Source: Hypanus sabinus
Taxonomy: Eukaryota
Assembly (NCBI RefSeq): GCF_030144855.1
Contig: NC_082730.1
Coordinates: forward strand, 14,446,001-14,510,000
Length of the DNA stretch: 64,000 nt
Direction: 5' to 3'
Position numbers and translations under genes: made by a program. Under the pieces are notes generated by a model. It ran no database searches and was not told where the DNA came from. It worked only from the letters and a program-made list of their open reading frames with translations. Positions 1 to 64,000 of the stretch are shown in pieces; the stretch's first letter is position 1, and each line of letters opens with the position of its first letter.

Positions 1-3000
1 GCTCTGAATGTATCTTAATAATTATACTATAAAGTTTGGAAATAAGCCCTTTTTGAAAGGGTCTAATTCAAATAAACTCTCCAAAATATCTGAAGGCACA
101 AAATTTGGAAACGTAGGAAGTACAGTACTTAAAAAATGCCTAATCTGTAAATATCTAAAAAAATGAAATCTAGGCAAATTATATTTATTGGATAATTGCT
201 CAAAAGCCATAAAACAATTGTCCAAAAATAAATCAGAAGATCTTAGCAATCCCTTAGTTTTCCAAGCCGAATGAGCTTGATCTATAATGGAAGGGTGGAA
301 AAAGCAATTAGATACAATAGGACTATTTAAAACGAATTGAGTCAACCCAAAAAATTTCCAAAATTGAAACCATATACGTAAAGTATGTTTAACTACCGGG
401 TTTTCAATTCGTTTCGGCAATTTAGAAAGGACAAAAGGGAGAGAAGTCCCTAAAATAGAACCCAGAGCATAACCTGATACAGATTTAATTTCTAAACTCA
501 CCCAATGAGGGTCAAAAGATCCACCCTAGTCTTTCAACCAACATAACAAATATCTAATATTAACTGCCCAATAATAAAATCTGAAATTAGGTAATGCTAA
601 CCCACCTTCCTTCTTTGTCTTCTGTAAATATATTTTACCTAGCTGGGATTTTTATTCTGCCATATATATGAGGAAATTTTTGAATCAACATTAGTAAAAA
701 AAGATTTTGGAATAAAAATTGGTACCGCTTGAAAAATATATAAGAACTTAGGTAAAACAACCATCTTAATAGCATTAATACTGCCTATTAGAGATAGAGA
801 TAATGGTGACCACTTAGTAAACAAGCCTTTAATCTGATCAATTAAGGGTAAAAAATTAAACCTAAATAAATCTTTATGGTTTTTTGTGATTTTGATCCCT
901 AAATAAATAAAAGAGTCATTAACTAATTTAAAAGGTAAATTTCCATATATTGGGACCTGTCTGTTCAAATGAAACAATTCACTCTTATTAAGATTTAACT
1001 TATACCCAGAAAACTCACTAAATTGAGACAACAATGATAAAACTGCAGGAATAGGTTTCTCAGGATTAGAAATGTATAATAATAAATCATCTGCATACAA
1101 AGATAACTTATGAATGTCTGTCCCACGATTAATACCCAAAATATCATGTGATTTTCTGATGGCAATTGCCAAAGGTTCTGAAGCAATGTTAAATAGTAAT
1201 GGACTGAGGACATCCTTGTCTTGTGCCCCGAAATAGGCGAAAAAAGGGAGATCTGTGATTATTATTAAACACTGAGGCTACTGGAGTGTGATAAATCAAT
1301 TTTATCCAAGAAAGGAATGTCGGACTAAAATTAAACTTCTCCAACACATTAAATAAGTAAGGCCATTCAACTCTATCAAATGCTTTCTCCGCATCTAATG
1401 AAATCACGCATTCTGAAGTGCAATGTGAGGGAGTATAAATGATATTCAGTAATCTCCTAACATTGAAAAAAGAATAGCGATATTTAATAAAACCTGTTTG
1501 ATCTTCTGAAATAATTTTGCATAATACCTTCTCCAATCTGGATGCCAGTAACTTGGAAAAAATCTTGGAGTCTACATTCAATAAAGATATTTGTCTATAG
1601 GATGCACATTCAGTAGAGTCTTTATCTTTCTTCAATATTAGAGAAATGGAAGCTCTATAAAAAGATTGTGGCAAATTCCCCAATCTAATTGCTTCCTCAA
1701 AAACCCTACATAACCAAGGAGAAAGAGTAGCGGAAAAACATTTAAAAAATTCTACTGTATACCCATCTGGACCTGGTGCTTTCCCAGAATTCATTGAGGA
1801 AATAACCCCTTTAATTTCTACGTCCATAATAGGAGTATCTAATATTGAAAGATCATCGGATGATAATCTTGGGAAATTTAATTTCCCAAGAAAATCACAC
1901 AAGGTATTACGATCCTGAGGGAATTCAGATTGATACAGGGAGGTATAAAAGTCTTGAAATGCCTTATTTATCTCATCATGGTTAACTGTCAAATTCTCAT
2001 TCTGCTGACGAATCTTAGTGATTTGACGTTTAACCGAAGCATTCTTCAACTGACTAGCTAACAGTTTACCTGATTTATCACTATGTGTATAAAAATCAGA
2101 TCTGGTTTTCATTAATTGATTTTCAATCGGAGATGTAAGTAATAAACTACGTTCCATTTGAAGTTCAACCCTTTGTTTGTAAAGCTCCTTACTAGGAGTG
2201 ATCGAATATTTCTTATCAATCTCTTTAACTTTATCGACCAATAAAAGAGTTTCCTTCTTAATGCGTTTTCTCAAACCAACGGAATAAGAGATAATCTATC
2301 CACATATATACACTTTAAAAGTGTCCCAAAGTGTTCCACAAGAGATATCATCCATGGAATTAGTTGAAAAGAAGGGATTGATTTGTTCCTTCATAAATTT
2401 AATAAAGTCCGGGTCCTGCAGTAAAGTAGAGTCAAATCGCCATTGTCTGGCATTAGAAACTGTAAGCGTAAATTTAATAGAAAGTTTTAATGGAGCATGG
2501 TCAGAGATAGCTATAATATCGTAATTACAACCGATTACCGATGGAATAAAACAAGAGTCAATAAAAAAAAAATCAATTCTCGAATAAGAATGATAAACAT
2601 GTGAGAGAAAAGAAAACTCTTTGTCGTTAGGATGCCGAAATCTCCAAACATCAAAAACTCCATTATCAGTCAAAAAGGAGTTAATACAAGTGGCCAACTT
2701 ATTGGGTAAAGTCTGAATAGATAAAGATTTATCCATCAAAGGATTTAAACAACAATTAAAGTCACCACCCATTATTAACTTATATTCATTTAGATTGGGT
2801 AAAGAAGTAAATAAGGACTTAAAAAATCAGGACAATCCACATTTGGAGCATAAACATTAACCAAAGCAACCTTTTTATTACAAAGTAAACCCATAACTAA
2901 CAAAAATCTACCATTCAGATCTGAAAAGATATCGTGTTGAACAAATGCAATAGAGGAGTCAATAAAAATTGAAACTCCTTTTACTTTGGCATTCAAATTT

Positions 3001-3967
3001 GCATGATACTGTTGACCCCGCCAAAACCTAAAAAAGCAAAATTTGTCCTCCTTCCTCACATGAGTTTCTTGTACGAAAATGATATGAGCATTAAGTCTTT
3101 GGAATACTTTGAAAATCTTCTTTCATTTAATCGGATGATTTAAACCATTAGTATTCCAAGACACAAAATTAATGGTCTGAGCCATAATTCTAAAATCAAC
3201 CCTTTGGTATAGAAAGAGTTAACCAACTTGTAAACTCATGCACCCGGAAGAGGAACAAAAATAAAAAGTGGACCCGGAAGTGACGACAATGCAGACATAT
3301 TTGAAGTTCAAAAACAGCCCAAATGAGAAAACTAAAACAAACTGGTGAAACGAAAATAAAATTAGAAAACAAACAAAACCCCACCCCTCTCTGAAAAAGA
3401 AAAAAAAACACCAAGATATGGGGAGAAAAAGGAAAAAATGAGATCAACTCAACCCCCATGTCAGCGGAAGACCACTCTGTATATAAAGAATATATATATA
3501 TTTAAAAAAAAAACCCACTTTAAAAATTAAAGTCGCTATACTAAAAACCATACCTCTAAATATAGTTAGTTGTAAAAAATAAGAATATAGTCACTAAAAG
3601 CTTATAAATTGGGCTACGGCCCAGACAAAACAAAAAATATTTAAGCAATGATAAGTGATGCATTGTAGGAAGAAGACGAGAGAAAAAAAAATAACGCCAT
3701 CTTAAACAAAACCAAAGGTATTTTTCAAAAAAACACCATCTTAATCAAAAACAATGGCTTGCTTCTTTCCGTTACCGTTCGGATTGTGCCCGGGTTCTCA
3801 TCCTTTAGACCTAAGAAACATGTCTGTTTGCATATCTTCAAAAATTCATGACAAACTCTTACATGTAAGTTCAAAAAAAAATAGCAAAGAAACTTTCAGT
3901 GTAGGTAAAAATAATCTGGATGAGGGTGATCAAAGGTTAAAAAAAAGTAAAGGTTATGGAGCGAATA
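1..3967 (-). mobile_element. L1-clade LINE, 5'-truncated and inactive; ORF2 (APE endonuclease and RT) broken by frameshifts; 3' end lies outside the window
   Basis: ORF2 ATG at 3185 (MAQTINFVSWNTNGL). EN motifs GGDFN and SRIDFF...SDHAPL. RT motifs APGPDG, SLDAEKAFDRVEW, GTRQGCP and YADD (1086-1097). Split across ORFs 2790-3059, 2296-2772, 1189-2274, 639-1172 and 22-501. No ORF1 in the ~780 bp upstream of ORF2. Confidence 0.95.
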
Positions 3968-4140
3968 CAAGGGTTTTCTTTAGCTGCTCCGTTTTCATCC
4001 CACAGTCTAAAGAAGTACCGGTTGGTGGATTAATTAGTTATTGAAAATTGTCCAGTGTTTGGGCTAGGGTTAAATCTGGGGAAGCTGGGCAGCCGGGCTT
4101 GAAGGGCTAGATAAGCCAATTCCACCATACATCTCAATAA
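3968..4140 (+). mobile_element. 3' half of an HE1-like tRNA-derived SINE, split by the L1 insertion
   Basis: Body 'gctgctccgttttcatcccacagtctaaagaagtaccggttggtggattaatt' and CR1-like tail 'gaagggc...catacatctcaataaata'. The matching 5' half is visible at 55295-55412 in the second copy. Confidence 0.75.
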
Positions 4141-4160
4141 ATAGATAGATAGATAGATAG
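4141..4160 (+). repeat. (ATAG)5 microsatellite at the SINE tail
   Basis: Read directly. The paralog at 60598-60629 has 8 units, one of them GTAG. Confidence 0.9.
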
Positions 4161-4169
4161 ACAATGAAA

Positions 4170-5660
4170 GAATGACTAAATAAATGTAACTGGGACTGGA
4201 GTGTTTAAGCTGTGGGCTGTAGTTGGACAATCTTGGTGTGTTTTCGCTGCAGAGTTAGAGGCAATAATTTGAAATGATAATGTAGGTGGCATGATTAATA
4301 GGTTGCAGATGACACTGTAGCGTGGTGGACAGTGGAGAAATTCATCAAAGTTTACAATGGGATCTGGTAAATAAACCATATTCAGCCGTATTACTCTGTG
4401 CTAGCAGGATCCACACACCCGAGCCTGTCCCATCTTGCTACATTTAATTCATCTCCCTCTCTTCACTACTACCACCAGATGGGAGATGGTGGAGTCTTGG
4501 GTCCCACAGCACTGGCTCCAAGATTAGTTTCACTCAAGTCAGCTCAACGAAACGGATTCACTTTCGTGGACTCTGCGACTCATGTTCTGTGTACTGTTCA
4601 TTCTGTATGATGTGGTGGGGGGTATAAGAGACTAGAGGCACACACTGCCAGATTCTTTAGCAGTTGTTGCCCTGTAGCCTTCGGGCTCTAGGACTAGGCT
4701 TCACTCATCTTAGCACTGAACTAACTCCATAGCTGTTGAATCGCCTTCAGGGATTTGCGACTCATGTTCCATGTACTATTTGTTTACATATTTTTAGTAT
4801 TTGCTTCATTCATCCTCTTTTGCACATTGCATGATTGTCAGTCTTTACTGTGTGTGGTTTGTCATGCATTCTATTGAGTTTCTTTGTTTTGGAGGCATCT
4901 GCAAAACGATGAATCTCCAAGTTGTTTATGGTGGTTGCACATCTCTCGACAATAAATTTACTTTGAACTTTGAAGTAGGGAAGTGGCCAAAGGAGTGGCT
5001 GATGGAATTGAATTCTCCCATTTTAGAGGGCCTGGAAAGGCAGTGTTTTCCACACAGAACAGTGTGTATGCAGAAAAGGCTGCCAGAAGAAATGCTTGAG
5101 GTGGGTACAAATACACCATTTAAAATAGATTTGGACAAGTTCTTGGCAGGACAACTTTAGAAGGATGTGGGCCAAATGCAGTGAAATGGGAGAAGCTCAG
5201 GAAGACACCGTGGACTTGGGCTGAATCTTCTGTTTCCATTACCTGTAACTCTCTGACTCTGCAGCATCCTCTCTAAACTAGAACACACTTTTGAAAGGTT
5301 AAATTCAGAATTCTATTCCATTGCATTGGTGTGACAACTTTTGGAATAGCATCTAATCAGTCAATTTCAAAGTTTAAAGTACATATATTACCAAAGTATG
5401 TACAGTATTCTATATACAGCCTTGAGGTTTGTCCCCTGACAGACAACCACAAAGCAACAAAACCAAATAGAACCCATGAAATAAACGGTCAAACACTCAA
5501 TGTGCAGGGAAAAAAACTGATGCAAACCATAAAAGTAAGCAAATTATATTCAGAACTGAAATTCATGAAAGTGAGTCACAGACACAAAACTAGTCATCAC
5601 TGCAGCCGATTCAGGACCCCTTTGATTCCAGGTCGCAGACTCAGTTCAGGACAGAGATAA
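4170..5660. mobile_element. Mosaic of degraded LINE fragments (CR1 RT and 3' pieces, LINE tails)
   Basis: 'ggcatgattaataggttgcagatgacac' resembles CR1 (K)FADDT; 'aataaatttactttgaactttgaa' tail; CR1 3' ORF2-like text at 4975-5270. Confidence 0.6.
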
Positions 5661-6508
5661 GTCAGCCTTGCAGTGTTTCAAGCTGAACACGGGCCTGTCT
5701 CTTGCATACAACATGCATTTCTGTACTCTTGAAATTCTAAAGCTAATGATGACCGTAAGACATCAGAGCAGAATTAGGCCATTTGCCCCATACAGTCTGC
5801 TCTGCCATTCCATCATGGCTCATTTATTATTCCTCTCAACCCAAAACACCTGCCAACTCCCACAACATTTCACACTCTTACTGATTAACAAATTATCGAG
5901 CTTTACTTTACTTTAAATATATCTTCTTCAGTGACAAATTAAGCAAACTACTGAATAAGTTCATCCTCCATTTCTTTGTCCCTCATTATTAATTCTTCAG
6001 CATCATTACCCAGTTATCTGATATCCACTCTTGCTTCTCATTTACTATTCATATATCTGAAATTATTTTATATTGTTGGCTAGTTTTACTTCATATTTCA
6101 TCTTTTCGCTCCTTATGGTTTTCCTTGCTGCCTTCTGTTGTTTTTGAAAAGCTTCCTTAACAAAATTTTTTGCTGTATCTGATGTCCTTCCTTCTGCTTT
6201 TATGGCAGTGTCGCTGTCTCACAACTCAACACGCATTCCAGCACCTTCAATGCAGAAGCCAGCTGTATGAATGGAATGCTCTCAATCTGTCTGGATGTGC
6301 AAGTCCAACTGTGTTTGAGGTGTTCCACATGTTCCTGGAAGAAGTGACAGTCTTAACTGTTCTCTGCAGTTTATTTCTACCCCATGGAGGCTGCAATGTG
6401 TAGCTTCTACAAATGCAAAGAAATTCCTTACCCTCACTAGAAGAGCAGCAGTAACAGAGTAACAAAAAGAAATATTTAAGTGTATCCTCACTTGAAATTT
6501 GAACTTAC

Positions 6509-6829
6509 CAGTGTCATTGTTTTTCGGTTCATAATGACAGAACGTTCCATTGTTGAAGATTGTTACATCTACCATTCCACTGGATTTTTTTCCAAGGCTA
6601 TTTGAGGCTCTGCAGTAATATTCATGGGTCTGCTTGTCTGAGGGTTGACAAGGTAGAACCAGTTCATTGGTGTCTGAGTTCTTTCGGTCCACAATTGAGT
6701 TTTTTACATGCCATGAGTACTGAATGGGAAGGGATCCTTGGAGAGACTCACAGGTCACTAACACTGAGGCCCTGAGATGTGAGACACTTGCTGGTGATGA
6801 ATATCGAAGCACAGGAACAGACACAGGTT
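6509..6829 (-). CDS. Receptor gene 1, exon 3: C2-type Ig domain (C2a)
   Basis: Acceptor cctttccacag|AA, donor G|gtaagt, 321 nt, phase 1-1. EPVSVPVLRY...VTCESLQGSLPIQYSW...YYCRASNSLG...NNGTFCHYEPKNNDT has the canonical C-W-YxC pattern. Confidence 0.92.
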
Positions 6830-6884
6830 CTGTGGAAAGGAATTCAACAATCAGGCACTGAATAAACACCTGAAAATCAAGTAC

Positions 6885-7448
6885 TCTACTGACAGTTTAT
6901 TAGGTACACCTGCTCACCTGCTTGTTAATGCAAGTCCCTAATTACTCTATCATCTGGCAGCAACACAGTCCATAAAAGCATGCAGACATCATCAAAAGGT
7001 TCAGATATTGTTCAGGCAGAACATCAGAATGGGGAGGAAATGTGATCTTAGTGACCTTGACCATGGAATGATACTTGGTTCCAGAAGGGGAGATTTGTGT
7101 ATCTCAGAAAATGTTGATCTCCTGGGATTGTCATGTACAACAGTCTCTGGAGATTAAAGAGAATGGTGTGAGAAACAAAAAATATCCCGTGAGCAGCAAT
7201 TATGTGAATAAAATACCTTGTTAATGAGGGCGGTCAGAGAAGAATGGCCAGATTGGTTCGAGCTGATAGAAAGATGACAGGAACACAAATAACCATGTTT
7301 TATGACAGTGTTGTGCAGAAGAGCATCTGAACACACAACACATTGAACCTTGAAATGAATTGGACATAGCAGCAGAAGACCATAAAGATACACTCAGTGG
7401 CCACTTGGTTAGGCATAAGAGGTTCCTAATGAAATGGCCACTGAGTGT
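6885..7448 (+). mobile_element. Tc1-like DNA transposon, deletion derivative encoding the transposase N-terminus
   Basis: ATG at 7029 gives MGRKCDLSDLDHGMILGSRRGDLCISENVDLLGLS...GQRRMARLVRADRK with stops. Ends in a 14-bp inverted repeat, acactcagtggcca (7390-7403) / tggccactgagtgt (7435-7448). Confidence 0.85.
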
Positions 7449-7822
7449 TTAAAGACACAACTTGTGAGTTATCCGTCAAATGTTTGGGAGGCTTTCAGGA
7501 GAAAATGAAATCATGACTGGGTTCAGTAACCTGCTGTAGAGACGGAAACATTTGGCACTGATATTAATGCAGAGAGAGTGAAGGATGGACAGGGTCTGGA
7601 TAAAGATCTCGTAATCTGTGCTGAGACAGAGCAGAAGGAGGAGGAGATTGCTGTTCTTCAGACACATCCACGAGATTGGCATTTCTCCACTGTACAAGCT
7701 TAACCCTGAGATCAGCACATCGTCTCTCCCCAGGACATCTAATGCACTGATCCTTCCCAGAGGAAACATGGATGAGACATTTACTTTATGGAAGGCAGAA
7801 AGTCAATCCCTGAGAAACCTAC

Positions 7823-8143
7823 CATTAGATACTTGTAAATGTACATTAAACATCGGATCAGAACCTCGTGTTGTAATTCCACATCTGTACCATCCTGTAT
7901 CTCCAGAGTGAAGAACCTTCATAGTAACAGTAAATATTCCCTGTACCGACTTATCTGTGATTGACACTCGTCCACTCCGTCCGTGTTGCCCTTTTGTTTC
8001 CACTAAAACTGAACATAGGTTTGTCCATCCATGGCACCAATACTTTGCGTGCGAGCGGTACTTTGCTCCATAGTGACAATCGATTGTGATCGCTCTTCCC
8101 ACAACTCCTTTTACATATTTCTCTGCCCACAATGCACCTGAAA
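7823..8143 (-). CDS. Receptor gene 1, exon 2: V-type Ig domain of the CD300/TREM/pIgR type
   Basis: Acceptor ctctctcag| at 8143 (alternative tttcag| at 8137), donor G|gtagg, phase 1-1. VSGALWAEKYVKGVVGRAITIDCHY...KYWCHGWTNLCSVLV...DTGWYRCGI...VHLQVSN has four Cys, including the WC..C second-disulfide pair. Confidence 0.93.
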
Positions 8144-8304
8144 CTGAGAGAGGCATTTTCAGATTTGAGTTAAAAGGAACAACTGAGGTAAACAGACATC
8201 TTTGAACACGACTGTAAAAACATGTCCAGGTCACATTCAACACATGCAGCCCATGATGCCACAGCCAATGATTTTGGTGTGAAGTGCAATCAGTGCTGTT
8301 ACTG

Positions 8305-8415
8305 TGTCAGTGCTCTCTCCCCTGTGTCAGTACATTGTGGGTTCACTTCCCACTCCAGAGTCCTGAGCAGAAACCCAGGGCTGACCTTCCACTGCAGTAC
8401 TGAGGGAGAGCGGCA
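8305..8415 (+). mobile_element. Fragment of a Deu-domain SINE (SacSINE1/AmnSINE-like)
   Basis: 'gtgggttcacttcccactccagag...cagtactgagggag' resembles the DeuSINE 5' and core sequence as recalled; not aligned. Confidence 0.45.
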
Positions 8416-9154
8416 ATTCTGAGTTTTCAGTTAACACTGATCATGTTTGTATTTCATATGTACACAAAGATACCAGTTAACTTATTTGGGATGGATGGAG
8501 CTGCTGTACACAGAGATTTGTGTGTGTAAGTTTCTTGTATTTCAGGGTTGAGTCGGAGGTTGGTAGGATCATTTGAGGGTATGTTTTAATTCTCTCCATG
8601 ATGCCAATGACCTGAATCCTCCTCACTTACAGACAAGTTTATAAGCTGCAGAAAGAAACCCATCACAACGTTTGAAACTGTGACCTCCAGTTCTGATGGA
8701 AAGTTTATATTTTGTACCTGTCAAGAATTTCTATGTGTAGTTAGAAGGTGGTGCAACAGTGGTCGTAACCGCTTTAGTGTCTAGAAATCCAGGTGTGATT
8801 TCAGTTTCTGCTGGGATAAATTGAGAATTTAAATCTAATTAATTATTTCTGGAATTAAAAGCCACATGTCAATAATGATAATAATTGAATACCAGACTCT
8901 CAAAATCTCATCAAGATCAGAAAGACCTTTAAGCACAGACATCTCTCACCCCTCCCCACTCTGGTTTACCTTTGGCTGCATGTCTAGTAATGTTCTTTAC
9001 TAATTGCCCCACTGGAATGGCCCAGGAAAAACACTGATATCAAGAGAATAATGTCAATTTTCATAGTGATTCTTGCAAAGTGAGATCAGATTCCAGCAAT
9101 GGTAGTCCTGATGATTCCACTTAACAGCCTCCAGAACTTTTCTCCATCTGAACA

Positions 9155-9505
9155 TTTTCTTCCTGTTGCACAGACGTGGTGGTGGATCAAACCCAGGTGC
9201 TGAACACGGGCGCGGAGGCTGAGGAGGGAGACGCAGTTGTAGCGAGTGTGCGAAGGGTCCCAAGAGTGATTTTTCCCTGAGTCTTGGTCTTGGTAGATTA
9301 TTCCAGAACAAGGCTAGACTGAGAACTGATTGCTCTAAACACCATGGAGGGAGGTTACTTGTACACACGTTGATGAACAAACTGGCACCTTCTAGTACTG
9401 GTCACAGGACTCTTCGACTACTGTTTGATGGAATGCAGTTGTTCGTAATTATTGCAACCCGGGAATAGATTACGAACTAACAAGGTATTAAAGGCTAAAT
9501 TCATG
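9155..9505. mobile_element. GC/CpG-enriched insert in intron 1, possibly a solo-LTR-like remnant
   Basis: Abrupt compositional shift starting 'tgttgcaca'; no recognisable coding motif. Confidence 0.3.
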
Positions 9506-9514
9506 ACTAAGCCA

Positions 9515-9870
9515 GCCAGGTGCCAGAAGGGACCATGATACTTCCCCCACTTGGCTCCACATTATTCCCCTTTTCTCCTTTTCTGCTTCCACCTCTCACC
9601 CAGCTCCAAACTCCAACCCTTTTCCTCCTCATTCTACTTGCCTGTCGTGCTTCATCCCTCCTCAGTCCCGAGCACCTAGTGGACCCAGTCTCACGCCTCA
9701 CCCTCTCATATTTACACTGTCACCCTCTCCACTCACACCTGATGCAGGGTCTTGACCCAAATCATTGACAATTCCACTCCCACTGACAGAAGCTGCTTGA
9801 CCCACTGAGTTCCTCCAGGAGTGTACTCTCAACTCCAGTTTCTGACACCTTTCGTGTCTACAGATATTCA
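9515..9870. mobile_element. Penelope-like/SINE-like 3' terminal repeat fragment
   Basis: 'agggtcttgacccaaa...gctgcttgacccactgagttcctccag' motif; related copies at 11430-11520, 21130-21230, 21590-21650, 32560-32630 and 49460-49530. Confidence 0.5.
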
Positions 9871-9947
9871 AGTACTGTTCTGAAAATGGTGTACGATCCC
9901 CAAACCAACACTGATTATGCAAACGTCCAGAACAATTTGACACTCAC

Positions 9948-9987
9948 CAGGTAGGAAACCGATCAGGAGAATCAATGTCCACATCAT
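9948..9987 (-). CDS. Receptor gene 1, exon 1: signal peptide
   Basis: aaaATGATGTGGACATTGATTCTCCTGATCGGTTTCCTACCTG|gtgagt = MMWTLILLIGFLP. Phase-1 donor joins the V exon in frame (LP-VSGALW). A at the -3 Kozak position. Confidence 0.88.
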
Positions 9988-10039
9988 TTTACTTGCAGAG
10001 ACCCAGCCAGGACCTGTCTGTCCTCAGAGAGAAATAACT

Positions 10040-10115
10040 GTGAAATAAAAATGAGGAAGAAGGCAGCAGGAAATTTGATCAAAAAACAAAGGGTGACGCA
10101 ACCGGTGTGTGGTTC
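10040..10115 (-). promoter_or_regulatory. Candidate leukocyte-type proximal promoter of receptor gene 1
   Basis: Plus-strand aaaaatGAGGAAG (10053-10059, PU.1-like), CAGGAAAT (10067-10074, ETS), TGACGCAA (10094-10101, CRE or C/EBP-ATF-like) and TGTGGTT (10108-10114, RUNX), all 65-130 bp upstream of the ATG. Confidence 0.5.
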
Positions 10116-10374
10116 GTGAGAATCTGGAAAGCTTTTAGGTATATTTATCAAGATAGAAATACTTGAACAATATCTAAAGACTGAATGAAATGGTGAAAAG
10201 AGTTGAAATATTGGACACAAGCAACAGCAGATGTTCTAATCTGAAAGAACAGTAAAAGGCTGGAGGCATCCTGAAACGGGATTAATCTGAAATTTTGACA
10301 ACTCTGCCTCCACAGATCCCACATGCCTCCTGAGGTTCATCCAGAAGTTTTATTTTTTGCTTAAATTAAAATAT

Positions 10375-10745
10375 ACTCACTAGAGTTTAGCAGAATGAGG
10401 GGGGATGTCATTGAACTCGATTGAATATTGAAAGGCTTAGTGAGAGTGGATGTGGAGAGGATGTTTCTTGCAGTAAGTGAGTCTACTACCAAACAGCACA
10501 GCCTCAGAGTACATGAACATTCCTATAGAATAGAAATAAGGAAGAATTTCTTTAAACTTAGGGTGGTGAATCTGTGGAAATCACTGACACAGATGGTTGT
10601 GAAGGCCAAGTCATTGGATGTATTTAAAGTGGAGGTTGATAGGTTCTTGATTCGTAAATGCATCAAAGGATACAGGGGAAGGCAGGAGAATGGGGTCGAG
10701 AATGTTTAATTCTGAGCGCATGCCTTTTGGGTCTTATGGTCTTCT
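10375..10745 (+). mobile_element. CR1/HER1-like LINE 3' fragment
   Basis: ORF 10428-10709 (MKGLVRVDVERMF...FFKLRVVNLW) is the CR1 ORF2 C-terminus; 'cttatggtctt' tail. Confidence 0.8.
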
Positions 10746-13700
10746 AATACAGGCACCAGTCTGGTGAATCTCTTCTGCAACTTGAATTCTTGAATGCTCA
10801 TTGATCGTCCTATACCAGACACCCTCTTCAACACCTACTTTACCATGTCCCTCTGTTCTGAATCTCGGGGAGTTATGGACTTGCACCCCAGGATTGGTAC
10901 ATCGTTCTGGACTTGCCTTGATAATACAATCAAACACGAGGAAGACATGACGTGAGTCCTGATGAAGTGATTCAGCCTGAAAGGTCGATTGTTTACTCTT
11001 TTCTATAGATTCTGCCTGGTTGGTTGAAATCCACCAGTGTTTTCCCTGTGTTGCCATAATTTTTGAGAACTTGCTGCTGAGGAGGGAGCAAAGTGGGAAA
11101 TGGGTGTGGTGTAGAAGGGGCTTTTTATGCAAACTCAACATTCATACTTGGCTTCATTCTCTCTCCTCTTTGAACCTTGAAAGCTCATCTCTTCTGAATT
11201 CTATTCCATCTGTCAGTGTAATTTGGAGACCTCTGATGGGATTTCACTTTGCTTCAGTTAGATGTGTTGGGAAAACCTACTGAATGGAATTGCACATTCA
11301 CACTGGTGTAAAATCCACATCAAATCCACTCTTAAAGGAAATCAACTCCTTTTGACTGTAAATGATCTGTGTGAGTAGCCAACCCCTGTAGCTTTTATTT
11401 CCCACAGAATAATAGAGCACTGTAAATAACACTCACAAAATGCTGGTAGAACACAGCAAGCCAGGCAGCATCTATAGGGAGAAGCACTGTCAACATTTTG
11501 GGCCAAGACCCTTCATCAGGACTGTAAACGGACAGTTAACACTTGTCAAATGAGAGAACATTTATATCTTTCCTATCTCACTCCCATGGTTTTGCTGACA
11601 CCTGAAACTGCACACCTTTGCTTACCTTCTCAGTAGCTAGCTTTCCAATATCTCTGTTCATCTGGTTAGATCTTTCAATGTTACTCTAAGTGTGCTCTAT
11701 CCAGGTTTATGCTGTACGATTCCCTGGGGCAGATGAAGTCTGAGTAGGGCTTCAGTAGAAGGTAAAACAATTCTCACATGTCACACATATTGGAGAAGTA
11801 ATTCAGAATCAAATCTATGAAACCTTGACTATCTAAATCAATTCCATTGATGCTGACTGTCCTGCTGTTTTTCTCCAGCATTTTCTGTCTGTTGCTTTTG
11901 ATTTCATTGGAATTTGAGGATTGAAGCGGTCCAAGAATGTGGCTGATTTATTTTATTTGCTCATTTTGCTTTTGTTTATAAACACTTAATTTCACATTGT
12001 ATAAAATAGATAAAAGATAAAATAATTCAGTATACATAAAGAGCTTTTGTTACATTTGTTTTAGGGGAAAACAGTGGAGTATATCAGCCGTGAATGTATA
12101 CCTGCTTAAATTCTGTACAAGTCTAGTATGAGTGCTATTTCTATTGTATTAGTCACAGCTGCCATCTGTTTAACGTTCACCTTTAGCAAAGGATGTGGTT
12201 AGAACATCTGTCTAATTCATATGTCTTGCCAAACAGAATATAGAGAAATATAAACGGATGTCACACATTGAGGGATCGTTCCTGTCTCTACATACAGACA
12301 TGGCCCGTGTGAGAAGCGAGAGCCACTGAAGTGGGTCAATAGTTCACAGACTTTTATGTGAACAGAGATAGAGGGTACAAAACAATAAACACAAAGCCAA
12401 GCAGGACTGTTAGCTAAAACCCTCAAATGAGAAACAAAGACAACACTGCTCTGAAAGGAATAATTGAGTGTAAAACGTATACTGCTGGTCTTCAGAGTCA
12501 GTTGACCCGATAGGCTAGGCTGAATGGAAACAGGCAACGAAACATTGCTGTGCTTTGCTCACGTCTCAACAAGCACTAAGATGAAAAGAATGGACTTAAA
12601 TGCCATCACAATTAAATGATAATTAACTGACATGTGCATATTCACCAGCACCACTGCTATCTCTGCTACAATGCTGAGTCCATGTTGTGACAGTTCTGGT
12701 CTCTTCCTGCATTGCCCCATCTTGGAAAACTTCTCAACAACCATGGTTCAATATGCTGATGAGAACAAGTGCAGAGATATAAAGCATCTTCAGCAATACA
12801 TTTTTGTTTCAGCAACAAGATCAATAAACAATAACAATATAGCAAAAAAAAGTGAAAAGGCCATTGTGTTTAATCTTAATTCTAGTCCTCTTCAGACCTG
12901 TAAATACAACGGTGGGATTGAAAAACGTTTTCCATTCTGTTGTTGAGAAGTTATCCAAGAGCTGTAGTGTTATAGGTTATTGACCGGACTGGACTTGGGA
13001 TATGGTGAACTGTATTGAGCCTCTTCTCTTCGAAAGGATGTGCTGTAGATGGAGAGGGTCCAGAGCAGTTTCCCAAGAACAACCCAGAAAGGGTTAATGT
13101 ATCAGGCATGTTTGATGGCTCTGGGCCTGTATTAGCTGAAGTTTAGAAGAATCACAGGGAGGGGATGGTTCTCATTGAAGCCGCTTCAATGTAAAAGGAC
13201 AAAAACCTCGATATAGTGCAGGGAGAGGATGTTTCCCATAGCGGGAGAGTCCCTGACAGGAGGCTACTGATATGTGGAATTCATTGTCACAACAGTTGTG
13301 GAGGTGGGGTGGGGGGCAAGTCATTTGGTACTTAGTAAGTGCAGGTTTATAGGTTTTTGATGAGTAAATATATGTCAAATTTATGGGGACAATAGGATTG
13401 AGGGGCATAATAAATCAGCCATTATACAATGAGGAACAGAGTCAGTGGGCTGAATGGCCTAATTCTCCCCCTATATCTTATGGTCTGAAGTGATTGGACA
13501 ACGCAGAGGGAGAGTGGACCAGTGAGTTTATGTGAGGCATACATTGGTACTTCCATTTATTCTGGTTTGTAAGATAAGTAAAGAGCACAGAAATTCTTAT
13601 GGTACCTTTTGAGAATTGCATTGGGATTTCCTCACACAGGGAAAGTTTCTCTTTCAGAATTAGAATCAGGTTTATTTTCACAGTCTTCTGATGTGAAATT

Positions 13701-14160
13701 TGTTGTTTTGTAGCAGAGAAACACAAAGCAAGTTCCTTCTTTCAGAACATTAACGAGCTCCGGTTTAACAAGTCAGATCACTGCTCCTGGCGTTATCTGC
13801 AGCTAATCAATACCCATCAGATAACCTTGAGCTGAAGAGGTCAAGAGCTCCAAACAGACTCTGGTGTTACCATTTCACATCCTCACCGGGCAGGTGAAGA
13901 ATATGATGTGATGTTTCTCCTTGTGATGGGGCATTTCAAAATTCAATATTGTAATTAAATTTATTTTCAAAGTCCATATATCTCGCCATTACAACCCTAA
14001 TTTTAATTGCAAAAATGCAGTTCACATTCTCTCATTTTCAAGACCCTTTATTGTACATTCATGGGTAACAGTCACAGATCAGTACTGAGAAAAGTTACAC
14101 CTTCCATTTGCAGATTCACACCCTGATGACCGATGCAAGCTGCAATAATTTGCAACTCAC

Positions 14161-14264
14161 TCATTTTATTCAGCACCAACTTTTATCCCCATTGCTTGAC
14201 TCCTTTACGACCTCTGTACAGTGACCAGAAAATGTCATGCTAGAGTCTCTTTCTCAATCCATTT
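14161..14264 (-). other. Exon-like cassette W, copy A (104 nt; premature TGA from a +1/-1 frameshift pair)
   Basis: Branch-like tactgac, acceptor cattttgtag|AAA, donor TGA|gtgagt. Phase 0 reads KWIEKETLA*; the ancestral frame resumes as ...QAMGIKVGAE*. Confidence 0.55.
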
Positions 14265-14926
14265 CTACAAAATGCATTGTGATAGGTCAGTAATCATGCT
14301 CCTTATCAATGTTCAAAATCTACCTGGTAAATTTATGATCAATTACATTAATATCACCATATCCTCCCCTGGGATTCATTTCCTTGCAGACATTCACAGT
14401 AGGACAAGGAAATACAACAGAATCAATGAAAACGACACACAGATATGGAGAAACAAACAATGTGCAAAAGAAGACAAATTGCGCAAACACAATAAATAAA
14501 TAAATAAAACCACGACCGTGAGTTGTAGAATCTGTAAAGGTGAGTCCAGAGGTTGTGTTCAGAGATCATTTCAGTGTTGAGGTGACTGAAGTTATCCACC
14601 CTAGTTCAGGAGCCTGATGATCCTGAACATATTGACATGGGTCTTGAGGATCCTGTCCCTCCTTCCCATTGGCAGCACTGACAAGAGAGCCTGTTTGGAT
14701 GATGTGGGTCCTCGATGATGGATTCTGCTCTCTTGTGGCAGTACTCCTTTGTAGATGTGCTCACTGTGGGCTGGGCTTAACCTATCAACTGATCAGATCA
14801 GTCTTAACCAACCTCCACACAGACCATCCCTGAATAATGAATAGGTCTGTTTATACAGGTGCCTATAGTCAATTTTACTCGTAAGTCAGAAAACACAATG
14901 GATATCACTCTATATATTATCCATAC

Positions 14927-14986
14927 CTCCATAGTATTGTAATGGCAGGCATCAACTGCATATAAAACTGAGACAAAAGAGTCATT
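14927..14986 (-). other. Exon-like cassette X, copy 1 (60 nt, phase 0-0): NDSFVSVLYAVDACHYNTME
   Basis: Acceptor ttttctttctctccacttttcag|, donor GAG|gtatgg. Confidence 0.6.
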
Positions 14987-15029
14987 CTGAAAAGTGGAGA
15001 GAAAGAAAACTAGTTCTGTTACTTGTAGG

Positions 15030-15660
15030 AACATAGAACATAGAACATACAGCACAGTACAGGCCCTTCAGCCCACAGTGTTGTGCTAATCTATACCCCA
15101 TGATCAGACTAGTCCTTCCCTGCTACACAGCACACGACCCTCTATTTCCATACATATATGTAGGTGCATATCTAATAGCCTCTAAATGTCCTTATCATAT
15201 CAGCCTCTAGTACCATGCCTGCAATGTGTTCCAGGAATCCGCCACTCTCTGTGTAAAAAAAATTATCTCTTACATCTCCCCTAAAATCTCCTCCACTCAC
15301 CTTAAATGGATCTCCTCTGGCATTGGTCATTGTCACCATGAGAAAGAAGTTCTGCTTGTCCACTCAACCTATGCCTTATACACCTCTTCTGCAACACTCT
15401 ATCAAAATATCTCCCACCTTCCTTTGCTCCAGAGAGAAAATCCCTGGCTCACTCAACATTTACTTTTCCTCATAAGACATGTTCTCTGATCAAGGAAGCA
15501 TCTTGGTAAACCTCCACTGCACCCTCTTTGTTTCATTTCCCAATACCAAATCAAGTACAGCCTCTCCTCTTGTAGGCTTATCTACATAAGATGAATTGTG
15601 AGACGGGCATGGCATTTTTACAAGTAACAGAGTGTGAAGAGGTATATTCCAGGTAGCTGT
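15030..15660 (-). mobile_element. CR1/HER1-like 3' end (agaacatag tail) plus an adjoining CR1 fragment
   Basis: 'aacatagaacatagaacat' is the reverse complement of a (CTATGTT)n tail; ORF 15172-15363 (..RGDPFKVSGG..). Confidence 0.75.
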
Positions 15661-15689
15661 GAATATCCCTGGGTATATAATAGACATCG

Positions 15690-16500
15690 GTAGTAAAACT
15701 GTCACCAGAGATAGAGAGATTGAGAAAGGCGAGGGAAGCGTTGGAAATTATCCAGGTAAATTTGAGGGCAGGGTGGAAGTTGGAGTCAAAGCTGATGATG
15801 TCATCAAGCTCTGCATGGATGCAGGAAGCAGCACCAATGAAGTCACCGATGTAGTGTAGGAAAAGTGGAGGATGGACACTAGTTTAGGCTTAGATCATAG
15901 ACTGTTCCACGTAGAGAACAAAAGGGCAAGCATAGCTGGGACCCATGTGAGTGCCATGGAAACACATTTTGTTTGAAGGAAGTGGGAAGAGCCAAAGGAG
16001 AAATGATTAAGAGTGAGGTTCAAGTTCCATTAGACAGTGGAGAGAGGGGCTGGAGGGGAATGGTTGGGTTTGGTGTCCAGAAAGAAAGAGAGAGCTTCTG
16101 GACCATCCTGTGAGGGGAAGGATGTACAGTATATAGGGACTGGACAGCCACAGTGAAACTAAGATGATGGGGGGCAGGGAACGTGAAATCATTCAAAAGA
16201 TCCAGAGCATGTGAAGTGCCACAGATATAGGTAGGAAGGGACTGAACTAGAGGGGATAATGCAGAGTTGAAGTATACAGATTTGAGCTGAGTGGGGATGG
16301 AACAATCTAAAACAATGGGTCTCTATGGACAAGCAGATTTGTGGATCTTGGATAGGAGGTAGCAACAGGAGGTTTGGGGTGTGGGAACTATGAGCTTGGT
16401 GGCAATGTATGGGATATCAACAGAGCTAATAAGCTCAATGATGGTGTGGGCTCCAGAGAGGGATCTTGTTCAAGGGGTATGTAAAAGGAGGTGTCTGAGA
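15690..16500 (-). mobile_element. Penelope-like element, RT fragment
   Basis: Minus strand encodes HMGPSYACPFVLYVEQSM and FLHYIGDFIGAASCMHAELDDIISFDSNFHPALKFTW, degenerate PLE RT motifs. Confidence 0.7.
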
Positions 16501-16555
16501 AATGTTGCCCTTTATTCAGATAACGTAACAAATATCACTGAATATGTATCAATAC

Positions 16556-16615
16556 TTCCATGATATTGTAATTAAAGACATCAACTGCATATAAAACTGA
16601 GAAGAAAGAGTAATT
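16556..16615 (-). other. Exon-like cassette X, copy 2 (60 nt): NYSFFSVLYAVDVFNYNIME
   Basis: Acceptor ttttctttctctccacttctcag|, donor GAA|gtattg. Confidence 0.55.
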
Positions 16616-16689
16616 CTGAGAAGTGGAGAGAAAGAAAACTAGTTCTGTTATTTGTAGAAAGAACATATATCAGTACAGCACATTACGGG

Positions 16690-19600
16690 CCCTCCGCTTC
16701 TACATTGCCTTTAGCACTCTATATTTGTACTGGACTCCAACACTTTGCCAGCTATTGAGGTTAGGCTAACTGACCTATGATTTCTTTTCTTTTGCCTCCT
16801 CCCTCTGAAAGAGTGGAGTGAAATTTGCATTCTTTCAGTTCTCCAAGACCATGTCAGAATCAAGTGATCCTTGAAAGATCATGACAAATGCATTTGTTAA
16901 CACTTCAGCAAATTCTCTCAGGTCTCTGGGATGTAGGCCATTTATTTCAGGTGATTTATCCACCTTAACACTTCTGAATTTGCCTTGCAATTTTCCTTTG
17001 TACTGGCAATGGCACTCACTCCTGCTCCATGACTCTCACGGACCTCTGGCGCACTGTTAGTGTCTTTCACAGTTAAGATTGATGTAAACTAACCATTAAG
17101 TTCATCTGCCATTTCTTTGTTCCCCATTACTACCTCAGCAGTATCATTTTCCAGTGGTTCAATATCAACTCTCACCTCCGTTTTACTCTTGATATAACTG
17201 AAAAAACTTACAGTACCCTGCTTTATATTATTGGATACTTTGCCCTCATTTTTCAGCTTCTCCCTTCTTATAACTTTTTCAGTTGCATTTTGTTGGATTT
17301 TAATAACTTCCCAATCATCCAACTGCCCACTCAGTTTTGCTACCTTTGCTTTTATGCAGTCCTTAACTTCCCTTGTCAGCCACGCTTGTCTACCCCTGAC
17401 ATTTAAGAATTTCTGTGGGACATATCTATCCTGCGCCTTGTTAACTATTCCCAGAAACTTCAGCCACCTCTGCTCTGCTGTGATCCCTGCCAGTATCTCT
17501 CTCCAATCCACCTGTACAAGCTCCTCTCTCATGCCTCTGTAATTCCCTTTATTCCATTGCAATACTGATAGAGAAATGCTTCTCCCTCTCAAATTGTAGT
17601 ATGATTTCAATCATATTATGATCCTAAGGGTTCCTATGCCGTAAGTTCCTAATAAGATCTGGATTATTACACAGCACCCAAAGTAAGATAGTGTTTCCCC
17701 CAAGTAAACTCAACCACCAGCCTCTCTAAAAAGCCGTCTCTTAGGGATTCAAGAAATCCCCCCTCTTGCGATCCAACATCAAACTACTTTTGCCAATCCA
17801 TTAGCATATTGAAGTCCTTTTGCATATTGAAGGCTTTCTTTACCCTTGCAGTTTGTTAATGCCGCTCATAAAGTTTCAACATTTTCTGACCCTGTCACGT
17901 GTTTCTAAAGAAGTAATTCCATCTCTTACCAACAAAGTCAGAGAGCATTTAACTGGAGTAAGGAGAAATATGAGGTTATCAGGCGGGAGCTTGGAAGCAT
18001 AAACTGGAAACAGATGTTCTCAGGGAAACATATGGAAGAAGTGAGGCAAATATACAGGGGATATTTGTGTGGAGTTCTGCTTAGGTATGTTCCAATGAGA
18101 CAGGGAAAGGATGTTCGGGTACAGGAAATGTGGTGTACAAAGGCCGTTGTAAATCTACTCAAGAAGAATAGCTTACAAAAGGTTCAAAAAACTAGGTAAT
18201 GTTAGAGATCTAGAAGAGTGGTTGTAGACGGGTCATATTCTGTGTGGAGGTCGGTGACCAGTGGTGTGCCTCAGGGATCTCTTCTTGGACCCCTACGCTT
18301 CATGCTTTTTATAAATGACCTGGATGAAGAGGTGGAGGGATGGGTTAGTAAATTTGCTGATGACACAAAGGTTGGGGTTCTTGTGGGTAGTGTGGAGGGC
18401 TGTCAGAGGTTACAGCGGGACATTGATAAAATGAAAAACTAGGCTGAGAAGTGGCAGCTGATGTTCAACCCAGATAAGTGTGAGGTGGTTCATTTTGGTA
18501 GGTCAAATGTGATGGCAGAATATAGTATTAATGGTAAGACTCTTGGCAGTGTGGAGGATCAGCGGGATCATGGGGTTCTAATCCATAGGACTCTCAAAAC
18601 TGCTGTGCAGGTTGACTCTGTGGTTAAGAAAGCATGCAGTGCATTGGCCTTCAACAATCATAGGATTGAGTTTACGAGCTGAGAGGTAATGTTGCAGCTG
18701 CATAGGATCCCTGGTGAGACCCCACGTGGAGTACTGTGCTCAGTTATTGTAGCCTTACTACAGGAAGGGTGTAGAAACCATAAAAAAGGTGCAAAGGAGA
18801 TTTACAAGGATGTTGCCTTTTTTTTGGGCTTGCATATCAGAATACATGGAGTGAATGCGGCCTTTTCTCCTTGGAGCAATGGAGGATAAGAGGTGACCTG
18901 ATAGAGGTAGATAAGATGATGAAAGGTATTGAACATGTGGTTAGTCAGAGGCTTTTCCCCAGGGCTGAAATGGCTAGCACAAGAGAACACAGTTTTGAGG
19001 TGATTGGAAGTAGGTACAGAGGAGATGTCAAAGGTAAGATTTTTATGCAGAGAGTGGTGAGTGCACGGAATGGGCTGCCGGCGACAGTGGTGGTGGCGGA
19101 TATGATAGGGTCTTTTAAGAGACTCCTATCTATGTACATGGAGCTTAGAAAAACAGAGGACTATGGGTAACTCTAGGTAATTTCTAAGGTAAGGACATGT
19201 TCGGCACAGCTTTGTGGGCCAAAGGGCCTGTATTGTACTGTAGGTTTTCTATATTTCTATGTTTCTAGACCAACAGCTATGCCTCCCTGCCTGTCTGTTC
19301 TTTGATATGAAGTTCCCAAATATAACCTTCTTTCAGCCACACCTCAGTGATGCCCACAATGTCATTCCGACCAGTCACTAATTGCGGCATGAGTTCATCC
19401 ACATTTTTTTGAATACTACCTGCATTTAAGTCCAGTACCTTCAGTCCTGCATTCTTCACCCTTTTGAATTTTGACTCTGTGGTACAATTTAACTGCATTT
19501 GTACTGATTCATTGGCTTGTCTTCCTCACATTCATATTACATCCATCATCTACTTGTAAACTTGCTGGCTCATCCTCAGGTCTATCATACTGTTTCTCAT

Positions 19601-20780
19601 CCCCTGCCACATTAGTTTAAACCACTCCCAACAGCTTTAGGAAACCTGCCTGAAAAAATATTGGTCCACCTTGGATTCAAGTGCAACACATCCCTTTTGT
19701 ACAGTCACACCTGCCCCAGAAGCGGTCTCAATGATCCATAAATCTGAATCCCTGCCCCGTACTCCAAACTCTTCAGCTGCACATTTATCTGCCCCCTCAT
19801 TCTATTCCTATCCTCAATGTCATGTGGCACAGCCTGAAATATCAAGATTACCACCATTGAGGTCTTGCTTCTCAGCTTCCTTCCTAACTCTTTGTATTCT
19901 GTTTTCACCTCCCTCTTTCTACCAATGTTGTAAGTACCAATATGTAGCACAACTTCTGGCTGCTCAGCCTCCTTTTTCAGGATATTGTTGATGCGTTCAG
20001 AAACATTGTGGACCCCTGGTACCTGGGAGGCAAACAAACATCTGTGTTTCCTTATAGCATCGACAAAATTGATTATCTGTCTCCCTAACTTTAGATTCCC
20101 CTATCACTACTGCCTTCCTCTTCATTTCCCTATCCTTCTGAGCCACAGGGCCAGACTTAGTGCCAGTGACATGGCTGCTGTTGTTTCCCCCAAGTAGTTC
20201 TACCAAACCAACAGTACTAAAGATGATGTACTTATTGTTGAGGGGAATGTCCACAGTGTTGCACTCCAGTATCTGACATTTTGCCTTCCCTCTATTGACT
20301 GTCATCCATTTACCTGTCTCCTGTAGAGTTGGGGTGACTCCCTCCCTATAACTCCTGTCTATCACTTCTTCACTTTCCCGAACAAGCTGCAGATATGGAA
20401 ATCCTATATCTGACACCCAGAACAGAACACTGCCCCTGCAGATATAGCCACTATTCTTTCAAGAGTAAATAAGAAAAGGAATAAGAAATAAACTGACCTA
20501 CTTCAATTGCTTCTGCTCGTTGTTGCTGAAGCCTGTCAAGCCAAAGCCTTACCACTCTGACTCAGACCATTCCAAAGATGACTGCTCCACCTGGATGACA
20601 CCACTCTTGTATGAAAATGAGCTTTTCCAAGTCCTGCTCCGGACCTGTGCAGAATGTTTCTACTGTGTCTGCTCGTCTTTCCAGTCAGTGATTCCTGCTG
20701 AAAAATGGCTGCCTTATCAAGCTCCGCTCTGGACATTTGTGGAAGTGCTTCTACTGCATCTGTGCCACTTTCCAATTAGA
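16690..20780 (-). mobile_element. CR1-clade LINE retaining its 5' part (ORF1 SGNH esterase, ORF2 endonuclease), interrupted by a plus-strand CR1
   Basis: ORF1-like KAVVIGESKVRETD..CLPG and PEVVLHIGTYNIG (19705-20416); EN start LNAGSI..DIVGITEVWL (19277-19498); continuation 17089-17610 (WNKGNYRGMREEL..). Confidence 0.8.
17820..19268 (+). mobile_element. CR1/HER1-like LINE, RT to 3' tail, nested in the minus-strand CR1
   Basis: VTSGVPQGSLLGPLRFMLFINDLDEEVEGWVSKFADDTK (18218-18442); tail tttctatatttctatgtttcta. Confidence 0.9.
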
Positions 20781-23700
20781 GAAATTGGAGATATTTGAAG
20801 TGGAGGTATATTCATTCTTGATTGGTAAAGGCAACAAAGGTAATGAGGAGATGGCAGGAGAATGAGTTTGGGAGGGCCTAATTCTGCTCTTATGCCTTTT
20901 GGTCATATGGGCTTCTAATACACACGCCAATCTGGTGAATCTCTTCTGCAACATGAATTCTTGAGTGTTCAATGGTCGTCCAATGCCATAGGCCCTCTTT
21001 ACCACCTACTTTACCATCTCCCTCAGTTCCAAATCTCGGGGAGGTATGGAATTGCACTCCCAGATTTGTACATCATTCTGGACCTGCCTTGGTGACAATT
21101 CAGTCAAACACGAGAGAGGAGAAAGACATGACATGAGTCCTGATGAAGGGTGTCAGCCTGAAATGTCAACTATTTGCTCTTTTCCAGAGATTCAACCTGG
21201 CCTGCTGAGTTCAGCATTTGGCATGTATTGCTATAATTTTTGTGAATTTGCTGCTGTGGGGGAAGCAAAGTAGGAAATAAGTGAGAGGTTGAAGGGGCTT
21301 TTCATGCAAGCTCAGCATTCACACTTGGTTTCATTCCCGCTCCTCTCTAAAGGATGATTTTGCTCTTTGAAGGTATCTTTAAAGCTCATATTCCGTCTGT
21401 CGGTGCAATTTCCAGAGCTCAGATGGGATTTCACTTTGCTTCAGTTAGCTGTGATGGGAAACCTTCTGAATGGAATCCTACATTCACAATGGGTAAAATC
21501 CATGTCAGATCTGTCCTTTAACCAAATAATGTCTATTTTGACAGGACATTAGCTGTAATGGTCTGAATCCTCGAGTATCTGTTCATTTCCATAGATTCTG
21601 CCCGACCTGCTGAGTTCCTCCAGTATTTTGTGTGTGTTGCTTTTGATTTCATTGTAGAGCGAGGGTTGAGGTGATCCAAGAATATTCAACATTTATTTTT
21701 ATGAATTTTAGTTGCTGACTTAGCAATTGTTTAAAAACACTTAATTTCACATTGATAAAAATAGAAATGATAAAAATAATTCAGAATACACAGAGAGCAT
21801 TTGTGACTTTGGGTTTATTATTTTGGGTGTATAAGATAATGAGAGGCATTGATTGCGTGGCTAGTCAGAGGCTTTTTTCCCCAGGGCTGAAATGGCTGGC
21901 ACGAGAGGGCACAGTGAAAAGGTGATTGGAAGAAAGTGCAGTGGATATATCAGGGGTATGTTTTTTACACAGAGAGTGGTGAGTGCATGGAATGGGCTGC
22001 CGGTGACGGTGATGGAGATGGATACGATAGGGTCTTTTAAGAGACTCCTGGAAAGGTATATGGATCTCAGAAAAATAGAGAGCTATGGGTAACCCTAGGT
22101 AGTTTCTCATTTAAGGACATGTTTGGCACAGCTTTGTGTGCCAAAGTGCTTGTATTGAGCTGTGGGTTTTCGATGTTTCTATTACATTTGTTTTAGGGCA
22201 AATCAGTGCAGTATATTAGCCATGACTGTACAGGGTATATCTGGTTAAATTCTGTACATTGTATAGCATGAGTGCTGACTCTATTTCATCAGTCACTTCT
22301 GTCATCAGTGTAATGTTCACACTCAGTGAAGGATGTGGTCAGAACTTCTATCTTCTTTACTTGACTTAAAAAACAGACTCTAGAGAAGTGCCAATGGATG
22401 CTACACGTTGACCTATTGCTCTGATCTCTTCCTGCATTGCACCATGACTTCTTGGAAAGCTTCTCAGACTTCTCAAAACTTCTTCTCAAAACACTCCTCA
22501 AAACTTCTCAAATACTTTGGTTCAATATGCTGATGAGATGCAAAACATCTTCAGCAAAGCATTTCTGTTTCAGCAGCTAGATCACTCAACAACAATAACA
22601 ATTCTGTGAAGAAAAGTGAAAAGGCCTTTTATATTTGCTTTTAATCCTAATCCTAGTCCTGTGCATTACTGTAAATACAATGGTGGGACCTTAAAATGCT
22701 TTCCATTTGGTTATTGAGATGATATCCTAGAACTGCAGCTTTAGAAGGCATTGGTCAGACCACACTTGGAATATAGTGAACAATTCTGGGCCTCTTGTGT
22801 ATTAAAGGGTGGGTTGTAATTGGGGAGGGTCCCAGGAGTGAAAGGGTCAATGTATGAGGAGTGTTTGATGGCCTGGGCTTGTACTCATTGGAGTTTAGAA
22901 GAATGAGGGGTGTTGTCATTGAAACCTCTTCAGTAGTGAAGGCCCAAATCCTGGATGGCGTGTATGTGGAGAGGATGTTTCCTGAAGTGTGGGTGTATCG
23001 GAGCAGAGGGCAAAGCCTCAGAATAAAAGACATCCCTTTATAACAAGGGTGAGAAGGAATTAATTTTGTCAGAGGATGCTGAATCTGTGAAATTCATTGC
23101 CACAGACAGCTGTGGAGGCCAAGTCATTGTGTGTATTTAAATTGGAGTTTGATAGGCTTTTGATTAGTAAGGGTGTCAAAAGTTATGAGCTGAATGTGGT
23201 TGAGGGTGGTAATAAAACAGCCATTATAGAAGAGCAGACCAGACTGAATGGGCTGAATAGCCTATTACTATTCCTATGGTCATTTTGTCTTCTGGTCTTC
23301 TGGTCTTAAGAGATGGAATAATGAAGGAAGAGTTTGGTACAATTTGTTTACATGAGGCATCCATCAGTTCTTCCCTGAATCTGTTTTGTAAGAGAAGTAA
23401 AAAGAATACAAGTTCCAGGCATCTCCTTTGTGATTTGCTTTGGGACGTTCTTGGAAAGGGAAAGGGTCCCTTTCAGAATCAGAATCAGGTTACTGTCACT
23501 GTCTTCTGATGTGAAATGTCTTTTTTGCAGCAAAAACAAAGCATGTCCATTCCCTCAGACCATTAGGGAGCTCAGGATTAACAAATCGAGATTTGCATGT
23601 CCGACCAGTGCATCTGCAATTAGCTTCGGATAATCAACAGCATGAGGTAACGTTGACCTGAAGATGCAACAAGCTCCAAACAGAGTCTGGTGTTACTGCT

Positions 23701-23954
23701 TCCCATCCTCACAGAGCAGGTGAAGGATATTGTGTCACATTCCTCCTTGTTAGTTATGTATTTCAAAGTTCAAAATTCAAATTAGGTTGATTATCAAAGT
23801 ATAATACATAAAAGTGCAGTTCACTTCTCTTACTTTCAAGACTATTGTACACTCATGGGTGACAGTCACAGATCAGTACTGAGACAAGTTATGCCTTCTA
23901 TTTGCAGATTCACACCCTGATGACCAATGCAAGCTGCAATAATTTGCAGCTCAC

Positions 23955-24059
23955 TCATTTTATTCAGCACCCAACTTTCATTTCCATTGCTCGTTCTCCT
24001 TTAAGACTTTTGTACAGTGACTGGAAATTTTCACCCTGTTTCCCTTTCTCACTCTGTTT
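23955..24059 (-). other. Exon-like cassette W, copy B (105 nt): KQSEKGKQGENFQSLYKSLKGERAMEMKVGC*
   Basis: Acceptor tattttatag|AAA with tattgac upstream; donor TGA|gtgagc. Confidence 0.55.
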
Positions 24060-24179
24060 CTATAAAATATGTTACGAAAGGTCAATAATCATGCACATTA
24101 TGAAATTTCAAAATGCACATGGTCAATTTATTAACAAAGTATGCTAATGTAGGGCTCTCAGTACCATTATCTGTGGCAT

Positions 24180-24630
24180 TAACTGCTCAGGCCAACAAAA
24201 TGGCTTCTCTGTATTGCTATAATGAAATGGTTTCTCTATAATGTTTCTTAATGCCGTTATGAGTGTCTGTTACAGGAATGTTTGGTATAACTGCGGTTAA
24301 GGGGGGAACTAACCAATGGAGAATTGTTATGCTGTCTTGTATGTGTGAGCTGGGCGGGAGCTTGCAGTCCTTTTCTGGAGGCAAGCAACGAGGACAGACA
24401 TGTGAGGAGCGGACAGCGGTTCCAGGGCAGCGGTTACTGGACGTCGACGGTTCGGACGGTGGCCGAAGGCTCGGAAGGTCATTGTGGATTGAACCGCAGG
24501 TGTGAGCTCCAAAGTATTGAACTATTATGTGCACAAATTTATAAACTTACAGATTTGGCGCCTTTAGTTTATCTGTTTTGACTAACCGTTCACAAACAAA
24601 TAACCATAAAATTGTAATTATTTAAAAGCC
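24180..24630 (+). mobile_element. Solo-LTR-like insertion, specific to block B
   Basis: CpG-rich 450-bp segment absent from blocks A and C, with CCAAT and GGGCGG boxes; LTR termini not clearly defined. Confidence 0.45.
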
Positions 24631-25376
24631 CCTTTTATTCCCACTTACTGACTCCTGCTTGTCAGCCATTTTGCTATCCATGCCAATATCTTTACTGTAA
24701 CACCACAGGATTTTACCTTGTTAATCAGCCTCGTGTGCGGCACCTTATCAAACACCCTCTGAAAATCCAAATAAATGACATCCACTGCCTCTCCTTTGTC
24801 CACCCTCAAAGAAGTCTTGTCAGGCAAGATTTCCTTCACAGAAACCATGCTGAATTTGACATGTTTTATCATTAGTCTCCAAGTACCTCAACACTCATCC
24901 TTAATAATGGACACCAACAGTTTCCCAGCCACTGAGGTTTGGCTAATTGGCCAGATATTATACTGAGAACATGAGTTGTAGAGTCCTTGCAGGTGAGTCC
25001 ATAGATTGTGTTCAGTGATCATTACATTGTTGGAGTGCCTGATGTTATCCACCCAGGTTCAGGGGCCTGATGCCTGCACTGTTCCTGAGACCTAGGGCTC
25101 CAGTACCTCCTTCCTGATGGCAGCAGCGAGAAGAGAGCATGCTTGGATGATGTGGGTCCTTTATGATGGACTCTGCCCTCTTGTGCAGATGTGCAATGTG
25201 TAGATGTGCTCATTGGTAGGCTGGGCTTTACCAATCAACTGATCCGATTACTCTAAACCAGTCTCCATACAGAGCATTCCCGAGTAATGAATGGTTCTGT
25301 TTTTACAGATGCCTGTTCATCAATATTGCCTGCAAAGCAGAAAACAGACAATTGTCACTGAATATGTTATCTATAC

Positions 25377-25436
25377 CTTCATGGTATTGTAATGGAAGGC
25401 ATCAACTACATATAAAACTGGGACAAAAGAGAAATT
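25377..25436 (-). other. Exon-like cassette X, copy 3 (60 nt): NFSFVPVLYVVDAFHYNTMK
   Basis: Acceptor ttctccccacttttcag|, donor AAG|gtatag. Confidence 0.55.
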
Positions 25437-25479
25437 CTGAAAAGTGGGGAGAATATAAATTAGTTCTGTTATTTGTAGG

Positions 25480-26560
25480 AACATAGAACTGTACAGCACA
25501 GTTTGAGTTCTTCGGCCCACACTGTTGCGCCAATCGATACTCCATGATCAATCTAATCCTTCCATCCTACAAAGCCTGTGACAGTCTGTTTCCAGACATA
25601 AATGTATGTGCCGATCTAAGAGCCTCTAAATGTCCACATCGTATCAGCCTCTGCCACCATGCCAGCAGTGCATTCCATGAACTCAGCAATGTGTAGTAAA
25701 ACTTGTATCTTACACCTCCCCTGGGACAAAAGACACTCAAAGCCGCTGCACAGGTTGATTCTGTGATTAAGAAGGCATATGGTTCATTGGCCTTCATCAA
25801 CCAGTTTAAGAGCCAAGAGGTAATGTTACAGCTAAGTAGGACCCTGGTCAGACCCCACTTGGAATACTGTGCTCAATTCTGGTCACCTCACTAAAGGAAG
25901 GATGTGTAAACTATATAAAGGGTGCAGAGGAGTTTTACAAGGATGTTGCCTAGATTGGGGAGCATGCCTTATGAGAACAGCTTGAGTGAACTTGGCCTTT
26001 CTCCTTAGATTGGCAATGGATGAGATGTGACCTGATAGAGGTGTATAAGATGAGATGCATTCATTGTGTGAATTATCAGAGGCTTTTGCCAGGTAATTTC
26101 TAAAGTACGTACATGTTTGGCACAGCATTGTGGGCTGAAGGGCCGGTATTGTGCTGTAGTTTTTCTATGATGTATGTCTAAACTGCCCTCCACTCACCTT
26201 AAATGGATGTCCTCTGATATTGGTCATTGTCACCATGAGAAGGAACTGCTGCCTGTCCACTCGGTCTATGCCTTATACACCTCTTCTACATCACTCTACC
26301 AAGTTATTTCTCACCCTCCTTTGCCCAAAGAGAAAATCACTGGCCCACTCCACATTTACTTTTCCTCATAAGACGTGTTCTTTGATCCAGGCAGCATCTT
26401 GGTAAACCTCCTCTGCACCCTCTCTGAAGTTTCCTCAACTAACCAACAATGAGACAATCAGAACTGCACTAAATTCTCCAAGTGTGATTGAACCAGAGTT
26501 TTATAGAGTGTAACGTTACCTTGTGGCTCAGTCTTGTTCATGTGTAGAAGTGTCCAAATG
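25480..26560. mobile_element. Minus-strand CR1 3' end with a plus-strand CR1 3' fragment nested at ~25735-26170
   Basis: 'aacatagaac' tail; LKAAAQVDSVIKKAYGSLAFI...RPHLEYCAQFWSPH; 'ttttctatgatgtatgtcta' tail. Confidence 0.75.
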
Positions 26561-26992
26561 TCAGGAATTTTCAACCTGGGAATGAATTCAATAGTCTTTT
26601 ATCCTACACATCATACCCCCAACAGATCTGCTTTTTAAACTGACATTCTTCCACTCTTAACCTAGATCTGAGGAGTGGTGCCTGACCTGAAACTGTGTTT
26701 AATGAAAGGACCCTGTTATGGTTATGGCTCCAAAACTATAAACAAATTCAACAGAAAATGAGAAAGCTAAGAAATGTGAATCTCAGTATGTGTTTTTACC
26801 ATGTGAGGCTTGCACGTAAATGTGGTATTATCCTGAAATAGGCAACTCTAGTCTTTTACTTATAAACTGTAATGAATTATTGCAACAAACAAGAATGCAT
26901 AATCAGTATTTACAATATTGTTTAATGTTACATTGTCAGGCTGCAACTAGCGTATATCAACAGGTTGGAGCCCATAACCCAGAAAGGATGTG

Positions 26993-29775
26993 TTGTCATT
27001 GGAGAGAGTCCATTCTTGAAAGTTTCCCAAGAATGATTCTGGGAATGAAGGGGTTAATATATGAGGAGCATATTACAGCTTTGGACCTGTACTCAATTGA
27101 ACTTAAAACAATGCATGGGGATCTCATTGAAAACTATCGAATGTTGAAGGGACTAGATAAGGTGGATGTGGGTAGGATGTTTCCTATGGTGGGGTTATAT
27201 AAAACTCGAGGGCACATCCTCAAAATTGAGGGCTGTCCTTTTAGAACAGAGGTAAGGAGGAACAGAGGTAAGATAACTCTCTTTTGGCTAGAGAGTAGTG
27301 AATCTGTAGGTATTGTTAAGGTGGATTTTGAGAGGTTCCAGATTGGTCAGGGCATCAAAGAATATGACAAGAAGGCAGGTGTCTGGGTTGAGTGGGATCT
27401 GGGATCAGCCATGCTGGAATGGCAAAGCAGCTTCAATGCGCTGAATATTCTAATTCTGGTCCTATGTCTTATGGACTTATGGTGTTATCTCTTCTTTAGC
27501 AGAGTACCAAAACTGAACATAATACTCCAGGTGTCATCTCACCAGTTCTCTTGTACAAATGAAATATCATATTCCAACTTATCTACTCTGACTGATGCCT
27601 AAAGTCTTCTTCACTGCCTGTCCACCTCTGACTACACGGTCCAGGAACCATGTACTGAATTCCAAGATCCCATTGTTCTTTAACACTTCCTCGGGCCTGA
27701 CCGAGCTCTGAGAAAGTCTGACTTGATTTGATTTTGGAAATGGAAAACTCAGCCCATATCTGAACTGCACTCTTTTTGCTATTACATAGCCCAAATGGCC
27801 AGCAGATCAAGTTCCTGTGTAGTTCTTCAAAATTCTGTTTACTGTCTAAAGAACTACCTGTCTGAGTGTCATCTACAAATGACACATTGTTTTCATTGAA
27901 ACTTTGGTTAACCCAACAGGTTGTTACATTCTGCTAATTGCTCTTCCAGGAACCTATGAGTCAGTGTACATCAGTGAATATCACAGCGAGGGGAAGCTGT
28001 ATCTTGGGGTATGGCAAATACACAAGTGTAATTCATTTCAGAGTATGGGATGAGATTAATGATGGAGCAGTCATGGAGAATACAGCATGACAATTCTTTC
28101 AGTGTAGGAATTGAATCTAATATCCTAAAAATTAACAGGATAAGAAGAAACTAGGCTTGCTCTCCTTGGAGCTTATGGGGTTAAGAATGGATATGATTGA
28201 GGGGTGTAACATTATGAAATGTACCGTGTTTATAGACAACAAGGAACTTTCCCATTCTTGGAGATGACATAGATTTAGAAGGGATTTGAATGAATTGTTT
28301 TTACCCAGAGACTGGTGGAAAAAGAGTCAAGTCAGTGCTTGTGAAGTGCAGAATGACATCTTCAGTCACATCTACATAGAAAGCTTTGGGCCATGTTTGG
28401 GAAGATAGGGTTTATATACAGTGCTGAGTAAATGTCTTCAGCACATGTAAAATAATGCTGTAAGATGAAGATACTTTCAAAAATAATGAAATGAGAAGTT
28501 TCTAAATAACACAAAAATGCTATAAAGAGTAGGAAATAGAAAAAAAAACTAAAAGAAATTCAGTATTGGGTATGGCAACACTTTGCCTTTAAACATACAT
28601 CAGTTCTCTTAGATACCCTGTTGAGAAGTTGTATAATAAAGTTGTCTGGTAGTTTGTCCCAAGCATCATAGAAAACTTGCCACGGTTCTTAATTGGCTTG
28701 CTGACATTTTATTTGCTGATAAACACTTAATTTCACATTGTTTATAAATAGATAAATGATAAAATAATTCCGTGTACACACAGAGGTTTTGTTGTTACTT
28801 TGAGTTTTTTTTACAGTTGTTTTAGGAGAAAACAGTGCAGTTTGTTAGCCATTAATGTGTATCTGCTTAAATTCTGTACTTTCTATGGTACGAGTACTGA
28901 CTCTATTGCATCAGCTACTCCTGTCATCTGTGTAATGTTCACCCTCAGCAAAGGCTGCAGTGAGAAGTTCCGTCTTCTTTATTTATCTTAAGAAAAAAAT
29001 ATAGAGAAGTGCCAATGGATGCTACATAGAAATAAATGGTTCTGTCCTCTTTTTGCATTTCTCCATCACTTCTTGGAAAACATTTCAATAACTGTGGTTC
29101 AATATTCTGATGAGAACAAATGTAGAGATAGATCTTTAGTAAAGTATCTTTGTTTCAGCAACTAGATAACTGACCAACTATTTGGTGAAGAAAAGTAAAA
29201 TGGCTATTTTACCGTTGTTTTTAAACCTAATGCCAATTGTGTGCACACTGGTGGGATTGTAGAACGTTTACCACTCTGTTGCTGACAAGTTATCCAAGAA
29301 CTGCAGCTTTATAGGTTATTGGTTAGACTGCACTTGGAATATGGTGAACAGTTTTGTGCCTTTTATCTTCAAAAGGATGTTTTCTAACTGGAAAGGTGAC
29401 CAAAGGAGGTTCCATAGAACGACCCAGCAATGAAAGGGTTAATGTACGAGGAACGTTCAATGGCTGTTGAGCTGTACTCACTGGAGTTTCGAAGAATGGT
29501 GGAGGTGGGGGGAGGAGTTCTCATTAAATCTTTTGTACTGTGTACCGAAGGACCAGGAACCTAAGTGAAGTGTATATGGAGAGGATGTTTCCTGTGGTGG
29601 GTGATTTCCTGACCAGCAGGTGCTGATTCTTTGGATTTAATTCCACAGAATGCTGTGGAGGACAAATCATTGGATATATTTAAAGCAGGGTTTGATAGGG
29701 TTCTGATTAGTAAGCGTGTCAAAGGTTATGGGGAAAATAGGGTTGAGGGAGATAATAAATCAGCCATTAAAGAAT
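26993..29775. repeat. Segment duplicated at 41130-43911 (roughly 85-90% identical by eye)
   Basis: Colinear match from 'tcattggagagagtcc' to 'agaatgagga', covering CR1 pieces, unique sequence and modules U-V. Confidence 0.9.
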
Positions 29776-30215
29776 GAGGAACAGACTCAATGGGCTGAAT
29801 GGGCTCAGGTTTAACAGGTCCAGATTCATAAGTGGGAACACTGCATCTGGAATTATCTCTGGCTCACCAACATCCATCAGATAACCCTGAGCTGAAGATG
29901 TAATGAGCTCCAAACTACTCTGGTGTTACTGCTTCACCTCCTCACATAGCAGGTAAAGGATATTATGTGATATTCCTCCTTCTCAGTGAGGCATTTCAAA
30001 GTTCAAAATTCAAATTAATTACTGAACATGTGCACGTCACCGTATTGTACCCTGATTATAATGACAATCACGCAGTTCAGCTTCTCTCACTTTCAAGACC
30101 CTTTATTGTACACTCATGGGTTACAGTCACAGATCAGTACTGAGAAAAGTTACACCTTCCATTTGCAGATTCACACCATGATGACCAAAGCAAGTTGCAA
30201 TAATGAGCAGCTCAC

Positions 30216-30319
30216 ACATTTTATTCTGCTGCCAAACTTATTTCCATTGTTTGTTTTTCTTTAAGATCTTTGTACAGTGACCAGAAGTATTCATGATGTG
30301 TCGCTTTCCCACTCCATTT
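30216..30319 (-). other. Exon-like cassette W, copy C (104 nt): KWSGKATHHEYFWSLYKDLKEKQTMEISLAAE*
   Basis: Acceptor catcttgtag|AAA, donor GT|gtgagc; phase 0 is open for 32 codons, with TAA 5 nt before the donor. Confidence 0.6.
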
Positions 30320-30980
30320 CTACAAGATGTGTTTTGAAATGGCCATAATCACACACCTTATCAAATTTCAACATATATATACTAAATTTCTTATCAAAGT
30401 ACATTTATGTCGTCACATTCTACCCTGAGATTCATTTTCTTACAGTATGTCAAAGAAATACAATAGATTCAATGAAAACGGCACACAGATATGCACAAAA
30501 AACTATGTGCAAAGGAAGACAAAATGTGAAATACAATAAATAATAACTAAATAAATAAATAACACTCAGAATATGAATTGTAGAATCCCTGCAAGTAAAT
30601 CGATATGCTGTGTTCAGTGATTATTTCACTGTTGGGGTGAGTGAAGTTATTCACACTGCTTCAGGAACCTGATGGCTGAACTATCCCTGAACCTGGTCAT
30701 TTGGTATCGTACTTCCTTCCATTGACAGCAGCAGGAAGACAGTGTGTTTCGATGATGGGAGTCCTTGATGATAATCCTCCTGTCTTATGGCATTACTCCT
30801 CTGTTGGTGTGCTCACTGGAGAGCTGGGTTTTACCTGTTGATTGATCAGATCAGTCTTAACCAATCTCCATATTGACTGTCCCAGAGTCACGAATGGCTC
30901 TGTTTTTACTGATGCTTATAAGTCAATTTTACCCATATGTCAGAAAACATGACTGATATCACTCAGTATGGTGTCCATAC

Positions 30981-31040
30981 CTCCATGGTTTTGTAATGAA
31001 ATGCATCAACTGCACATAGAACTGAGAAGAAAGAGTAATT
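30981..31040 (-). other. Exon-like cassette X, copy 4 (60 nt): NYSFFSVLCAVDAFHYKTME
   Basis: Acceptor ttttcttcctttccacttttcag|, donor GAG|gtatgg; the ATG sits in ACCATGG context. Confidence 0.6.
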
Positions 31041-31719
31041 CTGAAAAGTGGAAAGGAAGAAAACTAGTTCTGTTATGTGTAGGAACAGAGAAAATGGAGA
31101 AGTACAGCACAGTACAGGCCCTTTGGCACACAATATTGTGCCACTGTATACTCCATGATCAATCCAATCCTTCCATCGTACATAGCCCATAATACTCTGT
31201 TTTTTTGTACTTGCATGTGTATGTCTGTCTGAGAGCCTCTTTGATGTCCGTTTTGCATCAGCCTCTACTACCGTGCCTGCATGGTATTCCAGGGACACCC
31301 CACTCACTGTGTAAAAAACAACTACCTCTTACACTTCCCCTAAATGTACCTCCACTCACCTTAAATCGATGTCCTCTGGGCTTGGTCACTGCCACCATGA
31401 GGAAGAGGTGTTGGTGTCCACTCAACCTATGCCTTATGCTGGACAATACTGATTGAAATGGAGTTTCATAGAGCTGTAACATTACCTTGTGGTTCGTGAA
31501 CTCAATCCCTTCGACGACTGAAGTTCAGCACAACATTCATGTTGCTTAACATCCTTTCAACTTGAGCAGCAACTTTGGGAAATCTACGGACTTGAACCCC
31601 AATAAACCTCTGTACATCTACATTGCTAATAATGCTGTCATTCAGCTTGTAATCTTTAAATTCAATCATCCAAAGTGCATCACTTCACATATTTCAGTGT
31701 TAAGCCCAGCAGCGTCTCT

Positions 31720-32360
31720 ACTTTTTGCGAAGGCTGAGGAAAGTTTATCTCCCACCCCCATCCTCATCACATTCTACAGGGGTTGTATTGAGAGCATCCT
31801 CAGCAGCTGCATCACTGCCTGGTTCAGAAATTGCACCATCCCGGATGGCAAGACCCTGCAGCGGATAGTGAGGTCAGCTGAGATCAGAGGGGTCTCTCTT
31901 CCCTCCATCACGGACATTTACACTACACACTGCATCCGCAAAGGAAACAACATTATGAAGGACCCCATGCACCCCTCATACAATCTCTTCTCCCTCCTGC
32001 CGTCTGGGAAAAGGCTTCAAAGCATTTGGGCTCTGAATGACCAGACCATGTAACAGTTTCTTCCCCCAAACGATCAGACTCCTCAATACCAGAAGCCTGG
32101 ACTGACACCTTGCCCTACTGTCCTGTTTATTATTTATTGTAATGCCTGCACTGTTTTTGTGCACATTATGCAGTCCAGTGTAGGTCTGTAGTCTAGTGTA
32201 GCTTTCTCTGTGTTGCTTTTTTTAATTACGTAGTTCAGTCTAGTTTTTTATACTGTGTCATGTAAACCATGGTCCTGAAAAATGTTGTCTCATTTTTACT
32301 ATGCACTGTACCAGCAGTTATGGTCAAAATGACAATAAAAGTTGACTTGATTTGACTTGA
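31720..32360 (+). mobile_element. Rex1/Babar-clade LINE 3' fragment
   Basis: ILITFYRGCIESILSSCITAWFRNC...LQRIVRSAE; tail aatgacaataaaagttgacttgatttgacttga. Confidence 0.8.
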
Positions 32361-33244
32361 AACTCCACCTACTACTTCTCCATCCATCACTGCATCCTGT
32401 CTCTATCCTGGGAATGAACTGTACAGAATTCACTCTTACACATCACTCTTCTGACCAGATCTGCTTTCTAAACTGACCCTCTACCACTTTATTCCAGATC
32501 TGAGGAGGAGACCCTGCCCTGAAACTGGGTTCAGTGATAGTTCGTGGCATGAAACATCTATGCATATTCCTTTCCATACATACTGCCTGATCTGCTGAGT
32601 CCTCCAACATTTGTGAGTGTTCCATCAGCATATAGGTGGAAGATAGAAAATCTGTCTGAATGGTTTCACAGCTAGCTCCCACACAACATCAGCAAAACCA
32701 AAGAGCTGATTATTGACCGCAGACGGAGTTATCCAGAGGTCATCAGGGCAATTATAAAGCAATCATGAGATTTTTTTTAAATCAAGAGTTTTTAAAATTA
32801 TCTTTCTTTGAGAAAAAGGTTGTGTGTATCCACCTAGATTTTTAAACATCTAGATGTAATATTAAAATGAAAAATATTTAAAATGAGCTACCTCTTCATG
32901 TCGAAGTTTGTACATCTATTGAATATGCTGTCCGAGAGAATGGTTGAGACAACAGCAACATTTAAGTGACACTTGGACAGCTCCCTGGATAGGGAAGGTT
33001 CAGTGGGATATGGGCCAAATGCAGGTGAATGTGTCTAGCTTAAATCAGCATCTCTCTCAGCATGATGGAGTTGGGATGAAGGGCTTATTTCTGTGCTGTA
33101 CTGTACTCCACTCTATTGTGCATTCGAGTTCCAATTACAGGTCAGCACTGAGAAAAGTATTTCCTATGATTTGTAGATTCACCCACCTGTGACTTGACCA
33201 TTGCACCTCACAACAAGATACAACTCACTCATTTTAGCAGTGCA

Positions 33245-33860
33245 ATTACTTGAGTCGAATTTCATGTTCTCCAAAGGGGTTATCTATTGATGGGTCCTCA
33301 GGTGACGGTAGAGGCTGATCCAGGAGTCACAAATTCTGGTGTAATGTGGGCAGGACTAAGTGGTGGGTATGGTTAGTTGTTGGGTTTTGGCTCAGTCTCT
33401 CCTTTCACACCTGCAGCTTGTTCTCTGTGACACAGTGGAGGTTTACATTCGTATAATGCATTTCCCTCTTGAACATGTTTCCTCTAAGTGAATCTGTTAA
33501 GTGCATTGTCTTCCCAGTTTTTAGATATAATCTTGAATTTCTTCAGGCTGATTTTAATATTATCTTTAAAGCTAACTTTCCTTCAACTGGGAGTAAAGGA
33601 TCTATCTGTCTGGGGAGATGTTTAGGCATCTCAATAACGTGACCTATCCATTGGAGTTGGTGTTGCTTTATCGTGGTGGAGATGCTGCTTGTGTTGGCTC
33701 CTCCAGTATGCTGGTGTTAGTGTGTCTGTCCATCCCGCTGATCCTCAGGATCTGTTATCAGGTCCTTTGGTGGCATTGTTCCAGGATTTTCAAATGTCTG
33801 CTCCATACAGTAATGTAGGAAGTACAAAGGTTTTGTTTAGACCTGTAGGTCACGTTTTGA
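33245..33860 (-). mobile_element. RTE-clade LINE 3' part (continues at 37650-38385)
   Basis: Minus strand reads FVLPTLLYGADIW and a C-terminal CPHYTRICDSWISLYRHLRTHQ*. Its 3' end truncates a partial W cassette (donor at 33229). Confidence 0.7.
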
Positions 33861-34331
33861 AAACCATAAGACCATAAGACATAGGAGCAGAGTTTGGCCT
33901 TTCAGCCCATCTAGTCTGCTCTGCGATTCTCTCATGGCTCATCCCCGATACCTGTCAACCGCATATACCTGCTTTCTCACAATGTCCTTTGGTGCCTCGA
34001 CCGATCAGGAAACAATCAAAGTCCACCTTAAATATACCCATCGACTTGGGCTCAACCACATTCTGTGGCAGAACAGTCCACAGATTCGTAGTCTCAAGGG
34101 GAAGTCGATGCAAGCAGTGGTGAGCTGTTGTGGAGGCGTAAGCTCGGCCAGGTTGTGGCAAGTGGTGTCAGGATCAAAGCAGAATCAAGGCAGATTTTGT
34201 GACATCCCTGAGAGAGGGGTAAGTCTCAATGTCTGATTGATTTAAGCACCAGGCTGAATTGGAAAGTTTGTGCAGAGACTGAGTCATGGTGGTGGGGTTC
34301 AGACCGCAGAGTGGTTCATGAGTGAGAGACG

Positions 34332-37255
34332 TAGAACACATAGAATAGTACACCATATTACAGGCCCTTCGGCCCACAATGTAGTGCTGACCCTCAAACC
34401 CTGCCTCCCATATAAACCCCCAACTTAAATTCCTCTATATACCTGTCTAGTAGTCTCTTAAATTTCACTAGTGTATCTGCCTCCACTACTGAGTCAGGCA
34501 GTGCATTCCACACACCAACCACTCTCTGAGTGAAAAACCTTCCTCTAATATTCTCCTTGAACTTCCCTCTCCTTACCTTAAGCCATGTCTTCTTCTACAG
34601 AGCAGTGGTGCACTGGGGAAGAGGCACTGGCTGTCCACTCTGTCTATTCCTCTTAATATCTTGTACACCTCTATCATGTCTCCTCTCATACTCCTTCTCT
34701 CAAAGAGTAAAGCCCTAGCTCCCTTAATCTCTGATCATAATCCATACTCTCTAAACCAGGCAGCGTCCTGGTAAATCTCCTCTGTACCCTTTCCAATGCT
34801 TCCACATCCTTTCTATAGTGAGGTGACCAGAACTGGACACAGTACTCCAAGTGTGGCCTAACTAGAGTTTTATAGAGCTGCATCATTGCATCACGTCTCT
34901 TAAACTCTATCCCTTGACTTATGAAAGCTAACACCCCATAAGCTTTCTTAACTACCCTATCTACCTGTGAGGCAACTTTCAGGGATCTGTGGACATGTAC
35001 CCCCAGATCCCTCTGCTCCTCCACACTACTAGGAATCCTGCCACTTACTTTGTACTCTGCCTTGGAGTTTGTCTTTCCAAAGTGCACCACCTCACACTTC
35101 TACAGGTTGAATTCCATCTGCCACTTCTCAGCCCACTTCTGCATCCTATCAAAGTCTCTCTGCAATTTTCGACAATCCTCTACACTATCTACAACACCAC
35201 CAACCTTTGTGTCGTCTGCAAACTTGCCAACCCACCCTTCTACCCCCCACATCCAGGTCATTAATAAAAATCACAAAAAGTAGAGCTCCCAAAACAGATC
35301 CTTCTGTGACACCACTAGTCACAACCCTCCAATCTGAATGTACTCCCTCGACCACAACCCTCTGCCTTCTGCAGGCAAGCCAATTCTGAATCCACCTGGC
35401 CAAACTACCCTGGATCCCATACCTTCTGACTTTCTGAATAAGCCTATCATGTGGAACCTTGTCAAATGCCTTACTAAAATCCATGTAGATCACATCCACT
35501 GCACTACCCTCATCTATATGCCTGGTCACCTCCTCAAAGAACTCTATTAGGCTTGTTAGGCACAATCTGCTCTTCATGAAGCCATGCTGACTGTTCCTGG
35601 TCAGACCATGACTCTCTAAATGCCCATAGATCCTATCTCTAAGAATCTTTTCCAACAGCTTTCCCACCACAGACATAAGGCGTACTGGTCTATAATTACC
35701 TAGACTATCCCTACTAACTTTTTTGAACAAGGGGACAACATTCGCCTCCCTCCAATCCTCCGGTACCATTCCTGTGGCAACGAGGACATAAAAATCCTAG
35801 CCAGAGACTCAGCAGTCTCTTCCCTTGCCTCGTGGAGCAGGCTGGGGAATATTCTATCAGGCCCCAGGGACTTATTCGTCCTAATGTATTTTAACAACTC
35901 CAACACCTCCTCTTCCTTAATATCAACATGCTCCAGAACATCAACTTCTCTCATATTGTCCTCACCATCATCAAGTTCCCTCTCAGTGGTGAATACTGAA
36001 GAGAAGTATTCATTGAGGACCTCACTAACTTCCACAGCCTCCAGGCACATCTTCCCACTTTTATCTCTAATCAGTCCTACCTTCACTTTTGTTCTTCACA
36101 TAATTGAAGAATGCCTTGGGGTTTTCCTTTACCCTAATCACCAAGGCCTTCTCATGCCCCCTTCTTGCTCTTTTCAGCCCCTTCTTAAGCTCCTTTCTTG
36201 CTACCCTATATTCCTCAATAGACCCATCTGATCCTTGCTTCCGAAACCTCATGTATGCTGCCTTCTTCCAACTGACTAGATTTTCTACTTAACTTGTCAC
36301 CCATGGTTCCTTCACCCTACCATTCTTTTCTTTATCTTCCTCACTGGGACAAATTTATCCCTAACATCCTGCAAGAGATCTTTAAACATTGATCACATGT
36401 CCATAGTACATTTCCCTGAGAAAACATCATCCCAGTTCACACCCGCAAGTTCTAGCCTTAAAGCCTCATAATTTGCCCTTCCCCAATTAAAAATTTTCCT
36501 GTCGACTCTGATTCTATCTTTTTCCATGATAATGCTGAAGGTCAGGGAGCGGTGAACACTGTCCCCTAGATGCTCACACACTGACAGATCTGTGACATGA
36601 CCCGGTTTGTTACCTAATACTAGATCTAGTATGGCATTCCCCCTAGTCAGCCTGTCAACATGCTGTGACAGGAATCCATCCTGGGCACATTTAACAAACT
36701 CTGCCCCATCTGAACCCTTGGAATTAATCAAGTGCCAATCAATATTAGGGAAGTTAAAGTCTCCCATCATAATAACCGGGTTATTTTTGCACCTTTCCAA
36801 AATCTGCCTCCCAATCTGCTCCTCGATATCTCGGCTGCTACCCGGCGGCCTAATAGAATACCCCCAGTAGAGTAACTGCTCCCTTCCTGTTCCTGACTTC
36901 CACCCATACTGACTCAAAAGAGGATCCTGTTACATTACCCACCCTTCCTGCATCTGTAATTGTATCCCTGAGTAGTAATGCCACCCCTCCTCCCCTTTTT
37001 TCCCCCTCTCTATCCCTTTTAATGCACTGAAATCCAGGAATATTGAGAATCCATTCCTGCCCTGGTGCCAGCCAAGTCCCCGTAATGGCCACTACATCAT
37101 GATTCCATGTATTTATCCAAGCTCTCAGTTCATCACCTTTGTTCCTGATGCTTCTTGCATTGAAGTACACACACGTTAGCCCTTCTACCTTACTAACTTT
37201 ATACCCTTTATTCTGCTGCTCTTTCCTCAAAGCCTCTCCATATGTTAGATCTGAT
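34332..37255 (-). mobile_element. CR1/HER1-like LINE, ORF2 EN-RT to 3' tail, frameshifted, nested in the RTE
   Basis: [66 protein letters not shown]; tail 'gtagaacacatagaatag'. Confidence 0.92.
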
Positions 37256-37649
37256 GTTTGATCTGACGAGATGAACTGATGTTTGGATCACTAAAGCACT
37301 GGGCCAGATTGAAGAGGTCAGGGTGTTGGGACCGGAAGCAAGGCGAGGACTGGACTGCAGTGCCAGCTGCAGTGATGCCTAGATTTGTGATTGTGATCTT
37401 GTAACATTTACTCAGTTTAGGGATGAACTGTGGCAGTTGCCTGCTCCAGCTGCATTGATGTCTGGCTCTTTGTCATTGATGAACCTTTGGTTCTGAATGC
37501 TAATTGTTTGAATTTTTTGATTCTAAAGTATGTTCTGCGCTTTGGCTGTTTGATGGTATTTTTTTTGGTATGTTCTTTTGAGATTTGTGGCCGACTGTAA
37601 GGTGACGAATCTCAACGTAGTATACTTGCTTAGATAATAAATGTACTTT

Positions 37650-38385
37650 TTTACATTAAACTTTGTACATGATCACTATTAGAGTATGCCTGAGCTCTGG
37701 GGGCAATTGTTCTTTTTCACAGATCTTCAGGAGCAGGGCATACATGTTGTCCAGGAGTGCTGGTCCCCTTTCTTTGAAGATTTCTACTGGGATCGTATCA
37801 AGATGAATAGCTCCATTACTGTTCAGGCTTCTGATGACATCATGCACCTCTTTCACATTGGAAATCTCCCATGTCTTCTATCACAGCTCTCTGGAGGATT
37901 TTCTTTGTAATTTCTGGTTCAGCAGTGCTGTCATGGTTAAGAAGTTCTTGGAAGTGCTCTCTGATTGTTCATTGACATCCTGCTGATACTTTAGCAATTT
38001 CTTTCCCTCCTTTGAGTTCAGGAGTTTTAATCTGCAGTAACGTGGTCTGTAGACTTCTTTGACGGCAAACAAGACATTTCTCATGTCATTAGAGACTGAC
38101 AACCTCTGGATTTCCAGATCTTTCTCAGTCCACCAAGAATCCTTTCACTCCCTCACCTCGTGCTGGACATTTGCTTTGGCTCTGGAGAAAGCTTCCCCTT
38201 TATCCATGCTGCTGTTATCATTCTGCTTTGATGTCCTCTGGATATTCTTATCAGAGGTTTTCCGTAAATGAGGCCTGATAGTGCTGTTGCACGGCACTGG
38301 AGATTTAGTCTTGGCCTGGTCTATTTCTTATGAACCCTAGTCTTTTTTCATGACTCTGAAGGACATTGGAATTTTTCATGTGTCT
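37650..38385 (-). mobile_element. RTE-clade LINE, upstream ORF fragment
   Basis: ORFs 37656-37856 (IPVEIFKERGPALLDNMYALLLKICEKEQLPPEL) and 37881-38102. Confidence 0.7.
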
Positions 38386-41300
38386 GACGCTGGTTATTGT
38401 AGGAAAGGCAGATGAGCCCAGGGCATGGATCAGCACCTGGAATTATGATATTCCAGCCATTAGTGAGACTTGGTTTCAGGGGGGTAGGACTGGCGCTCGA
38501 TAATCTGGAGTTCCTTTGTTATAGACCCTTCAGAGTATTAAATGTGTGGTGTTACTTGTCAAGGAAAATGTCACAGCAGTCCTAAAAAGGTCCTAAGAAG
38601 AGACGGTGCGATACTTGATCTGCTGTAAGTGAATGATGTCGGGCAGGGGACAACAGGTTTTCTAGGGGATCACGTTGCATCTGGTGATAACACTGCCATT
38701 AGTTTCAGTGTAAGTATAAAAGATAGGTCTGGTATGCAAGTTGAGTTTCTAAATCTGTTGCAATGAATGAGGTGAACCCAAACAGAGGATACAAGGCCAG
38801 AAATTAAGTTAGGATGCAGACGAGGGCATGAGCATTGAACAGCAAACTGGAGGGTGTGCAGGAAAGCAGAAGGCAGGCAGAACTATCTTGACATGGAGTG
38901 TAGAAAGGAAAGCGGCAGTAAAAAAACCTTTCTTAGCATAGGGAGACGGAGTTACACAGTTAAACCTCAGTGCTGAAGTAAAACTTAGAATACTTACCTT
39001 GAGTTTCACAGGGAACCATTGGAACTGATGTAGAACTTGGAAAATTATCTTGACACGGAGAGACTGAGTTTCACAGGTAAATCTCGGTACTGAAGCAAAA
39101 CTTATAACACACAATACTAAGCGGCCGGGAAACATTAATTACCACACTGGCAAAACCAAACATCTGGCAACTAGTGGGTGCAAAGCCGAGGTTCTTATGC
39201 TGCAGGTCCAGAAGAAAACCAGGTGTGCCGCCGTCAGAGGGAATTAGGAGAAAATGGGAAATTAATGGTCGGGACCATGACAAAATCAGAGAAAAGCCAA
39301 TTTTGGTGGTATCAGAAAGGATCTAGCAAGAGTGAATTGGGGCATCATGTTTTCTGGGAAAGGTGATTTGGTAAGTGGGAGGCCTTCAAAAGTGAAATTT
39401 TTAGAGTACAAAGCTTGTCTGTGACTATTGGAATAAATGGAATAGATAACAGGTATTGGGAACCTTGGTTTTCAAGAGATATTGAGGCGCTGGTTAAGAA
39501 AAAGAAGGGATTTGCTTAGCAGGTAGGAAGTATAAGGAATGAAAGTGAATACTTAAGAAAGAAATCAGAAGGGCTAAATAAAGCTACGTGGTTATCTTAG
39601 CTGACAAGATGAAGGAGAATCCTAAGTGATTCTACAGATATGATAAGAGCAAAAGGATTGCAAGGGACAAAATTGGTCCTCTGGAAGATCAGAATGGTAA
39701 CCCATACATGGAGCCAGGTTAATGGGGGGATCTTAGATTCAGTTTTCATCTCAGTATTTACTCACAAGACACAAACAGAGCTTATAACATTCATGCAAAA
39801 TGGCATCAACTTCTTTGACTCTATACAGATTACAGAGGAGGAGGTGTTTGCTGACTTGAGGGAAGGTAGGGAGGACAAATCCCCAGGGTCTGAGAAGGTG
39901 TTTCATTGAACCCTGCAGGAGACAAATGCTGAAATTGCTGGGGCCCTAGCAAAAATAATTAAGTCATCCTTAATGACAGGTGGGGTCCCAGAGGATTGGA
40001 GGATAGCCAATGTTGTTACGATGTTTCTTTCCTCTCTTTTCTATAAGTGTATACCTCAGATAAATATTATGTGGAGATTTGTGGCACAGACAGTCCATGT
40101 TGGCAGGAACATCTCTGACTCCATCACACTGTGCACTGGATCCCCACAAGGCTGTGTGCTTAGCCCATTGCTGTTTACACTGCTAACACATGACTGTGCA
40201 GCCAGATTCAAGGAGAACCTGATCGTTAAATTTGCTGATGATACCACAGTGGTGGGACTCATCAGCAAAAATGATGAAACAATGTACAGGGAGGAGGTCA
40301 AACATCTAGAGAGCTGGTGCAGTGACAATAACTCGATCCTTAATGTCACCAAAACCAAGGAGATGATCGTCGATTTCAGACTGTCTCAGCCTGAGCACAC
40401 ACCCCTCAGCATCAGCGGCTCCACAGTGGAGATAGTGGAAAACATCAAGTTCCTTGGGGTGCAGATCTTGGACAATCTCACCTGGTCCAGAAACACCACT
40501 GGGATTGTGAAACGAGCCCAGTAGAGATTGCACTTTCTGACGAAGCTTAAACAAGCATCACTCCCCACTAACATCTTAACTACATTCTACAGAGGCTTGG
40601 TTGAGAGTGTGCTGACCTTTTGCATCATAACCTGGTACTCCAGCTGCAGTGCTGCTGACAAAAAAGCCTTGCAGAGGGTGGTTAGTGGAGCAGAGAAGTT
40701 TATTGGGGTCTCCCTACCTTCTGTCCAAGACCTCTTTCAGAGTTGATGCCTCCAGAAGACACGGTACATCATTAAAGACCCCTCACACCCTCTACATGAA
40801 CTGTTTGTTCTGCCATCAGGCAAACAATACAGGAGCATCAAAACAAAAACCACAAGGCTACTAAACAGCTTCCTCCCACAGGCAGTCAGACTGCTAAATA
40901 GCTGCTCCACCTGACTCTGCTTTGGACACTCTTAACTTGCACTGGACACTTATAACTTGTTTTTGACTGACATGTGGCTGTTTTGTTTTACTATTTATTG
41001 TTATGTTTATTATATAGTGTTGCATTTGTTATGTTCTGATTGCACTGCCCCTGGGAAACGCTGTTTCATTCTGCCCTGCAGAGCTGATGTACGGTTAGAA
41101 TGACTATAAAATTTTTCAATCTTGAATCTTGTCATTGGAGAGAGTCCATTCCTGAGAGTTTCCCAAGAATGATTCTGGAAATGAAGGGGTTAATATATGA
41201 GGAGCATTTTGCAGCCTTGGACCTGAACTCAATGGAACTTAAAACAATGCATGGGGATCTCATTGAAAACTACCGAATGTTGAAGGGCCTAGATAGGGTG

Positions 41301-44300
41301 GATGTGGAGAGGATGTTTCCTATGGTGGGGCTATCTACAACTCGAGGGCACTTCCTCAAAACTGAGTGTTGTCCTTTTAGAACAGAGGTAAGGAAGAATT
41401 CCTTTTGGCTAGAGAGTAGTGAATCTGTGGAATTTGCTGCCACGGACAGCTGTGGAGGCCAAGTCAGTAGGTATAGTTAAGGCAGATTTCGAGAGGTTCC
41501 TGATGGGTCAGGGCATCAAAGAATATGGCAAGAGGCAAGTTATAGGGTTGAGTGGGATCTGGAATGGCAAGGCAGCTTCAATGCGCTGAATGGTCTAATT
41601 CTGGTCCTATGTCTTATGGACTTATGGTGTTATCTCTTCCTCAGCAGAGTACCAAAACTGAACATAATACTACAGGTGTCATCTCACCAGTTCTCTTGTA
41701 CAAATGAAACATCGCATTCCAACATCTCTACTCTGACTGATGCATAAAGTCTTCTTCACTACCCTGTCTACCTCTGACTACACTTTCCAGGAAAATGGAC
41801 TGAATTCCAAGATCCCATTGTTCTTTAACACTTCCTCGGGCCCGACCGAGCTCTGTGAAAGTCTAACTTGATTTGATTTCAGAAATGGAAAACTCAGCCC
41901 ATATCTGAACTGCACTCCATAGCCCAAATGGCCAGCAGATCAAGTTCCTGTGTAGTTCTTCAAAATTCTGTTTACTGTCTGAAAAACTACCTGTCAGAGT
42001 GTCATCTGCAAATGACACATTTTTCATTGAAACTTTGGTCAACCCAACAGGTTGTTACATTCTGCTAATTGCTCTACCAGCAATCTGTGAGTCAGTGTAC
42101 ATCAGTGAATATCACAGCGAGGAGAAGCTGTATCTTGGGGTATGGCAAATACACAAGCGTAATTCATTTCAGAGTATGGGATGAGATTAATGATGGAGCG
42201 GTCATGGAGAATACAGCATGACAATCCTTTCAGTGTAGGAAATGAATCTAATATCCTAAAAATTTACATGATAAGAAGAAACTAGGCTTGCTCTCCTTGG
42301 AGCTTCTGGGGTTAAGAATGGATATGATTGAGGGGTGTAACATTATGAAATGTACAGTGTGGATCAACAACAAGGAACTTTCTCATTCTCAGAGATGACA
42401 TAGATTTAGAAGGGATTTGAATGAATTGTTTTTACTCAGAGACTGGTGGAAAAAGTGTTAAGTCAGTGCTTGTGAAGTGCAGAATGACATCTTCAGTCAC
42501 ATCTACATAGAAGGCTTTGGGCCATGTGTGGGAAGATAGGGTTTATATACAGTGCTGAGTAAATGTTTTCAGCACATGTAAAGTAATGCTGTAATATGAA
42601 GATGCTTTCAAAAACATTGAAATAAGAAGTTTCTAGATATCACAAAAATACGATAGAGAGGAAGAAATAGTAAAAAACTAAATAAATTCAATATTGGGTA
42701 TGATAACACTTTGCCTTTTAATAGGCATCAATTATCTTAGGTACACTGTTGAGAACTTGTATAATAAAGATGACTGGTAGTTTGTTCCAAGCATCATAGA
42801 TAACTTGCTACAGTTATTAATTGGCTTGCTGACATTGTATTTGCTTATAAGCACTTAATTTCACATTCTTTATAAATTGATAAATGATAAAATAATTACA
42901 CAGTGTACACAGAGAGGTCTTGTTACTTTGTTTTTTTTTACAGTTGTTTCAGGAGAAAACAGTTCAGTATATTGTCCGTTAAAGTATATCTGCTTAAATT
43001 CTGTGCATTGAATAGTATGAGTGCTGACTCTATTGCATCAGCCACTCCTGTCATCTGTGTAATGTTCTCCCTAAGCAAGGGCTGCAGTGAGAACTTCTGT
43101 CTTCTTTATTTATCTTACCAAACAATATATAGAGAAGTGCCAATGAAATAAATTGTTCTGGCCTATTTTTGCATTTCCCCATCTCTTCTTGGAAAACTTC
43201 TCAAAAACCATGGTTCAATATTCTGATGAGAACAAATGGTGAGATCCAAAACATCTTTAGCAAAACATCTTTGTTTCAGCAACTAGATCACTGACCAACA
43301 ATTTGGTGAAGAAAAGTGAAATGGCTATTTTAGCGTTGTGTTTATACCTAATACCAATCGTGTGCACATTTATAAATACAATGGTGGGATTGTAAAATGT
43401 TATACCACTCTGTTGCTGATAAGTTATCCAAGAACTGCAGCTTTATAGGTTATTGGTCAGACTGCACTTGGAATATGGTGAACAGTTTTGGGCCCTTTAT
43501 CTTCAAAAGGATGTCTTCGAATTGGAAAGGTGACCAAAGGAGGTTCCACAGGACGATCCAGCAACGAAAGGGTTAATGTACAAGGACCGTTTGATGGCTG
43601 TTGAACTGTTCTCAATGGAGTTTAGAATAATGGTGGTGGGGGGAGGGGTTCTCATTAAATCTCTTGTACTGTATAGTGAAGGACCAAGAACCTAGGTGGA
43701 GTGTATGTGGAGAGGATGTTTCCGATGGTGGGAGATTTCCTGACCAGAGGATGCTGATTCTTTGGATTTCATTGTCACAGAATGCTGTGGAGGACAAATC
43801 ATTGGATATATTTAAAGTGGGGTTTAATAGGGTTCTGATTAGTAAGTGTGTCAAAGACTATGGGGAAACTAGAGTTGAGGGGGATAATAAATCAGCCATT
43901 ATAGAATGAGGAGCTTGGGGTTCCTTAGTGACAGGTGAGGTCCCAGAGGATTGGAGGATAGCCAATGTTGTTACCATGTTTCTTTCCTCTCTTTTCTATA
44001 GGTGTATTCCTCAGATAAATATTATGTGGAGATTTGTGGCATATATGACTATATGATATATAAGTACAATTTCTAAAATACATCTCATGCAAATATTTGT
44101 TTGATGATGAACTTCAATAAAAAAATAAATTACAAAAGAATGGCTCTAAAAGTAATTCAAGAAATTATACTGTAGGTCAATGTTCTTGACATTAATAGTG
44201 GGAAGGTAATTAGAAGGTTTTCTAAAGGGCTGGAAATATGAGTATTTGGATAGACATGTACTGATTAGGTATAGTCAGCATGCCTTCATGAATGGTCAAT

Positions 44301-45555
44301 CATGTCTAACCTATATTATAGAGCTTAGCTAGGAAGTTACCAGGAAAGTTGATGATGGAAAGACAGTTGCTGTTCCCTATATGGATTTTAGCAAAGCATT
44401 TGACAAGATTCCACATGGGAAGTTCACCAAGAAGGTTCATTTGATCAGCATTCAAGATGAGATAGTAAATTGGATTGGACTTTGGCTTTGCATGAGAGGC
44501 CAGAGAGTGGTAGTTGATGGTTGCATCTCTGAGTGAAGGTTTGTGACTAGTGGAGTGGCACAGGCATCAGTGCTGGGTCATTGATGTTTGTCATTTATAT
44601 CAAAATCTGGATGACAGTGTGGTTACCTAAATCAGCAAATTCTCAGATGACACTGAGAATGGGAGTGTAGTGGACAGCGCTGAAGATGATCATGGCTTGC
44701 AGAAGTTTGTGAACCAAATGGAAACAAGGGCTGAAAAATGGCAGGTGGAATTTAATGCAGACAAGTGAGAGGTGTTGCACTTCAGTAGGACCAACAAGGA
44801 TAGGTCTTACATGGTGAAAGGTAGCGGATTGAGGAGTGCGGTGGAACAAAAGAATCTGGGATTAAAGGTCAATAATTCATTGAAATTGGCGTCACAGGTT
44901 GATAGGGTCATAAGAAAGTTTACAGCACATTGGCCATCATAAATTTTTAAAAAATCAAAATATCGAGTACGGGAGATGGGATGTTATGATGAAGTTGTAT
45001 AAGAAATGGATAAGGACTAAGTTGGAGCATTGTATGCAGCTTTGGTCACTTACGACCAGGATGGGTGTAAGCAGGGCTAAAAGAGTACAGAGAAAATGTA
45101 CACAGATGTGGCCAGATCAGGAGGTCCTGAGTTATTTGGAAAGACTGAATAGGTTACGATTTGTTTTTGGAATGTAGAAGATTGAGAGGAGATCTGATAG
45201 AGGTATACAAAATTATTAATGATAAAGATAGGGTAAATGTAAGCAGGCTTTTTCCACTGAGCTTGGGTGGGGCTACAACTAGATATCATGGGTTAAGGAT
45301 GAAGCATGAAAGGTTTAAGGTTAACATTTGGTGAAACCTGTTCACTCAGACGGTCGTGTCAGTGCAGAACGAGCTGCAGAGCAAGTGTGCAAGCCAGCTT
45401 AATTTCATTTTTTTTCAAAAGTTTTGGATTCATGGATGGTTGGGATATGGAGCACGATGGTGCTGGTGCAAGTAGATGGAAGCAGGCAATTTAAATGCAT
45501 TGGCATGGGCTAGATGGGCTGAAGGGGCTGTGTGTTATGTGCTGGATTTTTCTAT
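38385..45555 (+). mobile_element. One degraded CR1 LINE split by three inserts: ~600 bp of unknown sequence (38760-39360), a 3.95-kb complex insert (40087-43921) and an L1 3' end (43975-44135)
   Basis: EN text at 38385-38760, linker up to VPEDWRIANVV (40020), RT resuming at ~44136 (KNGSK..NY..), [11 protein letters not shown] at ~44385, 3' end at ~45555. Confidence 0.75.
40087..41130 (+). mobile_element. Rex1/Babar-clade LINE, 5'-truncated, RT to tail
   Basis: TGSPQGCVLSPLLFTLLTHDC...KFADDTTVVGLISKNDETMYREEV...LNVTKTKEMIVDFR; in-frame TAG at 40522; tail tcaatcttgaatcttg. Confidence 0.92.
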
Positions 45556-45863
45556 GAATATGACATGGAGGACAGATCTGTCTACAATCTGTCCAACTGT
45601 CACCTTTGCCAATCATGACCTTTCTCATGGCAGTCCCTAGCTCGGACAATGACATATCAATGAGATACCACGGTGCAGATCAGGCAAGATGCCAAGATGC
45701 CATGAATTTGTTTTTCTGGTGGAAGAGAGTACTCATGATGGTAAAATTGAACTCAGCACATGTGGTGAGTAGTTGTACATTTGATATTATTCAGTACCCA
45801 GCATAACTTTGCATTGGTCGTTGTCAACAAGACAACAATTGTGTACAGTGACAGCAATTGTGC

Positions 45864-45906
45864 TCAAATTGAATGACATTGTGGTATTCTCTGTGTAATA
45901 ACATCC
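45864..45906 (-). CDS. Receptor gene 2, candidate last coding exon: (P)DVITQRIPQCHSI*
   Basis: Acceptor ttttccttatgtatttag|G; phase 2 fits the 20-nt exon; chosen by splice and phase fit only. Confidence 0.4.
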
Positions 45907-46329
45907 CTAAATACATAAGGAAAATATGTGTCTATCTGAAATGAAATCTGCCAATGATAGAAATACTCCGCAGGTCAGCAGCAACTATACAAGGAAAACA
46001 ACAAAGCTAATAATTCAGGTCAACGAGTTTCAATAAAATCATTCCATTGGGATGTCTTGATCTGATTATTTGATGCCTTCTCCAAAAAATGTCCAGCCAT
46101 TGACACCTTTAGGATAATCTAATACATTGAATTCAGGAATGAAGTCATATTCTAAACAGAATGAATGGATGGATTTTTTTTTTGAAAACAGAACCTTATG
46201 AAGAAGCATTAATATGTTTATAACTGTTTATTGAACTAACCATCAGTGAAGACAATAATTTTAATCTAATAGAACAGATTTTAACATGAAAAAGGATCTA
46301 CTGCTTTCCTGACGTATATGACGAATAAA

Positions 46330-46500
46330 CTTTTCTCGGGCTTCAAGTGCGTACAGGTATAGATTATAACCAACGTTTCTGTGACAAACTCTGCCATCTT
46401 TTTCAGGGATGATGAAGAAGATCCCGGAAGAAGATGGCACAGTTTATCATAGAAATGTTGGTTATAATCAATACCTGTACCTGGATGGAAGCCCAAAAAG
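46330..46500. repeat. Long imperfect inverted repeat (~80-bp arms, 10-nt loop), probably a Penelope-type non-autonomous element
   Basis: 46330-46410 is close to the reverse complement of 46421-46500 (gtacaggtat.gattataaccaac.tttct.tga.aaact.tgccatctt). Confidence 0.8.
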
Positions 46501-47109
46501 AGATGTTAACATGGTAAAAGAATTCTGAGCAGTTCATGATCATAAAAACTTTAAAAATTCATAGTAGGATTCTGCAGGAAATCTAGAAAAGATGGCATAA
46601 TATTAAGATCAGTGTGAGTGAAGAGTGGATTTCTATTAAACAAAGCAAGTATCTTAAAGCATGACAAGATTATTTTGTTTTATTTCACCTTCATTAAGTC
46701 AATGTTTTATTTATGAGAGATTTATTCCACAAAGCTTGAACAGTGACACTTAATCTTGCTCGAAAACTCCCCCACAGTCAGTGTAGTCTGGGAACATTCA
46801 CTTTATCTCATGGACTAGGCTGTGAGGATCTGATTGATCATGTCTCTGTAAAAGCAAAAGTGAAATTATTAGATTGATTGCCACCATGAACTATGCAATA
46901 CTGTGTGATGCTGTGTGCCTGTGATGTTGCATTCAGGTGATGTGTATGCAACAGCTTGTGCATTGGGAATAAAATGAACATTGACTTTGATTACATTTTG
47001 TGCGTACACCATGCAACAGAATTCTATGTGAAGCACAGTGTCCAATATATTTTCTTGTCAAGTACTGGACTTGATTCGTCACATGGAGAGTGTGTGAAAA
47101 CCTACTTAC

Positions 47110-47129
47110 GGCATTTCATCTTTATGCAA
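47110..47129 (-). CDS. Receptor gene 2, candidate 20-nt cytoplasmic exon: LHKDEM(P)
   Basis: Acceptor cttttaatcttttgtcaaactaaag|, strong donor CC|gtaagt; phase 0 to 2 continues the TM exon. Confidence 0.45.
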
Positions 47130-47653
47130 CTTTAGTTTGACAAAAGATTAAAAGTTCATATGTGAATGCTTTTTTTTTCTTTAAATGATTGGCATATTTG
47201 AATGAATTTGGAATGAAATTGGATGAGAGGTAACTTGATAGATATGTACAAGATGATAAGAGGCAAAAAAATGAATCCACTGCCAGAGACATTTTCCAAG
47301 GGCAGAAATGTTTAACACAAGGGGACATAATTCAAGGTGATTGGAGAAATCCATTGAAGGAATGTCAGAGGCAAGTTTTTCTTATATAGACAGCTGTGAA
47401 TGTATGGTACCTACTACCAGGGTTGGTGGTGGAGGCAGATACATCAGCGACATTTAAGAAACTCTGACAAAGATGCATGGATCACAGAAAAGTTGAAGGA
47501 TTTAAAGGAGAGAAAGGTTAGATTGAACCTAGAATTGGTTAAGAGATCAGTGCAACTTGGTGGGTCAAAGGGCATGTACTGTGCTGTAATGTTCAATGTT
47601 TTACGTTCCAATTCATGGAAACCATTTGGAAGCATCTACTGACCTGGACTTAC

Positions 47654-47744
47654 CTTTTTGTCTCTCGTGAACCATGTGACAGCGATAGTCCAGATCCCCA
47701 GCAGAGCAAAGAACAGCCAGCGTCCCACTTTCCATATCACGTAA
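47654..47744 (-). CDS. Receptor gene 2, transmembrane exon containing Arg: (I)YVIWKVGRWLFFALLGIWTIAVTWFTRDKK
   Basis: Acceptor tctcttcccctttgttcag|T, donor AAG|gtaagt, 91 nt, phase 2 to 0; hydrophobic segment followed by a basic stop-transfer stretch. Confidence 0.88.
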
Positions 47745-48199
47745 CTGAACAAAGGGGAAGAGATACAGAATCAGTGGCAGGAGAGGAGACACCTTGGTAT
47801 TTGAAATATTTACCTCCTGGTTCCTCTGTGAAATGAGTGAAGTGGAGCAATAAGAGCAGCAAGGCCAGGATAGTTCAGCTGGGAGATTAATCTCATGCTG
47901 GACTAAGGGAGGAAAGATAACCTATGACCATCATTTGGAAACATAATTGCTGAAACATGACTGCAGATATGTCGCAACAGTAGATTTGGAGATAGATTTA
48001 GCAATGGCAAGAAAGGAAATAATGAGGTTGGGCAACGATGAGTCTGGGGTTAATCTAATGACATTGAAATGGTCCATAGTGGTTAACACAATAATTTACA
48101 ATAGTGAGTATTGTGAGAAAATCCACGCATTACATGAGGAGGACATATGGACTCCTTAGAGAAAACAATAAAATTGAACTCTGACGCCCCAGGCTGTTC

Positions 48200-48365
48200 T
48201 CCCTTGATGCTCCAGTCTCCTTCCAGAGTCCATAAACGTATCTGTTAGTTGGTTAGTTGCTTGTTGTAAATTATCCTGTGATTAGGCTAGGGTTAAATTG
48301 GGGGTTGCTAGGCAGTTTGTGTTGAAGGGCCGGAAGGGCCTATTCCATGTTGTATCTCAGTAAAT
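48200..48365 (+). mobile_element. HE1-like SINE 3' part
   Basis: 'gttgtaaattatcctgtgattaggctaggg...gaagggccggaagggcctattccatgttgtatctc'. Confidence 0.65.
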
Positions 48366-48496
48366 GGAATAAATTAAAAAGTACAGTGGTAGATGTGGTC
48401 ATGGAGGAATCAAAATCAACAATGTACATGGGGCTCACTCATAACACAATGGTTAAAGAGCCCATGAAAGAAATTTGAAAATTTGAGCAGTTAGAG

Positions 48497-48577
48497 CAGG
48501 GGTTCCAACTTTTTTTTTATATGAGGGTCCAACACCATTAAGCAAAGAGTCCATGGACCCCAAATTGGGGACCCCTG
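48497..48577. mobile_element. 81-bp hAT (Charlie/Buster-type) MITE
   Basis: TIRs CAGGGGTTCCAA / TTGGGGACCCCTG; flanking 8-mers agtTAgag / ataTAgag form a degenerate nnnTAnnn target-site duplication. Confidence 0.7.
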
Positions 48578-49346
48578 ATATAGAGGGTAAATCAACCAAA
48601 ACATGTGGGAAAAGTAAGATGAAATGAGCAAAGTGTACTTTATGATGATAATAGAGAAGGAAACAAATAAGAAGAAAACCAAATATGTCAGGGAAAAACA
48701 GATAGAAGACAGAACAGTACAGCAAAGTACAGGTGTACCAGGATCAATATAAGACTGCAAAACTTACATGTTCAAACAGAGTGTAGGAGACAGCAAAGTG
48801 TGCAAATACAAAAATAAAGAAACAATAATAACTAAATAAAAAATAAATACTGAGAACATGAGATGAAGCGTACTTGAAAGTGAGAATATTGGTTGTGGAA
48901 AAAATCCAAGGAGAAAAGGTGCAGGCTATTCAATCTACTTATGTTTCCTATCATCTTGTACACCTCTATCAAGTCCCCTCTTATTCTCCTTCCATCTAAA
49001 GAGGAACTATATAGCTCACTCAGACTATCCTCATAAAATATATTGTCTGTATCAGGAAGCATCCTGGTAAATCTCTTCTCAAACTACTACATCCTACGAT
49101 AATGAGGCAAACAGAACTTATGCTTAAGTTATTAAATGTTTAGGGTAAGAAGATTATCTTTGATCTCAGGTTTGGCACCTATATTAGAAAATCAGGAATA
49201 CTCAGTTTCCACTACATGATTACATTGAAGTTGATCATGTCAAATGTGTTTAACATCAGTTAAAGAGAAACAAATTTCTCTCCCAACTGACTCTATTTGG
49301 AAGCAGTAGCAGTGAAACCACATGTAGAGAGAACCTCATACTTTAC

Positions 49347-49425
49347 ATTTTATCAGATGAAGATTCTTCGCTTTGTTCAGTTGTCATCGATTCTTTTACG
49401 GTTTTTTCACAGATATAAATTGGCC
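49347..49425 (-). CDS. Receptor gene 2, stalk exon: GPIYICEKTVKESMTTEQSEESSSDK(I)
   Basis: Acceptor ttattttcttttcttttaacag|GG, donor AT|gtaaag, 79 nt; phase 1 to 2 bridges C2b and TM exactly. Confidence 0.85.
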
Positions 49426-52400
49426 CTGTTAAAAGAAAAGAAAATAAGATTTCAAACAAGCGAAGATCTACAGATGCTGGAGATCCAATAAACACACACC
49501 AAAATGCTGGAGGAAGTCTGCAGGCCAGGCAGGTGGAAAGGATGCTGTGAGCCAGATGGAATTGAACCTCAGACCATTTGCCGGTGCTGATGCCACTACC
49601 CCACCGGTCGGCTCGGTTAATCGGTCGTTGGGAATTGGTGCAGGATTAGGTTAGGGTTTATTGGGTTTGGTGCGGTTTGAAGGGCCAGACAGGCCTACAC
49701 CACACTGTATTGCTAAATGAATAAATATATATATTTTAAATGTCTCGCTTTTATATTGTTCTCTCATTCTCTTCCTCTTATCCAAGTCTGGCTTTCTGCA
49801 TTTGCACTGCTGACAGAAACCTCGACCATTCTCAGAATTGTTCATCAAAGTCTGGCAGCAATTTTCTATGCATATAATTTCTCTGATTCTCTTGCTGGTG
49901 GGAGATTTTCTACCCCTACAGTGAGCACTCAGGTATTTAAATAAAGCTTTTAATTTTTGCAACATTTGCTCAAACTGCCCAGAGCAACAGACCAAAGTAC
50001 ATGAATGAAATGATGATCAACATTCTCCTGGAATTGTCCCCATTCTGGACCCTGCAGCTTGTGAAACATCCCCTTCAGCATGAACTCCATCTGTCCCTCA
50101 GGGAACATTTCGTGCATTGAAGAGCTCTATTGTGAATCAATTAGATCCAAGGAAATGTGTCATGTTCAGTAAAAGCAGCAAAGCTGAGTATTAGAAGTAG
50201 TTTAGAACTCAAAACAAAAGAAAGTAGTTGATTAAAACATTGAAAATATAGAACTTGAGCAAGTTTGTAGGGCAAATATATATCAATATGAAAGCTTCAA
50301 TAGGTATGTGAAGAGAGTAATTAACACAAATGCAGGATATCTAACAGACAGAAATGGAAGAATTTATAATGGAGACAACCAATTCAACCATTGGTTTTGT
50401 CTTTCGTATTTCACTACATTTCTTTCCACCAATGTCAGGCTAATTGCTCAATGATTTCTTCTTTTCTCTCCACCTGCTTTTAAAATAGCTTGTTTAGCTT
50501 CTCTCCAATTCATTGGAAAATTTGAAATGGCCAGAAATGCATCTCTAGTTTTCTCATGCCAAGTCCTTATGTTCTCTGGGAGGTGGAGTATCAGAACCTG
50601 GTGATTTATTGGTTTTCCATCCCATCTGCTTTCCCAACACCAATCTGATATGATTGGTGAATACCTACCTTCTGCTTTTCAACAGACCCTATGACATCCA
50701 ATATTTCTGGGAAGGTAATTGTTTCCCATATCTCTTCATCTCTCTCTCCCCCTGTGAAAAATAACTAAATCACCACTTTTTGAGGGAAGAAATCTCTCCT
50801 AATCCCAGTCTTCAATGGCTCACCCTTTCATTACTCTAAGACTCCATGCACTATCCTGTATTCCCTGGCCTCGGAAGCATCCTACCTGCTTCTGTATCAC
50901 CCTGATAAAATATTGCAGGTTTCTATGAGATCATCTCTCAGCCTTCTAAACTCCTGCAAATTAATCTCTGATTTTATGTCCCTTGTGACATTCCAGAAAT
51001 CAGTCTGCTGATCCTTTGCTCACCTCCTTCCATTACAAGAAAATCTTTCAATGAACCAAATCTGCACACAATGCTAGTGGTTAGGATCAAGGAACAAGAT
51101 GATGTCTGACTGATTTAAGTTCCAGACCAAATTGGAAGGATCAGTATGAGCTGACTCGAGGCACCACGTCCCAAGCACGAGAGCATATTGAAGCAGGAGG
51201 CCCTCGGTCTGAGACTGAGGATCAGCCGATTTGAGCACCATGCCAGATTGAGAAGGTCATGGTGTCAGGGCTGGTTAGGGTTAGGCTGATTTGAGACTAT
51301 CTGGACCGCAAGGTTTACTCATCTCTGCACAGAACTGAAGCTGTGATCTGCAACTAATGGGTGCTAGCTAGGCTGCTGTTGCTTTCATGGTTGTGGACTC
51401 ACTTTCATGAACTTCAGTCCTGAATGTTAATTGCTTATTATTATTGTTTGATTGATTTGCTTTTTTTCCCACACATTGGGAATTTGACATTTTTGTTTAA
51501 TGGGTTCTATTGGGTTTCTTTGTTTTGTGGCTGGCTGTAAGGATATGAATTCCAAGGTTGTATATGGTATACACTCGTCGATAGTAAATGTACTTTGTAC
51601 TTTTGCCACAATTGATAAAATCCCTGCATCTTTGCAATGTCTGATGCTTGTTCCTTTACTGGAATCTTCTCTTTGGAAGTCCAAATACAATTTGCATTCT
51701 TTATGCCCTGCGGCATCTGCAAGTTTACCTTCAGTAAAAGATGTACAAGGACACCCAAAACTCATTATATTCCCCCTTTTCTATACTATTGCCATCCTGG
51801 TAATTATCTGTGTTATCATATTGCCACAGTCTTAACAATATTTACTTTCATTGCCCGTATATTTCTGATTCAAGCTTAGTGGTTGAGTGGTTGAATGACT
51901 CCAATATTACCCTACCCTGTCCAATAATGCTTCTGTCCTGAAAACTGTTCATCACAATTAATTTGAGCTCAGCTTTTCTGCACTTTTGCCTGGAGACTCA
52001 GTGAACTGGGACACACAGTTTTAAAGTCACATCTCACAATTCCATTTAGCAGGAAAAGGAATGTAGTTTTTCAGGACACAGACTTTCATCATCTATGTGA
52101 TTTCAGTACTTATTATCAAGATACAACTGCTTTGATTTTATGACTTAGCCTGTTTTCTATAAAATCCAGCACAGATGATTATTTATAAATTCAGGCAGGG
52201 CAAACATCGATAAAGTCTTCAAGGAGCACAGCCACAAGAAAGCAGCATCTATTATCAAAGACTGTAAAGCCAGAACCTCCTCTCATTCCCACCATTACGG
52301 AGGAGTTACAGGAGCCTTCGGTCCCACATCTCCAGGTTCAGGAACAGTTATAACCCTTCAACCATCAGGCTCCTGAACCAGCGTGCATAATTTCACTCAC

Positions 52401-53188
52401 TTTAACATTGAACTGATTCCCCATTCTATGAATTCACCCTCAAGCATTTTTGCAACTCACGTTATACATATCCAAATATATATATAACATTCTCGATATT
52501 ATTTTTATCCATCTATTGATCTGTTTGTCTGTCTTGTTAATTATTTAATCTTTTGTATCTGCAGTTTTTCTTCTTTTACACATTGGCTGTTTGTTCATTT
52601 ATGATTGTGTGTATTTTTTCATTAATCCAATGCATTTATTTATTGATATACAGTGGAGAATATTCCTTTCTGGCCCTTTGAGCTGTGCCTAAGTTATTCC
52701 TTGTCTAATCATGGGACAACTTACAATCTACCAAGTATATCTTTAGACTGTGGGAAGAAACCAGAGCACCTGAAGGAATCCCTTTCCTCAGTAAGTTCTG
52801 TTTTATTTATTTGTAGCTACTGCAAATGCTTGGAAGAAAATGGATCTCAGGGTAGAATGTGGTGATCTATATGTACTTTGATAGTAAATTACTTTGAAAT
52901 TTGAAGCAGTTTATCTTAAAAGGGCTATCTTAATGAATGGCCAGAAATATTTGCAGATAAGACACATTCACACACAGCATGTGAGAGCAGATCAGAGGCA
53001 GGAGACCCTGTGGTGAGCCAATCACATTTGAACTGCCGTGCTGAAAAGATTTTCCATTCTCTAAAAGATGGTGACCACTAACACTCCATGCTCCTGAGTG
53101 AGTTCCAACAATGCTATATCCAGCATGCATCAATCATTCAGTTGTACTCCATCGACCATCATAAAGAATCAAACCCTGCACCACTTAC

Positions 53189-53506
53189 CCATGCCATTGA
53201 CTTCAATCACATATCTGCAGGTGCTGACACTGTTGGAGATGGACACATTGACCATTTTACTGGAATTTTCTCCAATAGCATTTGAGGCTTTGCAATAATA
53301 CAGATGGTTGTATTTTAAGGATTCGCAATGTAGATCCAGTTTGTTGGTGTCAGAGATACTTGAATCTACAGATGGTGTCTTTTCATACCAGGAGTACTGA
53401 ATGGGAAGGGATCCATGGACAGACTTGCAGGACACTGACACAGAGTCCACACAACTTGAGCCATTTGTTGGTGGTGAAAAAAGAAGCCTAGGAACAGACG
53501 GGGGTT
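53189..53506 (-). CDS. Receptor gene 2, C2-type Ig domain exon (C2b)
   Basis: Acceptor ttcttttccacag|AA, donor G|gtaagt, 318 nt, phase 1-1. EPPSVPRLLF..NGSSCVDSVSVSCKSVHGSLPIQYSWY...YYCKASNAIG...STCRYVIEVNGM is a clear paralog of C2a. Confidence 0.92.
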
Positions 53507-53970
53507 CTGTGGAAAAGAATCAGTGAACATCTGAAAATCAAACACACTGAACATTTCAGCAGATTTATATCTCAACCAAGACCCACCAGTTTGGAATCTC
53601 AGCAGCTCTTCTACCTCTTTATGTCTCTGCATCCTCACAGCTGTCCGAACGGCAATGTCTGGCATTATCCCAAAACACAACATAACTCCAGATCAGGACA
53701 GCAGTGATGACTCTGTGTCAGTCACTCTCGCTCAGCAGGAATGAGACAGTTTGAAGTGGCACCTAACAGCTTGACTCTGCAGAAGCAGCATTTGTGAGTG
53801 TCCAGAAAATCTCCCCATAATGTGAAAGTAGAAAATTGTTAGATATGTACAAAATAAATGGTGACTTGAGGGAGAGAGTATAATTGTGATTGTTTCAGTG
53901 GCCTACTGCAGGAAGGGAACCTACATAGGAGCAGAGTTAGGCCATTCAGCCCATTGAGTCTGCTCCACAG

Positions 53971-54623
53971 AAAATGGCGGCGTTACGTCTGGAGATGGAT
54001 ATCTGTTATTTGTTAAGTTGGGATCCGTGCACAATCCTGATTTGATGGAGACAGATGAAAGAACATGGAGGAACATCTGGAGAAACTTCTGAAATGCCAG
54101 CTTCGTTGCCGCTGCTACTGTGCGGTCTGGAATCTCCGGAGGAGAAGGCTTCCGAGACCTCGGCTTTGCTCGTTTCGGTGGCCGGGACGAGGTCGAATGC
54201 GCTCAGCAGAGGATGGCACTCGGGAGGCTGTATTGGAGGGGCTGGTCGGAGACTTGAAGTTTTTGTACGGACTCAGAGTCTGCTGTCGTCAGGTACTTCC
54301 AAGGCATCAGCTGTCGGTGCCTGGAAGTTTATGGCAGGGAGAGGTACTCCCTTTTGCTGCCTGATATCACGACTATTGGAGTCGATCAGGACTAGAGACT
54401 TTTTTAAAAACCATGCCCATGGTCTGCTTTTATCAAATTACGGTATTGCTTTGCACTGCTGTAACTATATGTTACAATTACGTGGTTTTGTCAGTGTGAG
54501 TCTTTGGTTTGTCCTTTTTTTTAATTTTGTGATATCACTCTGGAGGAACATTGCATCATTTCTTAATGCATGAATGCATTTCTAAATGACAATAAACGAG
54601 GACTGAGTGTCCTCATAATCTAA
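53971..54623 (+). mobile_element. ~650-bp CpG-rich non-autonomous retroelement-like insert within a CR1 3' UTR
   Basis: Starts AAAATGGCGGCG, ends atgacaataaacgaggactgagtgtcctcataatctaat; CR1 3'-UTR text continues on both sides (53915-53970, 54624-54960). Confidence 0.6.
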
Positions 54624-55294
54624 TGACTGATTTATTATCCCTCTACGTCTATTCTCCTGCCTTCTCTCTGTAACCTTTGTCACCTTATAATCAATAACCT
54701 ATCAAGCTCCACTTTAAATATACCCACAGCTGACTGTGGCAATGAATACCACATATTCATCAGCTTCTGGCTCAAGAAATTTCTCCTTAACTCTCTTTTA
54801 AAGGATGTCCGTCTATTCTGAGTCTGTGCCCTCTAGTCCTAGATGCTCGTACTATTGGAAACATCCTCTTCACATTCACTGAGATTTTCAATACTCGATA
54901 GCTTTCTATGAGATCCTCCCTCATTCTTCTAAACACCAGCAAGTACAGGCGCAGAGCCTTAAAACACTGCTCATACATTAGTGAAGTTTGATGTCACCTG
55001 GAATTTAATAGCTGGATTTCTTTAGAATTGATGTACAGGGAGTTCTTCGGAAACAAGTCCATTGCTCCCTGAAAGTGGCAACACAAGTGGATATAATGGT
55101 AATGAAAGCATTCAGCATCTTTGCCTTCTTCATTCTATATGTTGGATACTAAAGCCAAAAAGGCATTTTGCAGCTTCATAAAACATTGATTAGGTCACAT
55201 TAGGATCATAATATGCATTTCTGGTTGCTACACAAAAGGAAGGATGTTGAGGATTTGGAGAGGGTAAAGAGGCTCACCACGATGTCACCAGAGG

Positions 55295-55412
55295 TGGCAT
55301 GGTAGCACAATGGTTACCACAATGCTTTACAGTCCCAGCGACCCGGGTTCAATTCCTGCCACTGTCTGCAAGGTGTTTGTACATTCACCCCATGACTGCA
55401 AGTGTTTTCTTT
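55295..55412 (+). mobile_element. 5' half of the HE1-like SINE, with tRNA-derived A and B boxes
   Basis: gtggcatggtagcacaatggtt (A-box-like) and gacccgggttcaattcc (B-box). Confidence 0.8.
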
Positions 55413-58400
55413 TTTCTTTCTTTCTTTCTCAATCTTTTTATTATTATTAATAATATGGACAAAATACAAATGATATATTAATAAAGAAATTACAAACATA
55501 CAAATTCCATTACAGATGAAAAAAGATATAAACAATGGTTACAGTATAAATGAGTTTACCAAAACATGAACCATACAGTATATGTATGAACATGGTAAGT
55601 CTAGATATTTCATAATATGATATAAAAAACAGAAAAAAGAAAAAAATAATGCAAAATTAACTAATCTACTAATCTAATGACTAATAAAGAAGAAAAAAGA
55701 AGCAAAAAAACAGGAGAAAAAAAAGAAACGCTGGTAGAAAAAGAAAGGGCTGTTTATAATATCTCACAAGAATACATAATCATCAATGTCGTCACCTCCA
55801 GTCCTCTCAACATACATAAGCTAAAAGCTGGAAAGTCAAATGAACTTGGAACAGGGTCATATGACATCATATGAAAATATTGAATAAATGGTCTCCATAT
55901 CTTTTCAAATTTATTCAAAGTATCAAATACAACACTTCTAATTTTTTCTAAATTTAAACTTAACATAGTTTGAGAGAACCAATTAAATACAGTGGGAGGA
56001 TTAATTTCCTTCCAATTCAACAATATAGATCTTCTCGCCATCAGAGTTAGAAATGCAAACATTCGACGGGCAGAAGAAGATAAATGCAGTGGGTCCATCA
56101 TTGGTAAACCAAAAATTGTGGTAATAGGATGAGATTGTAAATCAATATCCAAAACTGCAGAGATAATATCAAAAATATCTTTCCAATATTTTTTCAAAAG
56201 CGGACATGACCAAAACGTATGAGTTAAAGACGCGATTTCAAATTGACATCTATCAGAAATAGGATTTATATAAGAATAAAAATTAGCTAATTTATCCTTG
56301 GACATATGGGCCCTATGTGCGACCTTAAATTGTATTAATGAACGTTTGGCAAATATCGAAGATGTATTAACTAATTGAAGAATTCTATCCCAATTCTCAC
56401 TAGGAATAATAAGATTAAGCTCTCTTTCCCAATCATTTTTGGTCTTATAAAGGGGCTCTGAATGTATCTTCATAATTATACTATAAAGTTTGGAAATAAG
56501 CCCTTTTTGAAAGGGTCTAATTCAAATAAACTCTCCAAAATATCTGAAGGCACAAAATTTGGAAACGTAGGAAGTACAGTACTTAAAAAATGCCTAATCT
56601 GTAAATATCTAAAAAAATTAAATCTAGGCAAATTATATTTATTGGATAATTGCTCAAAAGCCATAAAACAATTGTCCAAAAATAAATCAGAAGATCTTAG
56701 CAATCCCTAAGTTTTCCAAGCCGAATGAGCTTGATCTATAATGGAAGGGTGGAAAAAGCAATTAGATACAATAGGACTATTTAAAACGAATTGAGTCAAC
56801 CCAAAAAATTTCCGAAATTGAAACCATATACGTAAAGTATGTTTAACTACCGGGTTTTCAATTCGTTTCGGCAATTTAGAAAGGACAAAAGGGAGAGAAG
56901 TCCCTAAAATAGAACCCAGAGCATAACCTGATACAGATTTAATTTCTAAACTCACCCAATGAGGACCAAAAGATCCACCCTAGTCTTTCAACCAACATAA
57001 CAAATATCTAATATTAACTGCCCAATAATAAAATCTGAAATTAGGTAATGCTAACCCACCTTCCTTCTTTGTCTTCTGTAAATATATTTTACCTAGCTGG
57101 GATTTTTATTCTGCCATATATATGAGGAAATTTTTGAATCAACATTAGTAAAAAAAGATTTTGGAATAAAAATTGGTACCGCTTGAAAAATATATAAGAA
57201 CTTAGGTAAAATAACCATCTTAATAGCATTAATACTGCCTATTAGAGACAGAGATAATGGTGACCACTTAGTAAACAAGCCTTTAATCTGATCAATTAAG
57301 GGTAAAAAATTAAACCTAAATAAATCTTTATGGTTTTTTGTGATTTTGATCCCTAAATAAATAAAAGAGTCATTAACTAATTTAAAAGGTAAATTTCCAT
57401 ATATTGGGACCTGTCTATTCAAATGAAACAATTCACTCTTATTAAGATTTAACTTATACCCAGAAAACTCACTAAATTGAGACAACAATGATAAAACTGC
57501 AGGAATAGGTTTCTCAGGATTAGAAATGTATAATAATAAATCATCTGCATACAAAGATAACTTATGAATGTCTGTCCCACGATTAATACCCAAAATATCA
57601 TGTGATTTTCTGATGGCAATTGCCAAAGGTTCTGAAGCAATGTTAAATAGTAATGGACTGAGGACATCCTTGTCTTGTGCCCTGAAATAGGCGAAAAAAG
57701 GGAGATCTGTGATTATTATTAAACACTGAGGCTACTGGAGTGTGATAAATCAATTTTATCCAAGAAAGGAATGTCGGACTAAAATTAAACTTCTCCAACA
57801 CATTAAATAAGTAAGGCCATTCAACTCTATCAAATGCTTTCTCCGCATCTAATGAAATCACGCATTCTGAAGTGCAATGTGAGGGAGTATAAATGATATT
57901 CAGTAATCTCCTAATGTTGAAAAAAGAATAGCGATATTTAATAAAACCAGTTTGATCTTCTGAAATAATTTTGGATAATACCTTCTCCAATCTGGATGCC
58001 AGTAACTTGGAAAAAATCTTGGAGTCTACATTCAATAAAGATAATGGTCTATAGGATGCACATTCAGTAGAGTCTTTATCTTTCTTCAATATTAGATAAA
58101 TGGAAGCTCTATAAAAAGATTGTGGCAAATTCCCCAATCTAATTGCTTCCTCAAAAACCCTACATAACCAAGGAGAAAGAGTAGCGGAAAAACATTTAAA
58201 AAATTCTACTGTATACCCATCTGGACCTGGTGCTTTCCCAGAATTCATTGAGGAAATAACCCCTTTAATTTCTACGTCCATAATAGGAGTATCTAATATT
58301 GAAAGATCATCGGATGATAATCTTGGGAAATTTAATTTCCCAAGAAAATCACACAAGGTATTACGATCCTGAGGGAATTCAGATTGATACAGGGAGGTAT

Positions 58401-60424
58401 AAAAGTCTTGAAATGCCTTATTTATCTCATCATGGTTAACTGTCAAATTCTCATTCTGCTGACGAATCTTAGTGATTTGACGTTTAACCGAAGCATTCTT
58501 CAACTGACTAGCTAACAGTTTACCTGATTTATCACTATGTGTATAAAAATCAGATCTGGTTTTCATTAATTGATTTTCAATCGGAGATGTAAGTAATAAA
58601 CTACGTTCCATTTGAAGTTCAACCCTTTGTTTGTAAAGCTCCTTACTAGGAGTGATCGAATATTTCTTATCAATCTCTTTAACTTTATCGACCAATAAAA
58701 GAGTTTCCTTCTTAATGTGTTTTCTCAAACCAACGGAATAAGAGATAATCTATCCACATATATACACTTTAAAAGTGTCCCAAAGTGTTCCACAAGAGAT
58801 ATCATCCGTGGAATTAGTTGAAAAGAAGGGATTGATTTGTTCCTTCATAAATTTAATAAAGTCCGGGTCCTGCAGTAAAGTAGAGTCAAATCGCCATTGT
58901 CTGGCATTAGAAACTGTAAGCGTAAATTTAATAGAAAGTTTTAATGGAGCATGGTCAGAGATAGCTATAATATCGTAATTACAACCGATTACCGATGGAA
59001 TAAAACAAGAGTCAATAAAAAAAAAATCAATTCTCGAATAAGAATGATAAACATGTGAGAGAAAAGAAAACTCTTTGTCGTTAGGATGCCGAAATCTCCA
59101 AACATCAAAAACTCCATTATCAGTCAAAAAGGAGTTAATACAAGTGGCCAACTTATTGGGTAAAGTCTGAATAGATAAAGATTTATCCATCAAAGGATTT
59201 AAACAACAATTAAAGTCACCACCCATTATTAACTTATATTCATTTAGATTGGGTAAAGAAGTAAATAAGGACTTAAAAAATCAGGACAATCCACATTTGG
59301 AGCATAAACATTAACCAAAGCAACCTTTTTATTACAAAGTAAACCCATAACTAACAAAAATCTACCATTCAGATCTGAAAAGATATCGTGTTGAACAAAT
59401 GCAATAGAGGAGTCAATAAAAATTGAAACTCCTTTTACTTTGGCATTCAAATTTGCATGATACTGTTGACCCCGCCAAAACCTAAAAAAGCAAAATTTGT
59501 CCTCCTTCCTCACATGAGTTTCTTGTACGAAAATGATATGAGCATTAAGTCTTTGGAATACTTTGAAAATCTTCTTTCATTTAATCGGATGATTTAAACC
59601 ATTAGTATTCCAAGACACAAAATTAATGGTCTGAGCCATAATTCTAAAATCAACCCTTTGGTATAGAAAGGGTTAACCAACTTGTAAACTCATGCACCCG
59701 GAAGAGGAACAAAAATAAAAAGTGGACCCGGAAGTGACGACAACGCAGACATATTTGAAGTTCAAAAACAGCCCAAATGAGAAAACTAAAACAAACTGGT
59801 GAAACGGAAATAAAATTAGAAAACAAACAAAACCCCACCCCTCTCTGAAAAAGAAAAAAAAAACACCAAGATATGGCGAGAAAAAGGAAAAAATGAGATC
59901 AACTCAATCCCCATGTCAGCGGAAGACCACTCCGTATATAAAGAATATATATATATTTAAAAAAAACCCCACTTTAAAAATTAAAGTCGCTATACTAAAA
60001 ACCATACTTCTAAATATAGTTAGTTGTAAAAAATAAGAATATAGTCACTAAAAGCTTATAAATTGGGCTACGGCCCAGACAAAACAAAAAATATTTAAGC
60101 AATGATAAGTGATGCATTGTAGGAAGAAGACGAGAGAAAAAAAAAATAACGCCATCTTAAACAAAACCAAAGGTATTTTTCAAAAAACCACCATCTTAAT
60201 CAAAAACAATGGCTTGCTTCTTTCCGTTACCGTTCGGATTGCGCCCGGGTTCTCATCCTTTAGACCTAAGAAACATGTCTGTTTGCATATCTTCAAAAAT
60301 TCATGACAAACTCTTACATGTAAGTTCAAAAAAAAAATAGCAAAGAAACTTTCAGTGTAGGTAAAAATAATCTGGATAAGGGTGATCAAAGGTTAAAAAA
60401 AAAATAAAGGTTATGGAGCGAATA
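55413..60424 (-). mobile_element. L1-clade LINE, second copy: ORF2, 3' UTR and A-rich tail, 5'-truncated, inactive
   Basis: ORF2 ATG at 59639; same frameshifts as copy 1; C-terminal DRC..HTFWSC knuckle (ORF 55754-56473); 14-bp TSD caagtgttttcttt (55399-55412) / caagggttttcttt (60425-60438). Confidence 0.95.
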
Positions 60425-62977
60425 CAAGGGTTTTCTTTAGCTGCTCCGTTTTCATCCCACAGTCTAAAGAAGTACCGGTTGGTGGATTAATTAGTTATTG
60501 AAAATTGTCCAGTGTTTGGGCTAGGGTTAAATCTGGGGAAGCTGGGCAGCCGGGCTTGAAGGGCTAGATAAGCCAATTCCACCATACATCTCAATAAATA
60601 GATAGATAGATAGATAGGTAGATAGATAGACAATGAAAGAATGACTAAATAAATGTAACTGGGACTGGAGTGTTTAAGCTGTGGGTTGTAGTTGGACAAT
60701 CTTGGTGTGTTTTCGCTGCAGAGTTAGAGGCAATAATTTGAAATGATAATGTAGGTGGCATGATTAATAGGTTGCAGATGACACTGTAGCGTGGTGGACA
60801 GTGGAGAAATTCATCAAAGTTTACAATGGGATCTGGTAAATAAACCATATTCAGCCGTATTACTCTGTGCTAGCAGGATCCACACACCCGAGCCTGTCCC
60901 ATCTTGCTACATTTAATTCATCTCCCTCTCTTCACTACTACCACCAGATGGGAGATGGTGGAGTCTTGGGTCCCACAGCACTGGCTCCAAGATTAGTTTC
61001 ACTCAAGTCAGCTCAACGAAACGGATTCACTTTCGTGGACTCTGCGACTCATGTTCTGTGTACTGTTCATTCTGTATGATGTGGTGGGGGGTATAAGAGA
61101 CTAGAGGCACACACTGCCAGATTCTTTAGCAGTTGTTGCCCTGTAGCCTTCGGGCTCTAGGACTAGGCTTCACTCATCTTAGCACTGAACTAACTCCATA
61201 GCTGTTGAATCGCCTTCAGGGATTTGCGACTCATGTTCCATGTACTATTTGTTTACATATTTTTAGTATTTGCTTCATTCATCCTCTTTTGCACATTGCA
61301 TGATTGTCAGTCTTTACTGTGTGTGGTTTGTCATGCATTCTATTGAGTTTCTTTGTTTTGGAGGCATCTGCAAAACGATGAATCTCCAAGTTGTTTATGG
61401 TGGTTGCACATCTCTCGACAATAAATTTACTTTGAACTTTGAAGTAGGGAAGTGGCCAAAGGAGTGGCTGATGGAATTGAATTCTCCCATTTTAGAGGGC
61501 CTGGAAAGGCAGTGTTTTCCACACAGAACAGTGCGTATGCAGAAAAGGCTGCCAGAAGAAATGCTTGAGGTGGGTACAAATACACCATTTAAAATAGATT
61601 TGGACAAGTTCTTGGCAGGACAACTTTAGAAGGATGTGGGCCAAATGCAGTGAAATGGGAGAAGCTCAGGAAGACACCGTCGACTTGGGCTGAATCTTCT
61701 GTTTCCATTACCTGTAACTCTCTGACTCTGCAGCATCCTCTCTAAACTAGAACACACTTTTGAAAGGTTAAATTCAGAATTCTATTCCATTGCATTGGTG
61801 TGACAACTTTTGGAATAGCATCTAATCAGTCAATTTCAAAGTTTAAAGTACATATATTACCAAAGTATGTACAGTATTCTATATACAGCCTTGAGGTTTG
61901 TCCCCTGACAGACAACCACAAAGCAACAAAACCAAATAGAACCCATGAAATAAACGGTCAAACACTCAATGTGCAGGGAAAAAAACTGATGCAAACCATA
62001 AAAGTAAGCAAATTATATTCAGAACTGAAATTCATGAAAGTGAGTCACAGACACAAAACTAGTCATCACTGCAGCCGATTCAGGACCCCTTTGATTCCAG
62101 GTCGCAGACTCAGTTCAGGACAGAGATAAGTCAGCCTTGCAGTGTTTCAAGCTGAACACGGGCCTGTCTCTTGCATACAACATGCATTTCTGTACTCTTG
62201 AAATTCTAAAGCTAATGATGACCGTAAGACATCAGAGCAGAATTAGGCCATTTGCCCCATACAGTCTGCTCTGCCATTCCATCATGGCTCATTTATTATT
62301 CCTCTCAACCCAAAACACCTGCCAACTCCCACAACATTTCACACTCTTACTGATTAACAAATTATCGAGCTTTACTTTACTTTAAATATATCTTCTTCAG
62401 TGACAAATTAAGCAAACTACTGAATAAGTTCATCCTCCATTTCTTTGTCCCTCATTATTAATTCTTCAGCATCATTACCCAGTTATCTGATATCCACTCT
62501 TGCTTCTCATTTACTATTCATATATCTGAAATTATTTTATATTGTTGGCTGGTTTTACTTCATATTTCATCTTTTCGCTCCTTATGGTTTTCCTTGCTGC
62601 CTTCTGTTGTTTTTGAAAAGCTTCCTTAACAAAATTTTTTGCTGTATCTGATGTCCTTCCTTCTGCTTTTATGGCAGTGTCGCTGTCTCACAACTCAACA
62701 CGCATTCCAGCACCTTCAATGCAGAAGCCAGCTGTATGAATGGAATGCTCTCAATCTGTCTGGATGTGCAAGTCCAACTGTGTTTGAGGTGTTCCACATG
62801 TTCCTGGAAGAAGTGACAGTCTTAACTGTTCTCTGCAGTTTATTTCTACCCCATGGAGGCTGCAATGTGTAGCTTCTACAAATGCAAAGAAATTCCTTAC
62901 CCTCACTAGAAGAGCAGCAGTAACAGAGTAACAAAAATAAATATTTAAGTGTATCCTCACTTGAAATTTGAACTTAC

Positions 62978-63298
62978 CAGTGTCATTGTTTTTCGGTTCA
63001 TAATGACAGAACGTTCCATTGTTGAAGATTGTTACATCTACCATTCCACTGGATTTTTTTCCAAGGCTATTTGAGGCTCTGCAGTAATATTCATGGGTCT
63101 GCTTGTCTGAGGGTTGACAAGGTAGAACCAGTTCATTGGTGTCTGAGTTCTTTCGGTCCACAATTGAGTTTTTTACATGCCATGAGTACTGAATGGGAAG
63201 GGATCCTTGGAGAGACTCACAGGTCACTAACACTGAGGCCCTGAGATGTGAGACACTTGCTGGTGATGAATATCGAAGCACAGGAACAGACACAGGTT
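62978..63298 (-). CDS. Receptor gene 2, C2a exon (copy of 6509-6829)
   Basis: Same splice sites and translation; its V and leader exons would fall just beyond the window end. Confidence 0.92.
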
Positions 63299-63353
63299 CT
63301 GTGGAAAGGAATTCAACAATCAGGCACTGAATAAACACCTGAAAATCAAGTAC

Positions 63354-63917
63354 TCTACTGACAGTTTATTAGGTACACCTGCTCACCTGCTTGTTAATGC
63401 AAGTCCCTAATTACTCTATCATCTGGCAGCAACACAGTCCATAAAAGCATGCAGACATCATCAAAAGGTTCAGATATTGTTCAGGCAGAACATCAGAATG
63501 GGGAGGAAATGTGATCTTAGTGACCTTGACCATGGAATGATACTTGGTGCCAGAAGGGGAGATTTGTGTATCTCAGAAAATGTTGATCTCCTGGGATTGT
63601 CATGTACAACAGTCTCTGGAGATTAAAGAGAATGGTGTGAGAAACAAAAAATATCCCGTGAGCAGCAATTATGTGAATAAAATACCTTGTTAATGTGAGA
63701 TGTCAGAGAAGAATGGCCAGATTGGTTCGAGCTGACAGAAAGATGACAGGAACACAAATAACTATGTTTTATGACAGTGTTGTGCAGAAGAGCATCTGAA
63801 CACACAACACATTGAACCTTGAAATGAATTGGACATAGCAGCAGAAGACCATAAAGATACACTCAGTGGCCACTTTGTTAGGCATAGGAGGTTCCTAATG
63901 AAATGGCCACTGAGTGT
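63354..63917 (+). mobile_element. Tc1-like deletion derivative, second copy
   Basis: Paralog of 6885-7448; inverted repeat at 63859-63917. Confidence 0.85.
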
Positions 63918-64000
63918 TTAAAGACACAACTTGTGAGTTATCCGTCAAATGTTTGGGAGGCTTTCAGGAGAAAATGAAATCATGACTGGGTTCAGTAACC

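Follow-up and report, generated by a model that had tools for sequence, protein, structure and literature searches.

Repeated tail cassettes between MDIR-type receptor genes of Hypanus sabinus: probable relics of gene birth and death

Background

In the window (the whole stretch of DNA analysed, 64 kb of Hypanus sabinus), an array of repeated blocks lies on the minus strand in the 37-kb gap separating two receptor copies. Is this array a gene family in its own right, a working part of the receptor genes, or what is left of them? The initial annotation described it as an unrecognised multi-exon unit, composed of a 60-nt module (X), a longer module (W) and a third module headed by an acceptor-like motif, and took it for either a small family of spliced genes or the 3' ends of such a family.

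Results

Duplication in the array

On self-alignment, blocks A (~11957-15530), B (21564-26426) and C (28698-31437) are homologous colinear duplicates with 70-77% identity, and the earlier description of three colinear blocks in one orientation is thus borne out. The background K2P distance among them is ~0.30 (0.29-0.32), and that between C and a further copy, D, is 0.12. The features beside the three blocks are:

41129-43912, minus strand: block D, with 88% identity to C 26993-29780, i.e. only to the part downstream of W
33111-33236, minus strand: remnant E, a decayed W end plus the patch that follows the W stop, 70% identical to block C
31100-31440, minus strand: transposon 3' end, which ends ~58 nt upstream of X in block C (X_C); summed depth ~2e5 in bin 30950-31149 vs ~70 in unique bins

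Block D contains neither X nor W and has transposon sequence upstream in their stead. Remnant E accounts for the donor-only copy of W reported near 33229, and aligns to the sequence following W. Old segmental duplication accounts for blocks A, B and C, for the incomplete copies D and E and for an isolated copy of X. The order of the modules repeats across the blocks because of this shared ancestry, and the recurrent AG/GT flanks should therefore not be counted as independent events.

A dispersed high-copy repeat, which the initial annotation had set against its own proposal, is not what was found. DNA contigs of related rays are ~96-97% identical to the array and colinear through X and W, and their depth over X and W is ~20-35, as in unique DNA; a dispersed transposable element family was rejected for X and W on the contrast between this single-copy depth and the summed depth of 1e5-1e6 in the neighbouring transposon parts. 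Approximately 480 nt upstream of X, seemingly block sequence, belong to the 3' end of a transposon with a very high copy number, and the same insertion is present upstream of X in block A (~15025-15530) and in block B (~25475-26426). A search of the 64-kb window against Rfam gave no matches.

No leader, start-codon or ATG exon was found upstream of X in A, B or C, a hydrophobic-segment scan of the blocks found no transmembrane (TM) exon, and a similarity search found no remnant of an Ig, TM or cytoplasmic exon at 12-45 kb in the window. The D3 repeat family (3932-4160, 48155-48383), considered as a TM exon, was rejected, as it has no open frame and is SINE-like. The blocks are fragments, not complete genes.

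Module W and its receptor homology

The copies of W, at 14161-14264, 23955-24059 and 30216-30319, have the AG/GT flanks described earlier. W begins on a full codon (phase 0), and in blocks B and C it is open in that phase, with the stop 7-8 nt ahead of the GT; the X+W peptide of block C is identical to the one first read. The three copies are:

30221-30319, minus strand: W_C, coding part, 32 codons + TAA, ITIM S-L-Y-K-D-L, homologous to the P0006 C-terminus (E 3e-6)
23964-24059, minus strand: W_B, coding part, 31 codons + TGA, ITIM S-L-Y-K-S-L, homologous to P0006 (E 4e-10)
14161-14264, minus strand: W_A, disrupted by a TAG in frame and, when aligned with B and C, by one inserted nucleotide

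No known protein was recognised in the unit at first. W is homologous to the terminal ITIM tail of an annotated MDIR/CD300-like receptor isoform of Mobula hypostoma (P0006), a member of the family to which the genes on either side of the array belong, for which the E values of W_B and W_C are 5.7e-7 and 7.6e-4 in tblastn and 4e-10 and 3e-6 in BLASTP, respectively. The last 28 residues of P0006 align to W_B and the last 23 to W_C, and the W_B alignment reaches the stop in both sequences (...KVGC-stop in W_B, ...KAGC-stop in P0006). The core common to W_B, W_C and Mobula is F-x-S-x-Y-[KR]-x-L-K, and the ITIM consensus (S/I/V/L)xYxx(I/V/L) is matched by SLYKDL (C), SLYKSL (B) and SQYRGL (Mobula); in W_A the ITIM is lost through the frameshift. 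When the P0006 tail was searched against 1.84 billion representatives, 12 relatives were obtained, with the W part in P0006 itself only, and no sister isoforms of P0006 were found in its sequence cluster.

Within the array, the coding part of W is no better conserved than its flanks (K2P 0.28-0.33 vs the background of 0.30), and W_B and W_C differ by 1 synonymous and 18 nonsynonymous changes; purifying selection on the W coding sequence is therefore not indicated. The comparison of exons with flanks, proposed earlier as a check, thus goes against the coding part of W and in favour of X and of the patch after the W stop.

The homology of W bears directly on the initial alternatives: W being a receptor tail, the 3'-ends option stands, and the independent family becomes hard to sustain, since the blocks hold no 5' exon or start codon. 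That X, W and a third exon form a small spliced family unrelated to the receptors is exceedingly improbable. Three AG-flanked modules do recur in the same order and orientation, and the X+W frame is open in B and C, but against this stand the receptor homology of W, the absence of any start codon or first exon together with a transposon end from 58 nt upstream of X, and a third module that is indel-rich and non-coding.

The patch after the W stop and the third module

The best-conserved part of the blocks is the ~150 nt after the W stop, with K2P of 0.08-0.11 against the background of 0.30. The intervals concerned, defined by block alignment and K2P, are:

30070-30223, minus strand: conserved patch after the W stop of block C, interpreted as 3'UTR
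23816-23963, minus strand: the same patch in block B
14015-14172, minus strand: the same patch in block A
28698-29106, minus strand: third module of block C, an acceptor-like motif plus ~400 nt, indel-rich among the blocks and non-coding

The stop of W is overlapped by AATAAA in all three copies, and because of this overlap W is probably a terminal coding exon. A second hexamer follows ~120 nt downstream in A and C, and the stretch between the hexamers shows a three-way identity of 87-93%. In block C the second AATAAA is at 30107 and conservation ceases ~30 nt beyond it. A 32-codon ORF across the patch was rejected as coding, since its differences are mostly nonsynonymous and its frame is closed across W, and in a consensus fold of the three sequences no compensatory pairs or covariation were found. 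Simple decay does not account for the strong conservation of the patch, which extends even to the disrupted block A and needs constraint or gene conversion.

The acceptor-like motif is present at 12755, 22529, 29106 and 43222, as first listed. The caution that the AATAAA sites are not strictly homologous was also justified: C and D are the only blocks in which the hexamers after the third module occupy homologous positions. Of the proposed succession from X through W to a third exon, the last step is the one that loses ground: W looks terminal, having poly(A) signals of its own and a 3'UTR that is conserved, and the third module has no coding support. The third module might conceivably be a 3'UTR exon. 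A strong GTGAGT lies directly after the W stop, and with the conserved acceptor-like motif 1.1 kb downstream a spliced 3'UTR is also compatible.

Module X

The initial coordinates and frame of X are correct: all four copies are 60 nt long, free of indels and open in phase 0, and each has splice-like flanks, i.e. a pyrimidine-rich ...cag acceptor and a GT donor.

30981-31040, minus strand: X_C, candidate cytoplasmic cassette exon, 60 nt, phase 0/0, NYSFFSVLCAVDAFHYKTME, with AG/GT flanks and an open frame
25377-25436, minus strand: X_B, NFSFVPVLYVVDAFHYNTMK, from sequence, block alignment and conservation
14927-14986, minus strand: X_A, NDSFVSVLYAVDACHYNTME, from sequence and block alignment
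16556-16615, minus strand: lone X copy, with only ~180 nt (16516-16693) homologous to the blocks and no W after it

No homolog of X was found among 69 related proteins, P0006 included, and the local alignment scores of X with inhibitory MDIR tails are inside the range of shuffled controls. It might be supposed that the array is purely neutral duplicated intergenic DNA, in which W alone descends from a gene, whereas the frame and flanks of X arose by chance and were inherited. In keeping with this, the variable sites of X are spread evenly over the codon positions (6/6/6) with a dN/dS of ~0.45 from very few sites, frame 1 is open too in three of the four copies, and the lack of a homolog is joined by a conservation that is just at the 85th percentile among 60-nt windows. 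However, the conserved polypyrimidine-CAG acceptor and GT donor around four indel-free copies, the K2P of X (0.13-0.21, under the 0.30 background), and a length and 0/0 phase that exactly fit the cytoplasmic exons of the receptor make such an origin very unlikely. Judged from its anatomy and modest conservation, X may be a former optional cytoplasmic exon.

The flanking receptor genes

The receptor exons that matter for the comparison are:

47654-47744, minus strand: TM exon, YVIWKVGRWLFFALLGIWTIAVTWFTRDKK, with a phase-0 end at AAG/gtaagt, identified by its match to P0006
46798-46845, minus strand: short cytoplasmic exon, RHDQSDPHSLVHE-IK-stop, compared with the P0006 tail
53187-53510, minus strand: second C2-type Ig exon, 83% amino-acid identity to Mobula P0001

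The receptor P0006 has the domain order V-C2-C2-TM, and its TM and cytoplasmic exons match the window at 47744-47654 and 46845-46807; its family includes the skate 'Modular domain immune-type receptor 2' (P0038). In the window, the TM exon ends ...AAA AAG/gt and the cytoplasmic exon opens ag/AGA CAT, with phase 0/0. The latter exon has AT at the position where a donor to W is required, and poly(A) hexamers ~85 nt further on.

Discussion

Origin of the array

It appears probable that the array consists of cassettes from the 3' ends of MDIR-type (CD300/pIgR-like) receptor genes, duplicated in tandem and most likely left as birth-and-death relics. On the model of Mobula hypostoma XP_062921369.1, a complete gene of the family would run V - C2 - C2 - stalk - arginine-containing TM - 13-codon cytoplasmic exon - W. 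A full cassette (A, B, C) would comprise X as an optional 60-nt phase-0 cytoplasmic exon, then W, ~660 nt beyond X, as the putative terminal coding exon with its ITIM (S-x-Y-x-x-L) and AATAAA-overlapped stop, and finally the conserved ~150-nt 3'UTR, which would end after the second AATAAA. X could be included or skipped without a change of frame, because all the cytoplasmic exons are in phase 0. The cassettes in the window may have been detached from their genes via partial duplications and deletions in the course of gene birth and death. They are most likely relics, because they lack Ig, TM and leader exons, the short-tail exon of the receptor has no donor, the coding part of W drifts neutrally, and W_A is broken. 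They would be unused at present, or at best rarely used alternative ends.

A different reading is that the cassettes are working alternative 3' ends, in which case the receptor would skip its short-tail exon and join its TM exon, across 16-33 kb, to X, W or both in block C or B. An arginine-TM short-tail receptor of the activating type would thereby become ITIM-bearing, and the duplicate cassettes would supply variant tails. Every junction is phase-compatible, both W_B and W_C are undamaged and have canonical ITIMs, good splice-like sites are kept in all the X copies, the post-stop patch is strongly conserved, and the Mobula isoform (a predicted model) joins this type of TM to a W tail. On balance, this is nevertheless rather unlikely, given the neutral divergence of W, a receptor cytoplasmic exon that has no donor and has poly(A) signals of its own after it, and the loss of X and W from D, the cassette immediately after the receptor. 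In addition, block C was not found in any RNA run, including two RNA-like runs (X12, X13) that contain an approximately exonic share of the TM/cytoplasmic stretch, which is a weak indication, the run type being guessed.

The same idea can be extended to the array as a bank of alternative terminal cassettes, in which the choice of splice and poly(A) sites would equip one arginine-TM MDIR receptor with one of several ITIM tails that have diverged, the tyrosine-bearing X being included or not. The receptor could then toggle between activating-type and inhibitory signalling, and the 150-nt post-stop element would control the choice of tail or the stability of the message. Such a bank is quite unlikely.

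Implications

Under the preferred reading of the cassettes as relics, there is most likely no new gene family here, but the usual birth and death of genes within a receptor cluster. A false lead is removed, the supposed hidden gene family being made up of tails from the already known MDIR receptors, and a usable exon model is gained for the MDIR cytoplasmic region, i.e. TM, 13-codon exon, optional X, and the ITIM exon W. The locus also suggests a route by which an arginine-TM receptor may carry or lose an inhibitory tail, in this case because one donor and the neighbouring cassette were lost. Some caution is advisable in annotation, since gene predictors may wrongly join orphan ITIM exons to neighbouring genes. 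The conservation of the post-stop patch is the sole part that might repay experiment.

Comparison with known systems

The nearest counterpart is the Mobula hypostoma 'Fc receptor-like protein 5 isoform X3' (XP_062921369.1, P0006). It shares with W_B 57% identity over the last 28 residues, the same stop and the S-x-Y-x-x-L motif, and its TM (IWKVGRWLLFALL) and 13-residue cytoplasmic exon match the receptor exons of the window. It differs in having no X-like segment and in being a complete gene product (a predicted RefSeq model), whereas the W copies in the window have no Ig or TM exons attached.

The modular domain immune-type receptors (MDIR) of the clearnose skate, a family described in work cited by PMC3031540, are related to CD300, TREM and pIgR. 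The skate MDIR (P0038) resembles the flanking genes in its CD300-type V and C2 domains, and belongs to a multigene family in which some forms are activating and others inhibitory. In contrast, MDIR2 of the skate has a long inhibitory tail with several ITIM-like motifs and another TM, and no similarity to X or W could be detected in that tail.

Mammalian paired-receptor clusters of the CD300/LILR/KIR type evolve by birth and death and are arranged in tandem, with pseudogenes and gene fragments. They have short phase-compatible cytoplasmic exons, and ITIM tails are found beside short tails with a charged TM. Compared with these clusters, the fragments in the window are specifically repeated 3' tail cassettes within one intergenic gap.

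Blocks and modules

Coordinates, flanks and translations of the modules described in the initial annotation were all correct on re-examination. By self-alignment, the minus-strand blocks A (~11957-15530), B (21564-26426) and C (28698-31437) are colinear duplicates with identities of 70-77%. A partial copy, D (41129-43912; 88%), is limited to the portion of C downstream of module W, a decayed remnant (E) spans 33111-33236, and the lone copy of the 60-nt module X is carried by a 180-nt fragment (16516-16693). The recurrent AG/GT flanks are not independent of each other, because one common ancestor passed them on. The DNA downstream of B (20784-21817) is 75-77% identical to that downstream of A (10613-12063), which runs on to the leader exon of the next receptor; no leader exon was found after block B. 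This likeness and the missing leader suggest that whole-gene units were duplicated and that their bodies were lost later.

Identity of W

A search for relatives with a stingray paralog returned 64 proteins, including a skate 'Modular domain immune-type receptor 2' (MDIR) and many 'CMRF35-like', 'pIgR-like' and 'FcRL5-like' models. The Mobula hypostoma protein XP_062921369.1 (P0006) ends in ...EKETRHEHFQSQYRGLKGEQGMEIKAGC, and the W copy of block B (W_B), which reads EKGKQGENFQSLYKSLKGERAMEMKVGC and then a stop, matches it with E 4e-10 (BLASTP; 3e-6 for W_C, the copy of block C). The four best tblastn matches of the P0006 tail in the window are the receptor transmembrane (TM) exon, W_B, W_C and the receptor cytoplasmic exon, and all others are much weaker. 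P0006 runs from the TM segment (FMIWKVGRWLLFALL...) through RHNESDPHRLVHK to the W-type tail. From this order and the homology, W is recognisable at the sequence level as the ITIM-bearing terminal coding exon of an MDIR-type receptor family; the core common to W and P0006, F-x-S-x-Y-[KR]-x-L-K, includes the ITIM consensus. Of the 1.84 billion cluster representatives searched, P0006 alone has a W-type tail, which is therefore a rare variant, probably restricted to the stingray/manta lineage.

The flanking receptor

The exons of the flanking receptor were rebuilt using related ray proteins, and its V-set and Ig domains were confirmed with Pfam.

Receptor exons rebuilt from related ray proteins
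9984-9949, minus, leader
8150-7824, minus, V-set
6839-6510 = 63308-62979, minus, C2
53510-53187, minus, second C2
49426-49346, minus, stalk
47744-47654, minus, TM
46845-46798, minus, short cytoplasmic exon (13 codons)

Positions 1-7531 and 56455-64000 form a direct duplication with 99.2% identity (self-alignment), which makes the locus a tandem duplicate that repeats every 56,455 bp. The duplication may have arisen very recently in tandem, or the assembly may have duplicated haplotypes. Within it are the V and C2 exons of the receptor together with a LINE that has long ORF fragments (22-2772 = 56476-59226). One receptor copy ends at 46.8 kb and the leader of the next lies at 10 kb; most of the sequence between them is occupied by the array.

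Transposon or independent gene

The initial annotation had asked whether the blocks are a dispersed high-copy repeat. The DNA contig pieces of related rays that contain X and W (30646-31049 and 30124-30411) have single-copy depth, against summed depths of 1e5-1e6 in the adjoining transposon parts, and a transposon identity for the two modules was rejected. From 58 nt upstream of X, blocks A, B and C all show the 3' end of a high-copy transposon, whose insertion therefore predates the duplications; an old element distinct from it separates W from the third module. An independent gene was likewise rejected, since no exon for an Ig domain, TM segment, leader or start codon was found in 12-45 kb.

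An elasmobranch repeat with the core GTGGATGTGGAGAGGATGTTTCC is present in many copies in both orientations, with summed depths up to 1e5-1e6 in related rays; its tail ...GGGCCGAAGGGCCTGTACTGTGCTGTA also occurs just upstream of each X.

Copies of the elasmobranch repeat (both orientations)
10436-10718
22950-23231
27042-27602
29560-29774
41182-41571
43691-43906
54651-54980

The gap between C, with its remnant E, and D is filled by LINE fragments (33800-37230 and 39973-40524) with endonuclease and reverse-transcriptase ORFs. The 120 nt at 39967-40086 are 96% identical to 43921-44040, indicating recent activity or recent duplication.

Exon phases and the short tail

The TM exon ends in phase 0 (...GAC AAA AAG/gtaagt), the cytoplasmic exon starts ag/AGA CAT, X is 60 nt of phase 0/0, and the first base of W starts a full codon; the frame is therefore kept in any exon combination. 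Where the Mobula isoform must splice to W, the cytoplasmic exon of the receptor in the window (46798-46845, minus) reads GAG/ATAAAG with no GT, followed by a stop two codons on and then AATAAA-type hexamers, and Hemitrygon and M. birostris models likewise read through. This copy is thus the short-tail form, and it looks as if loss of the donor of the cytoplasmic exon fixed that form. Block D, directly behind the receptor, has transposon sequence at the expected place of X and W, which fits a receptor that has lost its own ITIM cassette.

Constraint on X and W

The proposal that the modules are better conserved than their flanks held to some extent for X and failed for W. The coding part of W diverges between blocks at the pace of its flanks (K2P 0.28-0.33), W_B and W_C differ by 1 synonymous and 18 nonsynonymous changes, and the W of block A has an in-frame stop and a frameshift. 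For X, K2P is 0.13-0.21 and three-way identity 0.77 (85th percentile); its variable sites are even across codon positions, dN/dS is ~0.45 from a handful of changes, and no homolog was detectable among 69 relatives. X is plausibly an optional exon, judging from its sequence features.

Of the words sampled from the TM/cytoplasmic stretch, 26% and 12% occur in two small RNA-like runs (X12 and X13), and its exonic share is about the former figure. Neither run was among those matching block C, which counts only weakly against its expression, as the run type is a guess.

The end of W

The best-conserved part of each block is neither X nor W, but a stretch made up of the final 25 nt of W and ~150 nt past the supposed donor (three-way identity 0.87-0.93 versus a mean of 0.65; K2P 0.08-0.11 versus a background of 0.30).

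Post-stop patch, conserved between blocks
30070-30223, minus, block C
23816-23963, minus, block B
14015-14172, minus, block A

An AATAAA overlaps the stop of W (TGAATAAAATG); in A and C a second follows ~120 nt further, and conservation ceases ~30 nt beyond it. A terminal exon followed by its 3'UTR would have just this layout. Alternatively, W may be internal, with a spliced 3'UTR made possible by a good GTGAGT after its stop and a conserved acceptor-like motif 1.1 kb downstream; the third module, to which that motif belongs, is full of indels when the blocks are compared. The patch is the sole unexplained feature of the cassettes: it appears non-coding, no covariation was found in it, and its conservation calls for either constraint or gene conversion. 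The conservation persists even in block A, where W is broken, and summed depth over 29950-30149 in the DNA of related rays is several-fold above the unique level.

Overall, the duplicated blocks are most likely 3' tail cassettes that come from MDIR receptor genes and are mostly orphaned, a product of the birth-and-death evolution of these genes.
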